Assembly (NCBI GenBank): GCA_963841515.1
Contig: CAWJDB010000010.1
Location: forward strand, 431,237-495,236
Direction: 5' to 3'
Origin: Pirellulales bacterium
Lineage (GTDB): Bacteria > Planctomycetota > Planctomycetia > Pirellulales > Lacipirellulaceae
DNA length: 64,000 nucleotides
Part shown: in pieces, positions 1 through 64,000 of the stretch
How the letters are laid out: each line of letters opens with the position of its first letter
How positions within the stretch are numbered: position 1 is the first letter of the stretch
Translations under genes and position numbers: made by a program
The notes under the pieces: generated by a model
What the model saw: only the letters and a program-made list of their open reading frames with translations
Told to the model about the DNA's origin: nothing
Database searches by the model: none

Positions 1-115
1 GCAGCCAGCACAATGCGCCAGCTAACGCCTCGCCAACAGAATCGTCGTAATGTCTGAGTGAATAACCTGTGGCGGCCGGCTCGGACGCCGATGACTTCTT
101 GAAGTCGCTAACTAC

Positions 116-1393
116 TTGGAGCTCGACGAGGCCAGCGCGGCGTCCGAAAAGGCCGCAGGGCTTGCGAATAACAAACCGACCACGTTTCCCGATCAAACGC
201 TCGTCCATCGCAGCGCGCATTCCCGCCCCATGGAACCCCTCACGCAACTGCCGTTGAGCGAAGGAATCGTCGACTCGGCGCTCGCGTTTCGCGGCTACAA
301 CATCACCAATCTGGGCCGCACGCCCGAATTGCTTGCCGTCCCCGCCTATCGGGCGACGATTCTGCAGGAGTTCCAACGGTTCGGCGCCATCGGCGGCGAC
401 GTCACGGGCACGACCATCGACCTGCTGCGGATTGTCGAAGAGCGCCTGGAACCCGATCTCGATCACTACGGCGCCGCGGTGGCGCTGATCGTTGCCGTCG
501 CGTCGGCGCAACTGCGGCTGCTGCGAGAAGTCCATGGCGTCGACTACATGCGGGCGAAGCTCGTCTACGGCTACAGTCTCGGTGAGATGTCGGCCGTGTG
601 CGCGACGGGCGCGTTTGCCGCCGAAGATTTGATCCGCATCCCCCTGGCGATGGCGCGCGATTGCGGCGAGCTGGCTCGCGACGTGACGATGGGCGTGCTT
701 TTTTCGCGCGACGAGTCTTTGGCCGAAGACGAGGTGCGCCGATTGTGCGTGCAAATCACCCGCGAAGGCCAGGGGACCATTGGCGTGTCGAGCGTGCTGT
801 CCCCTAATTCGTACCTGGTGATCGGACAACGTGACTCGGTCGCCCGGTTCAAGGCGGCCATGCCCAAGTGGTTGCCGCCGGCGGTTCACTTGCGCATAAA
901 CAGTTACCGCTGGCCGCCGCTGCACACGCCCATCGTGCGACAAAGGTACGTGCCCGACCGGGCGTCGGTGTTGATGGAAGCCGTGCCGGGTCGCCCTTTC
1001 CCCGCGCGTCCGGCAGTCGTGTCACTGGTCACGGGCAAGAGGAATTACGACGAGTACAACGCCCGCGAAATCCTCCGGCAGTGGATCGACCACCCGCAAC
1101 GGTTGTGGGACGCCGTATGCGAAACGCTCGCCGCGGGCGTCAAGACGCTGATTCACGTCGGCCCCGAACCCAATCTCATTCCCGCCACGTTTTCTCGCTT
1201 GAGCGACAACGTGCGTCAGCAGACGCTCCGTCGCCGCCACATTCGCGCCATGTCGGAATTGGTGCGCCGGCCGTGGCTGGCGGCGCTGTTGCCCAGCCGC
1301 GCGTCGCTCTTGCGGGCGCCGTTTGTCCAGCAGATCGTGCTGGAGGACTGGCTGCTGGACCACGCGCCGCGACAGTTAGCCCCCGGTCACTGA
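116..1393 (+). CDS. Acyltransferase-domain protein (FabD-like malonyl-CoA:ACP transacylase superfamily)
   Basis: 425-aa ORF with nucleophile-elbow motif GYSLGE (GHSxG type). The real start is probably the M at 227 (MEPLTQ...). Confidence 0.55.
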   Translation: MELDEASAASEKAAGLANNKPTTFPDQTLVHRSAHSRPMEPLTQLPLSEGIVDSALAFRGYNITNLGRTPELLAVPAYRATILQEFQRFGAIGGDVTGTTIDLLRIVEERLEPDLDHYGAAVALIVAVASAQLRLLREVHGVDYMRAKLVYGYSLGEMSAVCATGAFAAEDLIRIPLAMARDCGELARDVTMGVLFSRDESLAEDEVRRLCVQITREGQGTIGVSSVLSPNSYLVIGQRDSVARFKAAMPKWLPPAVHLRINSYRWPPLHTPIVRQRYVPDRASVLMEAVPGRPFPARPAVVSLVTGKRNYDEYNAREILRQWIDHPQRLWDAVCETLAAGVKTLIHVGPEPNLIPATFSRLSDNVRQQTLRRRHIRAMSELVRRPWLAALLPSRASLLRAPFVQQIVLEDWLLDHAPRQLAPGH

Positions 1394-3172
1394 CCGGGGG
1401 CTAAATTGGACGCCAGCGGCGCCGCCTCGCGCAGCGGCAGCTCGAAGCACGCGGCTTCCTCGGCGTTGCGCACCACGAGGAGATTCCCCGCGAGGGCCGG
1501 GTTGTTCCAAGTAACGCCCTCGATCGCCTGCAGGTTGGCCAACTCGTGGTATTTCTTGGGAGACGCCTCGACGAGGATTAGCTCGCCCGATTCGCTCAGC
1601 ATCAGGATGACGTCGCCCACCAGGATGATCTGCCCGTGGCCGAACGTGGGACTGCGCCGCTTGTTCCATGTGGCGTGGCCGTCGCTCAGGTCCACGCATT
1701 GCAGGAACACGTCGTTCAACCCGTAGGCGAAGTCGTCGCGGATCACGACGTTGCCAAATTTCGTCTTCAGCACAGCCGGGTTTTTCCACACGGTCTCTGT
1801 CGTCCACTCGTCGCCGTCGCGCTTCACCTGGATCAGCTCGGCGCCGGCGCCGTAGCCCATCGACAGGAGCACGCGATCGTCGCCCACGGGCACGGGCTGC
1901 GCGGCGGCGGCGCTGGAATCGCTGCTGCTGGGCCATGAATGCCGCCACAGCTCCTGGCCGTCGTCGAGCCGATGGGCGGTGACGAAGCCTTCGTCGACCG
2001 ACAGAATTTGCCGCACGCCAGCCAACTCAGCCGCCAACGGCGAGGCGTAGCTGGAGGCGCAGGTCGCCCGCCGCCCAGGCCTGCTTGCCCGTACCCAGGT
2101 CGTAGGCGACGAGCGAGTTGCCCTCGGCGCCGCCGACGCTAATCACCACGCGCTGGTCGACCATCAGCGGCGAACCGGCCTTTCCCCACATCACCATGGG
2201 GGCGTCGTTCTCGGCCAGCGTGTCGTGACTCCACAGGAGCTTGCCAGTGCGGGCGTCGAGGCAGTTGACGATGCCGGTGGCGCCCTGAGCGATCACCCGG
2301 CCCTGAAAAACGGTTGGCGTCGCGCGGGGACCCGCGCCGCCGAGAGCGCCGCCGCCGCTGGGATCCCAACGCACCGCGTCGGCATGCGTCCACAACGGCT
2401 TGCCGGTGCGCAGCTCGTAACACACCACCAGCTCCTGGTCGCCGCGTTGCTCCTGCGTTACGGCGTAGTCGCCCACGAGGGCAAAGCCCGACCACCCGGC
2501 GCCGATCTTGTGCTTCCACAACTCGCGTGGGGGATGCTCCCGCCAATCAGTTTCGAGCGCGACGCCTTTCACCTCGGCCCAATAGCCATTGCCGAGAAAT
2601 CGCGGATAATCTTGCGGCGTCTCGCGCCAGTCAAGGGCGCCCCCAGCCGTCGTCTCCGGTGAAGTCAGGGCCCGATCGGGATCAGCCCACCGCCACCGCA
2701 CGCTCTCGATCCCAACGTCGCCATTGAGCACGACCTCGAAGGGCATCAGCTGCAGGTAATAGGCGGCCACGAGACCGCAGGCCGCCGCGGCCAACGACCA
2801 TCGCAAGCGTCGCGACAGGCCGCTGCGGCGCACCAGCCAGAGGGAATCGCCGACCACTGCGAGAGCGACCGCGATGTTAATCACCGTGTTGGTCACGCCA
2901 GGATCGACGTCGCTCCGCCATAAGACGGCGCAGCCCATCGCCAGCGCCAACGGCCAGGCGATGGGAAACCAGGCTCGTCGCGGTAGCGCTTGATCGGGCG
3001 CCACGGATGGCTCGGCGACTGACGAATTGACGGAAGAACTCATAGCCACATCATTCCTGGTCCGACCACGTAGCGCGCGTGCCATGTCCTCGTCCGCGTG
3101 GACATGCCTTGCCCCGTCGTCAACATGTCCACGTCGGCGGACCTCCGAGGACATGCCACCCACGCTCGGCAA
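1387..3172 (-). pseudogene. PQQ-like beta-propeller repeat protein with N-terminal TM helices; frame broken near 2030
   Basis: ORFs 2027..3172 and 1387..2037 overlap by 11 nt in different frames and both carry WxxxG/GxV beta-propeller repeats. Together they would make one ~590-aa protein. Confidence 0.5.
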
Positions 3173-3262
3173 CCAATCCTAAGTCTAGCTTTACCTGCCG
3201 GCAACGGCTGAACGATCGCAGCGTGGTTGCCAGCGGCGTCACGTCAAACTACAACCGACAGA

Positions 3263-4027
3263 ATGAGCACCCCTTCACAGCCACTCGCCGATTGCCGCGC
3301 GGTGGTCACCGGCAGCACCAGCGGGATTGGCCGTGCGATCGTCGTCGAGCTGGCCCAAGCCGGCGCAAGCGTGGTCGTCCACGGCCGCAATCGAGAGCGG
3401 GCTGAGAGCGTCTGCGCGTCGCTCCAGAAGATGAAGCGCGAGGCGACGGCGATTGTTACCGACCTGGCCGATGCCAGCGGTTGGGAAGGATTTGTCGACG
3501 GCCTGTGGCGCGAGCGGCCGATCGACGTGTGGGTCAACAACGCCGGCGCCGACGTGCTGACCGGCGACGCGGCAAACTGGACTTTTGAGCGAAAACTCGA
3601 AGCCCTGTGGCGACTCGACGTGGCGGCGACGCTAGGTCTGTCCCGCGCGGTCGGCCGCCGGATGCGCCAGCGCGGGCGCGGCGTGATCATCAACATTGGC
3701 TGGGATCAAGCCGAACTCGGCATGGCGGGCGACAGCGGCGAGATGTTCGCCGCCGCCAAGGGCGCCGTCATGGCGTTTACGCGCAGCCTGGCCAAGTCGC
3801 TGGCCCCGCAAGTGCGCGTCAACTGCCTGGCCCCGGGGTGGATCCGCACCGCGTGGGGCGAGACGGCCTCCGACTATTGGCAACAGCGCGCCACGCGCGA
3901 GTCGCTGCTGGGCCGCTGGGGCGAGCCGGAGGACGTGGCGCGGGCAGCGTGCTTCCTCGCGTCGCCGGCGGCGGCGTTTATCACCGGTCAAATCCTCGAC
4001 GTCAACGGCGGCCGCGCCGGTCCCTGA
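3263..4027 (+). CDS. Short-chain dehydrogenase/reductase (SDR) family oxidoreductase
   Basis: TGSTSGIGRA Rossmann motif, NNAG motif and C-terminal ITGQILDVNGG. The expected YxxxK reads FAAAK. Confidence 0.7.
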   Translation: MSTPSQPLADCRAVVTGSTSGIGRAIVVELAQAGASVVVHGRNRERAESVCASLQKMKREATAIVTDLADASGWEGFVDGLWRERPIDVWVNNAGADVLTGDAANWTFERKLEALWRLDVAATLGLSRAVGRRMRQRGRGVIINIGWDQAELGMAGDSGEMFAAAKGAVMAFTRSLAKSLAPQVRVNCLAPGWIRTAWGETASDYWQQRATRESLLGRWGEPEDVARAACFLASPAAAFITGQILDVNGGRAGP

Positions 4028-4140
4028 ACAATCCCTCCGGCCCCCTCGCCCTGGCGGGGAGGGTTGGGGAGGGGGGTTGAAGTGGACGGCGATTCGCCAC
4101 TTCTACACCCCTCCCCTAGCCCCTCCCCATCGAGGGGAGG
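4028..4140. repeat. Two REP-like GC-rich palindromic units (CCCTCCCC..GGGGAGGG..GGGGAGGGGGG)
   Basis: 4030..4078 is ~85% identical to 28905..28958. The GGGGAGGGGGG core is shared with the REP copies that flank the RAYT gene. Confidence 0.6.
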
Positions 4141-4160
4141 GCAGCGGAGGATCGAACATC

Positions 4161-5594
4161 ATGCCACGCGAGCACATCCATTTCGTCACCGGCCGATTGG
4201 CGGAGCATGCGCTCAAGTCCATCGTGGCGCCGCTGGCGGCACAGGCGGGGTTCGACTACACGATCGACGTGCTGCCGATCACCGTGGCCGCACTGATGAC
4301 GCCGGAGTGGATCGCCCGCCACTGCACGTGCCGCCGCGGCGACCACGCGGATCATTCTGCCGGGCTACTGCGAGGGCGACCTGGCGCCGCTCGGCGGCGA
4401 CCACGTCCGCCCGGTCGAGCGCGGCCCGCGCGACTTGCGGCAGCTTGCCGGCCTATTTCCTCCGCGAGCCGCCGCCGCAGGATTACGGCGCCTACGACAT
4501 CGAGATCATCGCCGAGATCAACCACTGCCCCGGTTGCCGCTGGACGAGATCCTGCGCCAGGCCGACGCAGCTGGCGCGCGACGGCGCCGATGTCATCGAC
4601 GTCGGCTGCGATCCGGGCGACGCCATGGCCGGCGTCGGCGACGCCGTGACGGCGCTGCGCGACGCGGGCATCCGCGTGTCGATCGACAGCCTCAACCGCG
4701 CGAGATCGCGCCGGCCGTGGCCGCCGGCGCCGAGCTGGTGCTGAGCGTCAACAGCACGAACCGCGACGCGGCGCCCGATTGGGGCGTCGAAGTGGTCGCC
4801 ATGCCCGACGTGCCGGCCACGCTCGAGGGACTCGACGAGACGATCGACTATCTGGCCCGCGCCGGGCGTGCCGCTGCGGATCGATCCGATCCTCGAGCCG
4901 ATCGGCTTCGGCTTCGCCGCCAGCTTGGGCCGCTACCTCGAAGTCCGCCGCCGCTATCCCGACGCCGAAATGATGATGGGCATCGGCAACCTCACCGAGC
5001 TGACCGACGTCGACTCGGCCGGCGTCAACGTGCTGCTGCTTGGCTTCTGCCAGGAGCTGTGGCATCCGCAGCGTGCTGACGACGCAGGTGATCAATTGGG
5101 CCCGCACCAGCGTCCGGGAGTGCGACGTCGCCCGCCGGCTGATGCATCATGCTGATCACGCACCGCGTGCTGCCCAAGCACCTCGAGCCGCGGCTGGTGA
5201 TGCTGCGCGACGCCGAAGTCGCAGGAAACGCCGATCGAAGCGCTCGCCGAGCTGGCCTGCGCAGATTCGAGATCCGAATTACCGCATCTTCGCCGCAGAC
5301 GGCGAGGTGCACCTGGTCGGCGCCGGCCTGCACCTGCACGACCGCGATCCGTTCGTCGTCATGGAACAGCTTCGCCGCGCCGGTCCCGACGACGGCCTGC
5401 CGAAAAATCTCGACCCGGGGCACGCCTTCTACCTCGGCTACGAAATGTGCAAGGCCGCCACCGCGCTCACCTTGGGCAAGACCTACCGCCAGGACGAAGC
5501 GCTCGACTGGGGTTTTGCGACGCAACCCGAGTCGCGCCACTACCTGAAGCGCTCGCGCGCCGTCGACCGGCGCGGGGAGCGACGATACGATTAA
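4161..5594 (+). pseudogene. Dihydropteroate-synthase-like pterin-binding protein (methanopterin-pathway DHPS-like); frame broken at least 4 times
   Basis: DHPS-like segments ([32 protein letters not shown]) are spread over six overlapping ORFs in all three + frames, starting at MPREHIHFVTG. Confidence 0.5.
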
Positions 5595-5597
5595 CGG

Positions 5598-7013
5598 ATG
5601 ACCGTCCCCCCTGCCCTGCCCTTGGTCGAACCACTGCCGGCGAGCCTCTCCGCCGTCGAAGCCTTCCAGCGACTTGCCAATCGGCCGCACGTCGTGTTCT
5701 TCGACAGCGCGGCGCATGACCCACGGGTAGGCCGGTACTCGTTCGTGGCGGCCGATCCGTTTCAGTGGATTGAGCGTGCGGCGACGGACGGCGACGCCTT
5801 GGAGGCTGTCGAGCAGCTGTGTCGGCGCTATGTCGGCGACCCGCGCCAAGATTTGCCGCCGTTCCAGGGCGGCGTCGCCGGGTTGTTTGGCTACGAGCTG
5901 GGGCGCACGCTCGAACCAGTTCCGGCGGCCCGCTACGACGACCTCCCGACGCCCGCGGTCGCGGTGGGCGCCTACGACGTCGTGGCGGCGTTCGACCACG
6001 CCGTCGGGCGAGGTTGGCTCATTTCGCAAGGCTTTCCCGAGACCGATCCAGACGCCCGCCGCAATCGGGCCACGGCCCGCCTTGCCGAGTTTCGATCGCT
6101 GCTTGCCGCGCCGCCAGGCGGATGTTGCATGGCGCCTCGCGAAATGCACGCTCCGCGACGACTTCGCGAATCTGGCGCCCCAACATGAAGTTGGCCCGCC
6201 CGGTGTTACCAGCAATCTTTCCGCCGACGACTACCGCCAGATGGTGCGCCGAGGCGTCGAGTATGTCCACGCCGGCGACGTGTTCCAGGTCAATCTGGCT
6301 CAGCGACTGCTCGCCAAGGCCCAAACAAATTCGGTAGACCTCTACCTGCACCTGCGCAATCGCAATCCGGCCCCTTATGCCGGCTATCTCGACCTCGGTC
6401 CTACGCAGGTCTGCAGCGCCTCGCCCGAGTGCTTCCTGACCGTCCGCGACCGTCACGTCGAGACGCGTCCGATCAAGGGCACCCGCGGCCGGTCGCTGCG
6501 CCCCGAGGCCGACCTGTTCGCCGGCGACGACTTGACGCTCAGCGAAAAGGACCGTGCCGAAAATGTGATGATCGTCGACCTGCTGCGCAACGACCTGTCG
6601 CGCGTGTGCCGGCCAGAGAGCGTGCACGTCTCGCAGCTATGCCGGCTGGAATCGTATGCCTTCGTGCAGCACCTGGTGTCGGTGGTGCGCGGCGAGTTGA
6701 AACCCGAGTGCACGCCGCTCGACCTCTTGCGGGCCAGCTTCCCGGCGGTTCGGTCACCGGGGCGCCCAAGGTGCGGGCCATGGAGATCATCGCCGAGCTG
6801 GAGCCCACCGCCCGCGGGGCCTACTGCGGCTCGCTCGCCTACATCGGCTTTGACGGCCCGATGGACGCGAGTATTCTCATCAGAACGATCACCGCCGGCC
6901 GCGGCTGGTGGCAACTCCCAGTCGGCGGCGGCATCGTCGCCCAGAGCGACCCCGACGAGGAGTACCGCGAAACCTGGCACAAGGCGCGGGGATTGCTGAA
7001 GGCCATCAGTTGA
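5598..7013 (+). pseudogene. pabB: Aminodeoxychorismate/anthranilate synthase component I, frameshifted twice
   Basis: The N-terminal Anth_synt_I_N-like part is in 5598..6188. The chorismate-binding motifs (GDVFQVNLAQR, IKGTRGR, DRAENVMIVDLLRNDL) are in 5770..6999. The C-terminal GGSVTGAPK...GGGIVAQSDP is in 6429..7013. Confidence 0.65.
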
Positions 7014-7017
7014 AAAC

Positions 7018-7133
7018 CCAATGAACAAATCCCAATGACCAAGCACCAATGACCAAGCACCAATGACCAATGACGGAGGAAAGACTGCTCTCGGCCAATT
7101 GGTCATTGGTGCTTGGTCATTGGTCATTACTCC
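7018..7133. repeat. Long imperfect inverted repeat (hairpin) made of CCAATGACCAAGCA units, lower GC, between pabB and pabA
   Basis: ccaatgaccaagcaccaatgaccaagcaccaatgaccaatgac ... ggtcattggtgcttggtcattggtcatt. Confidence 0.6.
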
Positions 7134-7136
7134 GCC

Positions 7137-7803
7137 ATGATTCTTCTCATCGACAACTACGACAGCTTTGTCCATAACCTCGCCCGGTATTTCCAGCGGC
7201 TGGGGCAGGAGACGGTCGTGCGTGCGCAACGACGCGGCGACGGCCGCTGACGTGCGCCGGCTGGCGCCGCAGGCGATCGTGCTGTCCCCCGGGCCGTGTA
7301 CGCCCGCCGAAGCGGGCTGCTCCGTGGATGTCGTGCGACAGCTTGCTGACCGAGTCCCCATCTTAGGCGTGTGCCTTGGCCATCAGGCAATCGCGGCCGC
7401 GTTGGGCGCCCGGATTGTCCGCGCCGCGGAACCGCGACACGGCCGCACCTCGCTGGTCGAACACTCGCCGTCCGGACTGTTCGCCGGCCTGCCGACGCCG
7501 CTGGTCGCGTGCCGATATCATTCGCTAGTCGTCGACGAGGCCACGCTCCCTCGGGAGTTGCGTCCCACGGCCCACGCCGACGACGGCGAGCTGATGGCGT
7601 TCGAGCACGAAACCCTCCCGGTGTTTGGCGTGCAATTTCATCCCGAGGCGACGCTCACCGAGCATGGCTACGCGCTGCTGGCGAATTTCTTGCGCCTGGC
7701 CGGCGTAGCCATTAGCGGCGATCCAGCGGCGCTCGCGGCGTCGGAAAATCGCACTCCGCCCGCATTTGAGTTCGCCGAGCCTGCGCTGCCAGTCACATTT
7801 TGA
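7137..7803 (+). pseudogene. pabA: Glutamine amidotransferase (PabA/TrpG, component II); frameshift near 7230
   Basis: N-terminus MILLIDNYDSFVHNL starts at ATG 7137 in frame 0. The rest (GVCLGHQ, FGVQFHPE) is ORF 7168..7803 in frame +1. Confidence 0.65.
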
Positions 7804-8441
7804 GAGAATTCGCCGCCATGTCTGCAGCCGACGCGCGGCCGCCTGAGCTAGGCGCCGACGGCCGCATATTGGAAGGCATTGTCACGACGCTCAACGTCGA
7901 CGGCAGCGCCAACATTGCTCCCATGGGGCCGATCGTCGACGAGCGCCTGGACTGGCTCTGGCTGCGCCCGTTTCGGACTTCGAGGACATTTGAAAATTTG
8001 ACTCGTCACGCTCAGGGCGTGTTTCATGTCACGGACGACGTCATGCTGCTGGCCCAAGCAGCGATTGGACAGCCGGATCCGCTGCCCGCGTCTATGTCCG
8101 CCAAGAAAATCGAGGGCGTGATCCTTGTCAACGCGTGCCGATGGTTTGAGTTTGAAGTCGAATGGATCGACCCTCACGAAGAGCGTTTCGCCATCTTGGC
8201 GCGCGTCGTCGACCGCGGCGTGCGGCGTGATTTCTTTGGCTTCAACCGCGCCAAACATGCCGTCGTCGAAGCAGCCATTCTGGCTACCCGCGTACATCTG
8301 CTGGACCGGCACGAAATCATGGCCGAATTCGATCGGCTTGCCGTCCCCGTCGCCAAAACGGGCGCCGCCGCCGAACGCGAAGCGTTCGAATTCCTGCGCC
8401 GCTATGTTACATCCCAGATAGAGCAATCTCGCCCAGGCTAA
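7800..8441 (+). CDS. DUF447-like protein; from memory this family co-occurs with methanopterin-linked C1 genes
   Basis: 213-aa intact ORF. The family assignment comes from memory of sequence character only. Confidence 0.35.
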   Translation: MREFAAMSAADARPPELGADGRILEGIVTTLNVDGSANIAPMGPIVDERLDWLWLRPFRTSRTFENLTRHAQGVFHVTDDVMLLAQAAIGQPDPLPASMSAKKIEGVILVNACRWFEFEVEWIDPHEERFAILARVVDRGVRRDFFGFNRAKHAVVEAAILATRVHLLDRHEIMAEFDRLAVPVAKTGAAAEREAFEFLRRYVTSQIEQSRPG

Positions 8442-8550
8442 TCCGCGCCGCGTCGTGTTAGCCGGCATCGTCTCGATGCCGCGTCCCGACGAGCGATCGC
8501 GCCGCCGCGACCGCGCCGGCCAACTCATCCCCCAAGTTGCAATTCGCCAC

Positions 8551-9510
8551 ATGCCCGTTTTTGTCTCCGCTCCCAGCCGCCTCCACTTTGGCTTGCTCCG
8601 CTTCGAGCAGCCCACAGGCCCCAGCTTCGGCGGCCTGGGCATGATGATCGACCGGCCGCGCCTTGAAGTCGCGGTGTCGGCGGCCGACCAGTGGAGCGTC
8701 GACGGCTTCGCCGCCGCTCGCGCCCGCGAAGCCGCCGAGCGGGCCCTCGCGTCGACCCCGGCCGCCCACAAGCCCTCGGCGCTGGCCCTGCGAGTGACCG
8801 CCGACGCCTCGCTGCACCACGGGCTGGGCGGAGGAACTCAACTGGCGCTGGCCATCGCGGCCGGCGTCCGCGCGCTCGTGGGCCTGCCTCCCGGCGACGC
8901 CGCCACGCTGGCCGCCGCCGTCGGCCGCGGCCAGCGCAGCGCTGTGGGAAGTTACGGCTTCGTCCACGGCGGGCTCATTTGGGAGCTCGGCCGTCAACCC
9001 AACGAGCCGTTGTCCGCGCTGGGCGCCCGCATCGACGACGCCGCCCGATTGGCGGTGCGTACTGGTGGACTCGCCGGACGACTGCGGTCTGAGCGGTCAA
9101 CTCGAACGCGACGCCTTTCAAGCGCTTCGCCCGATGCCGGCCGCGACGACCGAGCGACTGCGGGCGCTGGCGGAAGACGAAATCCTCCCCGCCGCCCGCC
9201 GCGCCGACCTCGATGCCTTCGGCGAAGGCGTGTACCGGTATGGCCGCCTCTCGGGCGAGCAGTTCGCCGCCGTGCAGGGCGGCGCCTTCGCGTCGCCTCA
9301 GATCGGCCAGCGCGTGGCGGCGATTCGCGCCCTGGGCGTGCGCGGCACGGGACAATCGTCGTGGGGGCCGACAGTGTTTGCCCTCGTCGCGAGCCAGGCA
9401 GAGGCCGACGCGCTGATGCAGGAACTGAAAGGGCACCCCGCGACCGCCGGCTGCATCATCGACGCAGCCCGGCCCGACAACCACGGCGCGCCTTTCAGCA
9501 TCAGGCCCGC
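8551..9510 (+). pseudogene. beta-ribofuranosylaminobenzene 5'-phosphate synthase-like (MptG, GHMP-kinase fold); frameshift near 9055
   Basis: MPVFVSAPSRLHFGLL and GLGGGTQLALAIAAG (GHMP-like) are in frame 8455. The continuation DSPDDCGLSGQLERDAF...GTGQSSWGPTVFAL is in frame 9065. Confidence 0.5.
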
Positions 9511-9571
9511 CCCGAGGGTAATCGCTTTTCAACCGGGCCGCCAAACCGCCGTCCCCGAAAAGCCAAAGAAT

Positions 9572-9605
9572 GTTGCTGAAAATGGCCGCGCACTTTGCTA
9601 CGGTG
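9572..9605. repeat. 32-bp repeat GTTGCTGAAAATGGCCGCRCACTYTGCTA (partner at 16529..16560)
   Basis: Near-identical direct repeat that brackets the mobile-element-rich segment. Confidence 0.55.
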
Positions 9606-9668
9606 GGGAAAGGGGGGGAAAGGGGGGGGGAGGGGGGAAAGGGGACATTCTACTTTATTGCCCCCTTC
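9600..9668. repeat. REP-like element copy a (..GGGGGGGAGGGGGGAAAGGGGACATTCTAC)
   Basis: G-rich run ending in GGGGACATTCTAC. It is inverted relative to copies b and c and sits at the 3' side of the RAYT gene. Confidence 0.6.
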
Positions 9669-9859
9669 CGCGGCCGACCCCGCGGCCGCAGCGTGAATTC
9701 CAGCCCGAGCTTCCCTGCCGTCCGCCGCTGCCACCTCGGCGCACCAAAAGGACTGCCCCGCACCACGCTCGTCCGCAGCGCCGCCAGTTCCGCCTCGGTC
9801 TGCGGCTGGTTCACCCACTGGAGCCAGTCGGCGCCGCGGGGAACCGGCCCCGGGTCCAG

Positions 9860-10340
9860 TCGCGGCGCCTCGACGCCGGCCGGCAGCACGACCAATCGAC
9901 GACCACGGCCAACGCTCCGCCTTCCGCACGCCCAGCGACTTGGCCCGCACGGGATTGCGCTCCACGTAGCGCAACACCGCCAGCAAATGTTCGTCGCGCT
10001 GAATGGGAAACGCCTTGAACCGACCCTGCCACACATGGCCGCTCGTGCCGTAATGCCGATGGTAGCGCCGCACGTGGCTGGTCAAGAGCCACTGCATCCA
10101 GCGGCTCAAGTCGCCGCCCTCGCGCGGCCACAGCACCAGGTGAAAATGATTGGGCATCAGCGAGTAGCCGACGATGCGCATCGAGACGTTCTTGACCCGT
10201 TCGCCGGCCTCGACCATCAGCTTCAGAAAGGCGGCGTAGTCGTCGTCTTTGTGAAACACCTCCTGCCGACCGTTGCCGCGGTTCAGGACGTGATAACAGT
10301 AATTGCCGGCCGAAGCCCGAGCCGTGCGAGGCATGCCCAC
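9860..10340 (-). CDS. REP-associated tyrosine transposase (RAYT; IS200/IS605 TnpA-like HuH Y1 transposase)
   Basis: YHVLNRGNGRQEVF...VGYSLMPNHFHLVLWP...HVWQGRFKAFPIQRDEHLLAVLRYVERNPVRA. The ORF reads on to 9501, but the domain ends at ~160 aa. Confidence 0.75.
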
Positions 10341-10369
10341 AAGCTAGTCCAGCCGCCAGGTCGTGTCAA

Positions 10370-10398
10370 GAAAAGTAGAATGTCCCCCTTTTCCTCCC
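10370..10398. repeat. REP-like element copy b (TAGAATGTCCCCCTTTTCCTCCCCC)
   Basis: Reverse complement of copy a. It lies just upstream of the RAYT start. Confidence 0.55.
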
Positions 10399-10618
10399 CC
10401 GACGCTGCGGACCTACGAGATGGTCTGCCTTTATCTGCAAGGCTGGGCCGATCAGCAGGAGCTGTTGGCGCAGCCTCGAAAAACTGAAGCCTCACGTCGC
10501 CTAGGCCCGCTCTTGCTCCCGAGCCGGCTCGCCTGATGCTGCGCCCTTCTGCCGCGCGGGGGCCGCTTCCTGCGCGCCGCCGCCGCCACCTCCTCAAGGC
10601 AGTCGTTTGAACGCGCGC

Positions 10619-10962
10619 TCAACGACCCTCACAATGCCTTGGGGCAACTCCAGAGCCGAACAGCCGTGAGAATGTCCCCTTTCCCCCCTTCGTGGCGAGG
10701 CAGACGATCCCTGCCAAACCCATCAACACGAGGCCGATCGAGGCTGGTTCCGGCACCGATTCTTGGTAGGCATGGGCATAGTCAAACCCGGATGCCGAAA
10801 TGATGGACCATCCCGTGATCGGTTCGCCGGTCAGGGCGTCGGTGACACTCGTGATCCCGCCCCACTTCAGGGTGTTCCCAAAAGCGCCGATGAACGATGT
10901 CTCGAATAGATTCCCATCTGGACCTAACGCAGAATTATAACTGTTGCTGGTTGTCCTACCCT
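10619..10962 (-). pseudogene. C-terminal fragment of a PEP-CTERM protein truncated by the IS66-family insertion; REP copy c (10662..10692) lies in its 3' tail
   Basis: ...QESVPEPASIGLVLMGLAGIVCLATKGG. The ORF continues straight into the IS terminal repeat, and the upstream remainder resumes at 12489. Confidence 0.45.
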
Positions 10963-12488
10963 GTAACCGTTCACGCCCTGGGGAGCAGTGACGGGGCTTT
11001 TTGGCGTGCGAAGTGGGCGTGCACGGCGGCGGCGACGAATTCGAAGGCGTTGCGTTTCTGTTGACGGCAGGTTTCGATGACGGTGAGCATCGTTTCGGCA
11101 AAGCGGCTGCCGCCGGCGCTTTGCGTGCCAAACGAGAGTTTCCGCCAGATCACGGCGTGGCGCAAGGCGCGCTCGCTGGCGTTGTTGGTCGGTTCGACGC
11201 CCTCCACGCGGACGAACGTCCACAGCCAATCGCGATGGTCATAGAGTTCGCGACACATCCCCGCGATCGATCGGTTACCGCTGCTGGCCCCGCGCAGCAG
11301 CACGCGTTCGACCTCGCGGCGGACCGGCGCCATGCGGCGGATGAAGGCCGTCCGCGTGATCGTGCCGTCGCGATAATTGGCCCAATGCTCGAACAGCTTG
11401 CCGGCGGCGCGGCGGAGGTCGTACCCGAGCCGTTTGGCCTGACCGTCGCCGCCGTCGATCAGGGCTTGAAAATCGCGTTTCAAATGCGCCCAACACCATT
11501 GCAAACGGCCGGTGTGCCAGTACATTTTGGCTCGATCGCAGGTCACCACGCCGCCGAACTCCGCCGTGAGCAGATCGACCAGCGCCGTCGCCTCGCGCAT
11601 AGCGCGGACCGCAAACACGGTGAAGGTCCGGGCCACGAACGTCCACAGCCACGCCTTCCTGTTTTGTTCCTTGGTCGCCGTTTCGTCGATGCTCAGTCGG
11701 TCCTGCGTCGGCAGTTGAGCGGCCAACTCGTCGTATGCCGGCCGCAGGGCCGCCGTCGCCTGATGTTGCATCTTCACCGTCAGCGCCGGGCAGCACGGCT
11801 GACCCGCGAGCGCCGAGAAACTCGGCCGTCCGCCGCTTGCTTTGTCGATAGTAGGCCATCAACAAGGCGACCAGCGCCGTCAGCCGCGGACCCGACTGGC
11901 CCTGCGGCACGCCGGCCGGCAACTCCGCGCACGTCGTTTCGCCGCAGCACGGGCACGCCAGCCGATGTCGCCGGTACTCGGTGACGTGCGGCTTGATCTC
12001 GGGCAGTTCCCACACCTGGTGACGCAGCGGGTCGGGATCGCGGCCGGTCAGCTTGCCGCCGCAGCGCCGGCACTCCGCCGGCTTGAGTTCTTGCACCTCG
12101 TCGCAGTCTTCGCTCGGAACGAGCGGCCGCTCGTGTTTCGCGTGGCCCGGTTGACCGCCGCGGCGCTTCGTCGATTTCCGCTTCCGCGGCGGCGGGGCCG
12201 GCCGGGCGTGCGGATGCTGCGTGCTCGGTGGCAGCGAGGAGTTTTGCGGCGTCTTGCCCTTCACTTGTCGTCGCAGGTCGTCCAACTCCGCTCGCAGGTC
12301 GTTCAGCTCCGCCCGCAGCCCGGCGATCTCCGCCAGCAAGACACGGATGATCTCCTGCCCTCCGGCGACTGGCGAGCGATGACGTTATCAGAAACGTTGC
12401 ACCACATGCCCCATGGTGTCGCCGAAAAAGCCAAGGCAAGTAAAGATCAATTTCCCTTCCAAAAGCTCCCCAGGGTGTGAACGGTTAC
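10963..12488 (-). mobile_element. IS66-family insertion sequence (single-ORF type)
   Basis: 24-bp terminal inverted repeats GTAACCGTTCACGCCCTGGGGAGC / GCTCCCCAGGGTGTGAACGGTTAC starting with GTAA. An IS66 transposase lies inside. Confidence 0.7.
10971..12339 (-). pseudogene. IS66-family transposase, split into two frames near 11780
   Basis: The N-terminal zinc-finger/leucine-zipper part is in 11275..12339. The C-terminal DDE part (WAHLKRDF...NNASERALRH) is in 10971..11777. Confidence 0.7.
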
Positions 12489-12721
12489 CATCATGAAGTC
12501 GATGGTAATTAATTCACCCTCGGCCACAAAGAGTGTCACTGGAATCATTCCTGGAGCGGTTTCATTCACATCAACAGTGACGACGGAGCTTTTAGCACCG
12601 CACAAAGAAGGCGCCGTAGGTTGGATCCGGCAAGGGATCCAATCCAGTTACTCTGGCAGCTGTAAGCCTTAAAGTAACCGCGGAAGAGGCCAGGCGATTG
12701 GCGGTGGAAAAAGGTGGCGTC

Positions 12722-13715
12722 TGCTCAGTAGAAAACGTGCCTGTGCTAGCTAAACAACGGTTTTTGGCGGTTCGTATTGAGATGGATGAAGACAAGCAAG
12801 AGTCCGAAGCGGGTGTTGGTCGAGGCGCTCAAGGTCGCCGAGGCGGCGCTGCCGGCGTATTCGCACCGATTCAGCCCGAAGAAGTTTACGCTGCACCAAC
12901 TGTTCGCCTGCTTGGTGCTGAAGGACTTCTACAACCTGACCTATCGCGGCACGGTCGGCCTGCTGGCGGACGGCGACTCGCTGTCCGGGGCGATCGGCCT
13001 CAAGGAGGTCCCTCACTGGACCACGCTGCAGAAGGCGGCCGACCGGCTGCTCTTGGCCCGTTCGTTTCGGCGGCTGCTCTCGGCGACGGTCGAGCGGAGC
13101 CAGCAGGCGAAGATCGTGGGCCGGCGACGCGTTCGCCTGGCGGCGATGGACACCAGCGGCTTCGAGGCGCAGCACACCAGTCGGTACTACGCCGCACCGG
13201 CGAAAAATGACGGGAAACGACGGGCGGAAACGCCGGGTGACGTATCGACGCTATCCGAAGCTGGGCTTGGCCTGCGACGCGGCGAGCCACTTCATCTTGG
13301 CGGCCCGCACAAGCCAGGGACCGCAACCCGACTTCGGCGACTTCGCCCCGTTGTATGCGGCGCAGGCGCGCATGGGATTGACAACGATCGCGGCGGACGC
13401 CGGCTTCGACAGCGAAGCGAACCACGAGTTGGCTCGCGACGAGTTGGGGATCCAATCGCTGATTCCGGCGACTCATGGCCGACCCGCTCGCGGCGAGCCG
13501 ACAGGTCGGTATCGGAAACAGATGAAGCGACATCTTGGTCAAAGCCGTTACGGCCAGCGCTGGCAGGTCGAAACCGTCAACTCGATGATCAAACGCCTGA
13601 CCGGAGAGGTCGTCAACGCCCGCACCTACTGGCGCCGCTGTCGACTCCTCCTGCTGAAAACCCTCACGCACAACATCAGCATCCTTAGACAACAGCTAGG
13701 TTTTCTACTGAGCAT
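12722..13715 (+). mobile_element. IS4/IS5-superfamily (DDE_Tnp_1) insertion sequence
   Basis: 15-bp terminal IRs TGCTCAGTAGAAAAC / GTTTTCTACTGAGCA, flanked by an 8-bp direct repeat GTGGCGTC (12714..12721 and 13716..13723). Confidence 0.65.
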
Positions 13716-13767
13716 GTGGCGTCTCCTTGTTGGTGATACCAATGTTCCCACTCAGATCCAGAAATGA
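12777..13767 (+). pseudogene. DDE transposase of the IS5-like element; frameshift near 13205
   Basis: ORFs 12777..13688 and 13207..13767 (FDSEANHE, YGQRWQVETVNSMIKR). Confidence 0.65.
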
Positions 13768-13915
13768 TTCAAGTTTGACTATCCTACCAGGATAGGATCG
13801 AAGGTATGAACGAATCTGCTAGTATCCTGCCACCTTGCTTGCCCGTACGCATATATCAATTCCGCGTTAGCGATCGCCAAATTGGAAGCAGAACTCGCGC
13901 AATTTGCCATCGACT

Positions 13916-14374
13916 TCAACTCTTAAAGCGCCCGGTTACGGCACTCGCCTCGATTGTCACGGACCCCGCCGCCATACTTTCGCCAGACATGACCGCGTCG
14001 GCAACCGTCCCTTTAATTGACGCCGGGATTCTCGGGTAATCGGCTTCATCGTCCGGATCTACGGACGTAAAGCCGAACGTTTTTCGCAAATCACTGCCAT
14101 TGAGAGACCCACCTCTATAGGTCGGGGTTTCACGTCCATGATAAGTACTGACGATGCCCGCCACGTTATAATTGACCGTATTGACGGCGACGTGCCCAGG
14201 TATCTCGGCCGAACTAGTTGCTGAAAAGCTCACGAAGAAACCGCAAACAACGGCGCCGAAAACAACGCTCTTCACCCTCGTGAGATTGACGAGGCCCCAG
14301 CAAAGTTTTTGCAGTGGAAGCCGGACCGGGAACTGGAGAGCCCGAGCGGAGAAATCAGACCAGCCCATCGACAT
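13916..14374 (-). CDS. Hypothetical small protein in a ~50% GC segment (13770..14850)
   Basis: 152-aa ORF with a hydrophobic N-terminal stretch. Confidence 0.2.
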   Translation of the reverse strand: MSMGWSDFSARALQFPVRLPLQKLCWGLVNLTRVKSVVFGAVVCGFFVSFSATSSAEIPGHVAVNTVNYNVAGIVSTYHGRETPTYRGGSLNGSDLRKTFGFTSVDPDDEADYPRIPASIKGTVADAVMSGESMAAGSVTIEASAVTGRFKS

Positions 14375-14847
14375 GGGAGCACCCTTTCGCTGGAGTTGGA
14401 TTCAAGCGGATCGTAACCCCGTGGAGGGTTTGCACGCAGTTACAAAGTGACTCGGTCCCCAAAAAAAGCTGCGTCTTGAGCCAGGGCCGAGGGCACTGAG
14501 TGTAACAGGTCTGATAAGCAACAAGTCTCGAATTATCGCCAAGACGCGAAGTTCGCCAAGAATAAGAATTAACTCACTCCAGTTCGGCACGGCGTTTGAA
14601 ATTGCTCATTCGACATTTCACCTAAGAACTGAGCCTCAATCCTCGGCGGAATCGCCAACCGCACTCGAGAATGTGGAACACGGGGACAGCCACACATCGG
14701 CGGGGGGAACACGGGGAGAACCCAGCCAACTGGCGACGAGCTACGAGGGTGCTACCGTCGCTGGTGCCCAGGCCGGTTCGGCCGTCGGCATTCAAGCCAA
14801 AGGAGAATACTTGCCCGTATAATATAAGGGTAATATAAGGGGACGCA

Positions 14848-16363
14848 GCTCGAATGGCACTCGGATAGCTCTAACGTCGGTGCATCAAACGTTTTCGTGC
14901 GAGGCGTCGGGGTTCGCGGAGGTGTTTGTACTGTTTAGGCCTGCGTTTGACGAGCCGCGGCTCAATTCGGTCGGGTCGATCGGCGACGCGGTGGCTGCCG
15001 ATCATCCAGAGGAGAGCTGCGTAGAGCCGATCAGCATTGCGCGAGTCGGCGATCACCAGGCCCAAGAACGCGTTGATTGACTGCATCGCTCCTTTGAAGC
15101 TGAGCTGATGCGGCGCAACGCCTGCGGACAGGGCCGCTTCCAGCATCAAGCCGCGGATCAAGTTGTAGGCTAACAGGTGCGCATAGAACTCTTTGCGCAC
15201 GGTACTCGGCTTCTTGCAGCGTAAGCGCTCCATTTGCATGTGCGTCTTGAGCTTCGCAGGTGCAGTTCGGCGTCCCAACGACGGCGATAGAGGTTGGCCA
15301 GGTCTTCCGCCGGATAGGCGATCGGATCCACCAGCGTGGTCGCCAGCAGGATGACCCGCGGGCGAAAACCTGGCTGGTCGACCCGATAACGCAGATGACG
15401 AATCCCAGCGAGCGACGGCAACCGCTCGTACGTCGGCCGATCCATCCAGGCAGGGCCTGCGTCGGCTTCTGATAGACACGTCAACTGGTCGGCGTCGCCC
15501 GAGCTTCAGTCCGGTGCGAAAGTCGATCTTGCGTGAGCTGGCCTGGGCGCACCAGGTCGACGCGGGCGTCTCCGCAGCAACGCAAAGTCCCAGAAGGACG
15601 CATAGTATCGATCGGCCAGCGCCACTTCGCCCGGCCGGCAAACTATCGAGCAAGCGGCGAAACAAGTTGTTTTCGCCGGTCTGCTTCCCTTCGTAGGGGC
15701 CGATCGCCACCTCGACGACCGCTCCTACGGCCAGCGAAAAGACGACCACGATCCCGCGATCGGAAAGCCGATGGCTCTCCGCTTGAATGGACTGTTGCGG
15801 ATATTCGCGCTGGTTGTCCGGCGTGTCGGCCATCGATGATGGTCGAGCCGTCGACGACCTTGACCGCTCGGCCGAGCCACTGCCAAGCCCGGTCGGCACT
15901 ACAACGCCAGTTCCTGGCCGGTGGAACGCACCAATCGACAAGAGTTGCTCGGGCAGCCGCTCGCGCGCTTCGCAGTAACTGTTGGTGTCGGGATGGCACG
16001 GCGGGAGGTTCTGCGAGCCGCCAGAAGTTCAGCTTGGCAACAGCTTCACGGCACGAATGGTCTGCACCACGACCTGGCTGAGGAACACCCACAGCGTGAC
16101 CGCCGGAGAGTAGACCCGTTCTCGAAACTCGTGTTGCAACCGCTGGCAGGCCGCAATTTACACTTTTCCGAAGACAAACGCTCTGCTGAAAAACAACCCC
16201 TGACAGCTATGCGCCAGTCGTGAACCGCGGCGCGCAATTGCGCTTCCGACGCATCCAAACATCTCACAACCTCCTTGTTATGGCTTGGCATCGGTCCACG
16301 CCAACCATCTCAAGGAGGTTGCTTTCAATCCATATCAATTCAACTCACAAACACTTACGACTA
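14848..16363 (-). mobile_element. IS4-family insertion sequence
   Basis: 18-bp terminal IRs CGAATGGCACTCGGATAG (14849..14866) and CTATCCGAGTGCCATTCG (16345..16362). Flanking ~10-bp direct repeat GGACGCAGCT(C). Confidence 0.6.
14871..16090 (-). pseudogene. IS4-family DDE transposase broken into at least three frames
   Basis: Pieces in 14871..15941 (..RIEPRLVKRRPKQYKHLREPR), 15170..15484 (YRRRWDAELHLRS) and 15643..16092 (VVDGSTIIDG). Confidence 0.6.
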
Positions 16364-16528
16364 TCCGAGTGCCATTCGGGACGCAGCTCATTACAACGTC
16401 TGTCTCTCCATCATCGGAAATCTGCGTCATCGGCGGACACGTTCCTCTTGATCCGCGTCCTCGGCGAGCCTCCGCGGTCAATTCCTTCTCCGAGTCTGCG
16501 CGGCTCCGCCCAAAACGTTCTCAAAAAA

Positions 16529-16560
16529 AGTTGCTGAAAATGGCCGCACACTCTGCTAAG
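16529..16560. repeat. Second copy of the 32-bp repeat GTTGCTGAAAATGGCCGCACACTCTGCTA
   Basis: 30 of 32 nt match 9572..9605. Confidence 0.55.
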
Positions 16561-16859
16561 CTGCTCATGGTGTACGTCTGTGTACACGTGCAGTTCTTTG
16601 ATAATTGAAAAAGCAGCTCTTAGCTGTTAGCCCTTAGCTGTCAGCCCGAGGGGAGAAATGCGCGCTCACCCCGGCGTGGGATCGCCGACGCGGCACGCTA
16701 GTTTTGGCGTTCCAATACAACGTGCGTGCGGCGCAAACGCCGCGAGTATTGGACCGGCCGCAGGAAAGAAATGCCGCGGTTCGTCGGCTCACAGCGCGCT
16801 GCGGGCGATCAAAACCCACCGGGGTTTTGGCGTAAAAAACTGGGACCCCCGCGGGCTCC

Positions 16860-16928
16860 AATTCCAAAACCCTACCGTAGCCGAGTCTCTCCGAGACTCG
16901 AATCTCCGCGGCTCAAAGAGCCGCGACC
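16860..16928 (-). terminator. Tandem GC-rich hairpins downstream of dapA (minus strand)
   Basis: CGCGGCTCTTTGAGCCGCG and CGAGTCTCGGAGAGACTCG hairpins followed by GGTTTTGG. Confidence 0.35.
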
Positions 16929-16936
16929 ACGTGGAA

Positions 16937-17890
16937 TTACTTGGCCGCCAATTGCGACCCGCCCGTCCGCTTCGCTGGCGCCGGGCCACGCCCTTCGCCG
17001 AGCAGGCCGTAAGCCACGAGCGTCTTGCGGAGCGCCGCCTTCTGCGGCGCATCCAGCGGCGTCATCGGCAGCCGCATCTCGCCGGTGTCGCGGCCGAGCA
17101 TTTTCATCGCCGCCTTGATCGGGATCGGGTTGGTGGACAGACCCGAGCATGTCGCGGCAGAGCGGGAACAGCTTGCGGTGCCACTGCCGCGCCTCGGCCA
17201 GGTTGCCGCGTCGAAGGCCTCGATCAGCGCGATCATGTCCCGCGGCACGATGTTGCCGACGACCGAGATGACGCCCCGGGCGCCGATCGCCATCAGCGGC
17301 AGCGTCAGGCTGTCGTCGCCGCTGAGCACGGTCAGGTTCGGTCGGCGCGATGATCTGCGAGGCCTGGTCCAGCGAGCCGGTGGCTTCCTTGACCATCGTG
17401 ATGTTCGGCAGTTCGGCCAGCCGGGCGATCGTCTCCGGCTCGATGTTCTTGCCGGTGCGGCCGGGGATGTTGTAGACGCAGATGCGGCAGATGCCGACTG
17501 CCTCGGCCAGGCGCTTGAAGTGCTGGTAGAAGCCCTCCTGCGTGGGCTTGTTGTAGTAGGGGGCGACGACCAGCGCCGCGTCGGCGCCGGCCTTCTCGGC
17601 CAACTTCGTCAGCCGCAGGGCCTCGGCCGTGCTGTTGGAGCCGGTGCCGGGCATGACCTTGATGCGCCCGCCGGCGATCTCGCACGACGAACGGCGATCA
17701 CGCGCTCGTGCTCTTCGTGGGTGAGCGTCGGCGACTCGCCGGTCGTGCCGACCGGGCAGAGGCAGGTCGTGCCGGCGGCGACCTGAAACTCGATCTGCTC
17801 GCGGAAGCTTCGTAGTCGACTTCGCCGTTCTTGAACGGCGTGACCATGCGCCACCGACAGGCCGGCAAATGCTTCGCCTTTGGTCGTCAT
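16937..17890 (-). pseudogene. dapA: 4-hydroxy-tetrahydrodipicolinate synthase, spread over three frames
   Basis: N-terminus [11 protein letters not shown]...[17 protein letters not shown] in 17609..18181. Middle [20 protein letters not shown]...NIPGRTG in 16872..18044. C-terminus [23 protein letters not shown] in 16937..17329. Confidence 0.7.
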
Positions 17891-18084
17891 GCGGGCAGGC
17901 TCCTGATGCTCGCGGGGGACGAGCCGAGTGCGCGGGACGACTGCAATTTGCGTGACGTGGCGGAAGATCGGCGTACGCACGCGACAATTGGCGCCACGGC
18001 GAGGATGTCGTCGCGCTGGCAATAGCCGGCCCGTGCGATGCCATCGGCGGACGTCAGGGGATGTCACCGATATGCCGTTACGTG

Positions 18085-18870
<786 letters not shown>

Positions 18871-19257
18871 TCAGGCGGCCCTTATGCGCACACAACGCCA
18901 TGTCTCGCGCACTGCGCCGCCATCTGCCGTTGTAATTCCCCCGCCAAGGCCTTGTCCAGTCGCGGTGCGCCCAGCACAGCCGGCACAGTGCGCAGTGTAC
19001 GCGCCACATCCGGACAGGCGGGGACGCTTGCCGGTTCGCGAGCTACGCTTGTTCCAGAGAAGAAATTAATAATGAAGCCGTTTAATCGCCGCCGCACAGC
19101 GGCCAACCAAGCTCATCTGGCAATTTACCCAACATCCTAGCGTATAGGACGCCGCGCAGCCGCGGGCGCCGTACCGCAACGATCTCGCCCTCGCGACGCG
19201 ACCCGCGCTCCTTTGCCGCCGCCAGGGACTGCTCGCTCTCCAGGAGGAAGGTGCACC

Positions 19258-19593
19258 ATGAAATGTCGAGAACTCGCCGAAAAAATCGAGCAGCTCGAAC
19301 CCGCCGCCAGCGCCCAGGACGTGGCGCGAGTGTGCCTGTTGCTGGCCAATAACAACGACCAACTCGACGACCTGCGCAACGTCGACCGGCTGAAAGCCGC
19401 GTGGAACGACACGAGTCTCAAGCTGCAGGCCGCCACCGACCAGCACGCGGCCATGACGCAGGAGCTGGAGACCTTGGCCAGCTCCGACCCCGAAAAATAC
19501 TCCCGCGACCAGGTGTGGGTGCTGATCCGCGCGATCAAAGTGCAAAGCCAGGTTCTGCAGCTCTACGTGGGCCAGCCGCTGTTGGACGTGTGA
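19258..19593 (+). CDS. Hypothetical coiled-coil protein
   Basis: 111-aa ORF with RBS AGGAGGAAGG 8 nt upstream of ATG. An antisense ORF (19066..19641) is a high-GC shadow. Confidence 0.4.
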   Translation: MKCRELAEKIEQLEPAASAQDVARVCLLLANNNDQLDDLRNVDRLKAAWNDTSLKLQAATDQHAAMTQELETLASSDPEKYSRDQVWVLIRAIKVQSQVLQLYVGQPLLDV

Positions 19594-19837
19594 ATAGTGC
19601 AACGTAGGCAGTCGCACCGCGAGCAGCCTCTCGCGGAGCAAGAGGACGACAATCGGGCGGCAGCCGATGCGCCACGAGAAGTCCCCAAGGTTTGACTATC
19701 GCGGGAAATCCGATTAGCCTACGATACTATTGGGGAGCACCGATTCCTCTTTTTCCCGTTCTGCGAGGGCTCTGCCGCCGCAGGGGTTGCCGACAGGCGA
19801 CCGCTGCGGCAGCGAAGCTTCCGCGACGCCCCTTGCG

Positions 19838-20617
19838 ATGAGCACCGATTCCGCGACCGGCGCCAGCGACGTTCGCCGTCCCGATCTCGATCTTTGCCAG
19901 GCCAAGATCGGCTACCGATTCGCCGACTTGCAGCTCTTGGAGTCGGCCTTCACCCACGCCTCGGGGGTGCAGCACCGGCTGTCCTCCAACGAGCGGATGG
20001 AGTTTCTCGGCGACGCAATCCTCGGCATGGTGGTCTGCGAGCAGCTCTTCGAGCAATATCCGGAATACTCCGAAGGCGAGCTGACGAAAATCAAATCCGT
20101 CGTCGTCAGCCGCGACACCTGCGCCCGGCTGAGCGACGCGCTGAATCTCAACGACCACCTGATTCTCGGCAAAGGCATGGCCGCCGACCCGCAGGTGCCG
20201 CGGTCGGTGCTCGCCGCGGCGTTCGAATCGCTGGTGGCCGCCATCTACCTCGACGGCGGCATGTCGGCGGTCAAGCCATTTATCCTCGAGCACGTGCTGC
20301 CGGAGATCGACTCGGCCGTCTCCAGCGAATTCGGCGGCAACTTCAAGTCGCTGCTCCAGCAACTCGCCCAGCGCGAGCATGGCGTGACGCCCAGCTACCA
20401 ACTCCTCGACGAGAAGGGGCCGGACCATAGCAAGTGCTTCAAGATCGCGGCGCAAATCGGCAAACACCGTTTTGCCCCGGCGTGGGGTAAGAGTAAAAAG
20501 GAATCCGAACAGCGCGCCGCCCATAACGCCATCAATCAACTCCGCGGCGAGCCTGAGCCGTACCCGTCGGAAGAAACCGATCCGGGTTCGCCGACGTCCA
20601 CGCAAAGCGATGAGTAA
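19838..20617 (+). CDS. rnc: Ribonuclease III
   Basis: ERMEFLGDAILG signature and a C-terminal dsRBD (KSLLQQLAQREHGVTPSYQLL..GPDHSKCFK). Confidence 0.8.
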   Translation: MSTDSATGASDVRRPDLDLCQAKIGYRFADLQLLESAFTHASGVQHRLSSNERMEFLGDAILGMVVCEQLFEQYPEYSEGELTKIKSVVVSRDTCARLSDALNLNDHLILGKGMAADPQVPRSVLAAAFESLVAAIYLDGGMSAVKPFILEHVLPEIDSAVSSEFGGNFKSLLQQLAQREHGVTPSYQLLDEKGPDHSKCFKIAAQIGKHRFAPAWGKSKKESEQRAAHNAINQLRGEPEPYPSEETDPGSPTSTQSDE

Positions 20618-20932
20618 ATCCTGGGGTGCTTCTGACATTTCGCAATCGACTTGGTAGACTGGCCTCCGATGGTAACGCGTTCCGAGCGTAATGCGTTCGA
20701 CCTCGGCGTGATGCCGGTGCTGCAATTTTTTTCCGACCCACGCCCAGTTGGTGATCGATTTTCAGCCCGATCCAGCGCTGCAAATGCGCCTCGAGGAATT
20801 AGCATGCAAATCCACGGAGGGCGTACTCACGGAAGAGGAACGAGCGGAATATGCGGGCTACGTGCGAGCGAACAAATTCATCTCCATCCTCAAGCGGCAA
20901 GCCGAGCGACTGCAGGCCACGGACTGTCAATC

Positions 20933-22453
20933 ATGAAACGCTTTTTACCCCTGGTCGGCGCGGCCGTAGCCTGCGTGTTGTCGCTGGGGAACAACGCAGC
21001 CAACGCCGCCGAATTCACCGACCTCATGCGGCGGCTTCCCGCGGGCGCCAATGCCGTGGTGGTCATCAACGCCGCCAAGGTGTTCGCTAGTCCGCTGGCC
21101 CAACGCGAAGGCTGGCAGCAGAAATATGCCAGCGCCTTCGAGGCCGCGCCGCTCATCCTGCCCCCGACGGCGACCCAGTGCGTGATGGGCGCCAGGCTCG
21201 ATCTCGAATCGCTGCGGCCCGATTGGCAAGCCGCGGTCATGGAGCTGGCCGTCGACCCGACGCCGGCCGATATCGCCCAGCGGCGCGGCGGCACGGTCGA
21301 TTCGCTCGCCGCCGTCGACGCTATCTGGCTTCCCGGCAAAGCGTGCGTCCTCAAATTTGCTCCGCACACGTTCGGCTTGCTCGCCCCCGCCACACGGCAG
21401 CAGGCCGGCGCCTGGGCGGCCGCGGCCAAGTCGCCCGACGCCGCCCAACTGTCGCCCTATCTCATGCAAGCCGTGGGTTACGCCGACGCCGTGGGAACCG
21501 AGGTGATCCTGGCGCTCGACCTCCGCGACGCCTTCCGGCTAGAACACATCCGCGCCGCCGTCGCCAAGTCCGACGTGTTGAAGGGCGTGTCGCCCGACCA
21601 GGCCACCGCCATTCTCGCCAGCGTGCAGGGCGTGAAGCTCGGCGTGCTGGTGGGCGACCGTCTCACCGGCCAGTTGCAACTCGATTTCGCCGAAGACCCC
21701 GCCCCGCTGGCCAAGGTCGCCAAGCCGCTCATCCTCAAGCTCGTCGGCAAGGCTGGCGCCATGCTCGATGAGTTCGCGGAATGGGAACCCGTGGTGGACG
21801 CACATAGCTTGGCGCTCAAGGGCGAACTGACGACCGACGGCATGCGCCGGCTGTTCAGCATACTGGCGATCGACGCCGGCGCCATCGACCGCAGCGAACC
21901 CGAGGAGGGGCCGACGCCGGCCGCCAAGCAGCCCTCCCCCGAAGCCAAAGCGTCGCTTCGCTACTTCAAAGCGCTGAGCAAGTACGTGGACGACGCGCAG
22001 CGCATCGGCCGAGCTAACTCGTTCCAGCAGGCGGTGTTCTGGATTGAAAACTATGCGCGCAAGGTCGAGACGCTCCCCGCGCGGAACGTGGACCCGGAAC
22101 TGGCGCAGTACGGCGATTACGTGGCCAAGACATTTCGCGCCGTCGTCGATCAGGCGTATGGCGTCGCCCAAAAAGTCGAAAACGCCGAAAACTCCAATCC
22201 CGAAGTGAAAAGCTACCGCATGGGCTTGCTGCCGACCGGCCGCACGGTGAACTATGGCGGCTACTTCACGCGCGAGTACGCACCCTACGGCTACGCCGAC
22301 ATCGACCCCTCCGCCGGCGAGCACGCGCGGCAACAGACCGAGGACGAAGTCTACCGCGCCATCGAAACCGCCCGCACAACGCTTACGCAATTAGCCGCCG
22401 ATCAGGAGACGGTGCGGAAGAATCTCACGGAGCGCTACGGCCTGAAGTTCTAA
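20933..22453 (+). CDS. Hypothetical secreted protein
   Basis: The start MKRFLPLVGAAVACVLSLGNNAANAAEF is a signal peptide. ~506-aa intact ORF with no domain recognised. Confidence 0.45.
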   Translation: MKRFLPLVGAAVACVLSLGNNAANAAEFTDLMRRLPAGANAVVVINAAKVFASPLAQREGWQQKYASAFEAAPLILPPTATQCVMGARLDLESLRPDWQAAVMELAVDPTPADIAQRRGGTVDSLAAVDAIWLPGKACVLKFAPHTFGLLAPATRQQAGAWAAAAKSPDAAQLSPYLMQAVGYADAVGTEVILALDLRDAFRLEHIRAAVAKSDVLKGVSPDQATAILASVQGVKLGVLVGDRLTGQLQLDFAEDPAPLAKVAKPLILKLVGKAGAMLDEFAEWEPVVDAHSLALKGELTTDGMRRLFSILAIDAGAIDRSEPEEGPTPAAKQPSPEAKASLRYFKALSKYVDDAQRIGRANSFQQAVFWIENYARKVETLPARNVDPELAQYGDYVAKTFRAVVDQAYGVAQKVENAENSNPEVKSYRMGLLPTGRTVNYGGYFTREYAPYGYADIDPSAGEHARQQTEDEVYRAIETARTTLTQLAADQETVRKNLTERYGLKF

Positions 22454-22460
22454 CGGCCGT

Positions 22461-24556
22461 CTATTCTTGCGGCCGCTTGACGACCTTCACGCGCACGCCC
22501 GTCGCGCCCTGCAGTTCGACGCCCTGCCCCGCCGCCATCTCGATCGGTCCCGCGGGGCCGATGCCGTTCACGCTCACCTTTCCGTCACGCGTGGCCGTCA
22601 CGTCGAGCACCCAGTCGTGCAGGTAAATGCGCGTCACCGTCAGCTCCGGCCAGTCCGCGGGCAATTGCGGAGCGATGGCGAAACCCGTGGGCGTCGGCCG
22701 GAAGCCAAGGAATCCGTAGAGCATGACCTGCGGCACGAGCACGCTTTCGAAGAACTCGCGATCAAGCCCCAGCCCGCCGGCCACATTGCCGCCTTGTAGC
22801 GAGCCGCGTGCGGGATCTTTTTCGTAGTAAGCTCGATAGCCGCCCTCAGCTTGGGTCTCGCCAAACCATTGGGCAACTTCCGCGAGTTGCGCCGCTGCGT
22901 CATCAGGACCTGCGGTCTTCAGCCGGGCCATCACGTCGTAGTACGACCATCCCAGCACCGCGCCGCCGTCCTGCACCTGGTAGCCGAAGGGAATGCTCTC
23001 GGGCGACGACCACCCCCAGTAGTAGTAATCCAAATTTCGCCGCGTGGTGGACCGCGGGCCGAATCGCCAGTGATAAATGTCGCCCGCCACGGCTGTGTCG
23101 CCCTCGACGGTGCGCTCGCCGCTCAGCCACTGGTGGATCGACCGCGCCTGGTCCGCCGTCGCGAAATCGAAGTAGACGGCTTCGTTGTTGAGAAAGGTAA
23201 AGCCGTAGTCGTGCATCGCACCATCGAGGTCGACCGTGCCGAACCGCCCGGTCTTCTCATTCCAGAATCGTTTTCCGCCGTAAGCCTTGACCTCCGCGGC
23301 GAGTCGCCGCAAGTCGGCCGGGTCGTGGGCGTCGGCGCCGTGGGGCAGCCGCCACTCCGGGTGGTTGACGGCGAGCCCCTCAAGCTCCGCCAGATCCAGC
23401 AGCGTGTCGTAGCAATAGACGGTCGCCAGCGCATCTTCGCCGCCGAATGGCAACAGGTCCCAATAGTTCCCGCCCACCCCTTCGCCGGCAACGACTTGCT
23501 TGTTGCCGTCGACCCAGCGCACGCCGCTACGGCCCTCGTGGCCCACCCATGTGGTGTAGACGCACTTCCTCTCGCGAAGCTGGAACTCTCGCTCGACGAA
23601 CCGCATCGCCGTCCGCACGCGCGGCAGTTGCTCGCGCAGAAAGTCCACGTCGCCCGTCCATAGAAAGTAATCGTGGCAACCGCGGATGAAGTTGAGATTG
23701 TTCACCGTGTGCCGTGTGTCGCATGCCGTATGAAGCGACTTGATCACAATTTTCGTCGGCTTGCAGTTGCCGAAGCTCAGCCGCAGTCCCGTGATCGTGC
23801 CTTTCCAGCTTGGCACGTGGTAAAGCGGGATCATGGTTCGCGTGTCGCGCTGCGGCGACGCCGTGCGCGGTTCGCCGTCGGGTGGCCCATCAAAGTAAGC
23901 TCGCCGCTCCCCGGAGAACTCGGGCGCTTCGGCCGTCGTCCATTCCACGTAGCATTCGGTCGACCCCAACTCCTCAGGCCACCAGTTGAGCCGCAGAAAC
24001 GGGACCTTGGCGGCATCAATCGCAAAAGGCGGCGTTTGCACCGAGGCGCGGGGTCCCGTCAGCTCGACGACCCAACCCTGATCGTTGACGCCGTCGCTGG
24101 CGGCGCCCGCCAGCTTCCAATCATCCGGCGTGACCAGCGGTGCGTCGTACCCGGCAACCCCTGTGCCGCGAAAGTGCCATCCCACGCCGCCGGCTTGAGT
24201 CCACAGTGGAAATGGCCAGCCCCGCGCATGACCCAACCCGTCGTGCTGCTCCGTGTTGATATAGCCATCGGAGTCGAGGCCGCGACCAGCCAGCGCACGA
24301 GCCCACCGTTGCGCCATCGCGTCGAGCTCGGCGCCTGCCCCCGCGCCGGCCAGAGCGTGGCGTCGGGCAACCACTCGTCCCACAACGGAATCAACGGCCC
24401 AGCTCCTTCGTAGTGCTGCCAGAAGAGCGAGCGCAGCAGCTCCATCTCCGGTTCATGGCCCGGAACGACAAACCGTGGAAAATCCTCCGGCGGAGCGGCC
24501 GTGGCGTGAGCGACGGCCAGGAGCATTGGCAGAATCAAAGGTGCAACTCGACGCAT
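22461..24556 (-). pseudogene. Putative glycoside hydrolase (alpha/alpha-barrel-like) with signal peptide; frameshift near 24380
   Basis: Signal peptide MRRVAPLILPMLLAVAHATAAP is in 24059..24556. The body (YYWGWSSP, GGYRAYYE) is in 22461..24383. Confidence 0.35.
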
Positions 24557-24637
24557 GACTCCGCCATCGTAACCCCAACCAGATACCGGGGCTACAAGCT
24601 GCCCACGGCTTGACGACCGGCGCCCACGACAGTCAAG

Positions 24638-26316
24638 TTGACATTCATGATTCTGACCGGATATCGCACTTTTCTCACGTTGACGCTGCTAGTGGCGCTT
24701 GGGGCTCCGCCTCCGCGCGCCACCGCCGCGGCGCCGACTCAGACATACGATGTGGTCGTCTATGGCGGCACGTCGGCCGGCATTGCCGCGGCCATTCAGA
24801 CAACTCGACTGGGCAAGTCGGTCGTTCTCATCGAGCCCGGCCACTGGGTCGGCGGGCTCACCACAGGCGGACTAGGGGCCACCGACATCGGCAACAAGCA
24901 GGCCATCGGCGGGATCGCCCGCGAATTCTACGCCCGCATTTGGAAATATTACGACGACCCGGCGAACTGGACCCATGAGACGCGCGACGAATACCTGGCC
25001 AACCGCGCCGATCGTCAGGGCTCCAGTGAACCGACCATGTGGACCTTCGAGCCCCACGCCGCCGACGCCGTCTTTGCCGACATGCTCCGCGAGGCCGCCG
25101 TGCCGGTCGTGAAGAGAGAGCGGCTCAACCTCGACGACGGCGTGGTGAAGGAGGGCCCGCGCATCGTGGCCATCAAGATGGAGTCCGGCGCGAATACCGG
25201 GGGCGCGTGTTCATCGACGCCGCCTACGAAGGCGATCTCATGGCCAAGGCGGGCGTCAGCTACCACGTGGGTCGGGAAGCCAACGCCGATTACGGCGAAA
25301 CCCTCAACGGCGTGCAAACGCGCCGCGCCGTGAAGCACCAGTTCGAAAAACGCGTCGATCCCTACGTCATCCCTGGCAACGCGAAATCGGGGCTGCTGCC
25401 AGGAATTGACGCCACGGGACCAGGCGAAGAGTTCACCGGCGATCATCGCGTGCAGACATACAACTTCCGCCTGTGCACGACTGACGTGCCCGAGAATCGG
25501 CGACCCTGGCCGAAGCCCGCCAACTACGATCCGGCCAAATATGAATTGCTGCTCCGCAACTGCGACGCGGGCGACACGCGCATCCCCTGGGCGCCCATTT
25601 GGATGCCCAATCGAAAGACAGATACGAACAACAATCACGCCATTTCGACCGACTACATCGGCCAAAACTACGACTACCCGGACGGCGATTACGCCACCCG
25701 CGATCGGATCTGGCAAGAGCACGTCGAATACACCCAGGGCCTGCTGTGGACGCTCGCCAACTCGCCCCGCGTCGCCGCGGCCGTGCAGGCCGACTTCCAG
25801 CGGCTCGGGCTGGCCCGCGACGAGTTCGTCGACAACGACAACTGGCCCCGTCAGCTCTACATCCGCGAAGCGCGCCGCATGGTGAGCGACTACGTCATGA
25901 CCGAGCTGGACTGCCGCCGCCAGCGCGTGGCCGAGGACTCCGTGGGAATGGGCGCCTACAACATGGACTCGCACAACGTCCAGCGCTATGTTTTGCCCGA
26001 GGGGTTCGTCCGCAACGAAGGCGATATTCAGGTGGGCGCTCGGCCCTACCCGATCAGCTACCGCTCAATCTGCCCGCGGGCGGGCGAGTGCACCAACCTG
26101 CTCGTGCCCGTATGCTTAAGCGCGACGCACATCGCCTACGGCTCGATCCGCATGGAACCGGTGTTCATGGTCCTAGGCCAATCGGCGGCGACCGCGGCGG
26201 TTCAGGCCATTGATCAGGGCGCCAACGTGCAACAAATCGACTACAATCGCCTGAAGAGACGGCTGCTGGCCGACCGGCAGGTCCTCGAACTGAATCCTGA
26301 GGAAATTGGCCGATGA
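24638..26316 (+). pseudogene. FAD-dependent oxidoreductase (FAD_oxidored family, common in polysaccharide loci); frameshift near 25200
   Basis: Signal peptide then YDVVVYGGTSAGIAAAI (GxGxxG) in 24638..25333. It continues RVFIDAAYEGDLMAKAG in 25039..26316. Confidence 0.5.
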
Positions 26317-27461
26317 CCATCCGATTCATTGGGGCCGCCGGCATTCTCTTCATGGTCTCCGTCGCCGCCGCCCAGGACCGGCCGGTGGATCGAGCCAAGA
26401 TCGATGCGCTCGCGCGCCGGATCGAGCCCTCGCACGCCGGGGTCGCTGATCGGCTTCCGCAGTACATCGCGTTCTTCCGCAAGCACATGGTCGACGAGCC
26501 GCGGCTGTATGTGTTCGACGTGCAAGCCGCGCCAGCGGGCGATCGCGGAGCGGCGCTGCGCGGGTTTGTCGAGCTGCGGGAGTCGCGTAACGCCGTGGCC
26601 GTGTACCTGCAGATGTTGGGCTTTGACCCGGTCGACAACCAGATCGAGGTGCTGCCCGCGGCAGATCTCGGCGAAAAAAAGTTTGGTTTTATCAAGTCAG
26701 CGCACGCATTGTGCTACGAGGAGCCCGGCGCCGGGCTCGTGGCCACCGACGGGTTTCTCGGCGAACCGGTGCTGCTGTTGCGCGAACAGGATGGCAACCT
26801 GCTGGTCCACTGCGGCGACGGCTACCTCGGTTGGGCCCACGGCGAGGACGTTCACCGCGTCGACGCCGCCGACTTCAACGCGTATCTCGACAGCCCGGCG
26901 GTCGACGTGCACACCGACTGCCAGGCTAAGTCGGGCATGCTCGTGCCGGCCGGGGCGCGACTCAAGCTCGTTGGCTCCGACGACGAGGCGGTAATCGCCC
27001 AGACGCCTACCGGCGAAGAACTCTCGTTGCCGGCCGTCTCGTGCGAGACCTGGCAGCCGCCGACGGCGGCGATCGAGGCCATCATCGCCAACGCCCGTAA
27101 GCTGTTGGGCACGGAATATGTGTGGGGCGGCAAGACGTCGAAAGGGATCGACTGCTCGGGTCTAGTGCAGGTGTCTTACGCCCGCGCCGGCTTCAGCCTG
27201 CCGCGCGACGCCAGCCAGCAATTTCAAGTCGGACAACTAACTGGCACTCGCTGGTGGACCGCCGGCATGCGCCGGGGCGACACAATGTACTTCGTCGATC
27301 CCCAGGGGCACATCAGCCACACCGGGATCTACCTGGGCGACAACGAATACATCCACGCCGTAACGCCCGTGGTAACCATAAACAGCTTCGACCCGAAGGC
27401 CAAGAACTACAGCCAGGGTCGCCGCGACGGCTTCGCCTTCGCCCGGCGGCCGCTGCACTAG
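26313..27461 (+). CDS. NlpC/P60 family peptidase, secreted
   Basis: Signal peptide, and C-terminal YVWGGKTSKGIDCSGLVQ...HTGIYLG (Cys-His catalytic pair). Confidence 0.65.
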   Translation: MTIRFIGAAGILFMVSVAAAQDRPVDRAKIDALARRIEPSHAGVADRLPQYIAFFRKHMVDEPRLYVFDVQAAPAGDRGAALRGFVELRESRNAVAVYLQMLGFDPVDNQIEVLPAADLGEKKFGFIKSAHALCYEEPGAGLVATDGFLGEPVLLLREQDGNLLVHCGDGYLGWAHGEDVHRVDAADFNAYLDSPAVDVHTDCQAKSGMLVPAGARLKLVGSDDEAVIAQTPTGEELSLPAVSCETWQPPTAAIEAIIANARKLLGTEYVWGGKTSKGIDCSGLVQVSYARAGFSLPRDASQQFQVGQLTGTRWWTAGMRRGDTMYFVDPQGHISHTGIYLGDNEYIHAVTPVVTINSFDPKAKNYSQGRRDGFAFARRPLH

Positions 27462-28652
27462 CCGCGGTTGCCCTGCTGCGATTGCTTTTTGGCCATCCGT
27501 TCCTTGCGCACCTGTTCGGACTTCTCGCGGGCGGCTTGCCGCGCGGCGGCGCGCTCGGCCACCATTTGTTGCTGCTTAAGCTGCCGGTTCACCACCGCCG
27601 TCAGCCGCCGGGCGTCCACCACGTACAGCTTGGGATCGTCGATCACAAACGGCGTGGACCACGTGCGGCCGTCGTTGCGGTTGCACACGTCGAAGAAGTA
27701 CGTGCGCATCTGCCGGGCGGTGTAGCTGTACGGATACTGCGAGGTGATGTAGTCGGCCTGCGTCAGTTCGTCGACGCCGGGGCTGGCGTAGTAGTGCACC
27801 ATGCCGTCGGCGCTGTACGAGACGCCAAGCGTCCACCAGCCGAACTGGTCAATTTCCTTGGCGATAAAGTCGCGGCCCATGCGGTCGCCGCGGACGGTAA
27901 TGTACGCCGAATCAGGCTTGGCTTCCTTGCCGTCGCGCGAGCCGCCGGGGCGGAAATTGATCCACATGCCCGGCCAATAGGCTTCGATCTTGTCCTCGCT
28001 CGACCAGCTGAACAGGCCGGCGGTCTTCGTGGTGGTCAGCGTCGAGGCGCTCGTGCGGAAACCAAACTGCGGTCCGCCGCGGCGCTCCCACTGCTCGGCC
28101 GGCGGCAGGTAGACGCGCACCGTGACGCTTGGCCGCTCGCTCACCGGAATGCCGCCGCGGAGGCGACCCAGGGCGTTGGAGATGAGATCGTCCTGTTGCA
28201 CGTCGTTCGAGTTGTAGCCAGGAATCCCCGAGTGGAGCGTCCGCAACAACAGCGCCCTGACTGCTGCCCGGCAGGCCGCCCGCGGGCGTGGGGATGACCT
28301 GAATCTGGTCCGGCTGGCCGCGCTCGGGCCCCTCGTGCCAGCGATTATTGGTCGAGAAACCCATCGGGCCGCGCTGGCGCTCGTCCTGCTCGCGCGAACT
28401 CTTGGGCATTTGATGCACGAATTTCCAGTCGGCTTCCTCGAAGTCGTCGCTGCCGTACTCGATGCACGTGCCCGTGCCCGGCACGATCGCGCTGGCGGAC
28501 GGCCGATTGGAGGCCGGACGGTTGACGGTGTAGACCGGATTCTTTGACGGCTTGGCGGCTTCGGCGTTCCGCATGGCGGCCAACGGGAGGACGAACGCGC
28601 AACAAACAGCGGCCAAGGGCGCCTTTGGGCGCCAAAAACGGCGGGTGGGCAT
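27458..28652 (-). pseudogene. Hypothetical secreted protein; frameshift near 28250
   Basis: MPTRRFWRPKAPLAAVCCAFVLPLAAMRNAEAA signal peptide in 27912..28877. The body is in 27458..28795. Confidence 0.4.
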
Positions 28653-28904
28653 GGGTCTCGTGCCAGGCGGGTGATTTTGGCGGGGGCGGCTGAGCCGCCG
28701 CAGTCGGCGCTGCGGCGGCCTGCTCGCTTTGTATCGGCACGCCTGTTGGGCTCCCTTACGCCCGTTACGCGTTCCCCCCAAGTCGGCGCCATCAATGATA
28801 TCGCCGAGCGTGCTCGCCGGCGCCAGCATCCGTTGCGGCCTGGCGTTTGCTTGCCTCTTGGCTAGCGCCGCGTACACTTATAGTGGGCGCGTGTTCAGAT
28901 CGCT

Positions 28905-28958
28905 CCCTTCCGGCTCCCTCCCCCTCCGCGGGGAGGGCTGGGGAGGGGGGAAATTGTG
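28905..28958. repeat. REP-like element (CCCTCCCCCTCCGCGGGGAGGGCTGGGGAGGGGGG)
   Basis: Homologous to 4030..4078. Confidence 0.6.
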
Positions 28959-29862
28959 AGGGCTTTCGAAATGGTCAAAGCCGTTTCCCGACGAACGCCC
29001 GTCCCCATGCGCCGACCAACGGCCAGATCGCCGCCCACCTGGACGAAGCGGCGGACCTGCTCCAGCGCGAGGGAGCCAACGAATTCCGCGTCCGGGCCTA
29101 CCATCGCGGCGCCGAGACCCTCCGCGCGCTGGGGCCGCCGATCGACGAGGTGTTTCGGCGACAGGGCCTCGCGGGCGTCAAACGGTTGCCCGGCATCGGC
29201 GACACGCTGGCGCAGGCGATCGAGGAAATGCTCGAGTCAGGGCGGTTCCCGCTCTTGAAGCGCCTCCGCGGCGCAGTGCGCCGGCTCGACTGTTCACCAC
29301 TGTGGCCGACATCGGCCCCAAGCTGGCCGCGCGCATTTACGACGAACTGGGCATCGAAACGCTGGCCGAACTGGAGGCCGCGAGCTGGGACGGCCGGCTG
29401 GCCCGCGTGCCGGGGATGGGCCCCAAGCGAATCCGCGCCGTGCGCGAGTCGCTCGCTGGCCGCTTTCGTGATTCGCAGCGAGCCCACCGCGAGCGCAAGG
29501 CCCCGCCGCTCGACGACGAGCCTGCCGTCGAGGAACTGCTCGACGTCGACGAGCAGTATCGCCGGCTGGCCGAGCGCGACCGGCTCATGCGCATGGCGCC
29601 GCGCCGATTCAACCCGGGCGGCCAGGCCTGGCTCCCGATCCTGCACGCCGAGCGCGGCGACCGCCGCTACACGGCGATGTTCTCGAACACCGGCCGGGCG
29701 CATGAGTTGGGCATGACGCATGACTGGGTGGTCATCTACCGCGACGAGAAGGGCGCCCGCGGCCAGTGGACCGTGATCACGTCGCGACTGGGCCGGCTCA
29801 AGGGACGCCGCGTCGTGCGCGGCCGCGAAGACGAATGCGCCCAGTGGTACGCCGACCGTTGA
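28956..29862 (+). pseudogene. DNA polymerase X N-terminal-like helix-hairpin-helix protein without polymerase domain; two frameshifts
   Basis: NGQIAAHLDEAADLLQREGANEFRVRAYHRGAETL...LPGIGDTLAQAIEE in 28847..29716. The second HhH region VADIGPKLAARIYDELGIETLAELEAA...VPGMGPKRIRAV is in 29302..29862. Confidence 0.4.
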
Positions 29863-29863
29863 T

Positions 29864-30559
29864 TCAGACCGTTTCGGCCAATTCGCGCGGCATCGCACGG
29901 TATGTCGACGGGCGCCGCGGACGCGGCGGCGGCGCGAGCCCGGCGCCGATTTGGCCGCCCAGTTCTTCCAGGTTCCAGCGCTCCTCGGCATCGGTCGTGT
30001 CGCGGGCCACGGAGGTGACGGCGTTCATCAAACCGTAGCGCGAGCGGTCGCCGCTCCGGAAGAAGCGGTCCTTGATGTCCCGCAAGGCGCGGCCCAAAAA
30101 CGACAACTCCCGCCGCGAGAAGTGCGACATCAAGTCGAGCGCCAGGTCGGCGTCGGTGCCGCCGGCCTCACGCAGGCGCGACATGATCCCCGTAAAGGTT
30201 TCCTCGGTCGCGCAGGCGTCGATGGCTTCACGCAACAAGTAGAAAGCCTGATCGCGATCGTAGAGATCAAGATCCCCCACTTCGCGGCTGCTGAGCACGC
30301 GGGCCGTGATCGCGCCGTTGCGGCACACCTCGCGGAACAAATACGGGTGCACAAGGACTTCGTCCTCATTGGCCTTGACGGCGACCCCGGCCTGCATGCG
30401 ATCGCCGGGGCGCACTTTCTCAACCCGCGGCAGCACCGAGCGGGCCAATAGCCCATCGCCCTCCTCGAACACGGATGTCACGCGACCGCCGCGTGCGGTG
30501 ATTTCCTCCGTGAAGATGTCCAGGACGTCGGCGTTGGCGAGCGCGTGGCTCCTACTCAT
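29864..30559 (-). CDS. DUF932-domain protein (phage/plasmid-associated family)
   Basis: 232 aa from MSRSHALANADVLDIF, with VLVHPYLFREVCRNGAI as in DUF932. Confidence 0.45.
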   Translation of the reverse strand: MSRSHALANADVLDIFTEEITARGGRVTSVFEEGDGLLARSVLPRVEKVRPGDRMQAGVAVKANEDEVLVHPYLFREVCRNGAITARVLSSREVGDLDLYDRDQAFYLLREAIDACATEETFTGIMSRLREAGGTDADLALDLMSHFSRRELSFLGRALRDIKDRFFRSGDRSRYGLMNAVTSVARDTTDAEERWNLEELGGQIGAGLAPPPRPRRPSTYRAMPRELAETV

Positions 30560-30699
30560 GGTTGTTCTCCTCACGTGTGCGATGCTCAGGATGCAAACCG
30601 AATCAGCCGTTGCAATACGGCGCGCTTGGGCGGCGCGTGGCGGCGGTATTATACCGATTGCAGAAGCCGCCCACGGGTTCGCAACTTGCATGCCGGCCA

Positions 30700-31188
30700 A
30701 TCGCCGCCGACGCATTCTGCGGTGCACGAAGTTACTTTCGCGCTCAAGCGGCGCGGACTTAGGGCCTATGCGCAGAGCGGGCAGAAAGGGCTGACCGCAC
30801 CCCTCCAGCTTCTCTTCCAGCCGAGCCGTGCAGTCGCACTCGCCGCACGCCCACGGGTCTGTCCCATTTTCGTCGCGGCAGTTGCGCCGCGCGTGGGCGT
30901 CCTGGACTTTCACCACCTCGAAGAACTCTTCCCAGTACGGCAGCTCCTCCGCCAGCGGCGTAGGGCAGTAGCACACCTCGACCCAGCGGGCCGTGCCGTC
31001 GTCGCACAGCCGTGCGTCATGCATGTTGCGCAGATATTCGTCGCCCGCCACCGAGCCCGCGCCGGCGCGGCGGTTTCGATGGCGTTCAACAGGGCGGCGT
31101 GCTGGCCGTCCTTGACACGTGCGCGGACGAGATAACGCATAGTCGATGCCGCTACTGTTCCCGTCTCAGCTTTCTCGCCGGACGGCAA
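30700..31188 (-). pseudogene. Cysteine-rich hypothetical protein (CYCPTPL...WACGECDC); frameshift near 31075 and no in-frame stop before the DUF932 gene
   Basis: The N-terminus MRYLVRARVKDGQHAALLNAIETAA is in 30910..31188. It continues GDEYLRNMHDARLCDDG... in the 29864..31051 frame. Confidence 0.35.
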
Positions 31189-31259
31189 AAGTCCAAGAGC
31201 CGGATATTGGACATTCTACGCTCGCTCGGTCGCGTGCGGGTAGGTGCAACAGTACGCGC

Positions 31260-31301
31260 GGCAGGAGTCGAACCTGCAACCCCGGCTTCGTAGAATTTTC
31301 A
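31260..31301 (-). repeat. Partial copy (3' 42 nt, anticodon stem to acceptor) of tRNA-Arg(ACG); direct repeat of 48410..48452
   Basis: acgcgcggcaggagtcgaacctgcaaccccggcttcgtag is identical, apart from one indel, to the 3' part of the tRNA at 48410..48484. Confidence 0.7.
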
Positions 31302-31450
31302 CGCCGAACGCGGAGACCGGCGCTTTTCCCTACGAATTCTCGGGATGTTAGCAACTATGACCTTGCCTCGCCAACGATTAGAGATTGCCGGGATCGCATT
31401 AATGAATTCGGAGGCCGAGATTACTCCCGGCCTCCGGTCGTCATAAACCA

Positions 31451-32551
31451 CTACAACAAATTGACCACACGGTCGGCCAAACCCTTCTCGCCCAGGACCA
31501 CGTTGAGCTTGCCGCTCGCCGCGACACGCTCCAGGACTTCCAGCTCCCGTAGTCGCATGAGCGTCGGGTTGTCGGCCAACAGCCGGGCGGTATTCGCCTG
31601 ACTGCGCATGGCCGCCGTCTCCTCGCGGCGAACGATCAAGTTGGCCTCGGCAGCCTTCTTGGCCTCGGTCACCTTGTTCATCAGGTCCTTCATGTCGCCC
31701 GGCAGGATGACGTCGCGGACGCCCACCGACACGACCGCCAGACCCAACTCGCCGGCGCAACGGCGGACCGCTTCCTCAAACTCGCCGGTGACCACGTCCT
31801 TGTCGGTCAAGAACGAGTCGAGATCGCGAGCCGCCACGACGGCGCGCAACGCCAACTGAGCCTCTCGGTACAGCGACTGCATTGCGCCCTCGGCCACCGT
31901 GACCGACTGCCGCGCATCAGTCACTCGGTAGGTGACGACGGCGTTCATCCGCAGCGTCACCTTGTCGGCGGTCATGATTTCCTGACCGGCGACGTCCAGG
32001 GTCTGCTCGCGGAGGTCGACGTCGACCACTTTTGCGTCGGCCACGCCGCGCCACCAGGCATAGTCGCCCGGGGTAAGCGTTTCGACGTATTCGCCGTCCT
32101 GGAAGGCAACGCCCACGTGGCACCGCGGAACCGAGCAGACGTCGAGCACCTGCGCGGCATGCGGGCTGCGGACAATCACCTTGAAGTCCGGATGCTGGAA
32201 CCGAACTTCGCGGGCGTCGACGACCTCGATGCGCACCTCCTTAACGCCGGTCCAGTACGCATACAGACCCGGCGGCAGGAGGTGGCTGAAGCGACCGTCG
32301 ATCCACACCAGCGCACGCTGGTAGTCCTTTAGGTCGACGACTTCAGCGCGATCGGCTAGGGCGCCGCTCTTGACGATCATGTCGAGCTTTTCGTGCTGGA
32401 GCCACGGAGTGCGCTGCGACACGACGTCGACCTTGACATTCCAGAGCGGGTCAAACAGCCAATGCCGGCCGGCGCCGAGCACGCCGCGGAACTCGCCGTC
32501 GCGGAAGTACAGACCGACTTCGTAAGTGTGGATGTGAATTCGCTTGAACAT
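31451..32551 (-). CDS. SPFH/band-7 (slipin-like) domain protein
   Basis: 366-aa intact ORF starting MFKRIHIHTYEVGLYFRDGEF, with a C-terminal coiled-coil. Confidence 0.65.
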   Translation of the reverse strand: MFKRIHIHTYEVGLYFRDGEFRGVLGAGRHWLFDPLWNVKVDVVSQRTPWLQHEKLDMIVKSGALADRAEVVDLKDYQRALVWIDGRFSHLLPPGLYAYWTGVKEVRIEVVDAREVRFQHPDFKVIVRSPHAAQVLDVCSVPRCHVGVAFQDGEYVETLTPGDYAWWRGVADAKVVDVDLREQTLDVAGQEIMTADKVTLRMNAVVTYRVTDARQSVTVAEGAMQSLYREAQLALRAVVAARDLDSFLTDKDVVTGEFEEAVRRCAGELGLAVVSVGVRDVILPGDMKDLMNKVTEAKKAAEANLIVRREETAAMRSQANTARLLADNPTLMRLRELEVLERVAASGKLNVVLGEKGLADRVVNLL

Positions 32552-32950
32552 GATGGTCGTACCTCCTTTCCTGGAATGTGCGGCGGTTGCCGCAGGAAGA
32601 TCAGGACGATGTGCGTATTCAAATGGTTCGGCGTTGAGCCAAAAAAACCCTCAGGCAACGGAACGAATGACCGATCACGCCTCCGCGCACGGAGTGCTGT
32701 TTGAGCAGTCACGGCCGCAGCGTCGTCCACAGGCTTCCGCCATGTGCATCGCACAGCCTGAGGCCGCGCGACGCCTTCCGGTTTACCGCTTGTTCGTGAC
32801 GCTGCGCAGCGTAAGCGCGGAATCCACGCACTGCATAGCGCCGGTATGCGTTGCCGAAGCGTCATCGCCTCGCCGAAGCGAGAACGACGACGCGCGGCCA
32901 ACCCATCATTCGTCCGTTGCCCTTGGGGTTGCTGGTGCGAGCTTGCGCTC

Positions 32951-33028
32951 GCGGCGGTACGGGAGTCGAACCCGTGACAGCCAGGTTACGAGCCTGGTGC
33001 TCTATCCACTGAGCTAACCTTGGTGGCG
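32951..33028 (-). tRNA. tRNA-Thr(CGT)-like; acceptor stem imperfect (possible pseudo-tRNA)
   Basis: D arm GCTC/GAGC, anticodon arm CCAGG-CTCGTAA-CCTGG, T arm ACGGG-TTCGACT-CCCGT. Only 3-4 of 7 acceptor pairs. Confidence 0.4.
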
Positions 33029-33147
33029 GACGACAATCGCCTTTGCTCGATCCCATGTCCGGAACGCGCGACGCTAACCATGTCACTGAAGCGTGCGCAC
33101 CGCTGGGCCCGGCAACCCTCGACCTTGCTTGAAGCTGCTTGAAAAAA

Positions 33148-33218
33148 GACGCTGACAGGAGTCGAACCTGTTTCAAGCTGCTTTGTAGGCAGCCGCCTCG
33201 CCGTCAGGCTCCAGCGTC
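33148..33218 (-). tRNA. tRNA with anticodon ACA (Cys-type, unusual A34)
   Basis: Perfect acceptor GACGCTG/CAGCGTC, anticodon arm GCTGC-CTACAAA-GCAGC, T arm ACAGG-TTCGACT-CCTGT. Confidence 0.55.
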
Positions 33219-33226
33219 AATAAAAT

Positions 33227-33298
33227 GCCCTCGCCAGGAATCGAACCTGGTCTTCAACCTTCGCACGGTTGCGTGCTGGTCCGGCACACTCCGAGGAC
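33227..33298 (-). tRNA. tRNA-Arg(GCG)
   Basis: Acceptor GTCCTCG/CGAGGGC, D stem GTGT/GCAC, anticodon arm CAACC-GTGCGAA-GGTTG, T loop TTCGATT. Confidence 0.6.
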
Positions 33299-33303
33299 TC
33301 AGT

Positions 33304-33375
33304 ACCCAGTAGAGGAATTGAACCCCTTCTTCGACGTTCGAAGCGTCGCGTGCGATTCCGGCACACTCACCGGGC
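33304..33375 (-). tRNA. tRNA-Arg(TCG)
   Basis: Anticodon arm CGACG-CTTCGAA-CGTCG, T loop TTCAATT, acceptor GCCCGGT/ACTGGGT. Confidence 0.6.
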
Positions 33376-33381
33376 GAAAGC

Positions 33382-33453
33382 GTCTCGACTAGGATTCGAA
33401 CCTAGACCCGCCGCTTAGGACGCGGCTGTGCGTTCCCGTAACGCTTCCGAGAC
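33382..33453 (-). tRNA. tRNA-Arg(CCT)
   Basis: Acceptor GTCTCGG/TCGAGAC, D stem GCGT/ACGC, anticodon arm GCCGC-GTCCTAA-GCGGC, T arm CTAGG-TTCGAAT-CCTAG. Confidence 0.65.
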
Positions 33454-33459
33454 TCAAGG

Positions 33460-33530
33460 GCCGGCGATAGGATTCGAACCTACATTGGGCTCATTACAAA
33501 TGAGCTGCTTCCCCATCAAGCCACGCCGGC
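33460..33530 (-). tRNA. tRNA-Thr(TGT)
   Basis: Perfect cloverleaf: acceptor GCCGGCG/CGCCGGC, D GCTT/AAGC, anticodon GCTCA-TTTGTAA-TGAGC, T GTAGG-TTCGAAT-CCTAT. Confidence 0.8.
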
Positions 33531-33539
33531 ATAGGAAGC

Positions 33540-33608
33540 AGGCCCGCCAGGATTTGAACCCGGTGCGTCAGTTTTGGAGGCTGACTGCTCTCCCAGGAGC
33601 ACGGACCT
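33540..33608 (-). tRNA. tRNA-like gene with 9-nt anticodon loop (CCTCCAAAA); identity unclear
   Basis: Acceptor AGGTCCG/CGGGCCT, D arm GCTC-CTGGGA-GAGC, stem GTCAG/CTGAC, T arm CCGGG-TTCAAAT-CCTGG. Confidence 0.4.
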
Positions 33609-33646
33609 GTAAAAGCACCCGGGCGGCCGACCCGGCGCCGATCAAA

Positions 33647-34237
33647 TCACTTCTGCAATTCCACGTTCCAGTACGCCTCGCTGATGAACTTCGACCAACT
33701 CTCAAGACGAACCTGCTGATCGGCGTACACCGGCCTCCACGTTGGACACGTCGGCGCCTTCTTGAGGTTCATGTCCGCCTGCTTCGGCGTCCGGTCGGCC
33801 TTACGCTTATTGCAGGCAATGCAGGCGAGAACGCAGTTCGTCCAGCTCGAAACGACTCCCCGAGCGCGAGGAACCACGTGGTCGATCGTGAGCTCTTCGC
33901 CGCCCGGGTTGACGCCGCAATACTGGTACTGAAAGCGATCTCGCTTATAAATGTTCCGCCGACCGAACGTCACCGCTCTGATCGGCAATCGATCGAAACC
34001 CGTGCGCGTGATGACTTCCGGCACGCGCAACCGGAAGTTAACGCCGCTCATGAACGGAGCTCCGTCCCGCGGTCGCAGCCGCGACCAATCGTCCCACGAG
34101 AACGTCTGGTAATCGGCCGCGTCGACGACGCGCAGCATCTTTCCACAACAGCACGAGCGCACGCGCTGTGGTCGCGACGTGCACGGGCTGCCAGTTCTTG
34201 TTCAGAACGAGCACAGGTTGTTGTAGTGAAGTCATAG
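33647..34237 (-). pseudogene. HNH endonuclease embedded in the tRNA array; frameshift near 34140
   Basis: N-terminus MTSLQQPVLVLNKNWQPVHVATTARALVLL in 34038..34334. HNH core YQYCGV...LTIDHVVPRARGG..CVLACIACNKRKADR in 33647..34162. Confidence 0.65.
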
Positions 34238-34249
34238 CTACTCCCATGC

Positions 34250-34337
34250 GGAATGGGCAGGATTCGAACCTGCAAGGCTGTTGAAGGCTCGGCCGGCTTC
34301 CAAGTGGGGTTTCGTCGCCAAGTCGATTTGCCATTCC
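34250..34337 (-). tRNA. Class II (long variable arm, 88 nt) tRNA; anticodon not resolved (Leu/Ser-type)
   Basis: Perfect acceptor GGAATGG/CCATTCC, T arm GCAGG-TTCGAAT-CCTGC. Confidence 0.5.
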
Positions 34338-34348
34338 GTGTTGTCAGC

Positions 34349-34419
34349 CGCCCGCCGATGATTCGAACATCGCCTCACGATTTAGAAGATCGTCGTGCGT
34401 TCCACCACACTCGCGAGCG
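34349..34419 (-). tRNA. tRNA-Arg(TCT)
   Basis: Acceptor CGCTCGC/GCGGGCG, D GTGT/GCAC, anticodon ACGAT-CTTCTAA-ATCGT, T CGATG-TTCGAAT-CATCG. Confidence 0.75.
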
Positions 34420-34423
34420 CAGG

Positions 34424-34496
34424 GTGACCGAGCGGACTCGAACCGCCTCATACCTGGTTCACAGCCAGGCCCCTCGACCACTTCGGGATCGGTCAC
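34424..34496 (-). tRNA. tRNA-His(GTG)
   Basis: Acceptor GTGACCG/CGGTCAC, discriminator C, anticodon CCTGG-CTGTGAA-CCAGG, T loop TTCGAGT. Confidence 0.7.
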
Positions 34497-34499
34497 AGC

Positions 34500-34584
34500 G
34501 GAAGGCATGGGATTTGAACCCACACGGCTATTACGCCGCACGGTTTAGCAAACCGGCCCGACAAACCGTATTCGGCTACCTTCC
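34500..34584 (-). tRNA. tRNA-Ser(GCT), class II
   Basis: 85 nt. Acceptor GGAAGGT/GCCTTCC, anticodon CGGT-TTGCTAA-ACCG, variable arm CGGC-GTAATA-GCCG, T GTGGG-TTCAAAT-CCCAT. Confidence 0.7.
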
Positions 34585-34592
34585 GTTCGAGT

Positions 34593-34662
34593 GGAGCGCC
34601 GGGGAATCGAACCCCGATTTCCTGAGTGCAAACCAGGCGTCGTCCCGTTGGACCAGCGTCCC
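34593..34662 (-). tRNA. tRNA-Ala(TGC) with G3:U70
   Basis: Anticodon CCTGG-TTTGCAC-TCAGG, T CGGGG-TTCGATT-CCCCG. Short D loop and one acceptor mismatch. Confidence 0.55.
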
Positions 34663-34675
34663 GTACTTTTGAGTG

Positions 34676-34746
34676 GAGGATACCGGTCTCGAACCGGTGA
34701 CCTACAGACTGCCAGGCGAGTCGCTCACCCAACTGAGCTAATCCCC
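34676..34746 (-). tRNA. tRNA-like with 8-nt anticodon loop CGCCTGGC (GGC/Ala-like?)
   Basis: Acceptor GGGGATT/TATCCTC, D GCTC-AGTTGGGT-GAGC, stem GACT/AGTC, T ACCGG-TTCGAGA-CCGGT. Confidence 0.4.
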
Positions 34747-34751
34747 CGACA

Positions 34752-34821
34752 GGCCCAAGCGAGAATCGAACTCGCACCACCGCACTACCAATGCGGTGCT
34801 CTGCCACTGAGCTATCAGGCC
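34752..34821 (-). tRNA. tRNA-Thr(GGT)
   Basis: D GCTC-AGTGGCA-GAGC, anticodon CCGCA-TTGGTAG-TGCGG, T GCGAG-TTCGATT-CTCGC. Confidence 0.75.
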
Positions 34822-34825
34822 GTGG

Positions 34826-34894
34826 GGGGACATGGGAGTCGAACCCAATGTTTCAAGCTTATGAGGCTTCCGTGAAACCGTTTCACTCGTCCCC
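34826..34894 (-). tRNA. tRNA-Met(CAT)-type
   Basis: Acceptor GGGGACG/TGTCCCC, anticodon AAGC-CTCATAA-GCTT, T loop TTCGACT. The D arm is short. Confidence 0.55.
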
Positions 34895-34900
34895 GTCAGT

Positions 34901-34971
34901 AGTCCCTGCTGGAATCGAACCAGCTGTCTTCTCCGTGTCATGGAGACGCCGTGCCGGTGGGCCAAGGGACT
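34901..34971 (-). tRNA. tRNA-Val(GAC)
   Basis: Perfect acceptor AGTCCCT/AGGGACT, anticodon TCTCC-ATGACAC-GGAGA, T GCTGG-TTCGATT-CCAGC. Confidence 0.75.
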
Positions 34972-34980
34972 ACACGAGTG

Positions 34981-35054
34981 GTCGGGAGAGGGCTTCGAAC
35001 CTCCAAAATCACCGCGCTCTTGACGCGATCGCTTTTCCAGTTTGCGTACCCGAC
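34981..35054 (-). tRNA. tRNA-like; anticodon loop TCAAGAG (AAG with C33?) uncertain
   Basis: Acceptor GTCGGGT/TCCCGAC (6 of 7 pairs), palindromic stem CGCG/CGCG, T loop TTCGAAG. Confidence 0.35.
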
Positions 35055-35060
35055 CGAAGT

Positions 35061-35128
35061 AGCTAGCCCCGGAGTTGAACCGAGCGCGCCGAGCTTATGG
35101 GGCTCAAGTGGGCCAACCTGCGCTAGCA
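35061..35128 (-). tRNA. tRNA(CAT)-like with C33 and a compact D arm
   Basis: Anticodon TGAGC-CCCATAA-GCTCG, variable GCGCG, T CTCGG-TTCAACT-CCGGG, palindromic acceptor GCTAGC. Confidence 0.45.
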
Positions 35129-35130
35129 AT

Positions 35131-35202
35131 GACCCAAGCGGGATTCGAACCCGCGATTCCCGCCTTGAGAGGGCGGCGACTACTCCGCAAGTCCACTGGG
35201 CC
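35131..35202 (-). tRNA. tRNA-Glu(CTC)
   Basis: Acceptor GGCCCAG/TTGGGTC, anticodon CCGCC-CTCTCAA-GGCGG, T GCGGG-TTCGAAT-CCCGC. Confidence 0.7.
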
Positions 35203-35210
35203 ATATAAGT

Positions 35211-35297
35211 GAGACGTGAAGGAATCGAACCTCGCGTCGCCACCCCGCTGTTTAGTGACTCGTGTTCTACAGACACGGCCGCGAGGGAACGCCTCTC
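35211..35297 (-). tRNA. tRNA-Tyr(GTA), class II; acceptor with two mismatches
   Basis: 87 nt. Anticodon CGTGT-CTGTAGA-ACACG. D region TTCCC..GG and T arm GAGG-TTCGATT-CCTTC resemble bacterial tRNA-Tyr. Confidence 0.55.
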
Positions 35298-35304
35298 GTC
35301 GAGT

Positions 35305-35379
35305 GCCAAGGGCGGGAGTCGAGCCCGCGGAGTCACGAAGGTTTGAGCTTCGCCGCTTTCCCTGTTGCGTACCTTGGCA
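35305..35379 (-). tRNA. Class I tRNA with anticodon CAA (Leu codon UUG; unusual because Leu tRNAs are normally class II)
   Basis: Perfect acceptor GCCAAGG/CCTTGGC, anticodon CGAAG-CTCAAAC-CTTCG, T GCGGG-CTCGACT-CCCGC. Confidence 0.55.
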
Positions 35380-35385
35380 GCAAGC

Positions 35386-35459
35386 GCCCCCGACGCGATT
35401 TGAACGCGCGATCTCCTGCGTGACAGGCAGGCGTCCACTCCGGGCTGGACCACGAGGGC
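35386..35459 (-). tRNA. tRNA-Asp(GTC)
   Basis: D GTCC-AGCCCGGAGT-GGAC, anticodon CCTGC-CTGTCAC-GCAGG, T loop TTCAAAT. Confidence 0.75.
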
Positions 35460-35465
35460 AATAGT

Positions 35466-35540
35466 ACCGGCGGCAGGATTCGCTCTCTGCACTGTTCTCG
35501 TTCTAAGCGAGACGCCTCCTTCCGTTGGGCTACGCCGGCT
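35466..35540 (-). tRNA. Class I tRNA-like with anticodon TAG (Leu codon CUA) and an aberrant 10-nt T loop (AGAGCGAATC)
   Basis: Acceptor GCCGGCG/CGCCGGT, anticodon TCTCG-CTTAGAA-CGAGA. Confidence 0.45.
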
Positions 35541-35545
35541 TAAGT

Positions 35546-35617
35546 CGTCCCGAGTGGACTCGAACCACTGATCGTCTCCTTGTAAGGGAGCTGCCTTTGC
35601 CGCTAGGCCACGGGACG
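35546..35617 (-). tRNA. tRNA-Val(TAC)
   Basis: Perfect acceptor CGTCCCG/CGGGACG, anticodon CTCC-CTTACAA-GGAG, T AGTGG-TTCGAGT-CCACT. Confidence 0.7.
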
Positions 35618-35623
35618 TAAGGC

Positions 35624-35709
35624 GGAAGCGGTGAGACTCGAACTCACAAGCGGGTATAAGCCGCCAGCCGTTTTCAAGACGGTTTCCTCAGCCATTCGGA
35701 TCACTTCCG
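35624..35709 (-). tRNA. tRNA-Ser(TGA), class II
   Basis: 86 nt. Acceptor GGAAGTG/CGCTTCC, anticodon CCGT-CTTGAAA-ACGG, T GTGAG-TTCGAGT-CTCAC. Confidence 0.65.
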
Positions 35710-35714
35710 TAAGC

Positions 35715-35785
35715 AGCGGCGGTCGGTATCGAGCCGACTCCAACTGCTTCAAAGGCAGTCATGCTGACCTTTACACCACGCCGCA
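35715..35785 (-). tRNA. tRNA-Gln(TTG)
   Basis: Anticodon ACTGC-CTTTGAA-GCAGT, T GTCGG-CTCGATA-CCGAC, acceptor GCGGCG/CGCCGC. Confidence 0.65.
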
Positions 35786-35792
35786 CCAAACA

Positions 35793-35861
35793 GGCTGAGC
35801 GCCGAATCGAACGGCGTCCGACTGGTTCAGAGCCAGTCGTGCGACCACTACACCAGGGGCC
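35793..35861 (-). tRNA. tRNA-Gln(CTG)-like with defective acceptor stem (pseudo-tRNA or indel error)
   Basis: Anticodon ACTGG-CTCTGAA-CCAGT, T GCCG-TTCGATT-CGGC. The 5' GGCCCCT and 3' GCTCAGCC ends do not pair. Confidence 0.35.
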
Positions 35862-35864
35862 AAT

Positions 35865-35934
35865 ACGGGTGCGCGGAATTGAACCGCGGCTGTCAGTTTG
35901 GAAGACTCGCCGTGCTGCCGCTACACCACACCCG
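35865..35934 (-). tRNA. tRNA-Trp(CCA)-like; the 3' strand of the anticodon stem is scrambled
   Basis: Acceptor GCGGGTG/CACCCGT, D GTGT/GCAC, loop TTCCAAA after GAGTC, T CGCGG-TTCAATT-CCGCG. Confidence 0.4.
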
Positions 35935-35942
35935 CAGAAGCG

Positions 35943-36025
35943 GAAGCGGCAGGAGTTGAACCTGCAAGGCAGTTACGCTCGACTGTTTTCGAAACAGCTG
36001 CCGTCGCCAATCGGCTGGCGCTTCC
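35943..36025 (-). tRNA. tRNA-Ser(CGA), class II
   Basis: Perfect acceptor GGAAGCG/CGCTTCC, anticodon GCTGT-TTCGAAA-ACAGT, T GCAGG-TTCAACT-CCTGC. Confidence 0.65.
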
Positions 36026-36032
36026 ATGAAGC

Positions 36033-36108
36033 TGCGGAGGCTGGGATCGAACCAGCGCACGAACGTGTTTAACAGACACGCGCAACTACCAGCAGTTGCC
36101 CCTCCGCA
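36033..36108 (-). tRNA. tRNA-Asn(GTT)
   Basis: D CAAC-TGCTGGTA-GTTG, anticodon CGTGT-CTGTTAA-ACACG, T GCTGG-TTCGATC-CCAGC. Confidence 0.7.
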
Positions 36109-36115
36109 AAGGAGT

Positions 36116-36188
36116 CTGCGCGGTCGGATTTGAACCGACGATCTCGACGCCCCGAACGTCGCGGGATGCCCAACTTCCCCACGCGCAG
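36116..36188 (-). tRNA. tRNA-Pro(CGG)
   Basis: Perfect acceptor CTGCGCG/CGCGCAG, D GGGA/TCCC, anticodon CGACG-TTCGGGG-CGTCG, T GTCGG-TTCAAAT-CCGAC. Confidence 0.75.
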
Positions 36189-36197
36189 TCAAACGAA

Positions 36198-36267
36198 GCA
36201 TCCGGCGGGTTACGATCCCGCACCTCCACCTTGGCAAAGTAGCGTGCAACCACTACACCACGGACGC
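36198..36267 (-). tRNA. tRNA-Gly(GCC) with unusual T loop ATCGTAA
   Basis: Acceptor GCGTCCG/CGGATGC, D GTGT/GCAC, anticodon CTACT-TTGCCAA-GGTGG (two G-U pairs). Confidence 0.55.
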
Positions 36268-36298
36268 AGTTTTGGCTTGTCAAATTGTCAAAGACCAA

Positions 36299-36370
36299 AG
36301 GATCGGGTCAGAATCGCTCGTGACGTTGCGACGGTACGAGCGTCGCGTCTTACTACTAGACGACAGATCC
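36299..36370 (-). tRNA. tRNA-Thr(CGT)-like with variant T loop CGAGCGATTC
   Basis: D GTCT-AGTAGTA-AGAC, anticodon CGACG-CTCGTAC-CGTCG, acceptor GGATCTG/CCGATCC (one mismatch). Confidence 0.45.
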
Positions 36371-36381
36371 AGGTTTGCAGT

Positions 36382-36452
36382 GGGGCTGGTGAGAGTCGAA
36401 CTCACAACGTCCTGGTTAAAAGCCAGGTGCTTGGCCTTTCAGCTTCAACCCC
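36382..36452 (-). tRNA. tRNA-Lys(TTT)
   Basis: Acceptor GGGGTTG/CAGCCCC, anticodon CCTGG-CTTTTAA-CCAGG, T GTGAG-TTCGACT-CTCAC. Confidence 0.7.
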
Positions 36453-36461
36453 ATGTCAAGT

Positions 36462-36534
36462 TGGCGGCCTGGGAATCGAACCCAGATCGTCGAGTTAATA
36501 AGACCCAACAGGTCAAGTGAGACCGTCGCCGCCC
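36462..36534 (-). tRNA. tRNA-like, anticodon probably TAT (Ile AUA-type) in loop CTTATTA; 1:72 mismatch
   Basis: Stem TGGGT/ACTCG with two G-U pairs, T CTGGG-TTCGATT-CCCAG. Confidence 0.4.
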
Positions 36535-36537
36535 AAT

Positions 36538-36610
36538 GGCTTCGGCGAGATTCGCGCCTCGCACCAAATCGATTAAAAGTCGAGTATGCTGCCGTTGACA
36601 CCACGAAGCC
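36538..36610 (-). tRNA. tRNA-Lys(TTT)-like with 8-nt T loop GCGCGAAT
   Basis: Perfect acceptor GGCTTCG/CGAAGCC, anticodon TCGA-CTTTTAA-TCGA. Confidence 0.5.
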
Positions 36611-36669
36611 GATTCAGGCTCGCGACGTCGCGTTTCATTCGAAGTTGCATATCGTTTCTCCTAACAAGT

Positions 36670-36740
36670 GGTAGCCCTGCGAATCGAACGCAGCGCAACT
36701 CGCTTATCAGGCGGATTTGGGCAACCAGCCCTCGACTACC
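36670..36740 (-). tRNA. tRNA-Ile(GAT)
   Basis: Anticodon loop CTGATAA, T CTGCG-TTCGATT-CGCAG, 3' end GGCTACC-A resembles bacterial tRNA-Ile. Confidence 0.65.
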
Positions 36741-36754
36741 GTCGTCGTGTATCA

Positions 36755-36860
36755 GTCGGGCGCCTCGGGGTCGAACCGCCAGTATTCAATTTGTTGGCTC
36801 CTGCTCCCATGGCTCACCGTGCTCCCATCTGCACCTCCGCCCGATTACAAGTCAGCATGG
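36755..36860 (-). other. Unresolved spacer with a T-loop-like motif (GGCGGTTCGACCCCG); possibly a degenerate or indel-damaged class II tRNA
   Basis: No consistent cloverleaf could be drawn. Confidence 0.2.
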
Positions 36861-36865
36861 CAAGT

Positions 36866-36939
36866 ACCCTGTGGGGGATTCGAACCCGCCTCCTGCGGCT
36901 TGAAAGGCCGCCATCCTAAAACCAGTAGACCAACAGGGC
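36866..36939 (-). tRNA. tRNA-Glu(TTC)
   Basis: Anticodon GCGGC-CTTTCAA-GCCGC. The D region GTCT...AGGA matches the bacterial tRNA-Glu pattern. Confidence 0.65.
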
Positions 36940-36999
36940 GTGTTAAGTCGTTTCGTGTTTCTTAAGTTGAGTTTTTGCGCGCACCGCAAGCGCATTAGT

Positions 37000-37070
37000 G
37001 GGCTGGGAGGCGCTCGAATCCTCGTCTGTGGTTCTTCAGACCGCCGCTAGACCGTCTCAGCTACCAGCCC
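37000..37070 (-). tRNA. tRNA-Phe(GAA); first gene of the array
   Basis: Perfect acceptor GGGCTGG/CCAGCCC, D GCT/AGC, anticodon GCGGT-CTGAAGA-ACCAC, T loop with a 2-nt insertion (ATTCGAGCG). Confidence 0.6.
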
Positions 37071-37087
37071 GTCATCAAGGCAGGGGC

Positions 37088-37128
37088 GCGTGCGACGAGG
37101 CCAACAAAAAAGGCCCGGCGTCACGTTG
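37088..37128 (-). terminator. Rho-independent terminator (minus strand) upstream of the tRNA array; terminates the DUF1080 gene
   Basis: Hairpin AAGGCCTGGCGTCA-ACG-TGACGCCGGGCCTT followed by TTTTTTG on the minus strand. Confidence 0.6.
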
Positions 37129-37527
37129 ACGCCAGGCCTTGGTGGCTCACTTAAGAGTTTGGCCGAGCGTCATAGGCGCCTTCTATCGTTGGCGGGCGCA
37201 TAACCGGACTGTTCGTTCGCCCCTTGGGTGAACGGCAAGCCGGCGCTCCCTTGCGGCAAACTCGCCGCCGCGAGCACTGAGCGTATGAGACTCGACCGAA
37301 ACATGGATGGCACTCCTCCTAATGAAATATACCCGGCAGATCGCTTTGCGTTTCTCTGATAACTATAGATGTCGGATAATAACCGAAGTTCGCGCAGTCT
37401 TTTCGGAAAAACTGGGAATTTGGAAACTTTCTTCGATTACCCAAATTGCTCGCTGGCGCCGGCTGAACCCGTACTTATCGGTAAGCGAACCCGCTCTCGC
37501 TATCCTGCGAGGCTATCCGAAACCTGT

Positions 37528-38142
37528 CTACTTAAGCTCTTTGATCCGAATGTTGCGAAACGAGACCGTGCCGTGATCGCCTTGGAGAAAGATCGAGCCT
37601 GGCTTGTCGACCTCGTCATCGAGCTGACTGCCGGTCGCCTTGTTGCAGGCGACGTTGTCATGCACCTTTTCGCCGTTGAGCACGAGCGTGATCTTATCGT
37701 CGATCATGGTCGCTTCGGCCGTTTGCCACTGGTCGCCGGGCCGCGAAACGAACTTATCGGGGGCCTTGAAGTTGTAGATGGCGCCGTTGCCGCTGAGCGA
37801 CGCCTTGCCGCTGGCGTGGTCGCCGAGAATCTGGAGCTCGTGCCGGCCGCGAAGGTAGAAGCCGCTATTGGAGTTGTCGGGCACGAGGTACTCGTACCTG
37901 ACGGTGCAGTTCCAAAACTTCTTGTCGGTGACCAAGTCGGTTCCGTGGGCGCCATCGTCGACGGTGTTCTTTAGGACGCCGTCTTCGACGGACCAGCTGT
38001 TGTGCCCTTTCGGATCGCGCAGATGCCAACCGGCCATGTCCTTGCCATTGAAAAGCGGCCGGAAGCCTTCTTCTTTGTCTGCGGCCCGGACGATAGCGGG
38101 GGCGGACCCAATCACCGCTAGAACCAGGAACATTCTTCTCAT
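37528..38142 (-). CDS. DUF1080 (3-keto-disaccharide-hydrolase-like, LamG fold) secreted protein
   Basis: Signal peptide MRRMFLVLAVIGSAPAIVRA, then PLFNGKDMAGWH...GSIFLQGDHGTVSFRNIRIKEL. Confidence 0.6.
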   Translation of the reverse strand: MRRMFLVLAVIGSAPAIVRAADKEEGFRPLFNGKDMAGWHLRDPKGHNSWSVEDGVLKNTVDDGAHGTDLVTDKKFWNCTVRYEYLVPDNSNSGFYLRGRHELQILGDHASGKASLSGNGAIYNFKAPDKFVSRPGDQWQTAEATMIDDKITLVLNGEKVHDNVACNKATGSQLDDEVDKPGSIFLQGDHGTVSFRNIRIKELK

Positions 38143-38323
38143 GACATTAGCCTCTGGGGGTTTTGATCGGGATCGATTCGCTCGACACGTACGGCGCTTG
38201 TAGGCATGATCGCGTCGGTTACGCCAAGGCGCCATAGTTAAAAAATGGACGGGCGCCCGGCCAGCAGAGCCCGCGTTGCCCCCCGGCGTGCAGACTGATT
38301 GCAGGCTGTGGCGCCCATCCAGG

Positions 38324-39682
38324 TTACTTCATGAGTCTCTTGCGACAGTTTGCGATTGCTGCCGCGCCTATGAGAACAACAGCCGACGGCGGTTCCGGCA
38401 CGGCGCTTGACGCAGGTTTGGCCCAGAGGCCGAAGCCATAGTTTTGCTGCCAGGCAAGCAGATCGCCTCCCGCGAGATCGACGCCAAATCGATTGTTCCA
38501 GCCATCGACGCCGGTCAGATCATTACCGTCAACGCGGCCGTTATTGTCAAAGTCCCCGGGGATAGGATCGCGCGTTTCCTCGCGAAGTATGTCCAGGTAG
38601 AGATCGCCATAGCCTTCGTAGTATTTGTTTTGGGTGTAGCCGTTTTGAGTCGCGGTATCGTCGGTATTTGTGCGAGCGGCGATGATTGTCGGCTCGATTT
38701 GCGTATCCTCGTGCCATTCGTTGAACGAGTTCACCATGATCAGGTTGTTAAGATCGGCGTCCAGATGAGGCACCGCCGCGCGCTCAAGAATCTCGCGTAG
38801 CGTCGACCCCTGCGCATCAGGTCCGTAACCAGGCCCCTCAATGTATCGAGGCGAAGCGGTGTTGCCCAAACGCACGGCCCGGTCGTTGTAGCCGGCCGAC
38901 ACGCCAGGGATAAAGTCCACTCCCAGGGCGTCGGCCTGGTCCTGCGCGGCATCATAAATATCCTCGAGCTTGTTCACCTGGGCGATGCTCGTTGGTTTTC
39001 CGTTGAACACCTGTCCGTAAACATCGAACGTGGTCACCGCGTCGAGGTACTGGGCGCCGGGGGCCATGGTATTGAAGAAGTGGTCGCCAATGATGTAGGG
39101 GTCGTAGCCGTAGTTCGTCTGCATCATCGACCGCACATTCTCCAGCGCCGTCCAGCCCGCTTGGGTCTTGAAGTACTCGCGGCTCAGGTACATGACGACG
39201 ACCGGTCGCCCGTCGATCCGCATGTAGTTGGGATTATTGAAGATATTCGCGCCGAGATATTGGAAGTCCGACATCAGGTTGGCATAGTTCGGCGCGGCGA
39301 ACGACCCCAACCGGCCCGCCGACTCATAGTGTACCGTGTACGTCAGCTCTGCTGCCCGGGGGTTCGTCAAGATGTAGTTGCGAATTGTGATGTCTTCGAA
39401 TGTATTTGGCCCCCACCAACTCATCGACCACATGGAAATGTTGCCCTGATGGCTCTGGTCGATGTGCCCCGCGATGACGTTGGGGTCGCGGCTATTGTAA
39501 AGACCCAATGCGGGCAGTTGCTCTTCGGGCGTCAGGTGGGTGCGCAGCGTGTCGTTGTAATGATGGCCGCCCGCCCCCGGTCCGTACCATGGATAGTAAT
39601 AGACGCCGACCGTTGCAGCGCCATGCGCGGTCACTGCGCCGATCGCCCACATCGCCAAAACACAACCTGCGCGCTGCAGCAT
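38324..39682 (-). CDS. GH99-like glycoside hydrolase with dockerin-like motif and PEP-CTERM anchor
   Basis: VGVYYYPWYG N-terminus, SFNEWHEDTQIEP, DFDNNGRVDGNDL, C-terminal VPEPPSAVVLIGAAAIANCRKR. Confidence 0.45.
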   Translation of the reverse strand: MLQRAGCVLAMWAIGAVTAHGAATVGVYYYPWYGPGAGGHHYNDTLRTHLTPEEQLPALGLYNSRDPNVIAGHIDQSHQGNISMWSMSWWGPNTFEDITIRNYILTNPRAAELTYTVHYESAGRLGSFAAPNYANLMSDFQYLGANIFNNPNYMRIDGRPVVVMYLSREYFKTQAGWTALENVRSMMQTNYGYDPYIIGDHFFNTMAPGAQYLDAVTTFDVYGQVFNGKPTSIAQVNKLEDIYDAAQDQADALGVDFIPGVSAGYNDRAVRLGNTASPRYIEGPGYGPDAQGSTLREILERAAVPHLDADLNNLIMVNSFNEWHEDTQIEPTIIAARTNTDDTATQNGYTQNKYYEGYGDLYLDILREETRDPIPGDFDNNGRVDGNDLTGVDGWNNRFGVDLAGGDLLAWQQNYGFGLWAKPASSAVPEPPSAVVLIGAAAIANCRKRLMK

Positions 39683-39843
39683 GACCAGCACCTCTTCGAG
39701 GCTTCCCGGAAGCCTCATTTTAGCCGTCCGTTCCCGGATCCAAGTCGCGTTAGCGTCGCGCAGTGCTTAAAAAACGGCCCGGCGCCGAAATAGGGCGCCG
39801 GGCCGGAGACTGTACGTCACTTCAATCGAACGACGATCCGCTC

Positions 39844-41025
39844 TCAAGCTCTCTTTCGCCGGACGGCCGTTATTCCCACGCCGGCCAACGCCAACAAGGC
39901 CAGCGATCCCGGCTCGGGCACGTTCGAGTGGAAAACCGCGATTTGCCGATTCGGATCGTCCGTTGTCGACGGCGTGGCGATTGTGCTCCACCAGGGCCCC
40001 GTGCCCGGATTGGTCGCTGAGTAAGATGCCCCGTTGATCTTGATCCGCGCAAGGACCGCGGGATTGGTGAAGCCGCCGTCTGGCCCATATTGTCCAAACT
40101 CGAGCGTGTCGAGTCCTTGCTGAAAATTCTGAACCTGGAACCCGCCCGGACCGTTCAGGCCTGCGGCGGCGTCCCAGATCAACGTATTGGCTCCGCTGAC
40201 GGCGCCGAAGTCGATGACCAGGGCCGCGGGCGCATCGCCCATGCCGAAAAACTCGACGAACTGGTCGTACCCGTTCAGGTCGAACTTGTTCACCGTGTTG
40301 CGCGTCCAGATATCGGTTTCGCCGCTAGTGCCCAAGGCGTTGTCGGCCAGCAGCCTGACAATGGCGTTGTCGTAGATATTGAATACGTCCAGCCCCGGGA
40401 GCCATCCGCCGCCGCCGTCCGGCCGAAAGAGCTTGGCGCCGGCGCCGAGTTCGATTACGGGATTATTGTTGATGCCGTGGTTGTTGTTGCCCCAGTAGAA
40501 CTCGTTGTTGATGACAATCTTCGAACCCCCGCCGATGCTCATGAATTCATCGGTCTGCGTCACTCTGCCGTTTAAGGTCGCCGTAGATCCGCCAAAGGCC
40601 TCGACCTTGCGCACCGTAATGTCGCCGTTAAACGTAACGCTGTGAGTGCCGTTGGTCTGGATGTTCTTGGTAGCGACGATGTCGACGTCGATTGTCGACG
40701 ACTGGGCGTCGCCTGCGGAGAAGAATTGGGAATCATCGGTCCCGACCAGGTTGAGCACGCCGCCGTCCCCGGTATCGCCAATATTGTTAGCGAAGAAGAG
40801 GTCTAATTTCCCCCACGTCGCCGATTGTCCGGCGAAGTTCGGGGACTGCGGCGAACTTCCAATTTGCGCCACGTCGCCGGCGCCGGGGGCGACCCCGCCG
40901 TCCCAATTGGCGCCGCTCAGTGGATCGGCGCTCGTTGAGCCGTTCCACATAATTTGCGCCGTCGCATGATTGGCGACGAAGCAAACCGTCGCGCCGAGGA
41001 GCGCCGCCAGGACTTGTCTTTTCAC
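39844..41025 (-). CDS. PEP-CTERM sorting-domain protein
   Basis: GTG start after RBS GGAGGTG, signal peptide, C-terminal VPEPGSLALLALAGVGITAVRRKRA. Paralog of 41196..42716. Confidence 0.6.
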   Translation of the reverse strand: MKRQVLAALLGATVCFVANHATAQIMWNGSTSADPLSGANWDGGVAPGAGDVAQIGSSPQSPNFAGQSATWGKLDLFFANNIGDTGDGGVLNLVGTDDSQFFSAGDAQSSTIDVDIVATKNIQTNGTHSVTFNGDITVRKVEAFGGSTATLNGRVTQTDEFMSIGGGSKIVINNEFYWGNNNHGINNNPVIELGAGAKLFRPDGGGGWLPGLDVFNIYDNAIVRLLADNALGTSGETDIWTRNTVNKFDLNGYDQFVEFFGMGDAPAALVIDFGAVSGANTLIWDAAAGLNGPGGFQVQNFQQGLDTLEFGQYGPDGGFTNPAVLARIKINGASYSATNPGTGPWWSTIATPSTTDDPNRQIAVFHSNVPEPGSLALLALAGVGITAVRRKRA

Positions 41026-41195
41026 GAGTTGCACCTCCACGAATGAGAAAAGGGCTGAAATATCGTTCACGCTGCGTAAGCGGTGTTGCCGTCGCTTTCC
41101 TAAATCGCTGCCGCGGACGACCGTCGCGTCGTTCCCCTCCTGCAACACATCCTTCTAGCCTCTCAACCGGTTCAAATCCCCCATTCCGAAAACGC

Positions 41196-42716
41196 TCAAC
41201 GAGCGCCTCGTCGCCGCAGCGCCAAGCCGGCGCCAGAGACGCTGGCAAGCGCCATCGACAGGGTCGCTGGCTCTGGCACGGCGGCCGCGACCGTGGGCGT
41301 GGTTCCAAATTGCGCTTTGAACACCGCAAGATCGGCGGCGTTTACTGTACCATTTTTGTCGGCGTCGCCGTTGGCGTTGGTCGTCTGCCCCGTTAGTCCG
41401 AAGCCGCGCTGCCAGATCAAGAAATCAGCGCCGGAAACTGCGCCCACGCCGTCGAAATTGGCGTTCGGCGTTGCATTGAAGAATTGCACGGCCCGACTCG
41501 CCGCAGGATCAACCACCGTCCAGTAGGGCGTGGTCGTCGCCGGGTTGAAGGGAGCGAACGAAAGGCCGTCGATTTTGATCTGCGACAAGCGCACCGCCTC
41601 GCCGGTGGGGTCGCCGGTTTCGAACCAAAATCCGTTGCCCGGGGCGCCCAGTTCCAGCGTGTCCGTTCCAATCTGGAAATTGACAATGCCGTACTGGCCG
41701 TTCATTTGATGCGTCGCGTCCCAGTGCAGAGAGTTGGCGCCAGCGGCGGCGCCGTAGTCGAGAACCAGCGTCGCGTCGCCGGCTGTGCCGAGAAACTCGA
41801 CGCTGTCGCTGTGACCGTTCAAATCGAGCTTGTTGGTCAAGATCGAGTTCGCGCCGCGGCTCCAAACGTCGTTCGACCCGCCGAGCTTGTTGTCGCCGAA
41901 CAGCCTGAGGACCGATCCGTTGTAGAGATTGATTTCTCCCCATCCTTCCGTATCAATGTCGGACGATAATGCCGCGTTGGGCCCAAGGTTTACTGTCATT
42001 TGATTGCGAATGCCGAAGCCTGTCCCTCCAGAACCATCTTGAGGAAACAGGGCGACGCCCGCATTGAAGGTGACGATCGGAAGCGTGTCGTTGCCGGTGA
42101 TAAATCGCGCGTCCGGCGCGGGGCCGGCGGTGAGCGTCACATTGCCGTTGAAGACGACTCGCGTGCCGGCGTAGGCTTGCACGGTGAGCGCCTCGACGTC
42201 GCCATTGAAAGTTAAACTGTGGCTGCCATTGGCTTCGATGTATGACTGGGTAACGATATTCGGATTGATCACCGAGGGCACGCTGGGGCCGCCAAAGGCA
42301 TCGCCGCCGTTCGCGTAGACGCCCCATTCATCGATGAACGGATCAAATGGATCGATCTGCCCGCCGTTAAGCGGATCGCCGTTGCCGCTGACGTCCGAGG
42401 GGATCGCAAGCGTGATGGTCCCCGTCCCGTTGACGGTGACGGGACCGTTGTTGTTCAAGTGCATCCGATACCACGTGACGTTATTGGAACCGAGATTGAG
42501 CACCTTGTTGAAATTGCCGCCGCCCGTCAGGAGCGCGCCCGTCGTGGCGTCAGGAACCAGTTGCGGCGACCAACTGGTGGAATCCAGAGCGTCGCTGGAT
42601 AATTCGCCCTCGTGGCCCAGCCAAACGACCTCCGGCGGAGCCTGAGCTTGCGCCGCCGCCACCGCAACTTGCCAAAGGAATCCCGCGACGATCAGACGTC
42701 GGAACGTGCATGACAT
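41196..42716 (-). CDS. PEP-CTERM sorting-domain protein with dockerin-like repeat
   Basis: Signal peptide, GDADKNGTVNAADLAVFKAQFG, C-terminal VPEPATLSMALASVSGAGLALRRRGAR. Confidence 0.6.
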   Translation of the reverse strand: MSCTFRRLIVAGFLWQVAVAAAQAQAPPEVVWLGHEGELSSDALDSTSWSPQLVPDATTGALLTGGGNFNKVLNLGSNNVTWYRMHLNNNGPVTVNGTGTITLAIPSDVSGNGDPLNGGQIDPFDPFIDEWGVYANGGDAFGGPSVPSVINPNIVTQSYIEANGSHSLTFNGDVEALTVQAYAGTRVVFNGNVTLTAGPAPDARFITGNDTLPIVTFNAGVALFPQDGSGGTGFGIRNQMTVNLGPNAALSSDIDTEGWGEINLYNGSVLRLFGDNKLGGSNDVWSRGANSILTNKLDLNGHSDSVEFLGTAGDATLVLDYGAAAGANSLHWDATHQMNGQYGIVNFQIGTDTLELGAPGNGFWFETGDPTGEAVRLSQIKIDGLSFAPFNPATTTPYWTVVDPAASRAVQFFNATPNANFDGVGAVSGADFLIWQRGFGLTGQTTNANGDADKNGTVNAADLAVFKAQFGTTPTVAAAVPEPATLSMALASVSGAGLALRRRGAR

Positions 42717-43410
42717 GGCGCCGCCCTCTGTTTCGGATGATTGCGAGAAGCGGCCACCTGCCGAGACGAATAACCGCGACCGCCTTTACGTGAATCGAAA
42801 TTGCGATGAGTGGATCGACGAGCCGTAGTGAGAGGACGCCGCACGATCCTCCTAACCGCCAAGGTCGACTGTACCAAAAATGGTCTATTCGTCAAGCTTT
42901 CGTACTGAGAATTCGGGAATTCGCACTGTCCCGGCCTCGTTTTCTGCTAATCCGTCGGTCAAATGCCAGCCCACGCCTGGAGCTCGGGTCGCTGCCGTAA
43001 TTGGGATAGGGCGTTCGGCATGCACAAAGGAACCCTCAAAGGAGACTTCTCGCTGATCCCGACAGGTAGTGAATGCAAGTCGCTCAGGGAGATGACTTTA
43101 AGTTGGCTTTCGGCGTTTCCAATGTCGTCGTAACTGATGTGATGCCGTTGGCGGTGGAGTCACGGCTGCGTGGGGAGAAAAATCCCACTGCCAGCTCGCC
43201 ACCGGCTGTCGGCTTCAGCGAGAAGTCTCCTAAAGCCATGGGTATCACTTCAAAAACTCCTGCTCGTCGACTTGCCTCCTCGATCCATCACGAAAGCAAA
43301 CGTCTGGGCGGGTGTGGGTCGATAAAAATTGTCAGTTCGATTTGCCGCCAACCTGAGGGCGGCGCAGAATTGGCTACAGCGGTCGTCGGTGCTTTTCCGG
43401 ATGGGAACGA

Positions 43411-44508
43411 ATGAAACACCTGCAGATCTCCAGCTTGCTTGAGCGTCGCATTCTGAAGGGCGACTACGCCAAGACCGGGCTTCCAGCCGAGCGTGATTTG
43501 GCCGATGAAATCGGCGTTAGTCGCGTAACGCTCCGCAAGGCCCTCGACGACTTAGGACGCAAGGGGCTAGTCGAACGCTCCCCCAATCGGCGACTGGCGC
43601 TAGCCGCCAGGGTCGGATCGGATTCGTTCGGACCCGAAATTGCCTTTCTGACGCCGTCAATCGCGCCCGACTCTTTTTCGCCTGACCTTCAGCAGTGGCT
43701 GGCGATGGCGGAGCACGTCGCCCGACAGCACAAGGCGCGCATCCGTGTGCTCAATTACAAGCATTGGGACGATCCCGTCCTCACCGAATCTCTGCGCACC
43801 TATCCCGGAGTGCTGCTGGTGACGAGCGCCGAGCCGATTCCGCTCTGGACTTCCAAGCTTCTTGCGCAAGCGGACGGGCTGGTCGTGCTCTCCGAAGACC
43901 TGACGCACTTGGGCATACCATCCGTCGTGCTCTTTCCGCCGCGGTGCACCAAAACGATGCTCGACCGATTGGCACAGCTCAGCCATAAGCGCATCGACTG
44001 TCTCAACGTGCAGGGCCATAACTCGATTACCGTGGCGCGCATCGACGCGTGGCGAGGCTGGTCGGCGTCGAAAGGGGGAACCGGCGAGTTATTTGACGAT
44101 CCCTGCCCCGGCGATTTCAGTATTTTTGAATGGGGCGTCCAGAGCGCCAAACGCTGGCTTGAGCAGACTTCGCCCGAAACAACCGCTGTCATGTGCGTTA
44201 CCTTGCCTGGGGCGCTGGGCGCCTTACGAGCGGCCAGGGATAGCGGGCTTGAAGTTGGCAAGGACCTCTCGGTCTGTACGATCGACAGTGAAGGCCTGGG
44301 CAAATATCTTGGCCCCTCGATAACTTCCTTCGAGCGGCCCAATGCGCAACCTTATCTCTCGATTTGCTTCGACTGGATTGTCGGCGGCGGAAAAAAAGAG
44401 AAGTGGGACCGCCCGCTCTTGATTGAACCGCGAAATTTGCGGTTGTTTCAAGGCGACTCCACCGGGCCCGTCGCCAAAAAACGCGCTAAGAGACGCTCGA
44501 CGCGTTAG
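43411..44508 (+). CDS. Transcriptional regulator: GntR-type N-terminal HTH fused to a LacI/periplasmic-binding-protein-like sugar-binding domain
   Basis: LPAERDLADEIGVSRVTLRKALDDL, then a ~300-aa PBP-like region. Confidence 0.55.
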   Translation: MKHLQISSLLERRILKGDYAKTGLPAERDLADEIGVSRVTLRKALDDLGRKGLVERSPNRRLALAARVGSDSFGPEIAFLTPSIAPDSFSPDLQQWLAMAEHVARQHKARIRVLNYKHWDDPVLTESLRTYPGVLLVTSAEPIPLWTSKLLAQADGLVVLSEDLTHLGIPSVVLFPPRCTKTMLDRLAQLSHKRIDCLNVQGHNSITVARIDAWRGWSASKGGTGELFDDPCPGDFSIFEWGVQSAKRWLEQTSPETTAVMCVTLPGALGALRAARDSGLEVGKDLSVCTIDSEGLGKYLGPSITSFERPNAQPYLSICFDWIVGGGKKEKWDRPLLIEPRNLRLFQGDSTGPVAKKRAKRRSTR

Positions 44509-46589
44509 ACGCCGGGGTGATCGCGGCGACGGCGGCGGCGGCGGCCTGCCTGGCGTCCAGGGAAAGACCAACCTCGCCTCTTTGGCTGGCGAAGTGTGCG
44601 CGGGCGTCGGCGACGATGCGATCTGATTCGTTAAGATGACGCAGCCACCCGAAGTACAGCATGCCCAAAGCGCCAGCGACGATCAGCAGACACACGCCGC
44701 TCGTTGTCCAACTGTGAATCACCGTCAGCATTGGCGTCAAGATGATCATCACTTGGAACAGTAACGCCACAGGCAGCGCAGCGATGTCGCGCCGGTGCTC
44801 TGCCGTCACCCGGGCCCGGAGCCACGTAGGCAGCTCTCGCGAATACGGCTTCCATAAGCCGAACGGAAGCGTCGACTGGTAGAAACGGCGCAGCACCGCG
44901 TCGGGCGTGGGCGCCGAGGCCAACGAGCCCGCAATTCCCGCGGCCAGCCCCACGGCGCCCAGCAAAGGCAGCAACCACGATTCTTGCTGCAGGAAGCTCC
45001 AAGTCGCCCCCAGCCACGGCGCCGCGAAGCGGACCAGGACGGCCGCCGCGACCCCCGCGAGGGTTCCGGCGGTATAGCCGACGCCGTTGAAACGACGCCA
45101 ATAAAGCGGCAGGAGTTGCGGCATCATCATGCCGCTGCCCAGTCCCATGATGATCCAGGCCCAAACGTCATTGATGCTTGGCACCGAAAAGGCGAACAAG
45201 AAGCCAGCCGTCACCATGGAGCCGATGAACAGCCAGCTCACGATCATCATCTCCGATACTGTCGCCGCCGAGCGGAAATGTTTCTGATAGATATCGTGGA
45301 CGAAGAACCCCGCCGATTGATTGACCCACGCCCCAAATCCCGCCATGGCGGCCGCGATTAACGACACCACCATCAAGCTGCGAAATCCGGGGGGGATTTT
45401 CAGCAGCAAGACGGCGGGCATGATGCGCTCGGGATTGATGTTGCCGTGGGAGCCCACCAGCAGCAGCTTGGTTTGCCACTGGTCGCCCAATATTTCGCGC
45501 AACTTCGCAGTGAAATCCGACGGGAAGGCTTCCGGGTGATTGGCGATTTTCGAGGTAATCGTCGCCCAATTCTGGTCAGACGCCGAAACGTGCGACTGCA
45601 CGACTTCGCCAGCCTCGCGGACCGCGGCGCCATCAGGGAAAAGCTGGTTCACCACTCCCAAACCCAGCACGGCGATGCCGACCATCATCGGCCAGCGGAA
45701 CGAAATGAGGCAAATCCATAGAAAGGTGAGTTTGCCGCAGTCGGCGTCGCTGCGTGCGGCGAAGTATTTGGGATCATCGCCGGCGCCCATGCCAAACAGG
45801 ATGTTGCGCAGCAGGTAGAGGCAAGCACAAAGCGCCAGCGATCGGTAGGGTTCGTAGCCCGCTGGCATGACGGCGTGGACCGTCGGCGCCGCGGCGGTCC
45901 AAGCGGGATTCATTGTCACCTTCCGCGCCAGATCTGCGAGCGACTCGACGGCCGAGGTTTGGTGCGCCTAAGACAATGATCGTAATCGCGGCCGCAATGA
46001 CGATTCCCATCTGTACCAGGTGGATGATCACGACCCCGTAGAATCCTGAGAACATCGAGTAAACGGTGGCGCTGACTACGAGTACTAGCGCGCAGGTGGC
46101 CGGCGAGAAGGGTACGAAGGTGGACAAGAAGAGCCCGATACCCTTCACCAAATAAGCGATCATCCCAGTGGTCACGACAATGCCCGCGAGGGCGCGCGCC
46201 GCCTGCGCCATTCGGCCAGCCGTGCCGTCGCCAAACCGAAAGATCATCCATTCGGCCCCGGTCAAACAACCGGAGCGGCGATGCCACTTGCCGGCCCATA
46301 GCATGGTGACCGCCAGCACGAGGACCGCTCCCCCGCGGAACTCGATGAAAAGCCCGCGCGGCCCGAGCAAATACAGGAACGACACGATGATCATCGTGCC
46401 GGCCAGGTCCCAGAAGTCCATCACGCCCGAGACGCCGAGCATCCACCAGGGCATCGACCGTCCGCCGATGAGGTATTGCTCCAGACTCGCCGAAGCCCGG
46501 CGCTTAAGATGGAAACCCAAGGTGACGATGACCGCCAGATATAGCGCGATGATCGCGTAGTCGATTCCATTGAGGTAGTTCTCGCCCAC
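44486..46589 (-). pseudogene. Sodium:solute symporter (SSF) family transporter; frameshift near 45930
   Basis: ORFs 45774..46589 (N-terminal TM helices) and 44486..45919 (rest). Multi-TM throughout. Confidence 0.55.
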
Positions 46590-46809
46590 GGCGACGCTTG
46601 CTCCCGGGCATGTGGCGGAACCGCCCAGACGTGGCGGCTCGAGACGGCGGCGATAGTTCGCGGCCGCCAGTCTTTCAGCATGGGGTAGGGACCGAACGAT
46701 GACAACGACCGAAATTAGGAATTGCCCGCTGCGGTTTTCTGGCGCCCTAAATGGTCCAAGTCTGGTACGTTTTGGGGCGTGCCGTGATCACTTCGCCATC
46801 GAGCCAATC

Positions 46810-48027
46810 ATGCATCTGTCCGCCCAAACCTCGCGATCCCGCCGCCGAACGCTGATTTGGCAAGCTGCAGGGGCATGTTGCCTAGCCGCGTGCGCATTGG
46901 TCGTTCGCGCCGGCGCCGAAGGGCGTGCGGCCATCAACTTGGTCAGCGATGGCGTCGTACCGGCGGACGACCCGATCGTCGGCGCTGATTACTATCCCTG
47001 GTACGGCGTCAAGCCGCGCCCAGTTGCCGACGATTGGCGAAATGTCCTGCGGCGTCGGCTCGTTCCGCCGCAAATGCCGGCGGCGGGGCTTTATCGATCG
47101 GATGATCAGGCCGTCGTCAAGAAGCACATCGACCAGAGTCGACGCGGAGGCATTGCTTTCTGGGCCGTAAGTTGGTGGGGTCCTCGCTCCGCGACCGACC
47201 GGGTGTTCCTCAACGCCATTGTTCCGCATCCCGACGCCGCGGACTTCCGATTCGCGGTGCTTTACGAGAGCACGGGCCGCCTTGGCGAGTACAAAAGTCC
47301 AAACTACGACAACTGGACCAGGGATCTGGCGTACCTTGCGGAGAATTATTTTCACCGTCCCAATTACCTGCGCATCAACGGACGGCCGGTCCTATTCGTC
47401 TACCTCACGCGGGTCTACTTCCGTGATCAGGGCGCCGAGGCCCTGAGACTTACGCGGGAGCAATTCAAGGACGTGTATTTGATTGGAGACGATGTCTTCG
47501 GGGCCGGCTATCGCGCGGAGTGGGCGCGACAATTCGACGCTGTAACAGTCTACGACGTGTACGGTCAATCGACGGCGATCCATCGAGCCACTTCCAAAGC
47601 CATCGAGACGCTTGCGGCAAACTACGCCGCCGCGCGCAAGACGGCCAATTCAGCAGGCGCCGCCTTCATTCCTACAATTGCTCCGGGCTACAACGATAGG
47701 GCTGTCCGCTCGGGGCACCACGGCACGGCGCGATATTTCGTCGATCAGCCAGACTCGCAAGAGGGCGACCTTTTTCGCGCTATGATTCGCGACGTGGCGG
47801 TCCCCAACCTCGACGATCGTGCGGGCCGGATGTTGATGGTGACAAGCTTCAATGAGTGGTACGAAGACACCCAAATCGAAGCGACGACCGGCCAGTCGAC
47901 GGCAACATTGACCGACGATTCGGACACCGGCCAAAAGCTAACCGGCGGCGACCGGTATGAAGACTACGGAACCCTGTACTTGGACATCCTTCGCGACGCC
48001 GTCGGCGACGACGGCCGCACGCCGTAG
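46810..48027 (+). CDS. GH99-like glycoside hydrolase (paralog of 38324..39682) with signal peptide
   Basis: GADYYPWYG...SFNEWYEDTQIE, collinear with the other copy. Confidence 0.45.
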   Translation: MHLSAQTSRSRRRTLIWQAAGACCLAACALVVRAGAEGRAAINLVSDGVVPADDPIVGADYYPWYGVKPRPVADDWRNVLRRRLVPPQMPAAGLYRSDDQAVVKKHIDQSRRGGIAFWAVSWWGPRSATDRVFLNAIVPHPDAADFRFAVLYESTGRLGEYKSPNYDNWTRDLAYLAENYFHRPNYLRINGRPVLFVYLTRVYFRDQGAEALRLTREQFKDVYLIGDDVFGAGYRAEWARQFDAVTVYDVYGQSTAIHRATSKAIETLAANYAAARKTANSAGAAFIPTIAPGYNDRAVRSGHHGTARYFVDQPDSQEGDLFRAMIRDVAVPNLDDRAGRMLMVTSFNEWYEDTQIEATTGQSTATLTDDSDTGQKLTGGDRYEDYGTLYLDILRDAVGDDGRTP

Positions 48028-48107
48028 CCGCCGAACGTAGACTGAAGTTCGTTCGAGGAGTTCTGGATGCAAACGTTCAACGATTCCCATTCGACTACTG
48101 CGGACAA

Positions 48108-48341
48108 ATGTCCCCGTGGTGCGAATTTTCCGCCCTCGGCTTCTATCTAACGAATCCTGCCGATGGCACGTACGTCCTGCGTAGTCCGCTCGTGAAGGAA
48201 ACGCCGATAACGCCACCCCGCGGAAAAATGTTTCGCATCGAAGCCATTCATAACTCACCGGACAATAAATTCATCCAATCGGCGGAGTTGAATGGGCGCC
48301 CGTTCAACCGCAAACGGTACATTTCGTGTTTGGTTCGGTGA
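48108..48341 (+). pseudogene. Possible C-terminal gene remnant next to tRNA-Arg (lower GC, protein-like composition)
   Basis: 77-aa ORF ..KMFRIEAIHNSPDNKFIQSAELNGRPFNRK. It lacks the Arg-rich shadow-ORF character. Confidence 0.2.
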
Positions 48342-48409
48342 AAAAACGCCGCACCGCCTAACGTCGGCAGGTGACAGAAACCCTTGTCCGGCGTGGACTT
48401 CGATCTACT

Positions 48410-48484
48410 ACGCGCGGCAGGAGTCGAACCTGCAACCCCGGGCTTCGTAGGCCCGTGCTCTATCCAGTTGAGCTACGCGCGCTC
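48410..48484 (-). tRNA. tRNA-Arg(ACG)
   Basis: GCGCGCG-TA-GCTC-AACTGGATA-GAGC-A-CGGGC-CTACGAA-GCCCG-GGGT-TGCAG-GTTCGAC-TCCTGC-CGCGCG. Confidence 0.8.
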
Positions 48485-48794
48485 ACGCGCCGCGACGGTT
48501 CGCCCTGTGGAGAACGAGGCGGCCTCTTGAATGTATCAATTGGGCGGCTGCGGGTGAAGTGCCGCCAGGCCGCCGCGTGTAGCCAGTCGGGAGGCACGGG
48601 CACGACGGACCCGCGCGGGAAAACCGGCATATTCGGCGTAAGGCGTCGTCATGGGCGCTCGCCGGCGCCCTGATTTCGCTGGCAGGCGCCGCGGCGGCCA
48701 ATCAAGATGAAAGCGCTGACGCCGCGCGCTACTCGTGCGGACGCCCACGGCTGCCGACGTTCCGTCGGCCTCGTCTCTGAGCTGCCGAGCAACT

Positions 48795-49697
48795 ATGGCG
48801 CGCACATTTCTCATTTTGTCCCTCGCTTGGTCCGCGTTCGTGGCTGACGTCGATCGAGCAGCCGCCGACGACGCGAATGCCCAGCAAGTTTTCGTAACGA
48901 TGGCCGACGGACGCAAGGCGGCAGGCGTGGTCGACCAGCGCACAGACGACCAAACTTTGTGGCTGCGGCAGACCGGCGACGGCATTGTGCTCACGACTGC
49001 GTTTGCGTGGAGTGATCTGGCTTCGGCGACGCTTGAAGGCGTCGCGGTGGATCCTGAGGCGCTTCGACAACGCCGCGACAAGCTAGCCACGGCCGATCCG
49101 CAACCTCTGTATGCAGCTGCGGCGGGACGGTCGGCGACGCCGGCGCCCCCACTGGCGATTGACCACGCAGCGCCTCGCTCCCGCGTGCGGATGCGAAACC
49201 TTGAAATCGTCGACTCCCTGCTCGTGAACCTCGACCGCGACGTGGAGCCCGACGGGCTACAGGTCGCCGTCGCCGCGATCGGCCAGGACGGATGGCCGAT
49301 GGCGGTGGCCGGGGAACTGACGGCCGAACTCGTTGGCGAACGGCGTCCGTGGCGCGTGGCGGAGGTCGACTATGGTCCGCTCGACCGTTGGAGCCAACCC
49401 GTCAAGCTGGCCGACTTCGTGGACGGCGCGGCGACCTACGTCTTGCCGTTTCGCCACACGGCGCCGGAATGGCGGTTCGATGTGCTCCCCGACGCCATTC
49501 TTTCAGTGCGGCTCGGCGCCGTGGGGCACGGCAACTTCGCGGCCTCGGCGCCCGTGGTAATTCGTCCGCTCAACCCGATGCGGGACAATCGGCAACTGCT
49601 CGACAAGACGCGGTTCATGCCCGGCGAGCTTCGCGGCCGTAATTCGCGCAATACTCTCGCGCCCGAGGACGGGCTGTGGTTGCACTGGACGCGGTAG
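48795..49697 (+). CDS. Hypothetical secreted protein
   Basis: Signal peptide MARTFLILSLAWSAFVADVDRAAA, no recognised domain. Confidence 0.4.
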   Translation: MARTFLILSLAWSAFVADVDRAAADDANAQQVFVTMADGRKAAGVVDQRTDDQTLWLRQTGDGIVLTTAFAWSDLASATLEGVAVDPEALRQRRDKLATADPQPLYAAAAGRSATPAPPLAIDHAAPRSRVRMRNLEIVDSLLVNLDRDVEPDGLQVAVAAIGQDGWPMAVAGELTAELVGERRPWRVAEVDYGPLDRWSQPVKLADFVDGAATYVLPFRHTAPEWRFDVLPDAILSVRLGAVGHGNFAASAPVVIRPLNPMRDNRQLLDKTRFMPGELRGRNSRNTLAPEDGLWLHWTR

Positions 49698-49998
49698 CTG
49701 GAACGCTATTTCCGCTTATCTTCGCGATCTATGCCCTCTTGGCGGCGTTCCAGCAGTTCTGCTGGAACCTCGGCGACGTCGTCGATGGCGTATGGTTGGG
49801 CGGCTCGAAGCGGCGCGTCATCGGCCGCCGGGACGGGTTCAGCGCGGCGATCAGGGCTTGTGCGGCCCTCCTCGCTGGCGCGGCGGTCGGCCTGCTCTCG
49901 ATTTTCGATGAGCGACTTGAGGTCGGCGGGAACGGTCAGTCGATTGGACATGGTGATTCTCCAGGGTCGGCCGGCGGGCGCGTCGTCCACGGGCTCCG

Positions 49999-51903
49999 TT
50001 ACGGCATGAGCAGCATGGGTTCCGTGGCGATCGTCTCGGGCGCGTCTTCAGGCGCCGGCACGGGTCGTAGCTCCTCGAACTGTTCGGTCATGCTCGGCAA
50101 TTCACACGGGGGGACATGGCCAAAGGCGTCGACGATGTCGCCATAGGCCCACCAATCTTCTCCCTTGTACTTCTCCTTGTGGTGGTTGAAGGTGTCGGGC
50201 AGCCGCGGCTCGTACGGGCGCGGATACGTGTGGATGCCGCCCCAGGTAAGCGGCTCAGTCGAGCGGATGAACTCAGCGTCGTTGCGCGCCTGCTCGATGG
50301 GGCAATACGGGAGCACATGCGGCAATAGCGTGACGATGATTTCGGACCGCGATCTTATGACCTGCCGCTTTTGAAACAGTACGCCCAAATACGGCACGTC
50401 GCCGAAGAATGGCAGCTTGCTTTGCACATTCGAGTCCTTTTCCTGAATTAGTCCACCGATGACTATGCCCTGGCCGTCGTTGAGCAACACGTCGGTCTCG
50501 GTCTCGGCCGTCCGCTCCGCCGGCAGCCCGGTGTCGGCGACGACCTGGCCGGTCGACACCTTGGGCATCACCCGCATAATGACGCGGCCGTCGCGGGTGA
50601 CGCGGGGAATAACCTTCAGCACGACGCCGACGTCAAGAAACTGCACGCTCTCCAACGTGCTGGTTTGCGTCGTGGTGGTCACGCGGTAGCCCAGCTTCTC
50701 GCCGATCTGAATGTGTGACTCCTGGCCGCTCACGACCAACAGCCGAGGTGAGGCGAGCGTCTTGGCGTCGGTCGTGTTCTTCAAGAGCTCGACCAGGCCG
50801 TCGAGGCCCGTCCCATCCGCGTCGATGAAAAACCCGGTCGTCGCGGATTCATTGGCGAAGCCGATGGACTTTAACGTGACGCCCGCACTAGACATGCTAA
50901 TCAGGTTGTTGAAGTTGACGCCGTTTTTGCAGTCGTCAGTCAGCTCCACTTGCAGGATGTGGGCCTCGATCATGACCTGCCGCGGCGGCTGGTCCGCCTG
51001 GCAAATGTAGTCGGCGATCCGCCCGAGGTACGCCGGGTAATCGACCACGGCAATGGCTTCTTTCGTCCTGCGATTGTCGGAGGAGTCGGTCTCGACGATC
51101 CACGAATGGCCGCCGCTGGATAGCAGTCCTTTGACCGCCTGATCGGCGTCGACGGCTGAGGCAAAGTCGAGCTCGAAGACTTCCACCTGCCGTCCCTCGG
51201 CGCCGGGCGGCATGCCGTCGGTGGCGTCTACCTTCGAGACGAAGATGATATTGCCGCGGGTCGTCCAAGCGTAGCTGGACGCAGACAGGAGCGAATCGAC
51301 GATCGTTTGCCAGGGCTGGCGATCGAACGAGGCGGTGACCTGCACATCGTCGGCGCCGGCGAAGACGATATTGAGCTTCTGGGTTTCCGCGATCATGGTG
51401 ATCACCTGTCGCAGCGAGCCCTGGCGGACCGTGAGCGAGACCAGGCCGTCCTTGTCGTCGTTGACCACCACGTTGTCCGACGGCGCGTTGAGAGGAATCA
51501 GAAGATTAGAGCTGGCTGGGGCCGGCGGGGAGGCTGGCGGCGCCTGAAGATTGGGATTGGGCAGCACTTCGGTCGGAGCGGAGGCGGGCTGTTGGGCGTT
51601 CATCCCCGCGGCTCGCAGCGCGGCCGAAAGCATGCCTTCAAGCTGCGCATTGGTCGGAGCGGCGGCCGGCGCCGCTGCGGCGCCCGATGCTTGAGGACCA
51701 GCGTACGGCTGGGCGGCAGGCGCCTGATAGACGGGGACCGGCTGCGGGCTGGGCTGCGCGGGAATGTACGCGGCCGGAGGCGTCGGCTCGGAAAATCGCG
51801 TCTGGGCCGATGCCAATCCGCCGGCGCACGCTGCCAGCGCCACGGCTGACGCCATGGCGGCGTAGCGCAAGCGGTGGCGCGGCAGTGTGAAAATCGCGCG
51901 CAT
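49999..51903 (-). CDS. pilQ: Type IV pilus secretin (secretin/GspD family)
   Basis: Secretin C-domain ...VLLNDGQGIVIGGLIQEKDSNVQSKLPFFGDVPYLGVLFQKRQVIRSRSEIIVTLLPHV, plus N-terminal domains. Confidence 0.75.
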   Translation of the reverse strand: MRAIFTLPRHRLRYAAMASAVALAACAGGLASAQTRFSEPTPPAAYIPAQPSPQPVPVYQAPAAQPYAGPQASGAAAAPAAAPTNAQLEGMLSAALRAAGMNAQQPASAPTEVLPNPNLQAPPASPPAPASSNLLIPLNAPSDNVVVNDDKDGLVSLTVRQGSLRQVITMIAETQKLNIVFAGADDVQVTASFDRQPWQTIVDSLLSASSYAWTTRGNIIFVSKVDATDGMPPGAEGRQVEVFELDFASAVDADQAVKGLLSSGGHSWIVETDSSDNRRTKEAIAVVDYPAYLGRIADYICQADQPPRQVMIEAHILQVELTDDCKNGVNFNNLISMSSAGVTLKSIGFANESATTGFFIDADGTGLDGLVELLKNTTDAKTLASPRLLVVSGQESHIQIGEKLGYRVTTTTQTSTLESVQFLDVGVVLKVIPRVTRDGRVIMRVMPKVSTGQVVADTGLPAERTAETETDVLLNDGQGIVIGGLIQEKDSNVQSKLPFFGDVPYLGVLFQKRQVIRSRSEIIVTLLPHVLPYCPIEQARNDAEFIRSTEPLTWGGIHTYPRPYEPRLPDTFNHHKEKYKGEDWWAYGDIVDAFGHVPPCELPSMTEQFEELRPVPAPEDAPETIATEPMLLMP

Positions 51904-51956
51904 GCCCCCCTCGAGCAAGCGGGATCAGGTTTTCGAAAAGACTTTTAGATCAGACT

Positions 51957-52463
51957 TCAGTCGGGATGGCGGAGTACGATGCCCGCCGACGAGATTCCTT
52001 GGATTTCCAATCCCCCCACTACATCTCCTACGCGGTACTGCTTGGCTCCGACCTGGGCGACGGTTTGGCCGTTGGTCGTGAAAATAATGGCATTCTGAGC
52101 GTTGCGTAATTCGTTGATCTCCGCGGCTTCCTCCGCAGGCGTGGCCAGGACGTCGGCCTCGCCGTCGTCGAACGGGTCAAACTTGGCCAGCTCGCCGGCC
52201 GGCGTTGGCGTCCAGTCGTGGTCTTCGGCAAACTCTCCAAACGTTCCATCCGCGGGCTTGGCGCCGGCGACAGCCCCGGACGTAGCGCCGTTCAGGGCGC
52301 TCGCGGCCGGTCGCTCGGCTCTCTCCGCCGGTCGGGCGTCGACGTCGCTCTCGTTCGAGCTGAAGTTGGAAGCCACGACGCCGATGAGGACGACTCCCAA
52401 TCCGGCGATCAATGCTAGCTTTCCCTTCGTGACGCCCCCGCGGGGCGGAGTCCTTCGAGCCAT
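51957..52463 (-). CDS. PilP-like pilus assembly lipoprotein
   Basis: Small ORF between the pilO-like and secretin genes, with an N-terminal TM/lipobox-like stretch. Confidence 0.4.
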   Translation of the reverse strand: MARRTPPRGGVTKGKLALIAGLGVVLIGVVASNFSSNESDVDARPAERAERPAASALNGATSGAVAGAKPADGTFGEFAEDHDWTPTPAGELAKFDPFDDGEADVLATPAEEAAEINELRNAQNAIIFTTNGQTVAQVGAKQYRVGDVVGGLEIQGISSAGIVLRHPD

Positions 52464-53056
52464 CAGGTTCCCCGCTTTACTTCTTTATCGTGGGTATCGG
52501 TACGGTAATACAGTTGAAACGTAATTTGTGCGGGATACGCCAAGGAATCGGGCGCCGTCGCGACCTCGAGGCGTGAGACCTTCGATATCTGGGGAAATTG
52601 GTCAACGGCGGCAAGGCACTGGCAAATGCTGGCGTAGCTGCCGCTCAAGCGGCAGCTGACTTCGACGCTCGCGTGGTCGGGATGGACCTCTGTGGCGCTG
52701 GCGCCGCACTGATCGATCTTCAGCCCCAGCGATGCGGCCGTTTCGGTGAATTGTTCGATGAACTTGCTGGGCTCGATGGCCGCGGGCATGCGGCGGCGCG
52801 TTTGCGCCGCCGCCTCGCGGAGACTGGCAAGCCGGTCGCTCAACTTGCGGTGCTCGTCAGTCACCTTGTCGCTGGTGGCAAGCAACCTCCGCAAGTGCGC
52901 GGACCGCTCGATGCGCTCCGCAACATCGCGCTGCCAGGGCGCGTACAAGCCTTGGTAAAACCCCATCACGACGGCCAACGCCAGGCCAGCGCCGGCGGCG
53001 TGAACCACCCAAGTGCTGGGCAAACTTGGCGATGCGGACTTAAATTTGGCGAACAT
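52463..53056 (-). CDS. PilO-like type IV pilus inner-membrane assembly protein
   Basis: Single TM then coiled-coil. Position in the operon. Confidence 0.5.
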   Translation of the reverse strand: MFAKFKSASPSLPSTWVVHAAGAGLALAVVMGFYQGLYAPWQRDVAERIERSAHLRRLLATSDKVTDEHRKLSDRLASLREAAAQTRRRMPAAIEPSKFIEQFTETAASLGLKIDQCGASATEVHPDHASVEVSCRLSGSYASICQCLAAVDQFPQISKVSRLEVATAPDSLAYPAQITFQLYYRTDTHDKEVKRGT

Positions 53057-53156
53057 GGCGGGGTGCGAACGTCAGCCCCCGGCTCTGCCGGGGGGTTCTG
53101 CGCTTCGGTTGGTCGGGCTTCAAATAACCCCCAGGCAGCGCCCGGGGCTGAGGTCC

Positions 53157-53759
53157 TCAAAAATCACATTCAATGCCGTAACTCTTGCGCGTGCCGCTGG
53201 GGTCGGCGGCGGTTTCGGTCGAGAGCAACTTGACCTCGGCCAGCGGCGGCTGGTTGAGGGTCTTTACAAATCGCTGGATGTCGTAGGCGACCGAGCTGGA
53301 TGCTTCGAGCGCCAGGCGACCTCCCTCGGCGGCCGCCGCGGCTTGCTCGTTGTTGACAGGGGTTTGAGTCAACGTCAGTCGCTTCAGGTACAGTTCACCG
53401 TCGCTTTGGGCGGCGGCTTGCCCCACCAGGCCCAACAGCGTCGACGGCGGTTGATCCTGCGCCAGCTGCAACGCCGTCCGCTCGTTGTGGACCAACGCGA
53501 CGGCTTCGTTACGAAGGCGGCGGGCGTCGAGAGTGAGCTGGTGGATCGGTTCGTATTGGACCTCCAAAGCTTCCTGCTCGGCGACCGCGGTCGAGCGCTC
53601 GTGCCAGGCGTAGGCGCCCAACGGAGCCAGCGCCAGCGCGACCAGCGCCAAGACAATCGCCCAGGCAACGGTAAATCGCGTGGCGGCAGCCCGAAACTGC
53701 GCCTTCTCCGACATCAAGTTGACGTAGTTGGCGTTGGCCATCACAGTCACATCGCCCAA
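53157..53759 (-). CDS. PilN-like fimbrial assembly protein
   Basis: N-terminal TM after a short cytoplasmic tail. Overlaps the pilM stop. Confidence 0.5.
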   Translation of the reverse strand: MGDVTVMANANYVNLMSEKAQFRAAATRFTVAWAIVLALVALALAPLGAYAWHERSTAVAEQEALEVQYEPIHQLTLDARRLRNEAVALVHNERTALQLAQDQPPSTLLGLVGQAAAQSDGELYLKRLTLTQTPVNNEQAAAAAEGGRLALEASSSVAYDIQRFVKTLNQPPLAEVKLLSTETAADPSGTRKSYGIECDF

Positions 53760-54790
53760 GCCAGCGCACTCAGGCCGAGCGCGGGCCCCAGCAGGTGGGC
53801 TGGGGGTAAGTGGTCGGCTTCCGAGCTCGTTTCGGGCGGCAAGTTCCAGATGCGAGTTTCGATCCCCAGCGCCTCGCTCATGCGCTCGGCGACGCCGACG
53901 AGCGACGCCCCGCCGCCGAACAAGTAAATGACTTCAGGCACAGCGTCGCGGGCCTGGCCGTGCCAATAGTGAAGCGTGCGTTTCAACTCGCGGTGGAATC
54001 GATCGAGCGGCTCGGCCACCACCGACGCCATCGTCGCGGCGCACTGGGCCGAGGCCCCGGGGCACGACAGCCCATATTTTTGGAGCAGCGCTTCGGCGTC
54101 GCGCTCGTCGAGCCGCAGCTCGGACTGAGCGGCGGCCACGATCGTCTGGTAACCGCAGTCCTTGAGCCGGCGCACCAGCGCCGGGGCGCCGCCGTGGACC
54201 AGGCACGCCGTGGCCGTCGAGTGGCCCCAGTCCACGGCCACGGCGGCCGTGGGCGGGTCGACGCGGTGGACCATGCCCACGGCGCGAGCCAGGGCCCACG
54301 GTAGGGCGTCGATGGCGCGGCAATGGCGGCCGGCCGCGGCCACGTCGGCGCTGACCTGGTCGGACCAGCGCCTGGGCGCCGTAACGACATTGAGCCGATC
54401 GGGCTTGAGCGGCGAGGGACGCCAATCCACGACGTGGTCTTCCAGGGTTTGGTGCGTTTCGGCCTCAATGGCTCTGAGCAGCGCTGCAGCGCCCCGCTTT
54501 TCGGCAATGGCCGCGTCCACTTGGGCCACTTCGCACAGCGGCATGGGAAGCACGATGCTCGCCGCGGCGCCCGAGAACCGATCGCCCACGGAGATCGCCG
54601 CCCGCAACTCATCGACGCTCGTGCGGGGCGTGCCCTCGGTAAGCATCGCGGCGTCCCATCGTTCCGGTCGCGGGATCACGGCGGCGGCGCGGATAAAGTA
54701 CTCGCCGGCCAGGCGCACCGCTTGCGCCGCCTTGACGCTCGTGGCCCCAAGGTCAAATCCAATCCAACCGGTTTTGCGCGTGCGAAGCAT
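53747..54790 (-). CDS. pilM: Type IV pilus assembly protein PilM (actin-like ATPase fold)
   Basis: WIGFDLGATSVKAAQ N-terminal motif. Confidence 0.65.
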   Translation of the reverse strand: MLRTRKTGWIGFDLGATSVKAAQAVRLAGEYFIRAAAVIPRPERWDAAMLTEGTPRTSVDELRAAISVGDRFSGAAASIVLPMPLCEVAQVDAAIAEKRGAAALLRAIEAETHQTLEDHVVDWRPSPLKPDRLNVVTAPRRWSDQVSADVAAAGRHCRAIDALPWALARAVGMVHRVDPPTAAVAVDWGHSTATACLVHGGAPALVRRLKDCGYQTIVAAAQSELRLDERDAEALLQKYGLSCPGASAQCAATMASVVAEPLDRFHRELKRTLHYWHGQARDAVPEVIYLFGGGASLVGVAERMSEALGIETRIWNLPPETSSEADHLPPAHLLGPALGLSALAWAM

Positions 54791-54837
54791 GGCAAGTGGA
54801 AAGGCCGTTAGTCTGCGCGATGAAATAACCAATTACC

Positions 54838-54900
54838 GAGTACTGAGTTCCGAGTACCGAGTACTGAGTACCAGGTAATAAGTACTGCGTCCTGGCATCA
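54838..54900. repeat. Low-GC palindromic tandem repeat of GAGTAC(T/C)GAGT units between pilM and pilC
   Basis: ccgagtactgagttccgagtaccgagtactgagtaccaggtaataagtactg. Confidence 0.5.
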
Positions 54901-54934
54901 CGCCGCTAACCAGTTGCTCCCTCCAATTCTCTGA

Positions 54935-56179
54935 TCACTCCCCTCCTTGCTGCAAACTCGACAAATCGAAAATGGGCAGCATGACCGACAGAACGACGAA
55001 CGCCACGATGGCCCCCATCACGACTGTGATCATCGGCTCGAGCAGGCGCACGAGCTGCTTCATCTTGTTTTCGGCTTCTTCCTCGTAGTAGGCGCCCAAC
55101 AGCAACGTGACCTCGCCCAGGTTGCCCGTCCGCTCGGCAGTGCCGATCATTTCGCGGGCCGAGGGTGGAATGATCTCCGTCTCCTGCAGCTTGGGTCCCA
55201 TGCCCTGGCCGTTGATCACGGAGTCGACCATCTCGTCCAGCAGGTCCTTGTAATGCAGATTGCTGACTGCCTCGCGGCAGAGCTTCAGGCCGTCCAGCAG
55301 GGTGACGCCGCTGGCCAATAGCAAGCCCATCATGCGGCACAGCCGACCGGTGAGCATGGGCCTCGTCACGCTGCTGATTTGCGGGCAGTTGATCAGGAAG
55401 CCGTCGATGCTGCGTCGCCCGTGCTCGGTGCGCCGCCACGCCAGGCCGCCCACGATCGCCCCCCCGAGTAGTGGAAACCATAGCCACCAACGGGTCTGGA
55501 TCTCGCTCGCCATGGCGATCAGTATCTCCGTGGTCACCGGCAGCTTGGCGTCGTACTGCTTGAAGATCTCCGCAAACCGCGGCAACACGACAACCACCAG
55601 CACGGTGATCACCGCCGAAGAGATGACCGTGAGCAGGATCGGATAGGTCATCAGCCCGACGATCGATCGGCGCAGCCGCAGCTCGTTGCGCTGCATGTCG
55701 GCTAGTTGCCGCAGGACCTCCGCCATGCGGCCCGAGGCCTCCGCGGCGGCGATTGTGGCGGTGTATGCTGCGTCGAATACATCGGGGTACTGCTTGAGCG
55801 ACTCCGAAAGCGTGTTGCCGCCGATCACCATCTCGTTGATGTCGTCCAGCACGCCTGCCAGGGCCGGCCGCTCGCATTGCGCGGAGAGGGAGGTGAGCGC
55901 CGACGACAGATCGACGCCGCTTTTGATCATGATCGCCAGTTGGGCGGTCATGTCGCAAACCTCTTGCTTGGACACTTTCCCGCGCTTGCCCTTCGACGGC
56001 GGCGCATCGACGTCGAAGACGTCGTTGTCACTGTGACCAAGTTCCGACAGCGCGTGCGACCCCGGGCCGGATCGCTCGAGCTTGGCCGGGGGTTTGCCCG
56101 ACGACCTAGCTGGCGGCGCGGCGGCGCCTCGATCTTTGACAGGTGGCGGCGTTTTGGTGAGTTGGGCGGCCATGGTCAA
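54935..56179 (-). CDS. pilC: Type II secretion system F-family platform protein (PilC)
   Basis: Two T2SSF repeats, 3 TM segments. Confidence 0.75.
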   Translation of the reverse strand: MTMAAQLTKTPPPVKDRGAAAPPARSSGKPPAKLERSGPGSHALSELGHSDNDVFDVDAPPSKGKRGKVSKQEVCDMTAQLAIMIKSGVDLSSALTSLSAQCERPALAGVLDDINEMVIGGNTLSESLKQYPDVFDAAYTATIAAAEASGRMAEVLRQLADMQRNELRLRRSIVGLMTYPILLTVISSAVITVLVVVVLPRFAEIFKQYDAKLPVTTEILIAMASEIQTRWWLWFPLLGGAIVGGLAWRRTEHGRRSIDGFLINCPQISSVTRPMLTGRLCRMMGLLLASGVTLLDGLKLCREAVSNLHYKDLLDEMVDSVINGQGMGPKLQETEIIPPSAREMIGTAERTGNLGEVTLLLGAYYEEEAENKMKQLVRLLEPMITVVMGAIVAFVVLSVMLPIFDLSSLQQGGE

Positions 56180-56276
56180 GTTTATGTCACTCCGAGGTCG
56201 GCCGGCGGGTCCGCGGAAACTGCCGCGGATCTCGGGGCGACGGGCGCCACGATCAGGTCAGGCTGGAAAGCCTGGC

Positions 56277-58062
56277 CTACTCGAAAAACGCCACGCGGGC
56301 GACTTCCTCCAAACTGGTTTCCTCGGCTTCGGCCAGGCGCATGCCGCATTCCAAGAGCGTGCAGTGGCCATGTTCGACGTGCCACTTGCGAATGGCCTCG
56401 ATGGACGGGTCGCGCGCGATCAGCCGCCGCAGCTCGGGGTCAGACGGCAGCACCTCGTAAATGCCCGTGCGCCCATGGAACCCAGTGTCGAAACACTCGC
56501 GGCAGCCCTCGCCGCGGGCGAAGCTGCGGCGTTTGTCGCCCTTGTAATGCAGCGCTTCGAGATATTCCGCCGCGGGGTAATAGGTGGTGCGGCACTTCGG
56601 ACATATTGACCGCACCAGCCGCTGGGCGACCACGCCGACCAGCGCCGCGGCGAGCTTGTAGCTCTCGACGCCCATGTCCATCAGCCGCAGCACGGCGCCG
56701 GCGCTGTCGTTGGTGTGCAGCGTGCTGAGCACCAGGTGGCCGGTCAGCGCCGCCTGCACCGCCACCTGCGCCGTCTCGGCGTCGCGGATTTCGCCGACCA
56801 TGATCACGTCCGGGTCTTGCCGCAAAATCGACCGCAGCGCCGCGGCGAAGCTCACGCCGCGCGTGCTTTCAATCTGCACTTGGTTGATCAGCTCGATCTG
56901 ATACTCGACCGGGTCCTCGACCGTCACGATGTTGCGGTGGACGCTCTTGATCAGCTCCAGGGCCGAGTAGAGCGTCGTGGTCTTGCCGCTGCCCGTGGGG
57001 CCGGTCACCAGCACCAGGCCGTACGGCTTGCGGAGCAAATCCTTGACAACCACCAGCACATCCTGGGGCATGCCCAGTTCGTCGAGGTTGAACGTGAGCC
57101 GGCCCTTGTCGAGCACGCGCATCACCACCTTCTCGCCCAGCACGGTGGGGAGAGTCGAAACGCGCAAGTCGACTTCCTTGCCGTCGGCCACCACCTGAAA
57201 GCGGCCGTCCTGCGGCAGGCGGTGCTCGGCGATGTCCATCTTCGCCATAACTTTGATGCGCGACACAATGGCCGGGTAAATGTCGCGGCGAGGGCGCAGC
57301 ACCTCGACGAGCTGGCCGTCGACGCGATAGCGCACCGTGGCAAACTTGCGACCGGGCTCGACGTGGATGTCGCTGGCGCACTTGCGAACGGCCTGCAGCA
57401 CCAGGTAATTCACCAGGTTGATGACCGGGCTGCCCTCGACCAGTTGGTGTACCGAGGCGACGTCCATCTCCGAAGCGTCGGCGCGGAGCTCGACCGCGGC
57501 GTCGTCCAGGTCGGCGGTCACGGCGTCGACATGGAAGTCGTCCTCGTACGCTCGCCGCATCATCCGCTCGATGGCGGCGCGGAAGGCGAACGCCGGGCGG
57601 ACCGTCAGCCCCGTGGTCCGCTCAATGCGGTCGATCTTCTCGAGATCCAGCGGGTCGTCGGTGACGACCGTCAGCTCGTCCCGCACGCGAAACAGCGCAA
57701 TCACGCTGTGCCGCTCGGCGAACTGACGCGGCAATACATGCACGGCCTGCGGATCGAGCAGGCCTTCGCGCAGCCGTACGGCGGGCACGCCGAGCTGCGA
57801 CTCGATGAACGGCAGCAGCTCCTCTTCAGTGACGAAGCCCAGATCGAGCAGCACCTCGCCGAGCCGCTCGCCGCTTTCGGCCTGACGGCTCAGCGCGGCT
57901 TCCAGCTCCTTCTCGTCGAGCAGGTTGGCCCCGACCAGCCGCTGCCCCAGCGGGCTGCGCGCAGCGGCGACTGGACCAGCGCGTCGGCCATGTCCGCATC
58001 GAGCGGAGCCAGCTCGTGGCCGACCCCTGGGCGGTCGGCAATTGGTTCGGCGACCGTATTCA
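56277..58062 (-). CDS. pilB: Type IV pilus assembly ATPase PilB (GspE family); probable frameshift near 57965 at the 5' end
   Basis: Walker A VLVTGPTGSGKTTTLYSAL, Asp box, His box, tetracysteine motif. The N-terminal GSPII_E_N-like part is LGQRLVGANLLDEKELEAALSRQ. The likely native start MNTVAEPIADRP... is in another frame. Confidence 0.75.
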
Positions 58063-58069
58063 TTCCGCA

Positions 58070-58396
58070 AAACTTCCCACGGCGCGTCTTCACCAGTCCG
58101 TATTGCTCAAACTTGTAACCCACGCCGGTGAGGCGCAGAATGTCGCCGCACAACGCGTTGACCGCGGCTAACTTGATGGCCCCCCCGCGGGCTTCCACCC
58201 GATCGCGCAGCTCCACCAGCGCTTCCAGGCCCGCGCTGTCCAACAGCGGCGCCTCGTGCATGTCGACCACGACCATCGGCCGACCTTGACCAAGCTTGCC
58301 CAGGGCGCTCTTGCGGAAGTCCTCGGCCTGCGCGACCGTGAGCGGACCAACGGGCCGCACGACGGTGACCGCGCCTTGCTTTTCGACGGTGACCAT
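58070..58396 (-). CDS. STAS-domain protein (anti-sigma-factor antagonist-like)
   Basis: MVTVEKQGAVTVVRPVGPLTVAQAEDFRKSA...LLDSAGLEALVELRDRVEARGGAIKLAAVNALCGDILRLTG. There is no stop before the pilB start in the same frame. Confidence 0.55.
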
Positions 58397-58569
58397 GGGG
58401 GCGCCCCTGTTTCATCGACTCGGACGGCTAATCCGCACGCAATCCCACGTTCCTAGCCGCCGGCGGGAGCCGGCGTCCTCTCTCCCTCGACCGCCGGCTT
58501 CCGCCGGCGGCTATCATGCCATTGGCCTCCTCCGCCGGCGTGATTGGCCGCCGACCGAGCGTTCATCCA

Positions 58570-60396
58570 TTAAGTCAATGGCAACGACATCACGAACTTG
58601 CTGCCTTGGTTCAATTCGCTTTCCACCGTAATCTCGCCGTGGTGCATGCGGACAATCTCGCGGGCCAGCGACAAGCCCAAGCCGGTGCCCGTCTCCGCCT
58701 GCACGCGCGGGTCGTCGCTGCGGAAGAATTTGTCGAACACTTTGTCGACCTCTTCCGGCGCGATGCCATAGCCTGTGTCTTCGATGGCGACGCGGAGGCG
58801 CCCCTCCTCGACTTTGACCTTGAGCGCCACGCGACCGCCCGTCGGGGTGTACTTGACCGCGTTGCCCAGCAAGTTGACCACGACGGCGACTATCTTGTCT
58901 TTGTCGAGCGACAGCTCGGGCATTTTGGGCGGCAGCGAGGTTTGAAACTCGATCGACTTCTGCTGCATGAGCGGCTCGACCTTGATCAAGATCTCCGCGA
59001 ACATGCGCTCCGTCTCGACTTTTTGCCGCGTGATCGCCAGCGCGCCGACTTCCATGCTGCTGATGCTCAGCAGATCGTCGATGAAACGGGCCAGCCGCGT
59101 CACTTCGCTGTTGATGATGTTGCAGAACTCCTTTTGCAGCTCCACGTTCACGTGCTCCGTCGTCGCCAGGGTCTCGGCGTAAGCCTTGATGTTCGACAGC
59201 GGCGTGCGCAGCTCGTGCGTGGCGGTGTCGATGAAGCGGTCGCGGGTCTGCTCGGTCAGCTTCTGCTGCGTGACGTCGCGCATCGACCACACGTGCCCCC
59301 GGCTCTCGTCGCCGGCCAGCGGAAATCTGGCCACCCGCAGCACACGTTCCTCGTCGTCTGACTTTTGCACGATTTCGCAGACGGCCGTGCGGACGCGCGC
59401 CGGCGCCGACAACCACTCTTCGCCGGGCGGCTTGACGGCCGACTCTAGCAGGCGCTCCTCCAGGGCGGCGCCCGTCAAGTCGGCACTCTCGGCGTCGTCG
59501 CCCAACAGGGCGGCGATCGCCTGATTGGCAAATGCAATTCGACCCTCGGCGTCGGTCACCGCCACGCCGTCGGAGAGGCGCTGCAGCACTTCCTCCAATT
59601 GGGCGTCGCCGCGACTCTCCGCCGCGCGTGCCAGCACCGCCGTGACGTCGCCCTGCGCGGCCTGTCGCTCGAGCGACGCGATGTGCTCGACCACGCGATT
59701 CCACCCCACCGTCAGGGCATCGCGCGCGCGCAGCGGCGTCAGCTCCAGCTCGGCGCCGGCAGTACGCCGAGCCAAATGCCGCAACAGCGCATCCACGTCG
59801 CCGGCCGGCTTGGCGAGCCGCGACAGCACAAAGGCGCCGGCGACGATCAGCGCCAGCGGCGCCAACACGGCCCACGGCGCCAGCCGCGCCGTGGCTTGAA
59901 TCGTCGACCACACGCTCGGCTGCTCTACGCCGAGACGGAGCTCGCCCAGGCGCTTGCCGCCGGGCGCCAGGGGTACGCGGTACTCCAGCACGGTCTGGCC
60001 GGCCGCGTTGGCGTACTCCAGTCCGGTCACCTCGCCCCAACGCGATTGGCTGCCGCTGGGCTCCTCGTTGCGGCCGCCCACCAGCGCCGGCGAGCTGTGC
60101 GCCAGGATCTTGCCGTCGGTCCCGACGACCTGGCTGTACGACGCGCGGCATTCGCCGCCCAACCGGGCCAGCAGCGCGTTGAGCCCCTTGGTTCCGTGCC
60201 GCAGGTAGTGAATTTCAATCGCCGAGCTGGCCCGACCCACGCGCATCAGGCACGACCCGATGGCCTGGTCGCTAAGCACAGCGTGCGACGTGACGACAAT
60301 TCCCGCCGCGAGCCAACAGACGGCGATCAAGCAGAACAGCAGGTAATACGCGACGATCTTGCGCGAGAGGCCCGGCTTGGGTCGGCTGCGAAACAT
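58570..60396 (-). CDS. Sensor histidine kinase (TM sensor, PAS-like, HisKA, HATPase_c)
   Basis: H-box TATHELRTPLSNIKAY and G-boxes GTGLGLSLAREIV. Confidence 0.75.
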   Translation of the reverse strand: MFRSRPKPGLSRKIVAYYLLFCLIAVCWLAAGIVVTSHAVLSDQAIGSCLMRVGRASSAIEIHYLRHGTKGLNALLARLGGECRASYSQVVGTDGKILAHSSPALVGGRNEEPSGSQSRWGEVTGLEYANAAGQTVLEYRVPLAPGGKRLGELRLGVEQPSVWSTIQATARLAPWAVLAPLALIVAGAFVLSRLAKPAGDVDALLRHLARRTAGAELELTPLRARDALTVGWNRVVEHIASLERQAAQGDVTAVLARAAESRGDAQLEEVLQRLSDGVAVTDAEGRIAFANQAIAALLGDDAESADLTGAALEERLLESAVKPPGEEWLSAPARVRTAVCEIVQKSDDEERVLRVARFPLAGDESRGHVWSMRDVTQQKLTEQTRDRFIDTATHELRTPLSNIKAYAETLATTEHVNVELQKEFCNIINSEVTRLARFIDDLLSISSMEVGALAITRQKVETERMFAEILIKVEPLMQQKSIEFQTSLPPKMPELSLDKDKIVAVVVNLLGNAVKYTPTGGRVALKVKVEEGRLRVAIEDTGYGIAPEEVDKVFDKFFRSDDPRVQAETGTGLGLSLAREIVRMHHGEITVESELNQGSKFVMSLPLT

Positions 60397-60442
60397 GGAT
60401 ATGGCGACATGGGGCTCACGGCAGCAGGGCGCCTGGCGGTCA

Positions 60443-60822
60443 AACGGCGGCGGCAAGCAGTTGGCAGGCAGTCTCTACCACCGCCGAGGGGCTGAATGGC
60501 TTGGGAAACACCGCGTTGATGTCAAGCTCTTGCTGGATGCGAGGCAGCTCGAGCTCCAACCCCTTGGCGGTCAGCAAAATAATCGGCGTCGCGGCGTACG
60601 CGGGCAGGTCGCGCAAACGCCGACACAGCTCCAACCCCGTCATCTCGGGCATTTGCTGGTCCGAGATGACGATATCGAACGACTCCGCTTGCGCCAGCTC
60701 ATAAGCTTCGCGCCCGTTGCGCCGGTGCGCGTCTCAAAGCCGGCGCGTTCCAGGGCAAATTGGGTGACGCGCGCCAAGGCCACGTTGTCGTCGACAATCA
60801 GGGCGCGGCCTCGGACGGTCAT
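60443..60822 (-). pseudogene. Single-domain response regulator (CheY-like receiver); frameshift near 60710
   Basis: ALIVDDNVALARV in 60640..60822 and MPEMTGLELCRRLR...PIILLTAKG in 60440..60652. Confidence 0.6.
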
Positions 60823-60855
60823 TATCGTACCCTCACGGACTGGCGACTCGACGAC

Positions 60856-61284
60856 TTAGAACTGGCTGTACTTAACGCTGGGCGTCTGCGAATTGCTGTC
60901 GCAATTGGCGATGAACGTGCCGTTGGTGGTGTTGTACATCCATCCCGACGTGTTATCCGCGGTCGTGCTCGCGCCGGTGACCGGATGGACGACCGAGTCC
61001 TTCAGGCCCACCGGGCTGGTCGGAAAAACGCCGCGAACATACTGCGGGGACAACAGGCCTTTGAAGTCGGAGCCGGTGGCATTGCACGGCGGCAATTGTC
61101 CGCCGTTGTCCGCGGCGTACAGCTCGATGGCGTCGCGAACGATCGCCAGCGTCTGCTTCAAGCCGTTGTCGGTCGCGTTGCCCGACGTCTTGAGCAACTT
61201 CGGCGCGGCGACGCCGGCCAAGATGCCCAGAATCATGATGATCACCACCAGTTCGATCAATGTGAACCCTGCACGCCGTTTCAT
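60856..61284 (-). CDS. Prepilin-type N-terminal cleavage/methylation domain protein (pilin/pseudopilin)
   Basis: MKRRAGFTLIELVVIIMILGILAGVAAPK. Confidence 0.7.
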   Translation of the reverse strand: MKRRAGFTLIELVVIIMILGILAGVAAPKLLKTSGNATDNGLKQTLAIVRDAIELYAADNGGQLPPCNATGSDFKGLLSPQYVRGVFPTSPVGLKDSVVHPVTGASTTADNTSGWMYNTTNGTFIANCDSNSQTPSVKYSQF

Positions 61285-61629
61285 GTTCGCACCCTTTCTG
61301 AAAAACAATGGCGTCGGCCGTTTCCCGCGAAACGCCGATGCGTAGCCTGCCTATAGACTCACGAGTTCCCGCTCGGGGGGCGCTCCTCGTCCGAAAAAAG
61401 GTAGCACGCGATTAACGCACGTGACTTGGTGGTTTCGCGCCGACTTCCGCCGGGCCTCCGCAGTCAAAACCGTCACGACCGCGCTGAGCTGCAGCCTCGG
61501 ACCGCCGTGGCGCCGCCGGGGATAAGTGGAGCGTGAACTAGACTTTCGGTGCGGCGAACGACCGTGGCTTCGCTACCGGCGTTGTGCAGGTGCATCGCCA
61601 GCAGGAATTCGCATTACATTGGGGGGAGG

Positions 61630-63261
<1,632 letters not shown>

Positions 63262-63282
63262 GGGCGCCGGGAGACGCCAATC

Positions 63283-63757
63283 ATGCCCCACCGTCGATTC
63301 GCCCTCCGCGATCGCGGCGCGTTCACGATCGTCGAGTTGGTCCTCGTCGTGTTGGTGATCGGCATCCTGGCGGCCGTGGCGGCGCCAAAATACGGCGGAG
63401 GCGCTGGCGAACTATCGCGCCAACACGGCTGCCCGGCGGGTCGCCGCGGACCTGCGGTTGGTGCGCACCTACGCCCGCAAGAGCAGTCAGGCGCAAACCG
63501 TGACGTTCAATACCGCATCCGACGCCTACGCGGTTGCCCCGATGCCGGATCTCGACCGACCCGACGCCGCGTACTCAGTGAACCTGGCCGTCCAGCCGTA
63601 CCTCGTCGATTTGAACTTGGTCAACTTCAATGGAACCGCCTCGGTGCAGTTCGATATCTACGGCCGGCCGAATAACTCGGGCTCCGTGATCGTCAAGTCC
63701 GGCAGTCGACAATACACTGTGCAAGTCGACGCGGCGGGCAACGTCTCCATCCAATAA
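63283..63757 (+). pseudogene. GspH-like pseudopilin (prepilin-type N-terminus); frameshift near 63395
   Basis: GAFTIVELVLVVLVIGILAAVAAPK in 63283..63675. It continues ..YARKSSQAQTVTF.. in 63458..63757. Confidence 0.5.
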
Positions 63758-63784
63758 CCCGAGCGGCGCGGCCAAAGCTTAACC

Positions 63785-64000
63785 ATGATCGGCTCGAACC
63801 TCCAACGCCGCTGCCGCTGGGCGGCCTCCGCGCATCGCCGGGGTTACACGCTCCTCGAGCTGATCATCGCCTCCAGCGCCGGCGCCCTTGTGGTCGCCGG
63901 GCTGGCTTCCTCGTTGGTCATCGCCAGCAAGGCTCTCGTGCCCGACGCGCCGGCCACCGCCGACGCCAATCGCGGTGCGCTGGCTCTTTCCCAACTCACC
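63785..64000 (+). CDS. Pseudopilin with prepilin-type N-terminus (partial, runs off the window end)
   Basis: MIGSNLQRRCRWAASAHRRGYTLLELIIASSAGALVVAGL. Confidence 0.5.
   Translation, partial: MIGSNLQRRCRWAASAHRRGYTLLELIIASSAGALVVAGLASSLVIASKALVPDAPATADANRGALALSQLT

What the first reader, a model, noticed from the sequence alone, without database searches (positions are those of the whole stretch)
1..64000. Frameshifts in roughly 25-30 genes, including essential ones
Adjacent ORFs in different frames carry consecutive parts of one protein for the PQQ-propeller gene, the DHPS-like gene, pabB, pabA, the MptG-like gene, the IS66, IS5 and IS4 transposases, dapA (3 frames), pdxJ (at least 3 frames), two hydrolases, the FAD oxidoreductase, the PolX-like gene, the HNH gene, the SSF transporter, pilB, the response regulator, the HD-GYP gene and the GspH-like gene. 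Breaks often fall in G/C homopolymer runs; for example the pilB break is explained by one missing C in a C-run. A cell cannot lose dapA, pdxJ and pilB function casually, so the most economical explanation is uncorrected indel errors from long-read-only assembly of a high-GC genome. The alternative is an unusually decayed region. Either way, ORF-level annotation of this window needs care, and the tRNA irregularities above may be partly artefactual.
Basis: inference. Interest (0 to 1): 0.5.

Follow-up and report, generated by a model that had tools for sequence, protein, structure and literature searches.

The report
Patchy assembly indel errors breaking genes
About 20 genes in this planctomycete window are split by roughly 55 single-base insertions or deletions. 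These are almost certainly consensus errors concentrated in a few low-quality patches of the assembly, not real gene loss, so the finding matters only for annotation.

Summary
The frameshifts are real in the sequence. That gives about 55 events in 20 genes, not 25-30 genes.

1. The events are strongly clustered. Four genes (DHPS-like, IS4 transposase, dapA, pdxJ; 4.5 kb) carry 35 events, or 7.8 per kb. The other validated coding sequence has 0.65 per kb, and about 10 kb stretches have none (chi-square p = 2e-14).
2. About two thirds are 1-nt insertions at non-homopolymer sites. Only 4 of 50 events lie within 6 nt of a run of 4 or more bases (chance 11%). The minority of deletions do tend to sit in short C/G runs, including the pilB example.
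3. After frame correction there are no in-frame stops. Columns invariant among orthologs are kept: 118/120, 154/154, 75/77 and 87/87.

Indel-only damage with intact residue conservation points to technical error, not decay. The source contig is 657,511 nt, which fits a long-read assembly. The spectrum looks like stochastic errors in locally under-polished or low-depth patches, not homopolymer miscalls. Biological interest is low.

The parts
1391..3064 (-). PQQ beta-propeller gene, 1 extra base at 2053-2056
   Evidence: 4 of 4 orthologs place a 1-nt insertion there. PQQ_2 is found in both ORF halves.
4083..5570 (+). DHPS-like gene (DUF6513 + pterin-binding + DUF4346). HOT: 10 events at 4323, 4444, 4532(del), 4567, 4694(del), 4864, 5060, 5154, 5224, 5258
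   Evidence: After correction it is 72% identical to the ortholog, has 0 stops and keeps 118/120 invariant columns.
5601..7007 (+). pabB, 2-3 events (6117-6161 region; deletion at 6736 in CCC/GG)
   Evidence: 154/154 invariant columns kept.
7119..7800 (+). pabA, 1 insertion at 7221-7224
8482..9520 (+).
10980..12300 (-). IS66 transposase, 1 insertion at about 11826
   Evidence: Pfam split. Alignment to the intact Aulosira IS66 transposase.
12792..13713 (+). IS5 transposase, 1 insertion at about 13194-13197, next to an A5 run
   Evidence: The intact Paludisphaera homolog is a single 406-aa ORF, and the shift is +1, so it is not a programmed -1 frameshift.
14880..16244 (-). IS4 transposase. HOT: at least 11 events between 15253 and 16067
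   Evidence: Alignment to the Acidovorax IS4 transposase. The homolog is distant (43% identity), so the positions are approximate.
17000..17929 (-). dapA-like DHDPS gene. HOT: 7 events at 17144, 17209(del), 17339, 17685, 17692, 17808(del), 17848
   Evidence: About 80% identical after correction; 75/77 invariant columns kept.
18089..18807 (-). pdxJ. HOT: 7 events at 18191, 18279, 18313, 18341, 18400(del), 18449, 18633
   Evidence: 77% identical after correction; 87/87 invariant columns kept.
22470..24556 (-). GH65-like hydrolase, 1 deletion at 24334-24343 in a G5 run
   Evidence: 5 of 5 homologs. The depositor's protein P0241 is 618 aa against about 700 aa in homologs.
24650..26295 (+). FAD-dependent oxidoreductase, 1 deletion at 25190-25200, next to a G5 run
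27464..28514 (-).
   Evidence: 5 of 6 homologs agree.
28990..29859 (+). PolX-like helix-hairpin-helix protein, 1 event near 29270-29290 (net -1)
   Evidence: HHH_8 in one frame, HHH_5 and the Pol lambda fingers domain in the next. Junction read. No ortholog alignment was done.
33650..34250 (-). HNH endonuclease inside the tRNA array, 1 event near 34135-34145 (net +1)
   Evidence: HNH domain in one frame. The N-terminal part 'PVLVLNKNWQP...ALVLLW' is in the other frame. The family resemblance is from my own knowledge.
44489..46600 (-). Sodium:solute symporter, 1 event near 45966 (net +1)
   Evidence: SSF profile 1-164 | 276-406 in two frames. Junction read.
56280..58063 (-). pilB, 1 deletion in the CCC run at 57951-57953; the first 37 residues are in the other frame
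   Evidence: The STAS gene upstream is a separate gene in the orthologs.
60443..60813 (-). Response regulator, 1 deletion at 60722-60723
   Evidence: 4 of 4 orthologs. The ORF lacks Response_reg profile positions 1-28.
61690..63240 (+). HD-GYP gene, 2-3 events (61924-61937, 62922, possibly 63208)
63283..63736 (+). GspH-like pseudopilin, 1 insertion at 63391-63397
   Evidence: N_methyl and GspH domains in different frames. 4 of 4 orthologs.

Best explanation
The frameshifts are errors in the assembled consensus, not mutations in the organism. The window comes from a 657.5-kb contig of a Pirellulales-like planctomycete. Most of it is accurate, but a few kilobase-scale patches carry about 1 indel per 100-130 nt, and the rest carries about 1 per 1.5 kb. 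The patches are roughly 4.3-5.3 kb and 15.2-18.7 kb, with a 'warm' zone between them. The errors are single-base. About two thirds are insertions at arbitrary sites and about one third are deletions, often in short C/G runs. There is little sign of substitution error.

This is the spectrum expected from stochastic long-read errors left where consensus depth or polishing was locally inadequate. It is not the spectrum of systematic homopolymer miscalls. What is shown: the lesions, their positions, types and clustering, and the intact conservation of the underlying proteins. What is inferred: that they are technical, and that low depth or failed polishing explains the patchiness. The platform is not determined. 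The roughly 2:1 insertion:deletion ratio resembles PacBio continuous-long-read error, but that comparison is from my own recollection.
For: (1) Lesions are indels only. There are 0 in-frame stop codons in any frame-corrected alignment, across about 55 lesions.
(2) Columns that are at least 95% invariant among orthologs are retained at the same rate in broken and intact genes: DHPS-like 118/120, pabB 154/154, dapA 75/77, pdxJ 87/87, against SDR 73/75 and DUF447 58/58. The most damaged genes also have the highest identity to orthologs (72-80%).
(3) 7-11 lesions per gene cannot accumulate without many substitutions if the mutations were real. With indels about a tenth as frequent as substitutions (my own knowledge), 10 indels imply roughly 100 substitutions. 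That would give about 15 hits on invariant columns and several stops. Observed: 2 and 0.
(4) Orthologs in 13-60 related genomes are single intact ORFs.
(5) All gene classes are hit, including mobile elements.
(6) Extreme patchiness: chi-square 120, df 25, p = 2e-14; 7.8 per kb against 0.65 per kb.
(7) The contig is 657,511 nt, and the deposited proteins are truncated at the breaks.
(8) Frameshift-fragmented genes are a documented property of long-read assemblies and MAGs, and are worse at low coverage (PMC8103633, PMC12007338, PMC8574707).
Against: No reads, depth or quality values are available, so the technical origin is inferred, not observed. The error spectrum is insertion-biased and not homopolymer-linked. 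It does not match the residual-error profile reported for well-covered PacBio assemblies of high-GC genomes, which is G/C homopolymer deletions (PMC8574707), nor the usual nanopore profile. Local GC content explains the patches only partly: hot zones are about 70-71% GC, but the 70% GC SDR gene has no events. Isolated events in otherwise clean regions, such as the pilB C-run, the response regulator and the IS transposases, could individually be real.
Confidence: 0.88

Rival explanations
1. Genuine pseudogenisation. A decaying chromosomal region, perhaps linked to the IS invasion at 9.5-16.9 kb, has lost the tetrahydromethanopterin-cofactor genes, dapA, pdxJ and others.
For: The densest damage lies on both sides of an IS cluster that all syntenic relatives lack. 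Broken IS transposases are common in nature. No reads are available to exclude it.
Against: There are 0 nonsense codons among about 55 lesions, no large deletions, and invariant residues are intact in genes with 7-10 frameshifts. Genes right next to the hot genes (SDR, DUF447, rnc, the 19234-19590 ORF) are untouched. dapA and pdxJ encode core biosynthetic enzymes and are conserved in synteny in relatives.
Confidence: 0.04
2. Mixed origin. The hot patches are artefacts, but a few isolated events in clean regions are real mutations or phase-variable slippage. Candidates are the C/G-run deletions in pilB, the GH65-like gene and the FAD oxidoreductase, and the single breaks in the IS66 and IS5 transposases.
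For: These events sit in C/G runs of 3-5, a context where real slippage occurs. Pilus genes and IS transposases are often inactivated in nature. The background rate (0.65 per kb) is 12 times lower than in the hot patches.
Against: The same contexts are also the classic sites of long-read deletion errors (PMC8574707). The runs are short for phase variation. Nothing separates these events from the technical background.
Confidence: 0.2
3. Programmed recoding: ribosomal frameshifting or transcriptional slippage restores the frames, as in some IS families.
For: The IS5 break lies next to an A5 run. Some IS families use programmed -1 frameshifting (my own knowledge).
Against: The IS5 shift is +1, and the intact homolog is a single ORF. 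No slippery motif recurs at the about 55 sites. Ten recoding sites in one gene is unprecedented. Orthologs are unbroken.
Confidence: 0.01

Closest known systems
Indel (frameshift) consensus errors in long-read assemblies and MAGs
   Same: Single-base indels fragment otherwise conserved genes into adjacent ORFs. The effect is worse at low coverage, and deposited annotations carry the truncated proteins (PMC8103633, PMC12007338, PMC8574707).
   Different: Here the errors are not enriched at homopolymers, are insertion-biased and are confined largely to kilobase-scale patches. The commonly described residual errors are G/C homopolymer deletions in high-GC genomes, spread genome-wide.
Bacterial pseudogenes in decaying genomes (for example host-restricted pathogens and symbionts)
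   Same: Many neighbouring genes are interrupted, and IS elements are nearby.
   Different: Real decay mixes frameshifts with nonsense mutations, deletions and relaxed residue conservation. None of these is seen here.
Programmed frameshifting in IS transposases (IS1/IS3 type, some IS5 subgroups)
   Same: A transposase is encoded in two overlapping frames.
   Different: The direction is wrong (+1), intact single-ORF homologs exist, there is no slippery heptamer, and the IS4 copy has at least 11 breaks.

Membership tests
Technical indel errors of an assembly consensus | Lesions are indels only, with no excess of nonsense or missense change | tested here: met
   0 in-frame stops. Invariant columns kept: 118/120, 154/154, 75/77, 87/87.
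Technical indel errors of an assembly consensus | Lesions hit genes regardless of function or essentiality, and orthologs are intact | tested here: met
   Biosynthetic, regulatory, pilus and transposase genes are all hit. Orthologs are single ORFs.
Technical indel errors of an assembly consensus | Lesion density tracks local read depth or consensus quality, and lesions vanish with accurate reads | not testable with these tools
   No reads or quality values are available. Patchiness fits but is not proof.
Homopolymer-type errors (nanopore, 454/Ion, well-covered PacBio) | Indels enriched in homopolymer runs, mostly deletions | tested here: not met
   4/50 events near runs of 4 or more, against 11% by chance. 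0 of 5 runs of 6 or more affected. Insertions:deletions about 2:1.
Genuine pseudogenes | Mixed lesion types (nonsense, deletions) and relaxed constraint on conserved residues | tested here: not met
   No stops appear in any corrected alignment.
Genuine pseudogenes | Lesions confirmed by independent accurate reads | not testable with these tools
   The source contig is not retrievable.
Programmed ribosomal frameshift in IS elements | Slippery motif at the frame junction, -1 direction, conserved two-ORF layout in homologs | tested here: not met
   The IS5 shift is +1 and its homolog is a single ORF. IS66 homologs are single ORFs. IS4 has at least 11 breaks.

The most novel reading that the evidence does not exclude
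The clustered single-base insertions are real. A localised, insertion-biased mutational process, for example error-prone repair around an IS-invaded locus, would have very recently riddled the DHPS-like, IS4, dapA and pdxJ genes with frameshifts before any substitutions accumulated.
Probability: 0.02. Interest if true: 0.6.

Novelty: not a real feature. Interest (0 to 1): 0.1.

Why it matters
It matters for annotation, not biology. ORF calls, pseudogene counts, completeness estimates and pathway reconstructions from this contig will be wrong unless frames are corrected. Examples are the tetrahydromethanopterin-cofactor, lysine and vitamin B6 pathways. The deposited proteins are already truncated: P0241 is 618 aa where homologs are about 700 aa. 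The patchy, non-homopolymer error pattern also means that homopolymer-aware fixes would miss most errors. Irregular features elsewhere in the window, such as odd tRNAs in the array, should be read with about 0.65 errors per kb in mind.

Tried and rejected
- Megablast of 50 kb against plasmids found no relatives.
- Exact-protein look-ups of window ORFs and of the 100%-identical P0121 returned no contig and no accession. The source record, and therefore its sequencing method, could not be identified beyond its length (657,511 nt) and its presence in NCBI and ENA.
- A chimeric three-protein query to recover homologs of several genes at once failed. FAD-oxidoreductase hits filled the whole list.
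- GC content as the cause of the hot patches is only partly consistent.
- A frameshift in the 48720-50143 ORF pair, suggested by my codon-usage Viterbi, was rejected because the ORF ends at a normal stop. Viterbi switches at pilO/pilP-like, pilN/pilM and histidine-kinase/response-regulator boundaries are ordinary gene boundaries. The secretin, pilM, pilC, the histidine kinase and the 60859-61299 pilin are intact.
- 'Repairing' non-canonical tRNAs with single indels works, but many alternative edits also work, so it is not informative.
- Representative P0363 looked frameshift-ridden itself and was ignored.
Full report
WHAT THE WINDOW IS. The window is 64% GC. Its best syntenic relatives are Pirellulales/Lacipirellulaceae-like planctomycete MAGs, with 55-80% amino-acid identity. 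80 loci were fetched with the intact DUF447 gene and 80 more with pilB. Two window proteins have 100%-identical database entries from a single 657,511-nt contig held by NCBI and ENA (P0121, P0241). The record itself could not be retrieved.

CHECKING THE OBSERVATION. A codon-usage Viterbi over six frames flagged many same-strand frame switches. I then wrote a protein-to-DNA aligner that allows 1-2 nt shifts. I aligned intact orthologs from the fetched loci, or homologs from the protein searches, to the window. Events supported by 2-4 orthologs are located to within a few bases, because the flanking residues are often identical. For example, 'LGFCQEL|GIRSVLTT' has one extra base at 5060.

All 20 named genes are broken, carrying about 55 events in total:
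- PQQ propeller: 1
- DHPS-like: 10
- pabB: 2-3
- pabA: 1
- GHMP/MptG-like: 1
- IS66: 1
- IS5: 1
- IS4: at least 11
- dapA: 7
- pdxJ: 7
- GH65-like hydrolase: 1
- FAD oxidoreductase: 1
- a conserved unknown protein: 1
- PolX-like: 1
- HNH: 1
- SSF: 1
- pilB: 1
- response regulator: 1
- HD-GYP: 2-3
- GspH-like: 1

One more Viterbi candidate (48720-50143) is not a frameshift. The pilB example is right. The true N-terminus (MNTVAEPIADRP...PLDAD...) is in the frame of the upstream STAS gene. Adding one C to the CCC run at 57951-57953 restores a 595-aa ORF.

(i) Clustering. In 29 kb of ortholog-validated coding sequence, four genes (4.5 kb) hold 35 of 51 events, or 7.8 per kb. The rest holds 0.65 per kb. 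Several genes and about 10-kb stretches have none, for example 50.2-60.4 kb apart from pilB. The heterogeneity gives chi-square 120, df 25, p = 2e-14. The hot genes lie at 4.3-5.3 kb and 15.2-18.7 kb. These flank a 7-kb IS cluster that relatives lack.
(ii) Spectrum. Frame arithmetic and ungapped ortholog alignments show about 37 single-base insertions and about 17 deletions.
(iii) Context. Events are not homopolymer-linked. 4 of 50 lie within 6 nt of a run of 4 or more, against 11% by chance. 1 of 39 runs of 5 or more and 0 of 5 runs of 6 or more in validated genes is affected. A G7 run inside the STAS gene is read correctly. Of 22 well-supported insertions, 11 can only be a base unlike both neighbours. 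Deletions do favour short C/G runs: 4532, 24337, 25199, 57952.

ARTEFACT OR REAL. After frame correction no alignment contains an in-frame stop. Columns at least 95% invariant among 13-60 orthologs are kept as well in broken genes as in intact ones:
- broken genes: DHPS-like 118/120, pabB 154/154, dapA 75/77, pdxJ 87/87
- intact genes: SDR 73/75, DUF447 58/58

The most damaged genes are also the most similar to their orthologs (72-80%). Real decay that had produced 7-10 frameshifts in a gene would bring roughly ten times as many substitutions (my own knowledge of bacterial mutation spectra). Those would hit invariant residues and create stops. That is not seen. Orthologs are unbroken, and the lesions strike biosynthetic, regulatory, pilus and transposase genes alike. 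Programmed frameshifting is excluded for the IS elements: the IS5 shift is +1 and its homolog is a single ORF, and IS4 has at least 11 breaks.

WHAT KIND OF ERROR. A uniformly unpolished long-read assembly does not fit the 12-fold patchiness. Homopolymer miscalling does not fit the contexts either. Published residual errors of well-covered PacBio assemblies of high-GC genomes are G/C homopolymer deletions (PMC8574707). Frameshift load in nanopore MAGs rises at low coverage (PMC8103633). The pattern here is random insertions outnumbering deletions, few substitutions and kilobase-scale patches. The best explanation is stochastic read errors that survive where consensus depth or polishing was locally poor. 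The 2:1 insertion:deletion ratio recalls PacBio continuous-long-read error, but that is my own recollection and is not tested. GC content is higher in the hot patches (0.70-0.71 against 0.64) but is not sufficient, since the 0.70-GC SDR gene is clean. The cause of the patchiness remains inferred.

VERDICT. The homopolymer and 'long-read-only' details are not supported. There is no biological novelty. The practical message is to frame-correct or re-polish before annotating, and to distrust single-base irregularities elsewhere in the window.

Noticed in passing
window 32956-37070, - strand: A dense tRNA array: 29 tRNAs by ARAGORN, including one with a 2-nt 'anticodon' at 34673-34747, plus 5 further tRNA-like Rfam hits that ARAGORN misses (32956-33019, 34824-34895, 35465-35539, 35801-35855, 36537-36610). 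An HNH endonuclease gene sits inside the array. Rfam scores are modest (30-65 bits). Each non-canonical member becomes a canonical tRNA after some single-base indel, but many different edits work, so it is unclear whether they are error-damaged or naturally degenerate.
   Followed up: partly
window 9564-9605 and 16522-16563: A 42-nt direct repeat (86% identical) brackets the 7-kb cluster of IS200-like, IS66, IS5 and IS4 elements. In all syntenic relatives the GHMP gene is followed directly by dapA/pdxJ, so the whole block looks like an insertion specific to this genome.
   Followed up: partly
window 9606-9645: An unusual G/A-rich tract (GGGGAAAGGGGGGGAAAGGGGGGGGGAGGGGGGAAAGGGGA, with G7, G9 and G6 runs) lies immediately after the left copy of the 42-nt repeat. 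It could be a G-quadruplex-forming element, an IS end or another assembly oddity.
   Followed up: no
window 3260-9520: A cluster of SDR, DHPS-like (DUF6513/pterin-binding/DUF4346), pabB, pabA, DUF447 and GHMP-kinase-like genes. It looks like a tetrahydromethanopterin-cofactor biosynthesis cluster, is conserved in synteny across many Pirellulales MAGs, and is followed there by dapA-like and pdxJ genes.
   Followed up: no
window 57893-58411 and loci L081-L103: A small STAS-domain (anti-sigma-antagonist-like) gene sits immediately upstream of pilB. The arrangement histidine kinase - STAS - pilB - pilC - pilM is conserved in about 20 related metagenomic loci.
   Followed up: partly
protein P0363 (representative library): A database 'protein' homologous to the 27464-28514 gene aligns to the window only with about 9 frameshifts and a stop. 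This suggests that the public entry itself comes from an error-ridden assembly.
   Followed up: no

Follow-up and report, generated by a model that had tools for sequence, protein, structure and literature searches.

Planctomycetes reportedly carry 'archaeal-like' islands of H4MPT/methanofuran-linked C1 genes, as set out by Chistoserdova and colleagues in 2004, and we know of no chemical characterisation of the methanopterin-type cofactor in this phylum. The presence of H4MPT/methanofuran-linked genes in Planctomycetes and the islands that they form have been reviewed; no DmrA or AfpA reductase was recognised in these organisms (PMC5020050). In methylotrophs, H4MPT-linked genes show an association with pabB, mptG and orf9 (PMC3615186). 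RFAP synthase converts pABA and PRPP to RFAP, CO2 and PPi. Its phosphate-binding loop follows a PX3GLGSSAA-like motif, the pABA-site residues of the methanogen enzyme are D19 and R26 of MTH0830, and conserved regions stand out less clearly in groups 2 and 3, the non-methanogen groups (PMC6787355). The family also has members with other functions; the haloarchaeal HVO_2628 probably makes no RFAP (PMC8305020).

We analysed a 64,000-nucleotide stretch of planctomycete DNA (the window), in which six plus-strand genes between positions 3227 and approximately 9500 form a conserved planctomycete cofactor operon of an already known kind (Table 1). Pfam searches of the raw ORF pieces revealed, in order, an SDR, a DUF6513/pterin-binding DHPS-like protein, PabB, PabA, a DUF447 protein and an RFAP-synthase-like GHMP-fold protein, the models matched being adh_short, DUF6513, PterinBD-DUF4346, Anth_synt_I_N with Chorismate_bind, GATase, DUF447_N/C and GHMP_kinases_N/C. 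The content, order and strand proposed in an earlier sequence-only reading were thereby borne out. Based on sequence comparison, we consider it probable (approximately 0.75) that the operon specifies the arylamine-pterin portion of a C1 carrier of the methanopterin type and that the frameshifts within it are consensus errors.

Table 1. Positions and frameshift content of the operon genes and of two control genes.
Feature	Position	Strand	Frameshifts	Remarks
SDR, classical short-chain dehydrogenase/reductase	3263..4027	+	0	Intact; 254 aa from ATG 3263; adh_short_C2 1.8e-44 (Pfam); first gene of the unit
DHPS-like protein	4161..5594	+	10 single-base (8 insertions, 2 deletions), near 4323, 4444, 4533, 4570, 4695, 4864, 5060, 5154, 5221 and 5258	DUF6513 + Pterin_bind + DUF4346 tail; 0 stops
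PabB-type aminodeoxychorismate synthase component I	5598..7013	+	2, near 6110-6165 and 6737	Anth_synt_I_N + Chorismate_bind (Pfam); 0 stops
PabA/TrpG-type glutamine amidotransferase	7137..7803	+	1 (insertion), near 7221	GATase 5.9e-48 (Pfam)
DUF447 protein	7818..8441	+	0	Intact; 207 aa; PF04289/PF20766 (Pfam)
RFAP-synthase-like GHMP-fold protein (MptG-like)	8551..~9500	+	1, near 9037-9061	GHMP_kinases_N/C
dapA, dihydrodipicolinate synthase	17003..17929	-	7 single-base	Control gene; 0 stops
pdxJ, pyridoxine 5'-phosphate synthase	18080..18804	-	7 single-base	Control gene; 0 stops

The same order, with intact genes, was found in Lacipirellulaceae, Bythopirellula and other planctomycete contigs, the closest relatives of the operon being those of Lacipirellulaceae/Bythopirellula. 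Across planctomycete loci, the successive junctions were conserved in 24/26 (SDR directly 5' of the DHPS-like gene), 29/30, 36/40, 42/43 and 61/75 loci (DUF447 followed by the GHMP gene), and the operon is kept beside housekeeping genes phylum-wide. The nearest relative of the DUF447 protein was 74% identical, and the source lineage is without a close database relative. An insertion of approximately 7.5 kb, filled by IS200-like/Y1, IS66 and DDE transposase genes, lies directly 3' of the operon; several IS elements occur within the window.

PabA scored 219.9 bits on TIGR00566 (trpG_papA; cut-off 121.05), and its translation contains the Cys (GVCLGHQ) and His-x-Glu (FHPEA) motifs. PabB was under the cut-off of all NCBIfam TrpE/PabB models, reaching 318.4 bits on TIGR00553 (pabB; cut-off 328.4), and the corrected protein reads RPIKGTRGR, with the Lys of PIKGT rather than the Ala of TrpE-type PIAGT. 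This Lys is typical of PabB (K274 in Escherichia coli PabB) and Ala of TrpE. Both marks of an aminodeoxychorismate synthase, a PIKGT chorismate-binding domain and a class-I amidotransferase partner, are present. From family and motif, PabA and PabB are predicted to convert chorismate and glutamine to 4-amino-4-deoxychorismate, which a PabC lyase from another locus would turn into p-aminobenzoate.

The SDR gave only generic SDR/FabG matches in NCBIfam, all under cut-off, and scored 127 bits against a cut-off of 288 on the pteridine reductase model PRK09135; we speculate that it probably acts in pterin or side-chain reduction. The earlier DUF447 call was confirmed, both domains being over the Pfam gathering score (DUF447_N, 71.6 bits, cut-off 24; DUF447_C, 40.7 bits, cut-off 24.8). 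Relatives in the PDB are 3b5m (3.9e-36), 2iml, 2ptf (MTH_863) and 2nr4, of which 2iml and 2nr4 presumably come from methanopterin-using archaea; the MTH_863 label is a methanogen locus tag. MfnF we take to be a DUF447 protein. Since Orf9 is in turn a homologue of MfnF (PMC8141765), the window protein is probably an Orf9/MfnF-type partner within the H4MPT/methanofuran gene set, and its gene more likely belongs to the methanofuran branch than to the methanopterin one.

After frame correction, the DHPS-like protein matched DUF6513 over the full profile (79.3 bits), Pterin_bind at 32 bits (Pfam cut-off 25.5) and DUF4346 in part, at 23.3 bits, under the cut-off. With DUF6513 at its N-terminus, a pterin-binding barrel in the middle and DUF4346 at its C-terminus, it has the architecture of TIGR00284, the archaeal 'dihydropteroate synthase-like' family, which was its sole NCBIfam match (160.7 bits; cut-off 256.65). 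Intact orthologues were also under this cut-off (159.7-178.9 bits). Identity between the corrected protein and the orthologue at locus L002 is 77%, and the orthologue at locus L081 was called as DUF6513 + Pterin_bind.

PabA/PabB beside a pterin-binding protein is also a bacterial folate layout, as in the pab-sul operon of Bacillus subtilis (cited in PMC8305020). The cluster might accordingly be read as a folate (or variant) operon, in which the DHPS-like protein would be an unusual dihydropteroate synthase with pABA as its direct substrate, and the GHMP protein a kinase. The Pterin_bind domain is common to FolP, two orthologues gave weak matches to the DHPS model TIGR01496, and the methanopterin-family scores are all under cut-off. 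However, the DHPS-like protein matched no bacterial FolP in NCBIfam, none of its orthologues exceeded 27 bits on bacterial DHPS, and its architecture and TIGR00284 score are those described above; the solved DUF447 relatives include MTH_863; and the window copy of the GHMP protein matched no kinase model, only RFAP synthase and ForT. A folate function is, in our judgement, quite unlikely.

The only NCBIfam matches of the corrected GHMP protein were the RFAP synthase equivalog model NF040726 (113.7 bits; cut-off 328) and the subfamily model TIGR00144 (95.2 bits; cut-off 113.5). Because intact orthologues scored 91-114.3 bits on TIGR00144, two of them at or just over the cut-off, the low score is a property of the lineage rather than frameshift damage. 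The gene is without its expected stop, and its frame stays open as far as 10018, within the inserted mobile DNA. Two features expected of an RFAP synthase, a GHMP fold and a glycine-rich phosphate-binding loop for PRPP (LHHGLGGGTQLALA), are both found in the protein, and linkage to PabAB points to pABA as the putative substrate.

In the PDB, the GHMP protein matched only the ForT-PRPP complex 6yqq, the best match (4.5e-12), and the chains 8ap0/8aoz, which are named RFAP synthase. ForT is another RFAP-synthase homologue that probably does not make RFAP, and the functional diversity of the family (PMC8305020) would likewise suit a ForT-like C-glycoside synthase, in which case the operon would yield a C-nucleoside or some other natural product of the arylamine-ribose type. 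Such a product appears very improbable: the operon is conserved by housekeeping genes across the whole phylum, contains no other nucleoside-antibiotic genes, and links the GHMP gene to a pterin-binding protein and DUF447.

The methanopterin-type reading is supported because the only families into which the DHPS-like and GHMP proteins fall are the archaeal DHPS-like and RFAP-synthase ones, not folate families, with all specific model scores under curated cut-offs. The MptG-like GHMP enzyme would convert pABA and PRPP to beta-ribofuranosylaminobenzene 5'-phosphate, CO2 and PPi, as its family and PabAB linkage suggest, and the DHPS-like protein may join this RFAP arylamine to 6-hydroxymethyl-dihydropterin diphosphate. 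The sequence-only reading had already placed the cluster in methanopterin biosynthesis. Family matches, the PIKGT motif and planctomycete conservation speak for that placement, with the qualifications that the scores are under cut-off and that DUF447 is likelier a methanofuran-branch gene. No pabC, fae, mch, mtd or fhc gene was detected among the scanned proteins of the window, and the Fae, MCH, Mtd and FTR families had no match among window proteins or conserved neighbours in related loci.

Frameshifts were located by frameshift-aware protein-to-DNA alignment using Bythopirellula orthologues as the reference. The SDR and DUF447 genes are unbroken and the other four genes are frameshifted, as previously proposed, but the proposed range of one to four per gene was exceeded in the DHPS-like gene, where a homology-free codon-usage HMM found the same 10 switches. 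The alignment also revealed one frameshift in the upstream PQQ-propeller gene and those listed for dapA and pdxJ. In other genes of the window, the HMM indicated approximately 15 more candidate frame switches. Those in the FAD_oxidored, response-regulator receiver, IS66 and DDE_Tnp_1 genes, four in all, were confirmed by a best Pfam stretch running across the switch; one in an HD_5 gene, at approximate coordinates, is likely and one in an SSF gene plausible. Heavy frameshifting, previously ascribed to the cluster, is not supported as a property of it: the events are window-wide, are heavier in essential genes and bear the signature of consensus error.

Each of the 29 verified frameshifts involves a single base; +1 insertions account for 23 of them (p = 0.002 versus 50:50). 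The 29 sites showed no homopolymer or k-mer association and were accompanied by no in-frame stop; neutral decay, with 5-10 substitutions for every indel, would predict 3.9-7.7 stops (P(0) = 0.02-0.0004). Frameshift density correlated with local GC (Spearman 0.43, partly inflated as low-GC non-coding windows cannot show frameshifts), being 0.84/kb at GC contents of at least 60% and 3.0/kb at those of at least 72%. Density was uneven, with 10 frameshifts in approximately 0.94 kb, 14 in approximately 1.5 kb and none in several genes of 1.5-1.9 kb; a uniform error model does not predict this. Once corrected, DapA is 80% identical to orthologues at loci L002, L006, L007 and L019 and PdxJ 77% identical to that at L007, the L081 orthologues being called as PF00701 (DHDPS) and PF03740 (PdxJ). 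Corrected DapA, PdxJ and DHPS-like protein score on NCBIfam like intact orthologues.

From these patterns, assembly or consensus error, rather than gene decay, is the best explanation of the frameshifts. They would be leftover single-base indel errors, mostly insertions, in the long-contig consensus of a metagenome-assembled genome, concentrated in its most GC-rich patches; the length of the source contig (657,511 bp) was counted toward this reading. The organism very probably has intact genes at these loci. IS elements also accompany real genome decay, and bacterial pseudogenes are marked by deletion-biased indels. Were the frameshifts genuine, IS-associated genome decay in the lineage would have turned the operon, dapA and pdxJ into true pseudogenes with multiple hits, as the transposase-filled insertion directly downstream and the clustering of events in particular genes might suggest. 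This is unlikely, as the indel spectrum is the opposite of the pseudogene deletion bias, nonsense codons are absent against an expectation of about 4-8, the genes hit hardest are essential (dapA) and, once corrected, the best conserved (77-80% identity), transposases and many unrelated genes are also frameshifted, and density follows GC content. Genuine pseudogenes would be expected to show a mixture of lesions, with nonsense codons, multi-base indels and a bias to deletions, together with relaxed conservation and intact essential genes; this pattern was not observed.

As in bacterial pab-folP operons, PabA/PabB adjoin a pterin-binding TIM-barrel protein; unlike them, the window operon gives no FolP-type DHPS score and contains an RFAP-synthase-like gene, DUF447 and the DUF6513/DUF4346 extensions. 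Among solved structures, the ForT-type C-glycoside synthases (6yqq, 8ap0 and 8aoz), which use PRPP, come closest to the GHMP protein, most of which they cover in a two-segment alignment. ForT itself occurs in clusters for nucleoside antibiotics and acts on a pyrazole dicarboxylate, whereas the context in the window is pABA synthesis and a pterin-binding protein. Archaeal MptG (MJ1427, AF2089 and MTH0830) and TIGR00284 are the only profile families matched by the GHMP and DHPS-like proteins, and the former has the GHMP phosphate-binding loop (HHGLGGGTQ); the scores are nevertheless far under the equivalog cut-offs (113.7 versus 328 and 160.7 versus 256.65). In archaea, pABA synthesis follows a different route, and we know of no linkage of their methanopterin biosynthesis genes to PabAB.

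The dH4MPT/methylofuran genes of Methylobacterium (Methylorubrum) extorquens, of which mptG (orf4), pabB, orf9, orf19/20 and dmrA were compared, likewise have pABA feeding RFAP synthase (PMC6787355). The proteobacterial genes sit among fae/mch/fhc, whereas the window operon is a separate six-gene unit headed by a conserved SDR instead of a DmrA/AfpA reductase. In contrast to the planctomycete C1 gene islands, the window has no C1-transfer enzymes, and its copy has assembly-type indels and is followed by the 7.5-kb IS-rich insertion. It shares with those islands the phylum, the mptG-like, pabAB, orf9/DUF447-type and DHPS-like families, and a conserved operon order.

The gene content of the operon was established by listing ORFs and scanning the raw ORF pieces from 3227 to ~9500 with Pfam. 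Every operon match lay on the plus strand, and the matches bore out the gene list and order proposed from sequence alone: SDR, DHPS-like, PabB, PabA, DUF447, and the MptG-like GHMP protein. Frameshifts were located by aligning the orthologues of a Bythopirellula locus, L005, with the window DNA using a dynamic programme that permits 2-nt and 4-nt codons. This alignment yielded 29 frameshifts over nine genes. Within the operon, SDR and DUF447 were free of frameshifts and each of the other four genes had at least one, as the sequence-only reading had it. That reading's figure of one to four per broken gene failed for the DHPS-like gene. Nor was the damage a property of the cluster: dapA and pdxJ, which served as controls outside the operon, were likewise hit, indicating that the frameshifts are not cluster-specific.

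A sliding-window GC3 frame plot proved too noisy, and a homology-free codon-usage Viterbi model was used instead. The model returned the same ten switches in the DHPS-like gene, with positions agreeing within a few bases, and 43 same-strand frame switches across the window, several of which are ordinary gene boundaries. In model-corrected translations, the best-matching Pfam stretch spanned the switch in four further genes, and probably did so in a fifth, encoding an HD_5 domain. A switch inside a sodium:solute symporter gene is plausible.

Features of the window, with frameshifts counted in the L005 alignment
Feature	Position	Strand	Frameshifts	Observation
Acyltransferase-like and PQQ beta-propeller genes	116-2998		1 (PQQ propeller)	
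SDR	3263-4027	+	0	intact ORF
Hairpin, SDR/DHPS-like spacer	4040-4150			GC-rich
DHPS-like	4161-5594	+	10	in pieces, with DUF6513 and PterinBD-DUF4346
PabB	5598-7013	+	2	three pieces: Anth_synt_I_N, Chorismate_bind
PabA	7137-7803	+	1	GATase
DUF447	7818-8441	+	0	intact; DUF447_N/DUF447_C
GHMP (MptG-like)	8551-~9500	+	1	two pieces: GHMP_kinases_N and _C
End of mptG-like frame	9490-10018			
IS200-like Y1 transposase	9501-10340	-		
IS66	10971-12357	-		frameshifted; switch ~11811 in IS66 DDE spanned by Pfam match
DDE_Tnp_1	12777-13688	+		frameshifted; switch ~13229 spanned by Pfam match
Further transposase-like fragments	14943-15897			
dapA	17003-17929	-	7	
pdxJ	18080-18804	-	7	
FAD_oxidored	~25206			switch spanned by Pfam match
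Hairpin, second site	28916-28950			GC-rich
tRNA array	32956-37070	-		
tRNA added by Rfam	32956-33019			
HNH endonuclease ORF	33647-34162			interrupts tRNA array
tRNA with 2-nt 'anticodon'	34673-34747			
GH99-like / DUF5010-like paralogues	38861-39700; 47191-48021	opposite		
Sodium:solute symporter	~45965			plausible switch
Pilus/secretion-like cluster	49835-64000			
Response-regulator receiver	~60700			switch spanned by Pfam match
HD_5	~62922 (approximate)			switch probably spanned by Pfam match

Relatives were sought by scanning the DUF447 protein against one genome per prokaryotic species. The scan gave 80 loci, nearly all from planctomycete MAGs, the best being Lacipirellulaceae and Bythopirellula loci at 56-66% identity. 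In the contigs of the best relatives, the operon genes are uninterrupted single ORFs in unchanged order, flanked upstream by PQQ beta-propeller and acyltransferase-like genes and downstream by dapA and pdxJ. Adjacency, counted by tblastn in 82 loci, held for SDR and DHPS-like in 24/26 loci, DHPS-like and PabB in 29/30, PabB and PabA in 36/40, PabA and DUF447 in 42/43, and DUF447 and GHMP in 61/75. These data document SDR - DHPS-like - PabB - PabA - DUF447 - MptG as a tightly conserved unit. The operon's upstream neighbours in the window encode an acyltransferase-like protein (FabD-like fold, weak matches only) and a membrane-anchored PQQ beta-propeller protein of 520-560 aa; 14 related loci retain the former and 17 the latter.

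The frameshifts were weighed as residual errors of the assembly and as real indels marking active genome decay. Bacterial pseudogenes are deletion-biased and contain indels of many sizes. Here, all 29 lesions behaved as single-base events, and 23 were insertions (p = 0.002 versus 50:50). None of the nine aligned genes contained an in-frame stop codon. The computed share of random substitutions that create a stop in these genes is 2.4-2.7%; assuming 5-10 substitutions for each indel, the nine genes together should carry 3.9-7.7 stops, and the probability of none is 0.02-0.0004. The control genes dapA and pdxJ were among the worst hit, yet after frame correction they encoded the best-conserved proteins of the set (identity to orthologues of 80% for dapA and 77% for pdxJ; DHPS-like, 77%). 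The corrected DHPS-like and GHMP proteins had NCBIfam scores within the range of intact orthologues. Homopolymers were not enriched at the 29 sites (mean longest run of 2.2 versus 2.3 in the background), and no 4- to 6-mer around them was significant after multiple testing. The GC content of the window is high, at 59-70% in 2-kb bins, and frameshift density climbed as local GC rose (0.84 per kb at ≥60%, 3.0 per kb at ≥72%; Spearman 0.43), a trend that is inflated because frameshifts cannot register in low-GC non-coding windows. Finally, the SDR and DUF447 products each occurred exactly once in a collection of 15 billion proteins, on a 657,511-bp contig, which suggests the product of a long-read metagenome assembly. 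Among 5.8 billion proteins, there was no same-species or independent copy against which the indels could be compared, since the nearest DUF447 homologue is 74% identical.

Based on the lesion spectrum, the lack of nonsense codons, the conservation, the context and GC, and the source, we therefore infer that the frameshifts are residual consensus errors, with a probability of roughly 0.85-0.9. Thus, the 'heavy frameshifting' previously ascribed to the cluster is best explained by assembly error: single-base events, mostly insertions, and no stops. The erroneous patches were probably poorly covered or poorly polished. Consensus error accounts only partly for the strong patchiness, with 10 events in ~0.94 kb, 14 in ~1.5 kb, and several 1.5-1.9-kb genes free of them. 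Active genome decay is improbable, and less likely than the reductase role considered below for the SDR. Programmed frameshifting and transcriptional slippage were rejected, as one gene contained ten events, in both directions, and slippery motifs were lacking. In coding sequence, the contig has an indel load of ~0.8 single-base events per kb, with GC-rich patches reaching ~10 per kb. Because of this load, pseudogene calls, gene-length statistics, and metabolic reconstructions from the assembly will be wrong unless frames are corrected or reads re-polished, and the practical value of the result is mostly a caution on this assembly.

In the window, dapA and pdxJ are not directly 3' of the GHMP gene. 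Instead, an IS-rich insertion of ~7.5 kb (9500-17000) separates the mptG-like gene from dapA and is missing from the syntenic Bythopirellula/Lacipirellulaceae loci. The mptG-like frame does not stop at the end point of its orthologues, 3-16 residues past the N-x-G-A motif, and extends ~170 codons further, in antisense orientation relative to the Y1 transposase gene. The explanation is either replacement of the stop codon by the insertion or a further indel in this stretch. GC-rich hairpins with the pattern CCCTCCCC-N-GGGGAGGG are present at two sites; they may be REP-like elements connected with the Y1 (RAYT-like) transposase.

Elsewhere in the window, ARAGORN identified a dense array of 29 tRNA genes in ~4 kb that covers most amino acids, to which Rfam added one. 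GC content is lower in the array, at 57-61%, and the 2-nt 'anticodon' of one tRNA possibly reflects a further indel error. Between the two GH99-like / DUF5010-like paralogues lie genes for dockerin- or PEP-CTERM-like secreted proteins and for the sodium:solute symporter. The type IV pilus / type II secretion-like cluster comprises a secretin, PilM-like and GspF-like proteins, a STAS + MshEN + T2SSE ATPase, a response-regulator histidine kinase, prepilin-type proteins, and an HD-GYP-type protein, with frame switches inside the receiver and HD domains.

The corrected DHPS-like protein contains a full DUF6513, a Pterin_bind domain above the Pfam cut-off, and a partial DUF4346 tail. Its only NCBIfam match was TIGR00284, the archaeal 'dihydropteroate synthase-like protein' (160.7 bits; cut-off 256.65), and against the PDB nothing beyond a marginal resemblance to bacterial DHPS/Sul3 (E ~0.01) emerged. 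The GHMP protein matched only two RFAP-synthase models, at 113.7 (cut-off 328) and 95.2 (cut-off 113.5); on TIGR00144, intact orthologues scored 113.5 and 114.3, level with the cut-off. Its only PDB relatives were a ForT-PRPP complex and two chains named beta-RFAP synthase, and it carries the glycine-rich phosphate loop that is a feature of RFAP synthases (PMC6787355). The RFAP-synthase family also takes in proteins that probably have another function: ForT and the haloarchaeal HVO_2628 (for the latter, PMC8305020). Overall, the families fall on the methanopterin rather than the folate side, as the sequence-only reading proposed, with every methanopterin-specific model score below its curated cut-off. 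PabB carries the PIKGT lysine of aminodeoxychorismate synthases, and PabA exceeds the TIGR00566 cut-off. NCBIfam scores were ambiguous as to TrpE/TrpG, an assignment rejected since the PIKGT lysine favours PabB. Solved relatives of DUF447 are 3b5m, 2iml, 2ptf (MTH_863), and 2nr4.

The operon's most likely mechanism involves PabAB, the MptG-like and DHPS-like enzymes, and the SDR and DUF447. Judging from family and motif, PabAB, with PabC encoded elsewhere, would supply pABA. Family membership and conserved linkage suggest that the MptG-like enzyme would then combine pABA with PRPP, with decarboxylation, to yield RFAP; that the DHPS-like enzyme would attach hydroxymethyl-dihydropterin; and that a reduction step may fall to the SDR, and a role in the methanofuran branch to DUF447. 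DUF447 is probably the Orf9/MfnF family; a full-text literature search on DUF447 or MJ0840 yielded nothing relevant to this link. The methanofuran enzyme MfnF has Orf9 as its homologue (PMC8141765). The proteins scanned across the 64-kb window included no member of the Fae, MCH, Mtd, or FTR families, and no H4MPT-dependent enzyme was a conserved operon neighbour among 80 related loci, where only MgtE, DUF1501, kinases, Omp85, and similar proteins were found.

H4MPT- and methanofuran-linked genes are established in Planctomycetes, where the two known dihydromethanopterin reductases, AfpA and DmrA, are unrecognised (PMC5020050). The operon's first gene is almost invariably a classical SDR; in 24 of 26 planctomycete loci, the DHPS-like gene follows it directly. 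As part of a tightly conserved unit, the SDR is therefore a reasonable candidate for the reductase step. Its profile matches were generic (127 bits on the pteridine reductase model; cut-off 288). It is conceivable, if rather doubtful, that this SDR is the reductase so far missing from planctomycetes, acting on dihydromethanopterin (or a precursor dihydropterin) as a pteridine-reductase-like, non-orthologous replacement of AfpA/DmrA.

With this operon, one more, rather divergent, Pirellulales lineage joins the planctomycetes that have a methanopterin-type cofactor operon. The 'archaeal-like' cofactor genes of planctomycetes have been known since 2004. The operon described here is the planctomycete version of these genes, in a host lineage without close sequenced relatives.

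Follow-up and report, generated by a model that had tools for sequence, protein, structure and literature searches.

The transposase locus described here is probably a TIRtron of about 0.75 kb, that is, a TIRYT gene flanked on both sides by a 21-nt repeat, AAAAGGGGACATTCTACTTTT, in inverted orientation. It is part of a 64-kb stretch of DNA which we analysed as a whole and refer to as the window. The element type is already known, little studied and common in Planctomycetota, and the locus adds a member to it. As assembled, the gene is frameshifted and not intact, and it is flanked by terminal inverted repeats rather than REP palindromes. The architecture of gene and repeat is conserved in many Planctomycetota genomes.

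The transposase gene and its product

Between the inverted repeats, the Pfam domain Y1_Tnp ('Transposase IS200 like') was detected with an E-value of 1.5e-11. An earlier note on this DNA had described an intact transposase at 9860..10340. Comparison with homologues gave a different extent: the gene is located on the minus strand, runs from 10334 to 9650 and corresponds to a product of 228 aa. Homologues of 213-230 aa align over 100% of this product, with identities of 66-79%; one of the full-length homologues is P0038 of Pirellulimonas nuda. The 228-aa frame is readable only once one base near 9891 is dropped. Pfam and the homologues place the catalytic Y1/HUH core at 9892..10334 (minus strand), starting with the ATG at 10334 (MPRTARAS...). 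It comprises the motifs NHFHLV (HUH), WQGRF and RYVERNPV, the last with the catalytic tyrosine, and all of them are invariant in 57 homologues.

Nucleotide alignment with five homologous genes placed the frameshift, an insertion of one base, at 9891 (minus strand, ATTGG[T]CGTG). While four of these five genes have lengths that are multiples of three, the window gene measures 685 nt (1 mod 3), and a GC-phase plot shows the frame switch at 9891. The C-terminal extension (...DWLQWVNQPQTEAELAALRTSVVRGSPFG...LRPRGRPRKGAIK), encoded at 9650..9890 (minus strand) within an ORF spanning 9650..10036, aligns with the conserved C-termini of the homologues and, in the assembled sequence, is read in another frame than the N-terminal part. 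Thus, the extra base displaces the conserved C-terminal third of the protein from the frame. Since neighbouring genes are broken as well, with suspected indels at about 9040 in a GHMP-kinase-like gene, at about 11800 in IS66 and within 16872-18044 in a DapA-like gene, the frameshift may be an assembly error. The window copy is either decayed, or intact with an assembly indel masking it.

The best NCBIfam match of the window ORF was REP_Tyr_transpos (NF047646), which it failed with 59.5 bits against a cutoff of 80; full-length homologues (61-67.5 bits) also stayed below this value. The model transpos_IS200 was not passed either (13.3 bits, cutoff 55). We further analysed the AlphaFold model of P0001, a homologue with 79% identity (pLDDT 86.7). 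Its best fold match was E. coli TnpA_REP (4ER8, E 1.6e-7), followed by IS200/IS605 TnpA. The model displays a C-terminal helical domain (helices 170-215, pLDDT > 90) and then a basic tail. A Pfam search of the C-terminal extension revealed neither DnaA_C nor HTH domains, and the tail gave a sub-threshold match to AT_hook only (E 0.6-0.8).

Terminal inverted repeats flank the gene

The core GGGGACATTCTAC occurs exactly at 9641-9653 (plus strand) and at 10375-10387 (minus strand), with Y1_Tnp in between. The earlier note was therefore right that inverted copies of one motif bracket a RAYT-like Y1/HUH gene. A further copy with two mismatches is found at 10667-10679 (minus strand). Allowing up to two mismatches, the 64-kb window contains five matches versus 0.66 expected, a number reached in 0 of 100 shuffles. 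The two matches outside the locus (31207 and 58135) are not bordered by A/T tracts and are probably fortuitous. Inverted arms extend over 29 nt with 83% identity between 9628-9656 and 10372-10400, and over 21 nt with 100% identity between 9631-9651 and 10669-10689.

Arms and motif statistics together define copy a, the right-end terminal inverted repeat (9631..9656, plus strand). The stop codon of the gene (TAG, minus strand, 9650-9652) falls inside it. Copy b, the left-end terminal inverted repeat (10372..10400, minus strand), reads GGAAAAG-GGGGACATTCTAC-TTTTC with one extra G and precedes the ATG by about 40 nt. The third copy, c, which the earlier note had also listed, exists as a partial one (10667..10689, minus strand): it is identical to copy a over 21 nt (AGGGGGGAAAGGGGACATTCT), then diverges, and represents only the outer half of the unit; it was not recovered as a full 21-mer unit. 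Copy c has the orientation of copy b and reaches into the 3' end of a truncated ORF with a PEP-CTERM motif (10619..11131). Neither the sequence between copies b and c (10400-10666) nor the flank beyond c showed similarity to the compared loci or to the rest of the window. On the other side, the right-end repeat is abutted by G-rich outer sub-repeats (9604..9640, plus strand). As read from the sequence, GGG(G)AAAGGGG is iterated about four times in them, which gives the plus strand a run of G-quadruplex type.

A classic REP-RAYT-REP arrangement had been proposed, but the units do not behave as palindromic hairpins. When units a, b and c were folded singly, on both strands, no significant structure was found relative to shuffled sequence (z of -0.8 to -1.8 for copies a and b, and +1.1 to +1.4 for copy c). 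Among 188 units, we detected no covariation beyond the invariant AAAAG/CTTTT; pairing of outer positions exceeded that in shuffles by no more than about 3 SD and did not surpass slid controls. Rfam gave no match in 9300-11000, nor at the doublets (see below) in seven loci.

A putative promoter appears to sit between the left repeat and the start codon (10341..10369, minus strand). The site was read from sequence and comprises a -35 hexamer TTGACA (10369->10364), which copy b abuts, a 17-nt spacer and a -10 hexamer TAGCTT (10346->10341). Because only 6 nt separate the -10 hexamer from the ATG, the mRNA is predicted to be leaderless. The site fails a strict promoter scan, since its -10 hexamer matches at three of six positions. 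At the homologous position of locus L004, a candidate promoter matching at 11 of 12 positions (TTGACA-18-TATAGT) ends 7 nt before the ATG, and TTGAC-like and TAnnnT hexamers are found at the same place in most full-length elements.

A separate palindrome family in the window

Palindromes at 4030-4138 and 28905-28958 had been assigned to the family of the locus repeat on the basis of a shared GGGGAGGGGGG core. They resemble one another and lack the core ACATTCTAC. The 11-mer GGGGAGGGGGG is not enriched in the window (5 occurrences versus 1.84 expected; 5 were reached in 3 of 100 shuffles), and in copy a it falls in the window-specific G-rich sub-repeat, outside the conserved core. Kinship with the locus repeat was rejected by alignment, by motif statistics and by a pattern search of related loci totalling 800 kb: the units at 4.0 kb and 28.9 kb form a separate, unrelated family. 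Mobile-element debris is present near the locus, namely IS66 (10963-12488) and an IS4-like element (14836-16393).

The same repeat and gene in other genomes

An exact 17-mer of the repeat was searched for and is present in 118 or more genome stretches; among the matches listed, Planctomycetota account for about 100. As the scan demanded an exact match, these counts are lower bounds, both per genome and for the taxonomic range. Some of the non-planctomycete matches may be due to chance or to mis-binned contigs. In a search for carriage by phages, a single match was obtained in 2.9 million viral contigs. The dispersed family postulated in the earlier note thus exists, in other genomes; elsewhere in the 64-kb window there was no further 21-mer unit at up to six mismatches.

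The 118 listed stretches comprise 51 doublets, 49 singles, 9 gene-sized pairs and 9 other arrangements. Among them, the repeat is far commoner without the gene than with it: a homologous gene adjoins it in only 20. Seven of the nine gene-sized pairs span 704-719 nt, the other two 790 and 837. Where the gene is missing, the repeat mostly occurs as convergent doublets. They form long perfect hairpins, built from an A-tract, a stem of 18-25 bp and a T-tract, with folding energies of -18 to -33 kcal/mol (z -7 to -12). One metagenome-assembled genome carries the motif on up to five contigs, and one contig (L010) has two doublets with identical core and spacer in different flanks. Truncated remnants of the gene adjoin repeats in six stretches (L011, L021, L039, L066, L067 and L099).

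Where the gene is present, the layout is largely constant. The 3' repeat is located at the stop codon or a few bases after it in 11 of 13 full-length elements, and in L002 the stop codon TAG lies inside the repeat, as it does in the window. The left repeat precedes the ATG by about 40-47 nt in ten elements (L001, L002, L004, L013, L051, L060, L065, L112, L127 and L130); extra direct left-hand copies occur in L005, L027, L040 and L127. Just outside the core, tandem duplications of the form (5-8 variable nt + AAAGGGG)n were found in 33 of 188 units elsewhere, versus 2.2% of random 19-mers, and they are also present 3' of the gene in L001, L002, L004 and L127. Gene neighbours differ in every genome examined.

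When eight loci were picked on protein similarity alone, both repeats were at their canonical positions in five. In the other three the gene is intact and one or both repeats are lost or degraded; hence the gene can persist without the repeats. A paralogue in L092, with 35% identity, has its own repeat, GGGGTCAGAGTAC, in the same layout of A-tract, T-tract and -35 hexamer, which indicates that repeat and protein vary together.

Assignment of the locus

In this analysis we equated three published groupings: TIRYT/TIRtron (Di Nocera 2013, BMC Genomics 14:522; PMC3733652), TnpA-Y1 subclass 2.1 (Quentin 2018, BMC Genomics 19:475; PMC6006769) and RAYT Group 1 (Bertels 2017, GBE 9:2110; PMC5581495). 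Judged by its motifs, length and terminal inverted repeats, the locus fits this assignment. The signature of subclass 2.1 is given as NH[YF]H, W[EQ] and Y[IV]xxNP, with a median length of 238 aa and a C-terminal domain (PMC6006769, Table 1). All three motifs are found in the window ORF, within NHFHLV, WQGRF and RYVERNPV. The long protein with a C-terminal extension is found in the homologues (213-230 aa), and in the window only if the base at 9891 is an error. As for the flanks, they are terminal inverted repeats rather than REPs, and the 3' repeat overlaps the gene end. The published consensus of TIRYT terminal inverted repeats is GGGG[AT][CG]A[CG] (PMC3733652). The corresponding motif of the window, GGGGACAT, agrees at seven of eight positions, the last being T instead of C or G, and that of the L092 paralogue, GGGGTCAG, at eight of eight.

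With known TIRYTs the locus and its relatives share the Y1/HUH motifs, terminal inverted repeats whose distances to the gene are fixed and of which the 3' one overlaps the gene end, a repeat motif close to the consensus, and moderate numbers of single and dimeric repeats elsewhere; a protein of about 230 aa with a C-terminal extension is common to the relatives, and to the window copy if the base at 9891 is an error. They differ in the core, GGGGACATTCTAC, with its T at the eighth position, and in a repeat that is widely conserved in Planctomycetota and occurs predominantly as gene-less hairpin doublets (51 of 118 listed). This particular repeat was not found in the text and supplementary text of Di Nocera 2013 (PMC3733652). 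For subclass 2.1 as published, no REP-like sequences were reported near the genes (PMC6006769).

Alternative explanations

A classic REPtron would consist of a canonical RAYT (Group 2/3 type) and REP palindromes seeding a REP/BIME/REPIN population; such palindromes are short and imperfect, have a 5' GT[AG]G foot and reach tens to hundreds of copies per genome. With REP-RAYT and REPIN-RAYT systems (E. coli TnpA_REP, 4ER8; the Pseudomonas REPINs, reportedly described by Bertels and Rainey in 2011) the locus has in common the best NCBIfam match, the closest solved fold, the topology of a lone transposase gene with inverted copies on both sides, and a repeat dispersed chiefly as gene-less inverted hairpin doublets, which resemble REPINs. 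In addition, the reverse strand of the core begins with GTAG, a tetranucleotide typical of REPs (PMC3733652). However, this GTAG is located inside the unit and not 5' of a hairpin, and there is no such foot outside a stem; the unit is not a palindrome, folds no better than shuffles when single and lacks covariation. The NCBIfam scores of 59.5-67.5 bits are below the equivalog cutoff of 80, the 64 kb hold no more copies, and the units at 4 kb and 28.9 kb are without the core. The repeat sequence is common to several families and classes, not lineage-specific, and the protein has the motifs and the extra, long C-terminal domain of subclass 2.1, near whose genes no REPs were reported (PMC6006769). 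We thus regard a REPtron as very unlikely. Still less probable, to the point of being hard to credit, is an ordinary autonomous insertion sequence of the IS200/IS605 family that is present here as a single copy by chance. The Pfam domain name, the surrounding IS66 and IS4-like debris and the varying gene neighbours would agree with it. The HUH/Tyr single-domain fold and its presumed chemistry on single-stranded DNA hairpins are shared with the TnpA of IS608 and ISDra2. These TnpA proteins, in contrast, have about 150 aa and a Y---Q motif, are often accompanied by tnpB and occur in multiple near-identical copies within a genome, and IS200/IS605 ends are asymmetric subterminal hairpins rather than terminal inverted repeats. 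At the locus we found Y---NP, NHFH instead of DH[VI]H, 13.3 bits against the cutoff of 55 for transpos_IS200, no tnpB and inverted repeats of 21-29 nt; homologues with 66-79% identity are unlike the near-identical copies of an active insertion sequence.

The gene might also be a domesticated, immobile host gene, with the left repeat as operator, the right repeat as part of a terminator, and the doublets as bidirectional intrinsic terminators that were selected and not transposed. A left repeat abutting the -35 hexamer and a right repeat overlapping the stop codon, both at fixed distances, would suit such roles. The doublets have the shape of bidirectional terminators, a protein identity of 66-79% across families is consistent with slow, housekeeping-like evolution, three of eight homologues persist without intact repeats, and RAYTs are generally regarded as domesticated (PMC5581495). 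An identical 21-nt sequence throughout a phylum, however, would not be expected of independent terminators. Together with the L010 doublets, the truncated gene remnants next to repeats and the outer tandem duplications at the element boundary, this shared sequence points to copying events, and we consider domestication unlikely, if less so than the two readings above. The roles are not exclusive, and a TIRtron could also have its hairpins co-opted as terminators.

Proposed mechanism and implications

To our knowledge, no branch of the RAYTs is larger or less well understood than that of the TIRYTs or Group 1 RAYTs, and we know of no TIRYT for which biochemical activity has been shown. For the TIRtron favoured here, we infer binding, cleavage site, strand and mobility by analogy. 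Like IS608 TnpA and E. coli TnpA_REP, the enzyme would be an HUH/Tyr nuclease-ligase of single-stranded DNA. It would recognise the repeat core, probably with two inverted copies paired as a hairpin on single-stranded DNA, and the C-terminal helical domain and the basic RPRGRPRK tail might assist through contacts with the A/T tracts on either side of the core. By cutting and rejoining DNA at the outer boundary, the enzyme could then copy or move, in trans, doublets that lack the gene, and perhaps complete units too. The outer tandem duplications predict a cut in the G-run or directly behind it. Binding to the left repeat, which adjoins the -35 hexamer, may also result in autoregulation of transcription. 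Since only three copies exist in 64 kb, all of them at the locus, the view that the family is active or recently active in this genome is unsupported. The window copy is solitary.

For the window, the outcome is a corrected annotation and the separation of two unrelated repeat families. Beyond it, a planctomycete subfamily emerges in which gene, promoter, both ends and gene-less hairpin derivatives can be aligned across many genomes. The 21-nt unit and the hairpin of about 50 nt provide concrete substrates for a first activity test, and the subfamily makes a case for asking whether pairs of repeat and enzyme pass vertically over very long times. We tentatively suggest, with more doubt than conviction, that this RAYT branch, associated with terminal inverted repeats and reported without REP partners, maintains a REPIN-like population of hairpin doublets that lack the gene. 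Across Planctomycetota (Planctomycetia and Phycisphaerae) the 21-nt core would then be near-invariant, Nitrospira and other bins being outliers, and it would be recognised by the Y1 core together with the C-terminal helical domain and an AT-hook-like tail on the A/T tracts. If this is true, an association of the REPIN-RAYT type would be conserved in sequence at the depth of a phylum, in contrast to the lineage-specific REPINs of Proteobacteria.

A transposase gene bracketed by inverted repeats

The 13-mer GGGGACATTCTAC matches the window exactly at 9641-9653 (+) and 10375-10387 (-), here copies a and b, and with two mismatches at 10667-10679 (-), copy c. At up to two mismatches, five matches were found in the window versus 0.66 expected, and 0 of 100 shuffles reached five; the remaining two matches (31207 and 58135) are not flanked by A/T tracts and do not exceed chance. 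The copies form inverted-repeat arms at 9628-9656 and 10372-10400 (29 nt, 83% complementary) and at 9631-9651 and 10669-10689 (21 nt, 100%), and the minus-strand ORF between copies a and b carries a Y1_Tnp domain (Pfam, E 1.5e-11). Thus the core observation of the earlier note, repeats bracketing a Y1 transposase gene, is real. As a whole, the observation is confirmed in part and its interpretation supported in part. Among the three repeat copies that it had described, a and b are exact; c comprises the outer half of a unit only, being the same as copy a across AGGGGGGAAAGGGGACATTCT and divergent beyond. No repeat copies outside the locus were found within the 64-kb window.

Copy c overlaps the 3' end of a PEP-CTERM ORF truncated by the adjacent IS66-family element (10963-12488), the ends of which are 24-nt inverted repeats (GTAACCGTTCACGCCCTGGGGAGC, 96% complementary). 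The C-terminal part alone of the PEP-CTERM gene was left by this insertion (10619-11131). The outer edge of copy a adjoins one copy (9564-9605) of a 42-nt direct repeat reading CAAAGAATGTTGCTGAAAATGGCCGCGCACTTTGCTACGGTG that includes a promoter-like TTGCTG-N17-TGCTAn; the other copy (16522-16563, 86% identical) lies about 130 nt outside an IS4-like element.

To search for homologues, we used a transposase protein reconstructed from two reading frames as query. Thousands were found; the best 120 measure 209-250 aa (most 213-230), with 66-79% identity and 89-100% query coverage (100% for many of the best). The alignment places the N-terminal 147 residues (MPRTARAS ... WPWSSIG) in the frame of ORF 9501..10340 and the conserved C-terminal 80 residues (..PRGADWLQWVNQPQTEAELAALRTSVVRGSPFG..LRPRGRPRKGAIK*) in that of ORF 9650..10036. 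Nucleotide alignment with five homologous genes revealed one extra base, ATTGG[T]CGTG, at window position ~9891; the window gene measures 685 nt, and the length is divisible by three in four of the five homologues. Therefore the true gene runs from 10334 to 9650 and is not intact as assembled, contrary to the intact gene at 9860..10340 that had been proposed. The catalytic core upstream of the frameshift is complete (HUH motif NHFHLV, WQGRF, Tyr motif RYVERNPV).

Four neighbouring genes are likewise frame-disrupted. A GHMP-kinase-like gene is split between different frames (N-domain ORF 8455..9579, C-domain ORF 9065..10018), as is the IS66 transposase between 11275..12339 and 10971..11777; the IS4-like element (14836-16393) is badly broken, and the reading frame of a DapA-like gene (16872-18044) shifts at least four times. 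The genes for T2SS protein F and a histidine kinase, elsewhere in the window, are intact. The cause of this clustering is indels in the local assembly or, alternatively, decay of the region, and the repeated shifts in the normally essential DapA-like gene suggest that assembly indels are at least as likely as decay.

Terminal inverted repeats rather than REP palindromes

The earlier note had read the locus as a classic REP-RAYT-REP arrangement, a reading that calls for hairpins within single units. Folded as single strands, copies a and b reached z -0.8 to -1.8 against shuffles and copy c +1.1 to +1.4, that is, no significant structure. We then derived a consensus from 188 distinct units of the window and related loci, (G/A)(A/G)AAAAGGGGACATTCTACTTTT(C/T), in which positions outside the search pattern (-5, -4, +14, +15) are 73-93% conserved. 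Its sole self-complementarity is a near-invariant AAAAG...CTTTT around an 11-nt centre; pairing further out was no better than in slid controls and at most ~3 SD above shuffles. Neither the folding of the three copies nor pairing across the 188 units gave evidence of a REP-type stem-loop in single units. The gene is flanked by terminal inverted repeats (TIRs), not by REP palindromes.

A tandem duplication in the outer flank (5-8 lineage-specific bases plus AAAGGGG) occurs in 33 of the 188 units (17.6%, versus 2.2% of random 19-mers), for example GCAACGAAAAGG-GCAACGAAAAGG-GGACATTC. The tract of the window at 9604-9640, GGGGAAAGGGGGGGAAAGGGGGGGGGAGGGGGGAAAGGGG, shows this pattern in G-rich form, iterated four times.

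Palindromic units at 4030-4141 and 28905-28950 do resemble each other, and had been taken for relatives of the flanking repeats with the same core. This was rejected: the core ACATTCTAC is absent from them, and the 11-mer that they have in common with the copy a tract is not enriched. The shared GGGGAGGGGGG falls in the window-specific G-rich tract, outside the conserved repeat core. The palindromes are a separate G/C-rich family with three units in the window, CCCTCnCCC-N3-4-GGGGAGGG-N2-3-GGGGAGGGG; at 4030-4141, two inverted units between genes fold together into a strong composite hairpin (z -4.5). The pattern was not found in 800 kb of related Planctomycetota loci, and the family may be lineage-specific and REP-like, with its own partner gene.

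Further repeats were seen in the window. At 7032-7124, ACCAATG sub-repeats make up a perfect inverted repeat of 27 nt (ACCAATGACCAAGCACCAATGACCAAT with its complement, 26-nt spacer). Within 3.9 kb (33147-37070), 29 tRNA genes lie on the minus strand, and the 3' part of tRNA-Arg(ACG) recurs as an exact direct repeat of 33 nt at 31253-31285 and 48409-48441 (within 48409-48482); these copies look like the attachment repeats of a ~17-kb integrated element carrying the tRNA array.

The element in other genomes

Eight loci were picked by protein similarity alone (Pirellulimonas nuda, Thermoguttaceae and Pirellulaceae MAGs, metagenomes). Both repeats were at canonical positions in five, and three had an intact gene with degenerate or missing repeats. 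The architecture thus recurs in many genomes. In 13 full-length elements the left repeat lies ~40-47 nt upstream of the ATG and is directly followed by a TTGAC-like hexamer, a ~17-nt spacer and TAnnnT, which stands only 6-7 nt before the ATG and implies a leaderless mRNA. A promoter scan passed in L004, a related locus (TTGACA-18-TATAGT, 11/12), and failed in the window (-10 TAGCTT, 3/6). The right repeat begins at the stop codon or overlaps it; in the window the stop TAG (9650-9652) is part of the repeat. Gene neighbours differed at every locus examined. L092, a paralogue with 35% identity, combines the same layout of A-tract, core, T-tract and -35 with a repeat of its own, GGGGTCAGAGTAC; the repeat therefore varies in step with the protein subfamily. 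At L047 (3690-5050), two paralogues that share 61% and 41% identity with the window protein stand back to back and share one repeat, at ~4400, between their start codons.

An exact 17-mer scan with one genome per species returned at least 118 stretches, ~100 of them in Planctomycetota (Planctomycetia, Phycisphaerae) and a few in Nitrospira and other bins, some of which may be chance or mis-binning. Sorting of the 118 loci among the matches listed, with three mismatches allowed, gave 51 convergent doublets (two inverted copies without a gene, 16-152 nt start to start), 49 single units, nine gene-sized pairs (seven clustering at 704-719 nt) and nine other arrangements. Only 20 of these 118 lie near a homologous gene, whole or in part, and several of those genes are N-terminal remnants. 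Doublets fold into perfect 18-25-bp hairpins (-18 to -33 kcal/mol, z -7 to -12). On one contig (L010), two doublets agree fully in core and spacer and stand in different flanks, and one MAG carries the motif on at least five contigs. Dispersal of this kind is what one would expect of a family of non-autonomous elements derived from the full unit. Searches of window positions 9300-11000 and of doublets at seven loci gave no match to an Rfam family.

Doublet spacing is 37-39 nt at L008, L041, L063 and L122 (one MAG, VGYL01) and at L115 and L081. All share an extra conserved one-sided flank (...CCCGGCCC...AAACCACCGCCGG), and these doublets therefore seem to be part of a longer repeat, ~90-100 nt in length.

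Classification and proposed mechanism

RAYT-like genes flanked by TIRs instead of REPs have been described as TIRYTs, forming TIRtrons together with both repeats; GGGGWSAS is common to many of their TIRs, and some TIRs make up families of moderate abundance that comprise singles and dimers (Di Nocera et al. 2013, PMC3733652). Quentin et al. 2018 (PMC6006769) assign 20 of those 26 genes to TnpA-Y1 subclass 2.1, which is marked by NH[YF]H, W[EQ] and Y[IV]xxNP, a median length of 238 aa and a C-terminal extension, and for which they give 'no REP' close to the gene. This subclass is the same as Group 1 in Bertels et al. 2017 (PMC5581495), where the 16-mers flanking Group 1 genes occur ~12 times per replicon. 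The window protein (NHFH, WQ and YVERNP and, once the extra base is removed, 228 aa with a C-terminal extension) fits this branch, as does GGGGACAT in its TIR, which agrees with the TIRYT motif at 7 of 8 positions. The protein falls short of the NCBIfam equivalog cutoffs for canonical RAYTs (59.5 versus 80) and for IS200 (13 versus 55). The window repeat was not found in the text or five supplementary files of Di Nocera et al., who print the TIR sequences in figures. We conclude that the locus is a solitary TIRtron of a planctomycete TIRYT subfamily, possibly decayed or mis-assembled.

The AlphaFold model of P0001, a 79%-identical homologue (pLDDT 86.7), matches E. coli TnpA_REP with its REP hairpin best over the N-terminal 130 residues (4ER8, E 1.6e-7), followed by the ISDra2, IS608 and IS200 transposases; 4ER8 was also the sole match in a PDB sequence search (E 0.003). 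An extension of four helices, modelled with confidence, spans residues 170-215, and after it comes a basic tail, LRPRGRPRK, with a sub-threshold AT_hook match. L092 has a similar GRPRK tail. Because the repeat core always lies between A4-5 and T4-5 tracts in genomes of ~64% G+C, it is reasonable to infer that the tail may read these tracts.

By analogy with IS608 TnpA and TnpA_REP, the HUH and Tyr motifs would cleave and join single-stranded DNA at hairpin-paired repeats, gene-less doublets would be mobilised in trans, and the transposase might regulate itself at the left repeat. The more interesting by-product is the wider pattern, a repeat core whose conservation reaches phylum depth, predominantly as doublets, in a branch reported to be without REP partners.

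Follow-up and report, generated by a model that had tools for sequence, protein, structure and literature searches.

In a Pirellulales bacterium, 7.4 kb of lineage-specific DNA lies between the genes for RFAP synthase and dapA. The region is a build-up of mobile DNA between normally adjacent genes, and it is mostly ordinary. We lean towards a reading in which the mobile DNA fills a convergent gap where insertions do little harm, and in which the direct repeat that brackets it represents two copies of a conserved candidate regulatory module and not the footprint of a transposition. All positions refer to the stretch of DNA analyzed here, 64,000 nucleotides in length, which we call the window.

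Insertion site and reading frames

RFAP synthase and dapA are convergent neighbors in three relatives, L204, a JGI contig, and Lacipirellula limnantheis (L206), with spacings of -4, 19, and 112 bp, respectively; at about 50-65% amino-acid identity, these relatives are too distant for the comparison to order events. Proteins of the relatives, placed on the window with tblastn, set the end of the RFAP synthase gene at the TAA at 9518-9520 and that of dapA at about 16937. Because the two genes adjoin in the relatives, the intervening 9521-16936 is lineage-specific. A reading made from the sequence alone had suggested that an insertion parted the H4MPT-cofactor cluster from dapA and pdxJ, and had proposed looking in relatives for a direct RFAP-synthase/dapA junction; that junction, present in all three, bears the suggestion out. 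The locus contains the following features.

8554-9520, + strand: RFAP synthase gene, left anchor, with one internal frame change
9564-9605 (core 9572-9600), + strand: direct-repeat copy 1, promoter-like module only; homology ends at the G-rich REP cluster
9603-9656, + strand: G-rich REP cluster (GGGGAAAGGGG repeats), including REP1 at 9628-9656 (inverted repeats I3 and I5)
9650-10334, - strand: RAYT (REP-associated tyrosine transposase, Y1/HUH), 227 aa with one frame change bridged
10372-10400, - strand: REP2, inverted relative to REP1 (inverted repeat I3), just upstream of the RAYT start
10401-10668, no strand assigned: 268-bp fragment between REP2 and REP3, without a Pfam match
10669-10689, - strand: REP3, on the 3' end of the PEP-CTERM gene; complementary to REP1 at 21/21 positions (I5)
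10691-14374, - strand: PEP-CTERM sorting-domain protein gene, interrupted
10963-12488, - strand: IS66-family element of the single-transposase type, without tnpA/tnpB
12722-13714, + strand: IS5-family element, inverted repeats 20/23
14851-16378, - strand: IS4-family element, intergenic, upstream of the PEP-CTERM gene
16522-16563 (core 16530-16558), + strand: direct-repeat copy 2, complete promoter-like module
16564-16616, + strand: leader with a hairpin (16571-16592), then a boxA-like box, TCTTTGATAATTGAAAAA (16595-16612), unique in the window
16617-16936, + strand: non-coding tail from the leader to the dapA stop, not at this junction in relatives
16937-17893, - strand: dapA, right anchor, with two frame changes

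Reading frames are broken in the flanking genes as well as in the mobile elements. The RFAP synthases of L204 and L206 align with the window as two HSPs in frames 1 and 2, with the last residue at 9517, and the called product (P0001) loses similarity halfway along. Pieces of the Pfam DHDPS domain of dapA are spread over three ORFs, and its tblastn matches fall in frames -1, -3, and -1. By tblastn, seven of ten neighboring housekeeping genes change frame, including dapA, pdxJ, and RFAP synthase, with about 12 changes in about 9.5 kb of conserved genes. These pervasive changes most likely reflect an error-rich assembly. All three IS transposases had been described as frameshifted, and the frameshifts are real; they are not specific to the IS elements, however, since flanking housekeeping genes have equal or greater numbers, and they are therefore uninformative about IS decay.

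Mobile elements and the interrupted gene

The RAYT/REP unit that had been placed inside the region was confirmed by a match of its transposase to PF01797 (E=1.5e-11) and by inverted REPs on either side of the gene (9628-9656 and 10372-10400). The HUH motif and catalytic Tyr region of a Y1 HUH transposase are represented in the translation, which shows HFHLVL and RYVERNP. Many homologs of 224-227 aa align with the reconstructed protein along 100% of its length, at 70-79% identity. Within the 64-kb window, the REP core GGGGACATTCT occurs only at 9641, 10377, and 10669, and all three sites adjoin RAYT. Homologs in L213, L215, and L216 have a matching REP arrangement and core at unrelated loci. 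The unit resembles RAYT/REP systems of the IS200/IS605 Y1 superfamily in its single Y1/HUH gene between inverted REPs and in the recurrence of the REP core GGGGACATTCTAC around homologs in three other Pirellulales genomes. Unlike a typical RAYT, the protein is extended at its C-terminus by about 80 aa and falls short of the NCBIfam cutoff (59.5 bits against 80 for NF047646, with positions 2-146 of 146 aligned). The bracketing direct repeat is not part of this system.

Pfam and NCBIfam profiles together with inverted repeats show that the IS66- and IS5-family elements had been assigned to the right families and make the IS4-family assignment probable. The IS66-family element (1526 bp) is bounded by the expected 24-nt inverted repeats starting with GTAA (10963-10986 and 12465-12488), which are complementary at 23 of 24 positions (96%). 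Its transposase matches NF033517 (E=3e-56; 191 bits, cutoff 180) over profile positions 127-386, with a second piece at 1-118, and also matches PF03050, zf-IS66, and DUF6444. Canonical IS66 members, in the ISfinder descriptions, have an 8-bp target duplication and accessory tnpA and tnpB ORFs. The element here has one transposase reading frame and represents a single-ORF variant; comparison of both element ends revealed no target duplication, and the flanks, CCTACCCT and CATCATGA, differ.

The 8-bp target duplication attributed to the IS5-family element is GTGGCGTC (12714-12721 and 13716-13723), and a single additional T adjoins the right end. Its transposase matches PF01609 and two pieces of NF033579 (34-137 and 135-287), each of which falls under the cutoff because the ORF is split. 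The 18-nt inverted repeats reported for the IS4-family element proved to be perfect, and its duplication of about 10 bp is GGACGCAGCT at 14841-14850 and 16379-16388, a 10-bp length within the 9-12 bp of IS4-family target duplications. The putative IS4-type transposase matches NF033592 only over the C-terminal ~100 profile positions (233-332), in two frames and under the cutoff, and its PF01609 match is weak. Because every one of the three elements is bounded by inverted repeats of its own, and two of them by target duplications as well, they were inserted separately.

The IS66- and IS5-family elements lie within a low-GC gene for a PEP-CTERM protein of ~380 aa (PF07589), which they break at about codon 291 and about codon 211, respectively. 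A chimeric query retrieved PEP-CTERM proteins of 369-382 aa, and one of these, P0121, spans 99% of the query. That the gene was split by both elements follows from the homolog P0120, which is colinear on the window across the two insertions: its residues 1-187 correspond to 14368-13794, residues 212-290 to 12720-12489, and residues 293-377 to 10969-10700. REP3 replaces the Arg-rich tail of the protein, which ends in ...VPEPASIGLVLMGLAGIVCLATKGGKG compared with ...GLLGLACRRNRA in homologs. The low-GC segment noted from the sequence exists (GC 0.52-0.57 versus 0.64 for the window), but the ORF within it that had been considered an orphan (13916-14374) is the 5' (N-terminal) part of the PEP-CTERM gene.

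The direct repeat and its copies in other genomes

The sequence-only reading was correct that a direct repeat brackets the mobile DNA; the repeat is real and non-random, although the coordinates given were a few bases off and its length of 32 bp was approximate. The two copies match at 27 of 29 core positions and at 36 of 42 (86%) when the alignment is extended without gaps (9564-9605 versus 16522-16563). No further copy of the 29-nt core was found in the 64-kb window at three or fewer mismatches, and none of 100 shuffles gave any match.

Two other planctomycete genomes contain an identical 18-mer at unrelated loci, with a methylase-like gene and a sulfatase gene on its two sides in L017 and a BON-domain gene and a CHAT-domain gene in L046. 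Across the 29-nt core, the window copies match L017 at 26 positions and L046 at 24. Two of the four module copies, those in L017 and L046, were found by means of the exact 18-mer, and its invariance is thus partly built in. A-tracts lie upstream of all four copies, and an nhmmer profile made from copy 2 and L017 finds copy 1 at 9558-9604 (E=7e-7). A common promoter or leader element at dozens of loci had been named as what would count against the scar reading; the motif fits that description in kind but not in number, with just two additional loci identified, each in a different genome. The motif is absent from the RFAP-synthase/dapA junction of the distant relatives L204 and L206, and no linkage to RAYT/REP or PEP-CTERM homologs was found elsewhere.

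In copy 2, the A-tract is followed by GTTGCTGAAAATGGCCGC and then by TGCTAAGCT, which fits the pattern TGnTAnnnT. This pattern is present in three of the four copies, with CTGAAA 17 nt upstream. The arrangement of phased A-tracts, invariant GTTGCTGAAAATGGCCGC, and TGnTAnnnT box would fit an extended -10 promoter with an UP-like element, and the module may have promoter activity. A scan for the sigma-70 consensus (-35 and -10 hexamers, 16-18 bp spacing), which may not be the planctomycete consensus, called neither window copy. A sigma-54 promoter (GG-N10-GC; TGGCAC-N5-TTGC) was considered and rejected; TGGCCGCGCACTTTGC has 11 nt from GG to GC in the window copies and L017.

Leader and non-coding tail

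Downstream of the module in L017, a hairpin and a box, TCTTTGATRATTGARAAG, occupy the same offset as their counterparts beside copy 2, and blastn of 16522-16611 against L017 yielded a match of 72.6% over 95 nt (E=1.6e-8). The box GUUCUUUGAUAA resembles the E. coli boxA, GCUCUUUAACAA, at 9 of 12 positions, and it may function as a boxA. The tail that follows shares only short blocks with L017, such as GTTTTG..AAYTGGGACCCC, and its predicted fold is only slightly better than those of shuffled sequences (z = -2.1 in the window, -1.2 in L017). Neither in the window nor in L046 is the module followed by a co-oriented gene, and the next gene in L017 is about 530 nt away. Searches downstream of the module for an rRNA, a CRISPR array, or an Rfam family found none.

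Discussion

In the reading we favor, the gap between the convergent RFAP synthase and dapA genes would be a site where insertions do little harm. It would have gained a RAYT gene with REPs as well as a PEP-CTERM surface-protein gene, which was later split by the IS5- and IS66-family elements, and the IS4-family element would have landed upstream of that gene. Independent IS66-, IS5-, and IS4-family and RAYT/REP insertions in one gap resemble the pile-up of IS and REP elements expected of a permissive convergent-gene gap; no operon or promoter of the flanking genes was hit, and elements are nested in the dispensable PEP-CTERM gene. Unlike a plain pile-up, this gap also contains two copies of a conserved non-IS module. 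The right copy would be complete, heading a leader with a hairpin and boxA-like sequence and then about 320 nt of non-coding DNA, whereas the left copy would be a solo promoter part, truncated by the REP cluster at about the predicted start site. We infer that the two copies arose from duplication of the module, or from recombination between module copies, rather than from a single insertion.

Reuse of promoter sequences at unrelated genes has been documented (PMC3488235). The module resembles putative mobile promoters and reused promoters (PMC3488235, PMC3575422) in that closely similar upstream-type sequence occurs at non-homologous loci, both within a genome and across genera. It differs from them in that, of its three complete copies (copy 2, L017, and L046), two have no downstream co-oriented gene and in that its promoter activity is putative. 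The perfectly conserved 18-nt block exceeds what a promoter usually needs and could instead be a protein-binding or recombination site.

An unlikely alternative is a Campbell-type integration in which a circular or translocated segment with its own module recombined at an ancestral arrangement of RFAP synthase, module plus leader, and dapA, leaving hybrid attL- and attR-like copies around a 6.9-kb block. Each end of the lineage-specific DNA does have a copy of the direct repeat at or close to it, the left copy contains the promoter only and the right copy both promoter and leader, the pattern that a crossover within the module would leave, and the L046 module also stands free, facing the 3' end of a convergent gene. 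A repeat of 29-42 bp is short for RecA-mediated recombination, however, and the Pfam and NCBIfam searches find no integrase or recombinase in the block beyond RAYT and the IS transposases. With 2 of 29 core positions different, the copies are no closer to each other than to the copy of another genus. No relative with a single-copy "empty" site was found, and the junctions of the distant relatives L204 and L206 lack the motif. The enclosure of foreign DNA by direct but imperfect repeats of part of a conserved non-coding gene recalls tRNA/tmRNA-flanked genomic islands with their attL and attR sites; the region departs from such islands in that it has no integrase, that no empty site was found in relatives, and that the 5' promoter side is repeated instead of a gene's 3' end.

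Less probable again is that the right-hand unit (promoter, boxA-like leader, and tail of about 320 nt) is an unannotated Pirellulales non-coding RNA gene, copy 1 being the remnant of a disrupted second copy. The module and leader are conserved across genomes, and in two of three cases there is no adjacent co-oriented ORF. In the window and in L017, short blocks and CAAAAC/GTTTTG hairpins have corresponding offsets. An alignment of the two tails contains 210 identical columns, whereas 30 shuffles reached 188 at most, and tblastx finds no conserved peptide. Against this stand the lack of an Rfam match even at E<=10, the weak folding z-scores, and the loss of BLAST-level similarity after about 95 nt; the two sequences are too few for covariation.

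It is very unlikely that a mis-join in an error-rich assembly of long contigs produced the repeat or the entire block. Frame changes are pervasive in conserved genes, but the repeat copies are flanked by different sequence and disagree at 6 of 42 positions, the target duplications of the IS elements are preserved, and the PEP-CTERM gene stays colinear through its IS insertions, none of which is expected if the assembly were collapsed or chimeric. Most of the mobile DNA lies between the direct repeats, and it had been suggested that the repeat could be a scar or recognition sequence left by a larger composite insertion; delivery of the whole 7 kb by a single composite transposon, with the repeat as its target-site duplication or terminal repeat, is nevertheless effectively refuted, since the insert runs 373 bp past the right copy, the three IS are of different families with none terminal and two bearing their own short duplications, no recombinase lies inside, the 29-42 bp repeat is imperfect (two differences in the 29-nt core and six in the 42-nt extension), and the motif, absent from the relatives' junction, is found again, together with surroundings that are conserved too, at unrelated loci of two genomes that do not have these IS elements, L017 matching at 26/29 versus 27/29 internally. 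The repeat was also rejected as a target-site duplication of any transposon on account of its length, its 2-6 mismatches, and the absence of an IS end abutting either copy.

To return to the candidate regulatory module, its promoter-like sequence with A-tract, hairpin, and U-rich box GUUCUUUGAUAA resembles the antitermination leaders of rrn and CRISPR type, which comprise a promoter, boxB hairpin, and boxA (PMC7665894). BoxA elements are known to precede rRNA genes and CRISPR arrays, with a consensus that differs between phyla (PMC7665894). Unlike such leaders, the putative one described here has neither an rRNA gene nor a CRISPR array nor any other long non-coding transcript after it. It is tempting, if something of a long shot, to speculate that the ~95-nt module, with its A-tracts, invariant 18-mer, hairpin, and boxA-like box, and its non-coding tail constitute an undescribed free-standing Pirellulales non-coding RNA gene or antitermination leader, which could double as a preferred site where foreign DNA recombines or integrates, in the manner of tRNA and tmRNA genes.

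The RFAP synthase/dapA junction in relatives

In L204, a JGI contig and Lacipirellula limnantheis (L206), the cofactor cluster ends with RFAP synthase, and dapA lies directly next to it in convergent orientation at distances of -4, 19, and 112 bp, respectively; this is the direct junction predicted by the sequence-only reading. In the window, RFAP synthase terminates with TAA at 9518-9520 and the end of dapA lies at about 16937. The intervening 7.4 kb (9521-16936) is therefore lineage-specific. This insert holds both copies of a direct repeat that brackets the mobile DNA, plus 373 bp past copy 2.

Mobile elements in the insert

Four mobile elements had been called in the gap, and all are upheld by inverted repeats and family matches:

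Mobile elements between RFAP synthase and dapA
9650-10334, minus strand: RAYT, with inverted REPs on either side and a third REP (REP3) at 10669-10689
10963-12488: IS66-family element, 24-nt inverted repeats starting GTAA; matches to NF033517, PF03050, zf-IS66, and DUF6444
12722-13714: IS5-family element, 8-bp duplication GTGGCGTC
14851-16378: IS4-family element, perfect 18-nt inverted repeats, 10-bp duplication GGACGCAGCT

The target duplications described for the IS5 and IS4 elements are both present; none was found at the flanks of the IS66-family element, whose transposase gene is the sole gene that it carries. After one frame change is bridged, RAYT is a 227-amino-acid protein with many full-length matches, of 224-227 amino acids, at 70-79% identity. 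Homologues occupy unrelated loci in the Pirellulales genomes L213 (3304-4060), L215 (Pirellulimonas nuda; 4943-5700), and L216 (about 4950-5700), and the REP core GGGGACATTCTAC is common to the RAYTs of the window and of these three loci, inverted and on both sides. All components of the insert are members of known families, and the ensemble is an ordinary accumulation of IS and REP elements in a permissive gap.

The window RAYT has matches at E<=1e-30 to more than 7500 database proteins, and its family is better kept across Pirellulales genera (70-79% amino acid identity) than are housekeeping neighbours (about 50-70%). In P. nuda (CP036291; L215 5001-9558), the RAYT homologue adjoins a convergent PEP-CTERM gene, an adjacency that may be coincidence because PEP-CTERM genes seem common in these genomes; an IS110-family transposase gene lies 3 kb from this homologue. 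Between the second and third REPs of the window is a 268-bp fragment (10401-10668) with a short reading frame (...TYEMVCLYLQGWADQQELLA...) and zero family matches, which may be a gene remnant.

A PEP-CTERM gene split by IS elements

The minus-strand ORF adjoining REP3 has a PEP-CTERM motif. We joined the ORF described as an orphan in a low-GC segment to the minus-strand pieces flanking IS66, and this query matches PEP-CTERM proteins of 369-382 amino acids, one of which, named Bythopirellula sp., spans 99% of the query. The database PEP-CTERM protein P0120 is colinear with the window in three pieces:

Pieces of the PEP-CTERM gene aligned with P0120
14368-13794: P0120 amino acids 1-187
12720-12489: P0120 amino acids 212-290
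10969-10700: P0120 amino acids 293-377

The breaks in the alignment are exactly the IS5 and IS66 insertion points, and the Arg-rich tail of the protein has been supplanted by REP3. The low GC of the segment stands (0.52-0.57 in the gene pieces vs 0.64 in the window), whereas the ORF loses its orphan status and becomes part of a known gene class.

Frame changes and assembly quality

All three transposases had been noted as frameshifted. They are, but the frameshifts are not specific to IS elements. When proteins of L204 and L206 were compared with the window by tblastn, only 3 of 10 conserved genes between 1432 and 18804 were uninterrupted. The other seven shift frame one to three times: the DUF6513/pterin-binding gene three times; the chorismate-binding gene, DapA, and PdxJ twice each; and the glutamine amidotransferase gene, the PQQ-repeat gene, and RFAP synthase once each. 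In total, conserved, partly essential genes have about 12 changes over about 9.5 kb (about 1.3 per kb). The changes in dapA and pdxJ are also visible by Pfam, and P0001, the product as called for RFAP synthase, is out of frame from halfway. The likeliest source is an error-rich assembly of this long contig (657,511 bp); no long homopolymers occur at the frame-change sites. Since housekeeping genes are equally affected, the transposase frameshifts are uninformative on IS decay. Frameshifts in this record are not readable as pseudogenisation, which matters for mining of the assembly, and pseudogene calls are unsafe before it is polished.

The bracketing repeat and its copies in other genomes

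The direct repeat is real. With up to 3 mismatches allowed, the 64-kb window has two matches to GTTGCTGAAAATGGCCGCRCACTYTGCTA and no more (copy 1, 9572-9600; copy 2, 16530-16558), and 0 of 100 dinucleotide-preserving shuffles contained a match. Extended without gaps, the repeat reaches 42 nt with 86% identity (9564-9605 vs 16522-16563). A profile of copy 2 and the homologous copy in L017, a Planctomycetota MAG, recovers 9558-9604 (E=7e-7) and no further stretch of the window. The core is identical at 27/29 positions between copies 1 and 2 and at 26/29 between either copy and L017. That the window copies are barely closer to each other than to L017 points to constraint on a functional element, rather than a recent duplication, as the cause of their likeness.

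A search for the exact 18-mer GTTGCTGAAAATGGCCGC in a collection with one genome for each species, to which the source genome does not belong, gave 83 loci. Extending the matches left only two planctomycete loci, L017 and L046 (a Lacipirellulaceae MAG). L017 has an A-tract upstream and, downstream, a hairpin and a box, TCTTTGATGATTGAGAAG, whose offset equals that of TCTTTGATAATTGAAAAA in the window; locally, it aligns with the window over 95 nt (72.6% identity; E=1.6e-8). L046 has the 18-mer in the same A-tract context. Neighbours of this module are unrelated among the three genomes: in L017 it is flanked by a methylase-like gene and, about 530 nt downstream of the module, a sulfatase gene, and in L046 by BON-domain and CHAT-domain genes, facing the 3' end of the convergent CHAT gene.

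The remaining loci were chance or orthologous coding matches, for example a Janthinobacterium gene and a Nitrospiraceae locus. The Nitrospiraceae matches (L002, L013, L037, L063, L068, and L101), in which a conserved ...CAGCTTCGTTCTCAGTCGCGACC.TCGCTGCGACGTACCC... comes after the 18-mer, are apparently one orthologous locus. A viral scan gave one chance match within apparent coding sequence. A metagenome scan had no planctomycete among the matches listed, most of which came from an unrelated AT-rich high-copy repeat in Ga01263xx samples. This repeat family (consensus ...AGTTCATAAATAACCGTTTCTGCGCATGCGCAGTACAAATGTTGCTGAAAATGGCCGCAAATGCGACTATATGCTCAACTTTTGAAGTCC..., which includes the 18-mer) is spread over many short contigs (L087-L202; JGI Ga0126325-Ga0126334 and Ga0136654), with two copies about 745-770 nt apart in L108 and L139.

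Relatives lack the motif at their RFAP-synthase/dapA junctions and in the vicinity of PEP-CTERM and RAYT homologues; a tie to RAYT/REP or PEP-CTERM was rejected, as the homologues' neighbourhoods show no association. Neither the unit nor the entire 7.4 kb had a match in a plasmid BLAST. Elsewhere in the window, about 29 tRNA genes covering most amino acids lie head-to-tail within 4 kb of the minus strand (33147-37070), of which Rfam confirms 23; odd members are a tRNA-Cys(ACA) and, at 34673-34747, a tRNA whose anticodon could not be assigned. This dense cluster is possibly a tRNA-array island; a tRNA-Arg(ACG) gene stands apart from it at 48409-48482. No similar motif was found upstream of the array or of tRNA-Arg.

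Promoter- and leader-like features of the module

The module is known from four copies, and the evidence is that of sequence. Phased A-tracts are present in 4/4 copies and TGnTAnnnT in 3/4 (TGCTAAGCT, TGCTACGGT, TGCTAGCCT), with CTGAAA 17 nt upstream, an arrangement that fits an UP-like element and an extended -10 promoter. Neither window copy was reported by a simple consensus promoter scan. A sigma-54 promoter was rejected on spacing (GG-N11-GC, not GG-N10-GC) and an ECF-type promoter because a conserved CGT-type -10 is lacking. The boxA-like box of the window agrees with E. coli boxA at 9/12 positions, which we take as a lead only. With a hairpin ahead of GUUCUUUGAUAA, the module is reminiscent of rrn and CRISPR leaders, in which boxB precedes boxA. 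BoxA is known from both kinds of leader and varies between phyla (PMC7665894). Unlike in those leaders, no rRNA, CRISPR array, or Rfam family lies downstream of the module. At the module, no Rfam family reached the gathering threshold in the window, L017, or L046, and none appeared at E<=10 on 16400-17000. The tail folds barely better than shuffles. Past about 95 nt, the window and L017 have only short blocks in common, and their leaders share no conserved small ORF.

Origin of the block

We lean, at little better than even confidence, toward a gap filled by independent insertions and bracketed by two copies of a conserved promoter/leader-like module. The gap between convergent genes would have gathered the insertions one by one, with copy 2 remaining intact with its leader and copy 1 probably severed by the REP cluster at about its predicted start site. 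Campbell-type integration, in which a crossover between two module copies brings in the 6.9-kb block, would yield the same picture; it is rather improbable, given that there is no recombinase, no empty site, and no excess similarity between the copies. Differing flanks, intact IS duplications, and a colinear split gene make an assembly artefact unlikely. A composite transposon with the repeat as its target duplication is effectively excluded.

The "junkyard" thus reduces to ordinary elements inserted separately in a permissive gap, a result that mostly tidies annotation. The module alone is possibly new, as a free-standing unit that appears conserved across planctomycete genera. It resembles the "putative mobile promoters" of prokaryotes (PMC3488235). 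Our literature search found no usable account of planctomycete promoter motifs. Little is known of promoter architecture and small RNAs in this phylum. Unrelated loci of at least three planctomycete genomes carry the module, which would offer a useful handle should it prove to be a hotspot of recombination or a gene for an RNA.
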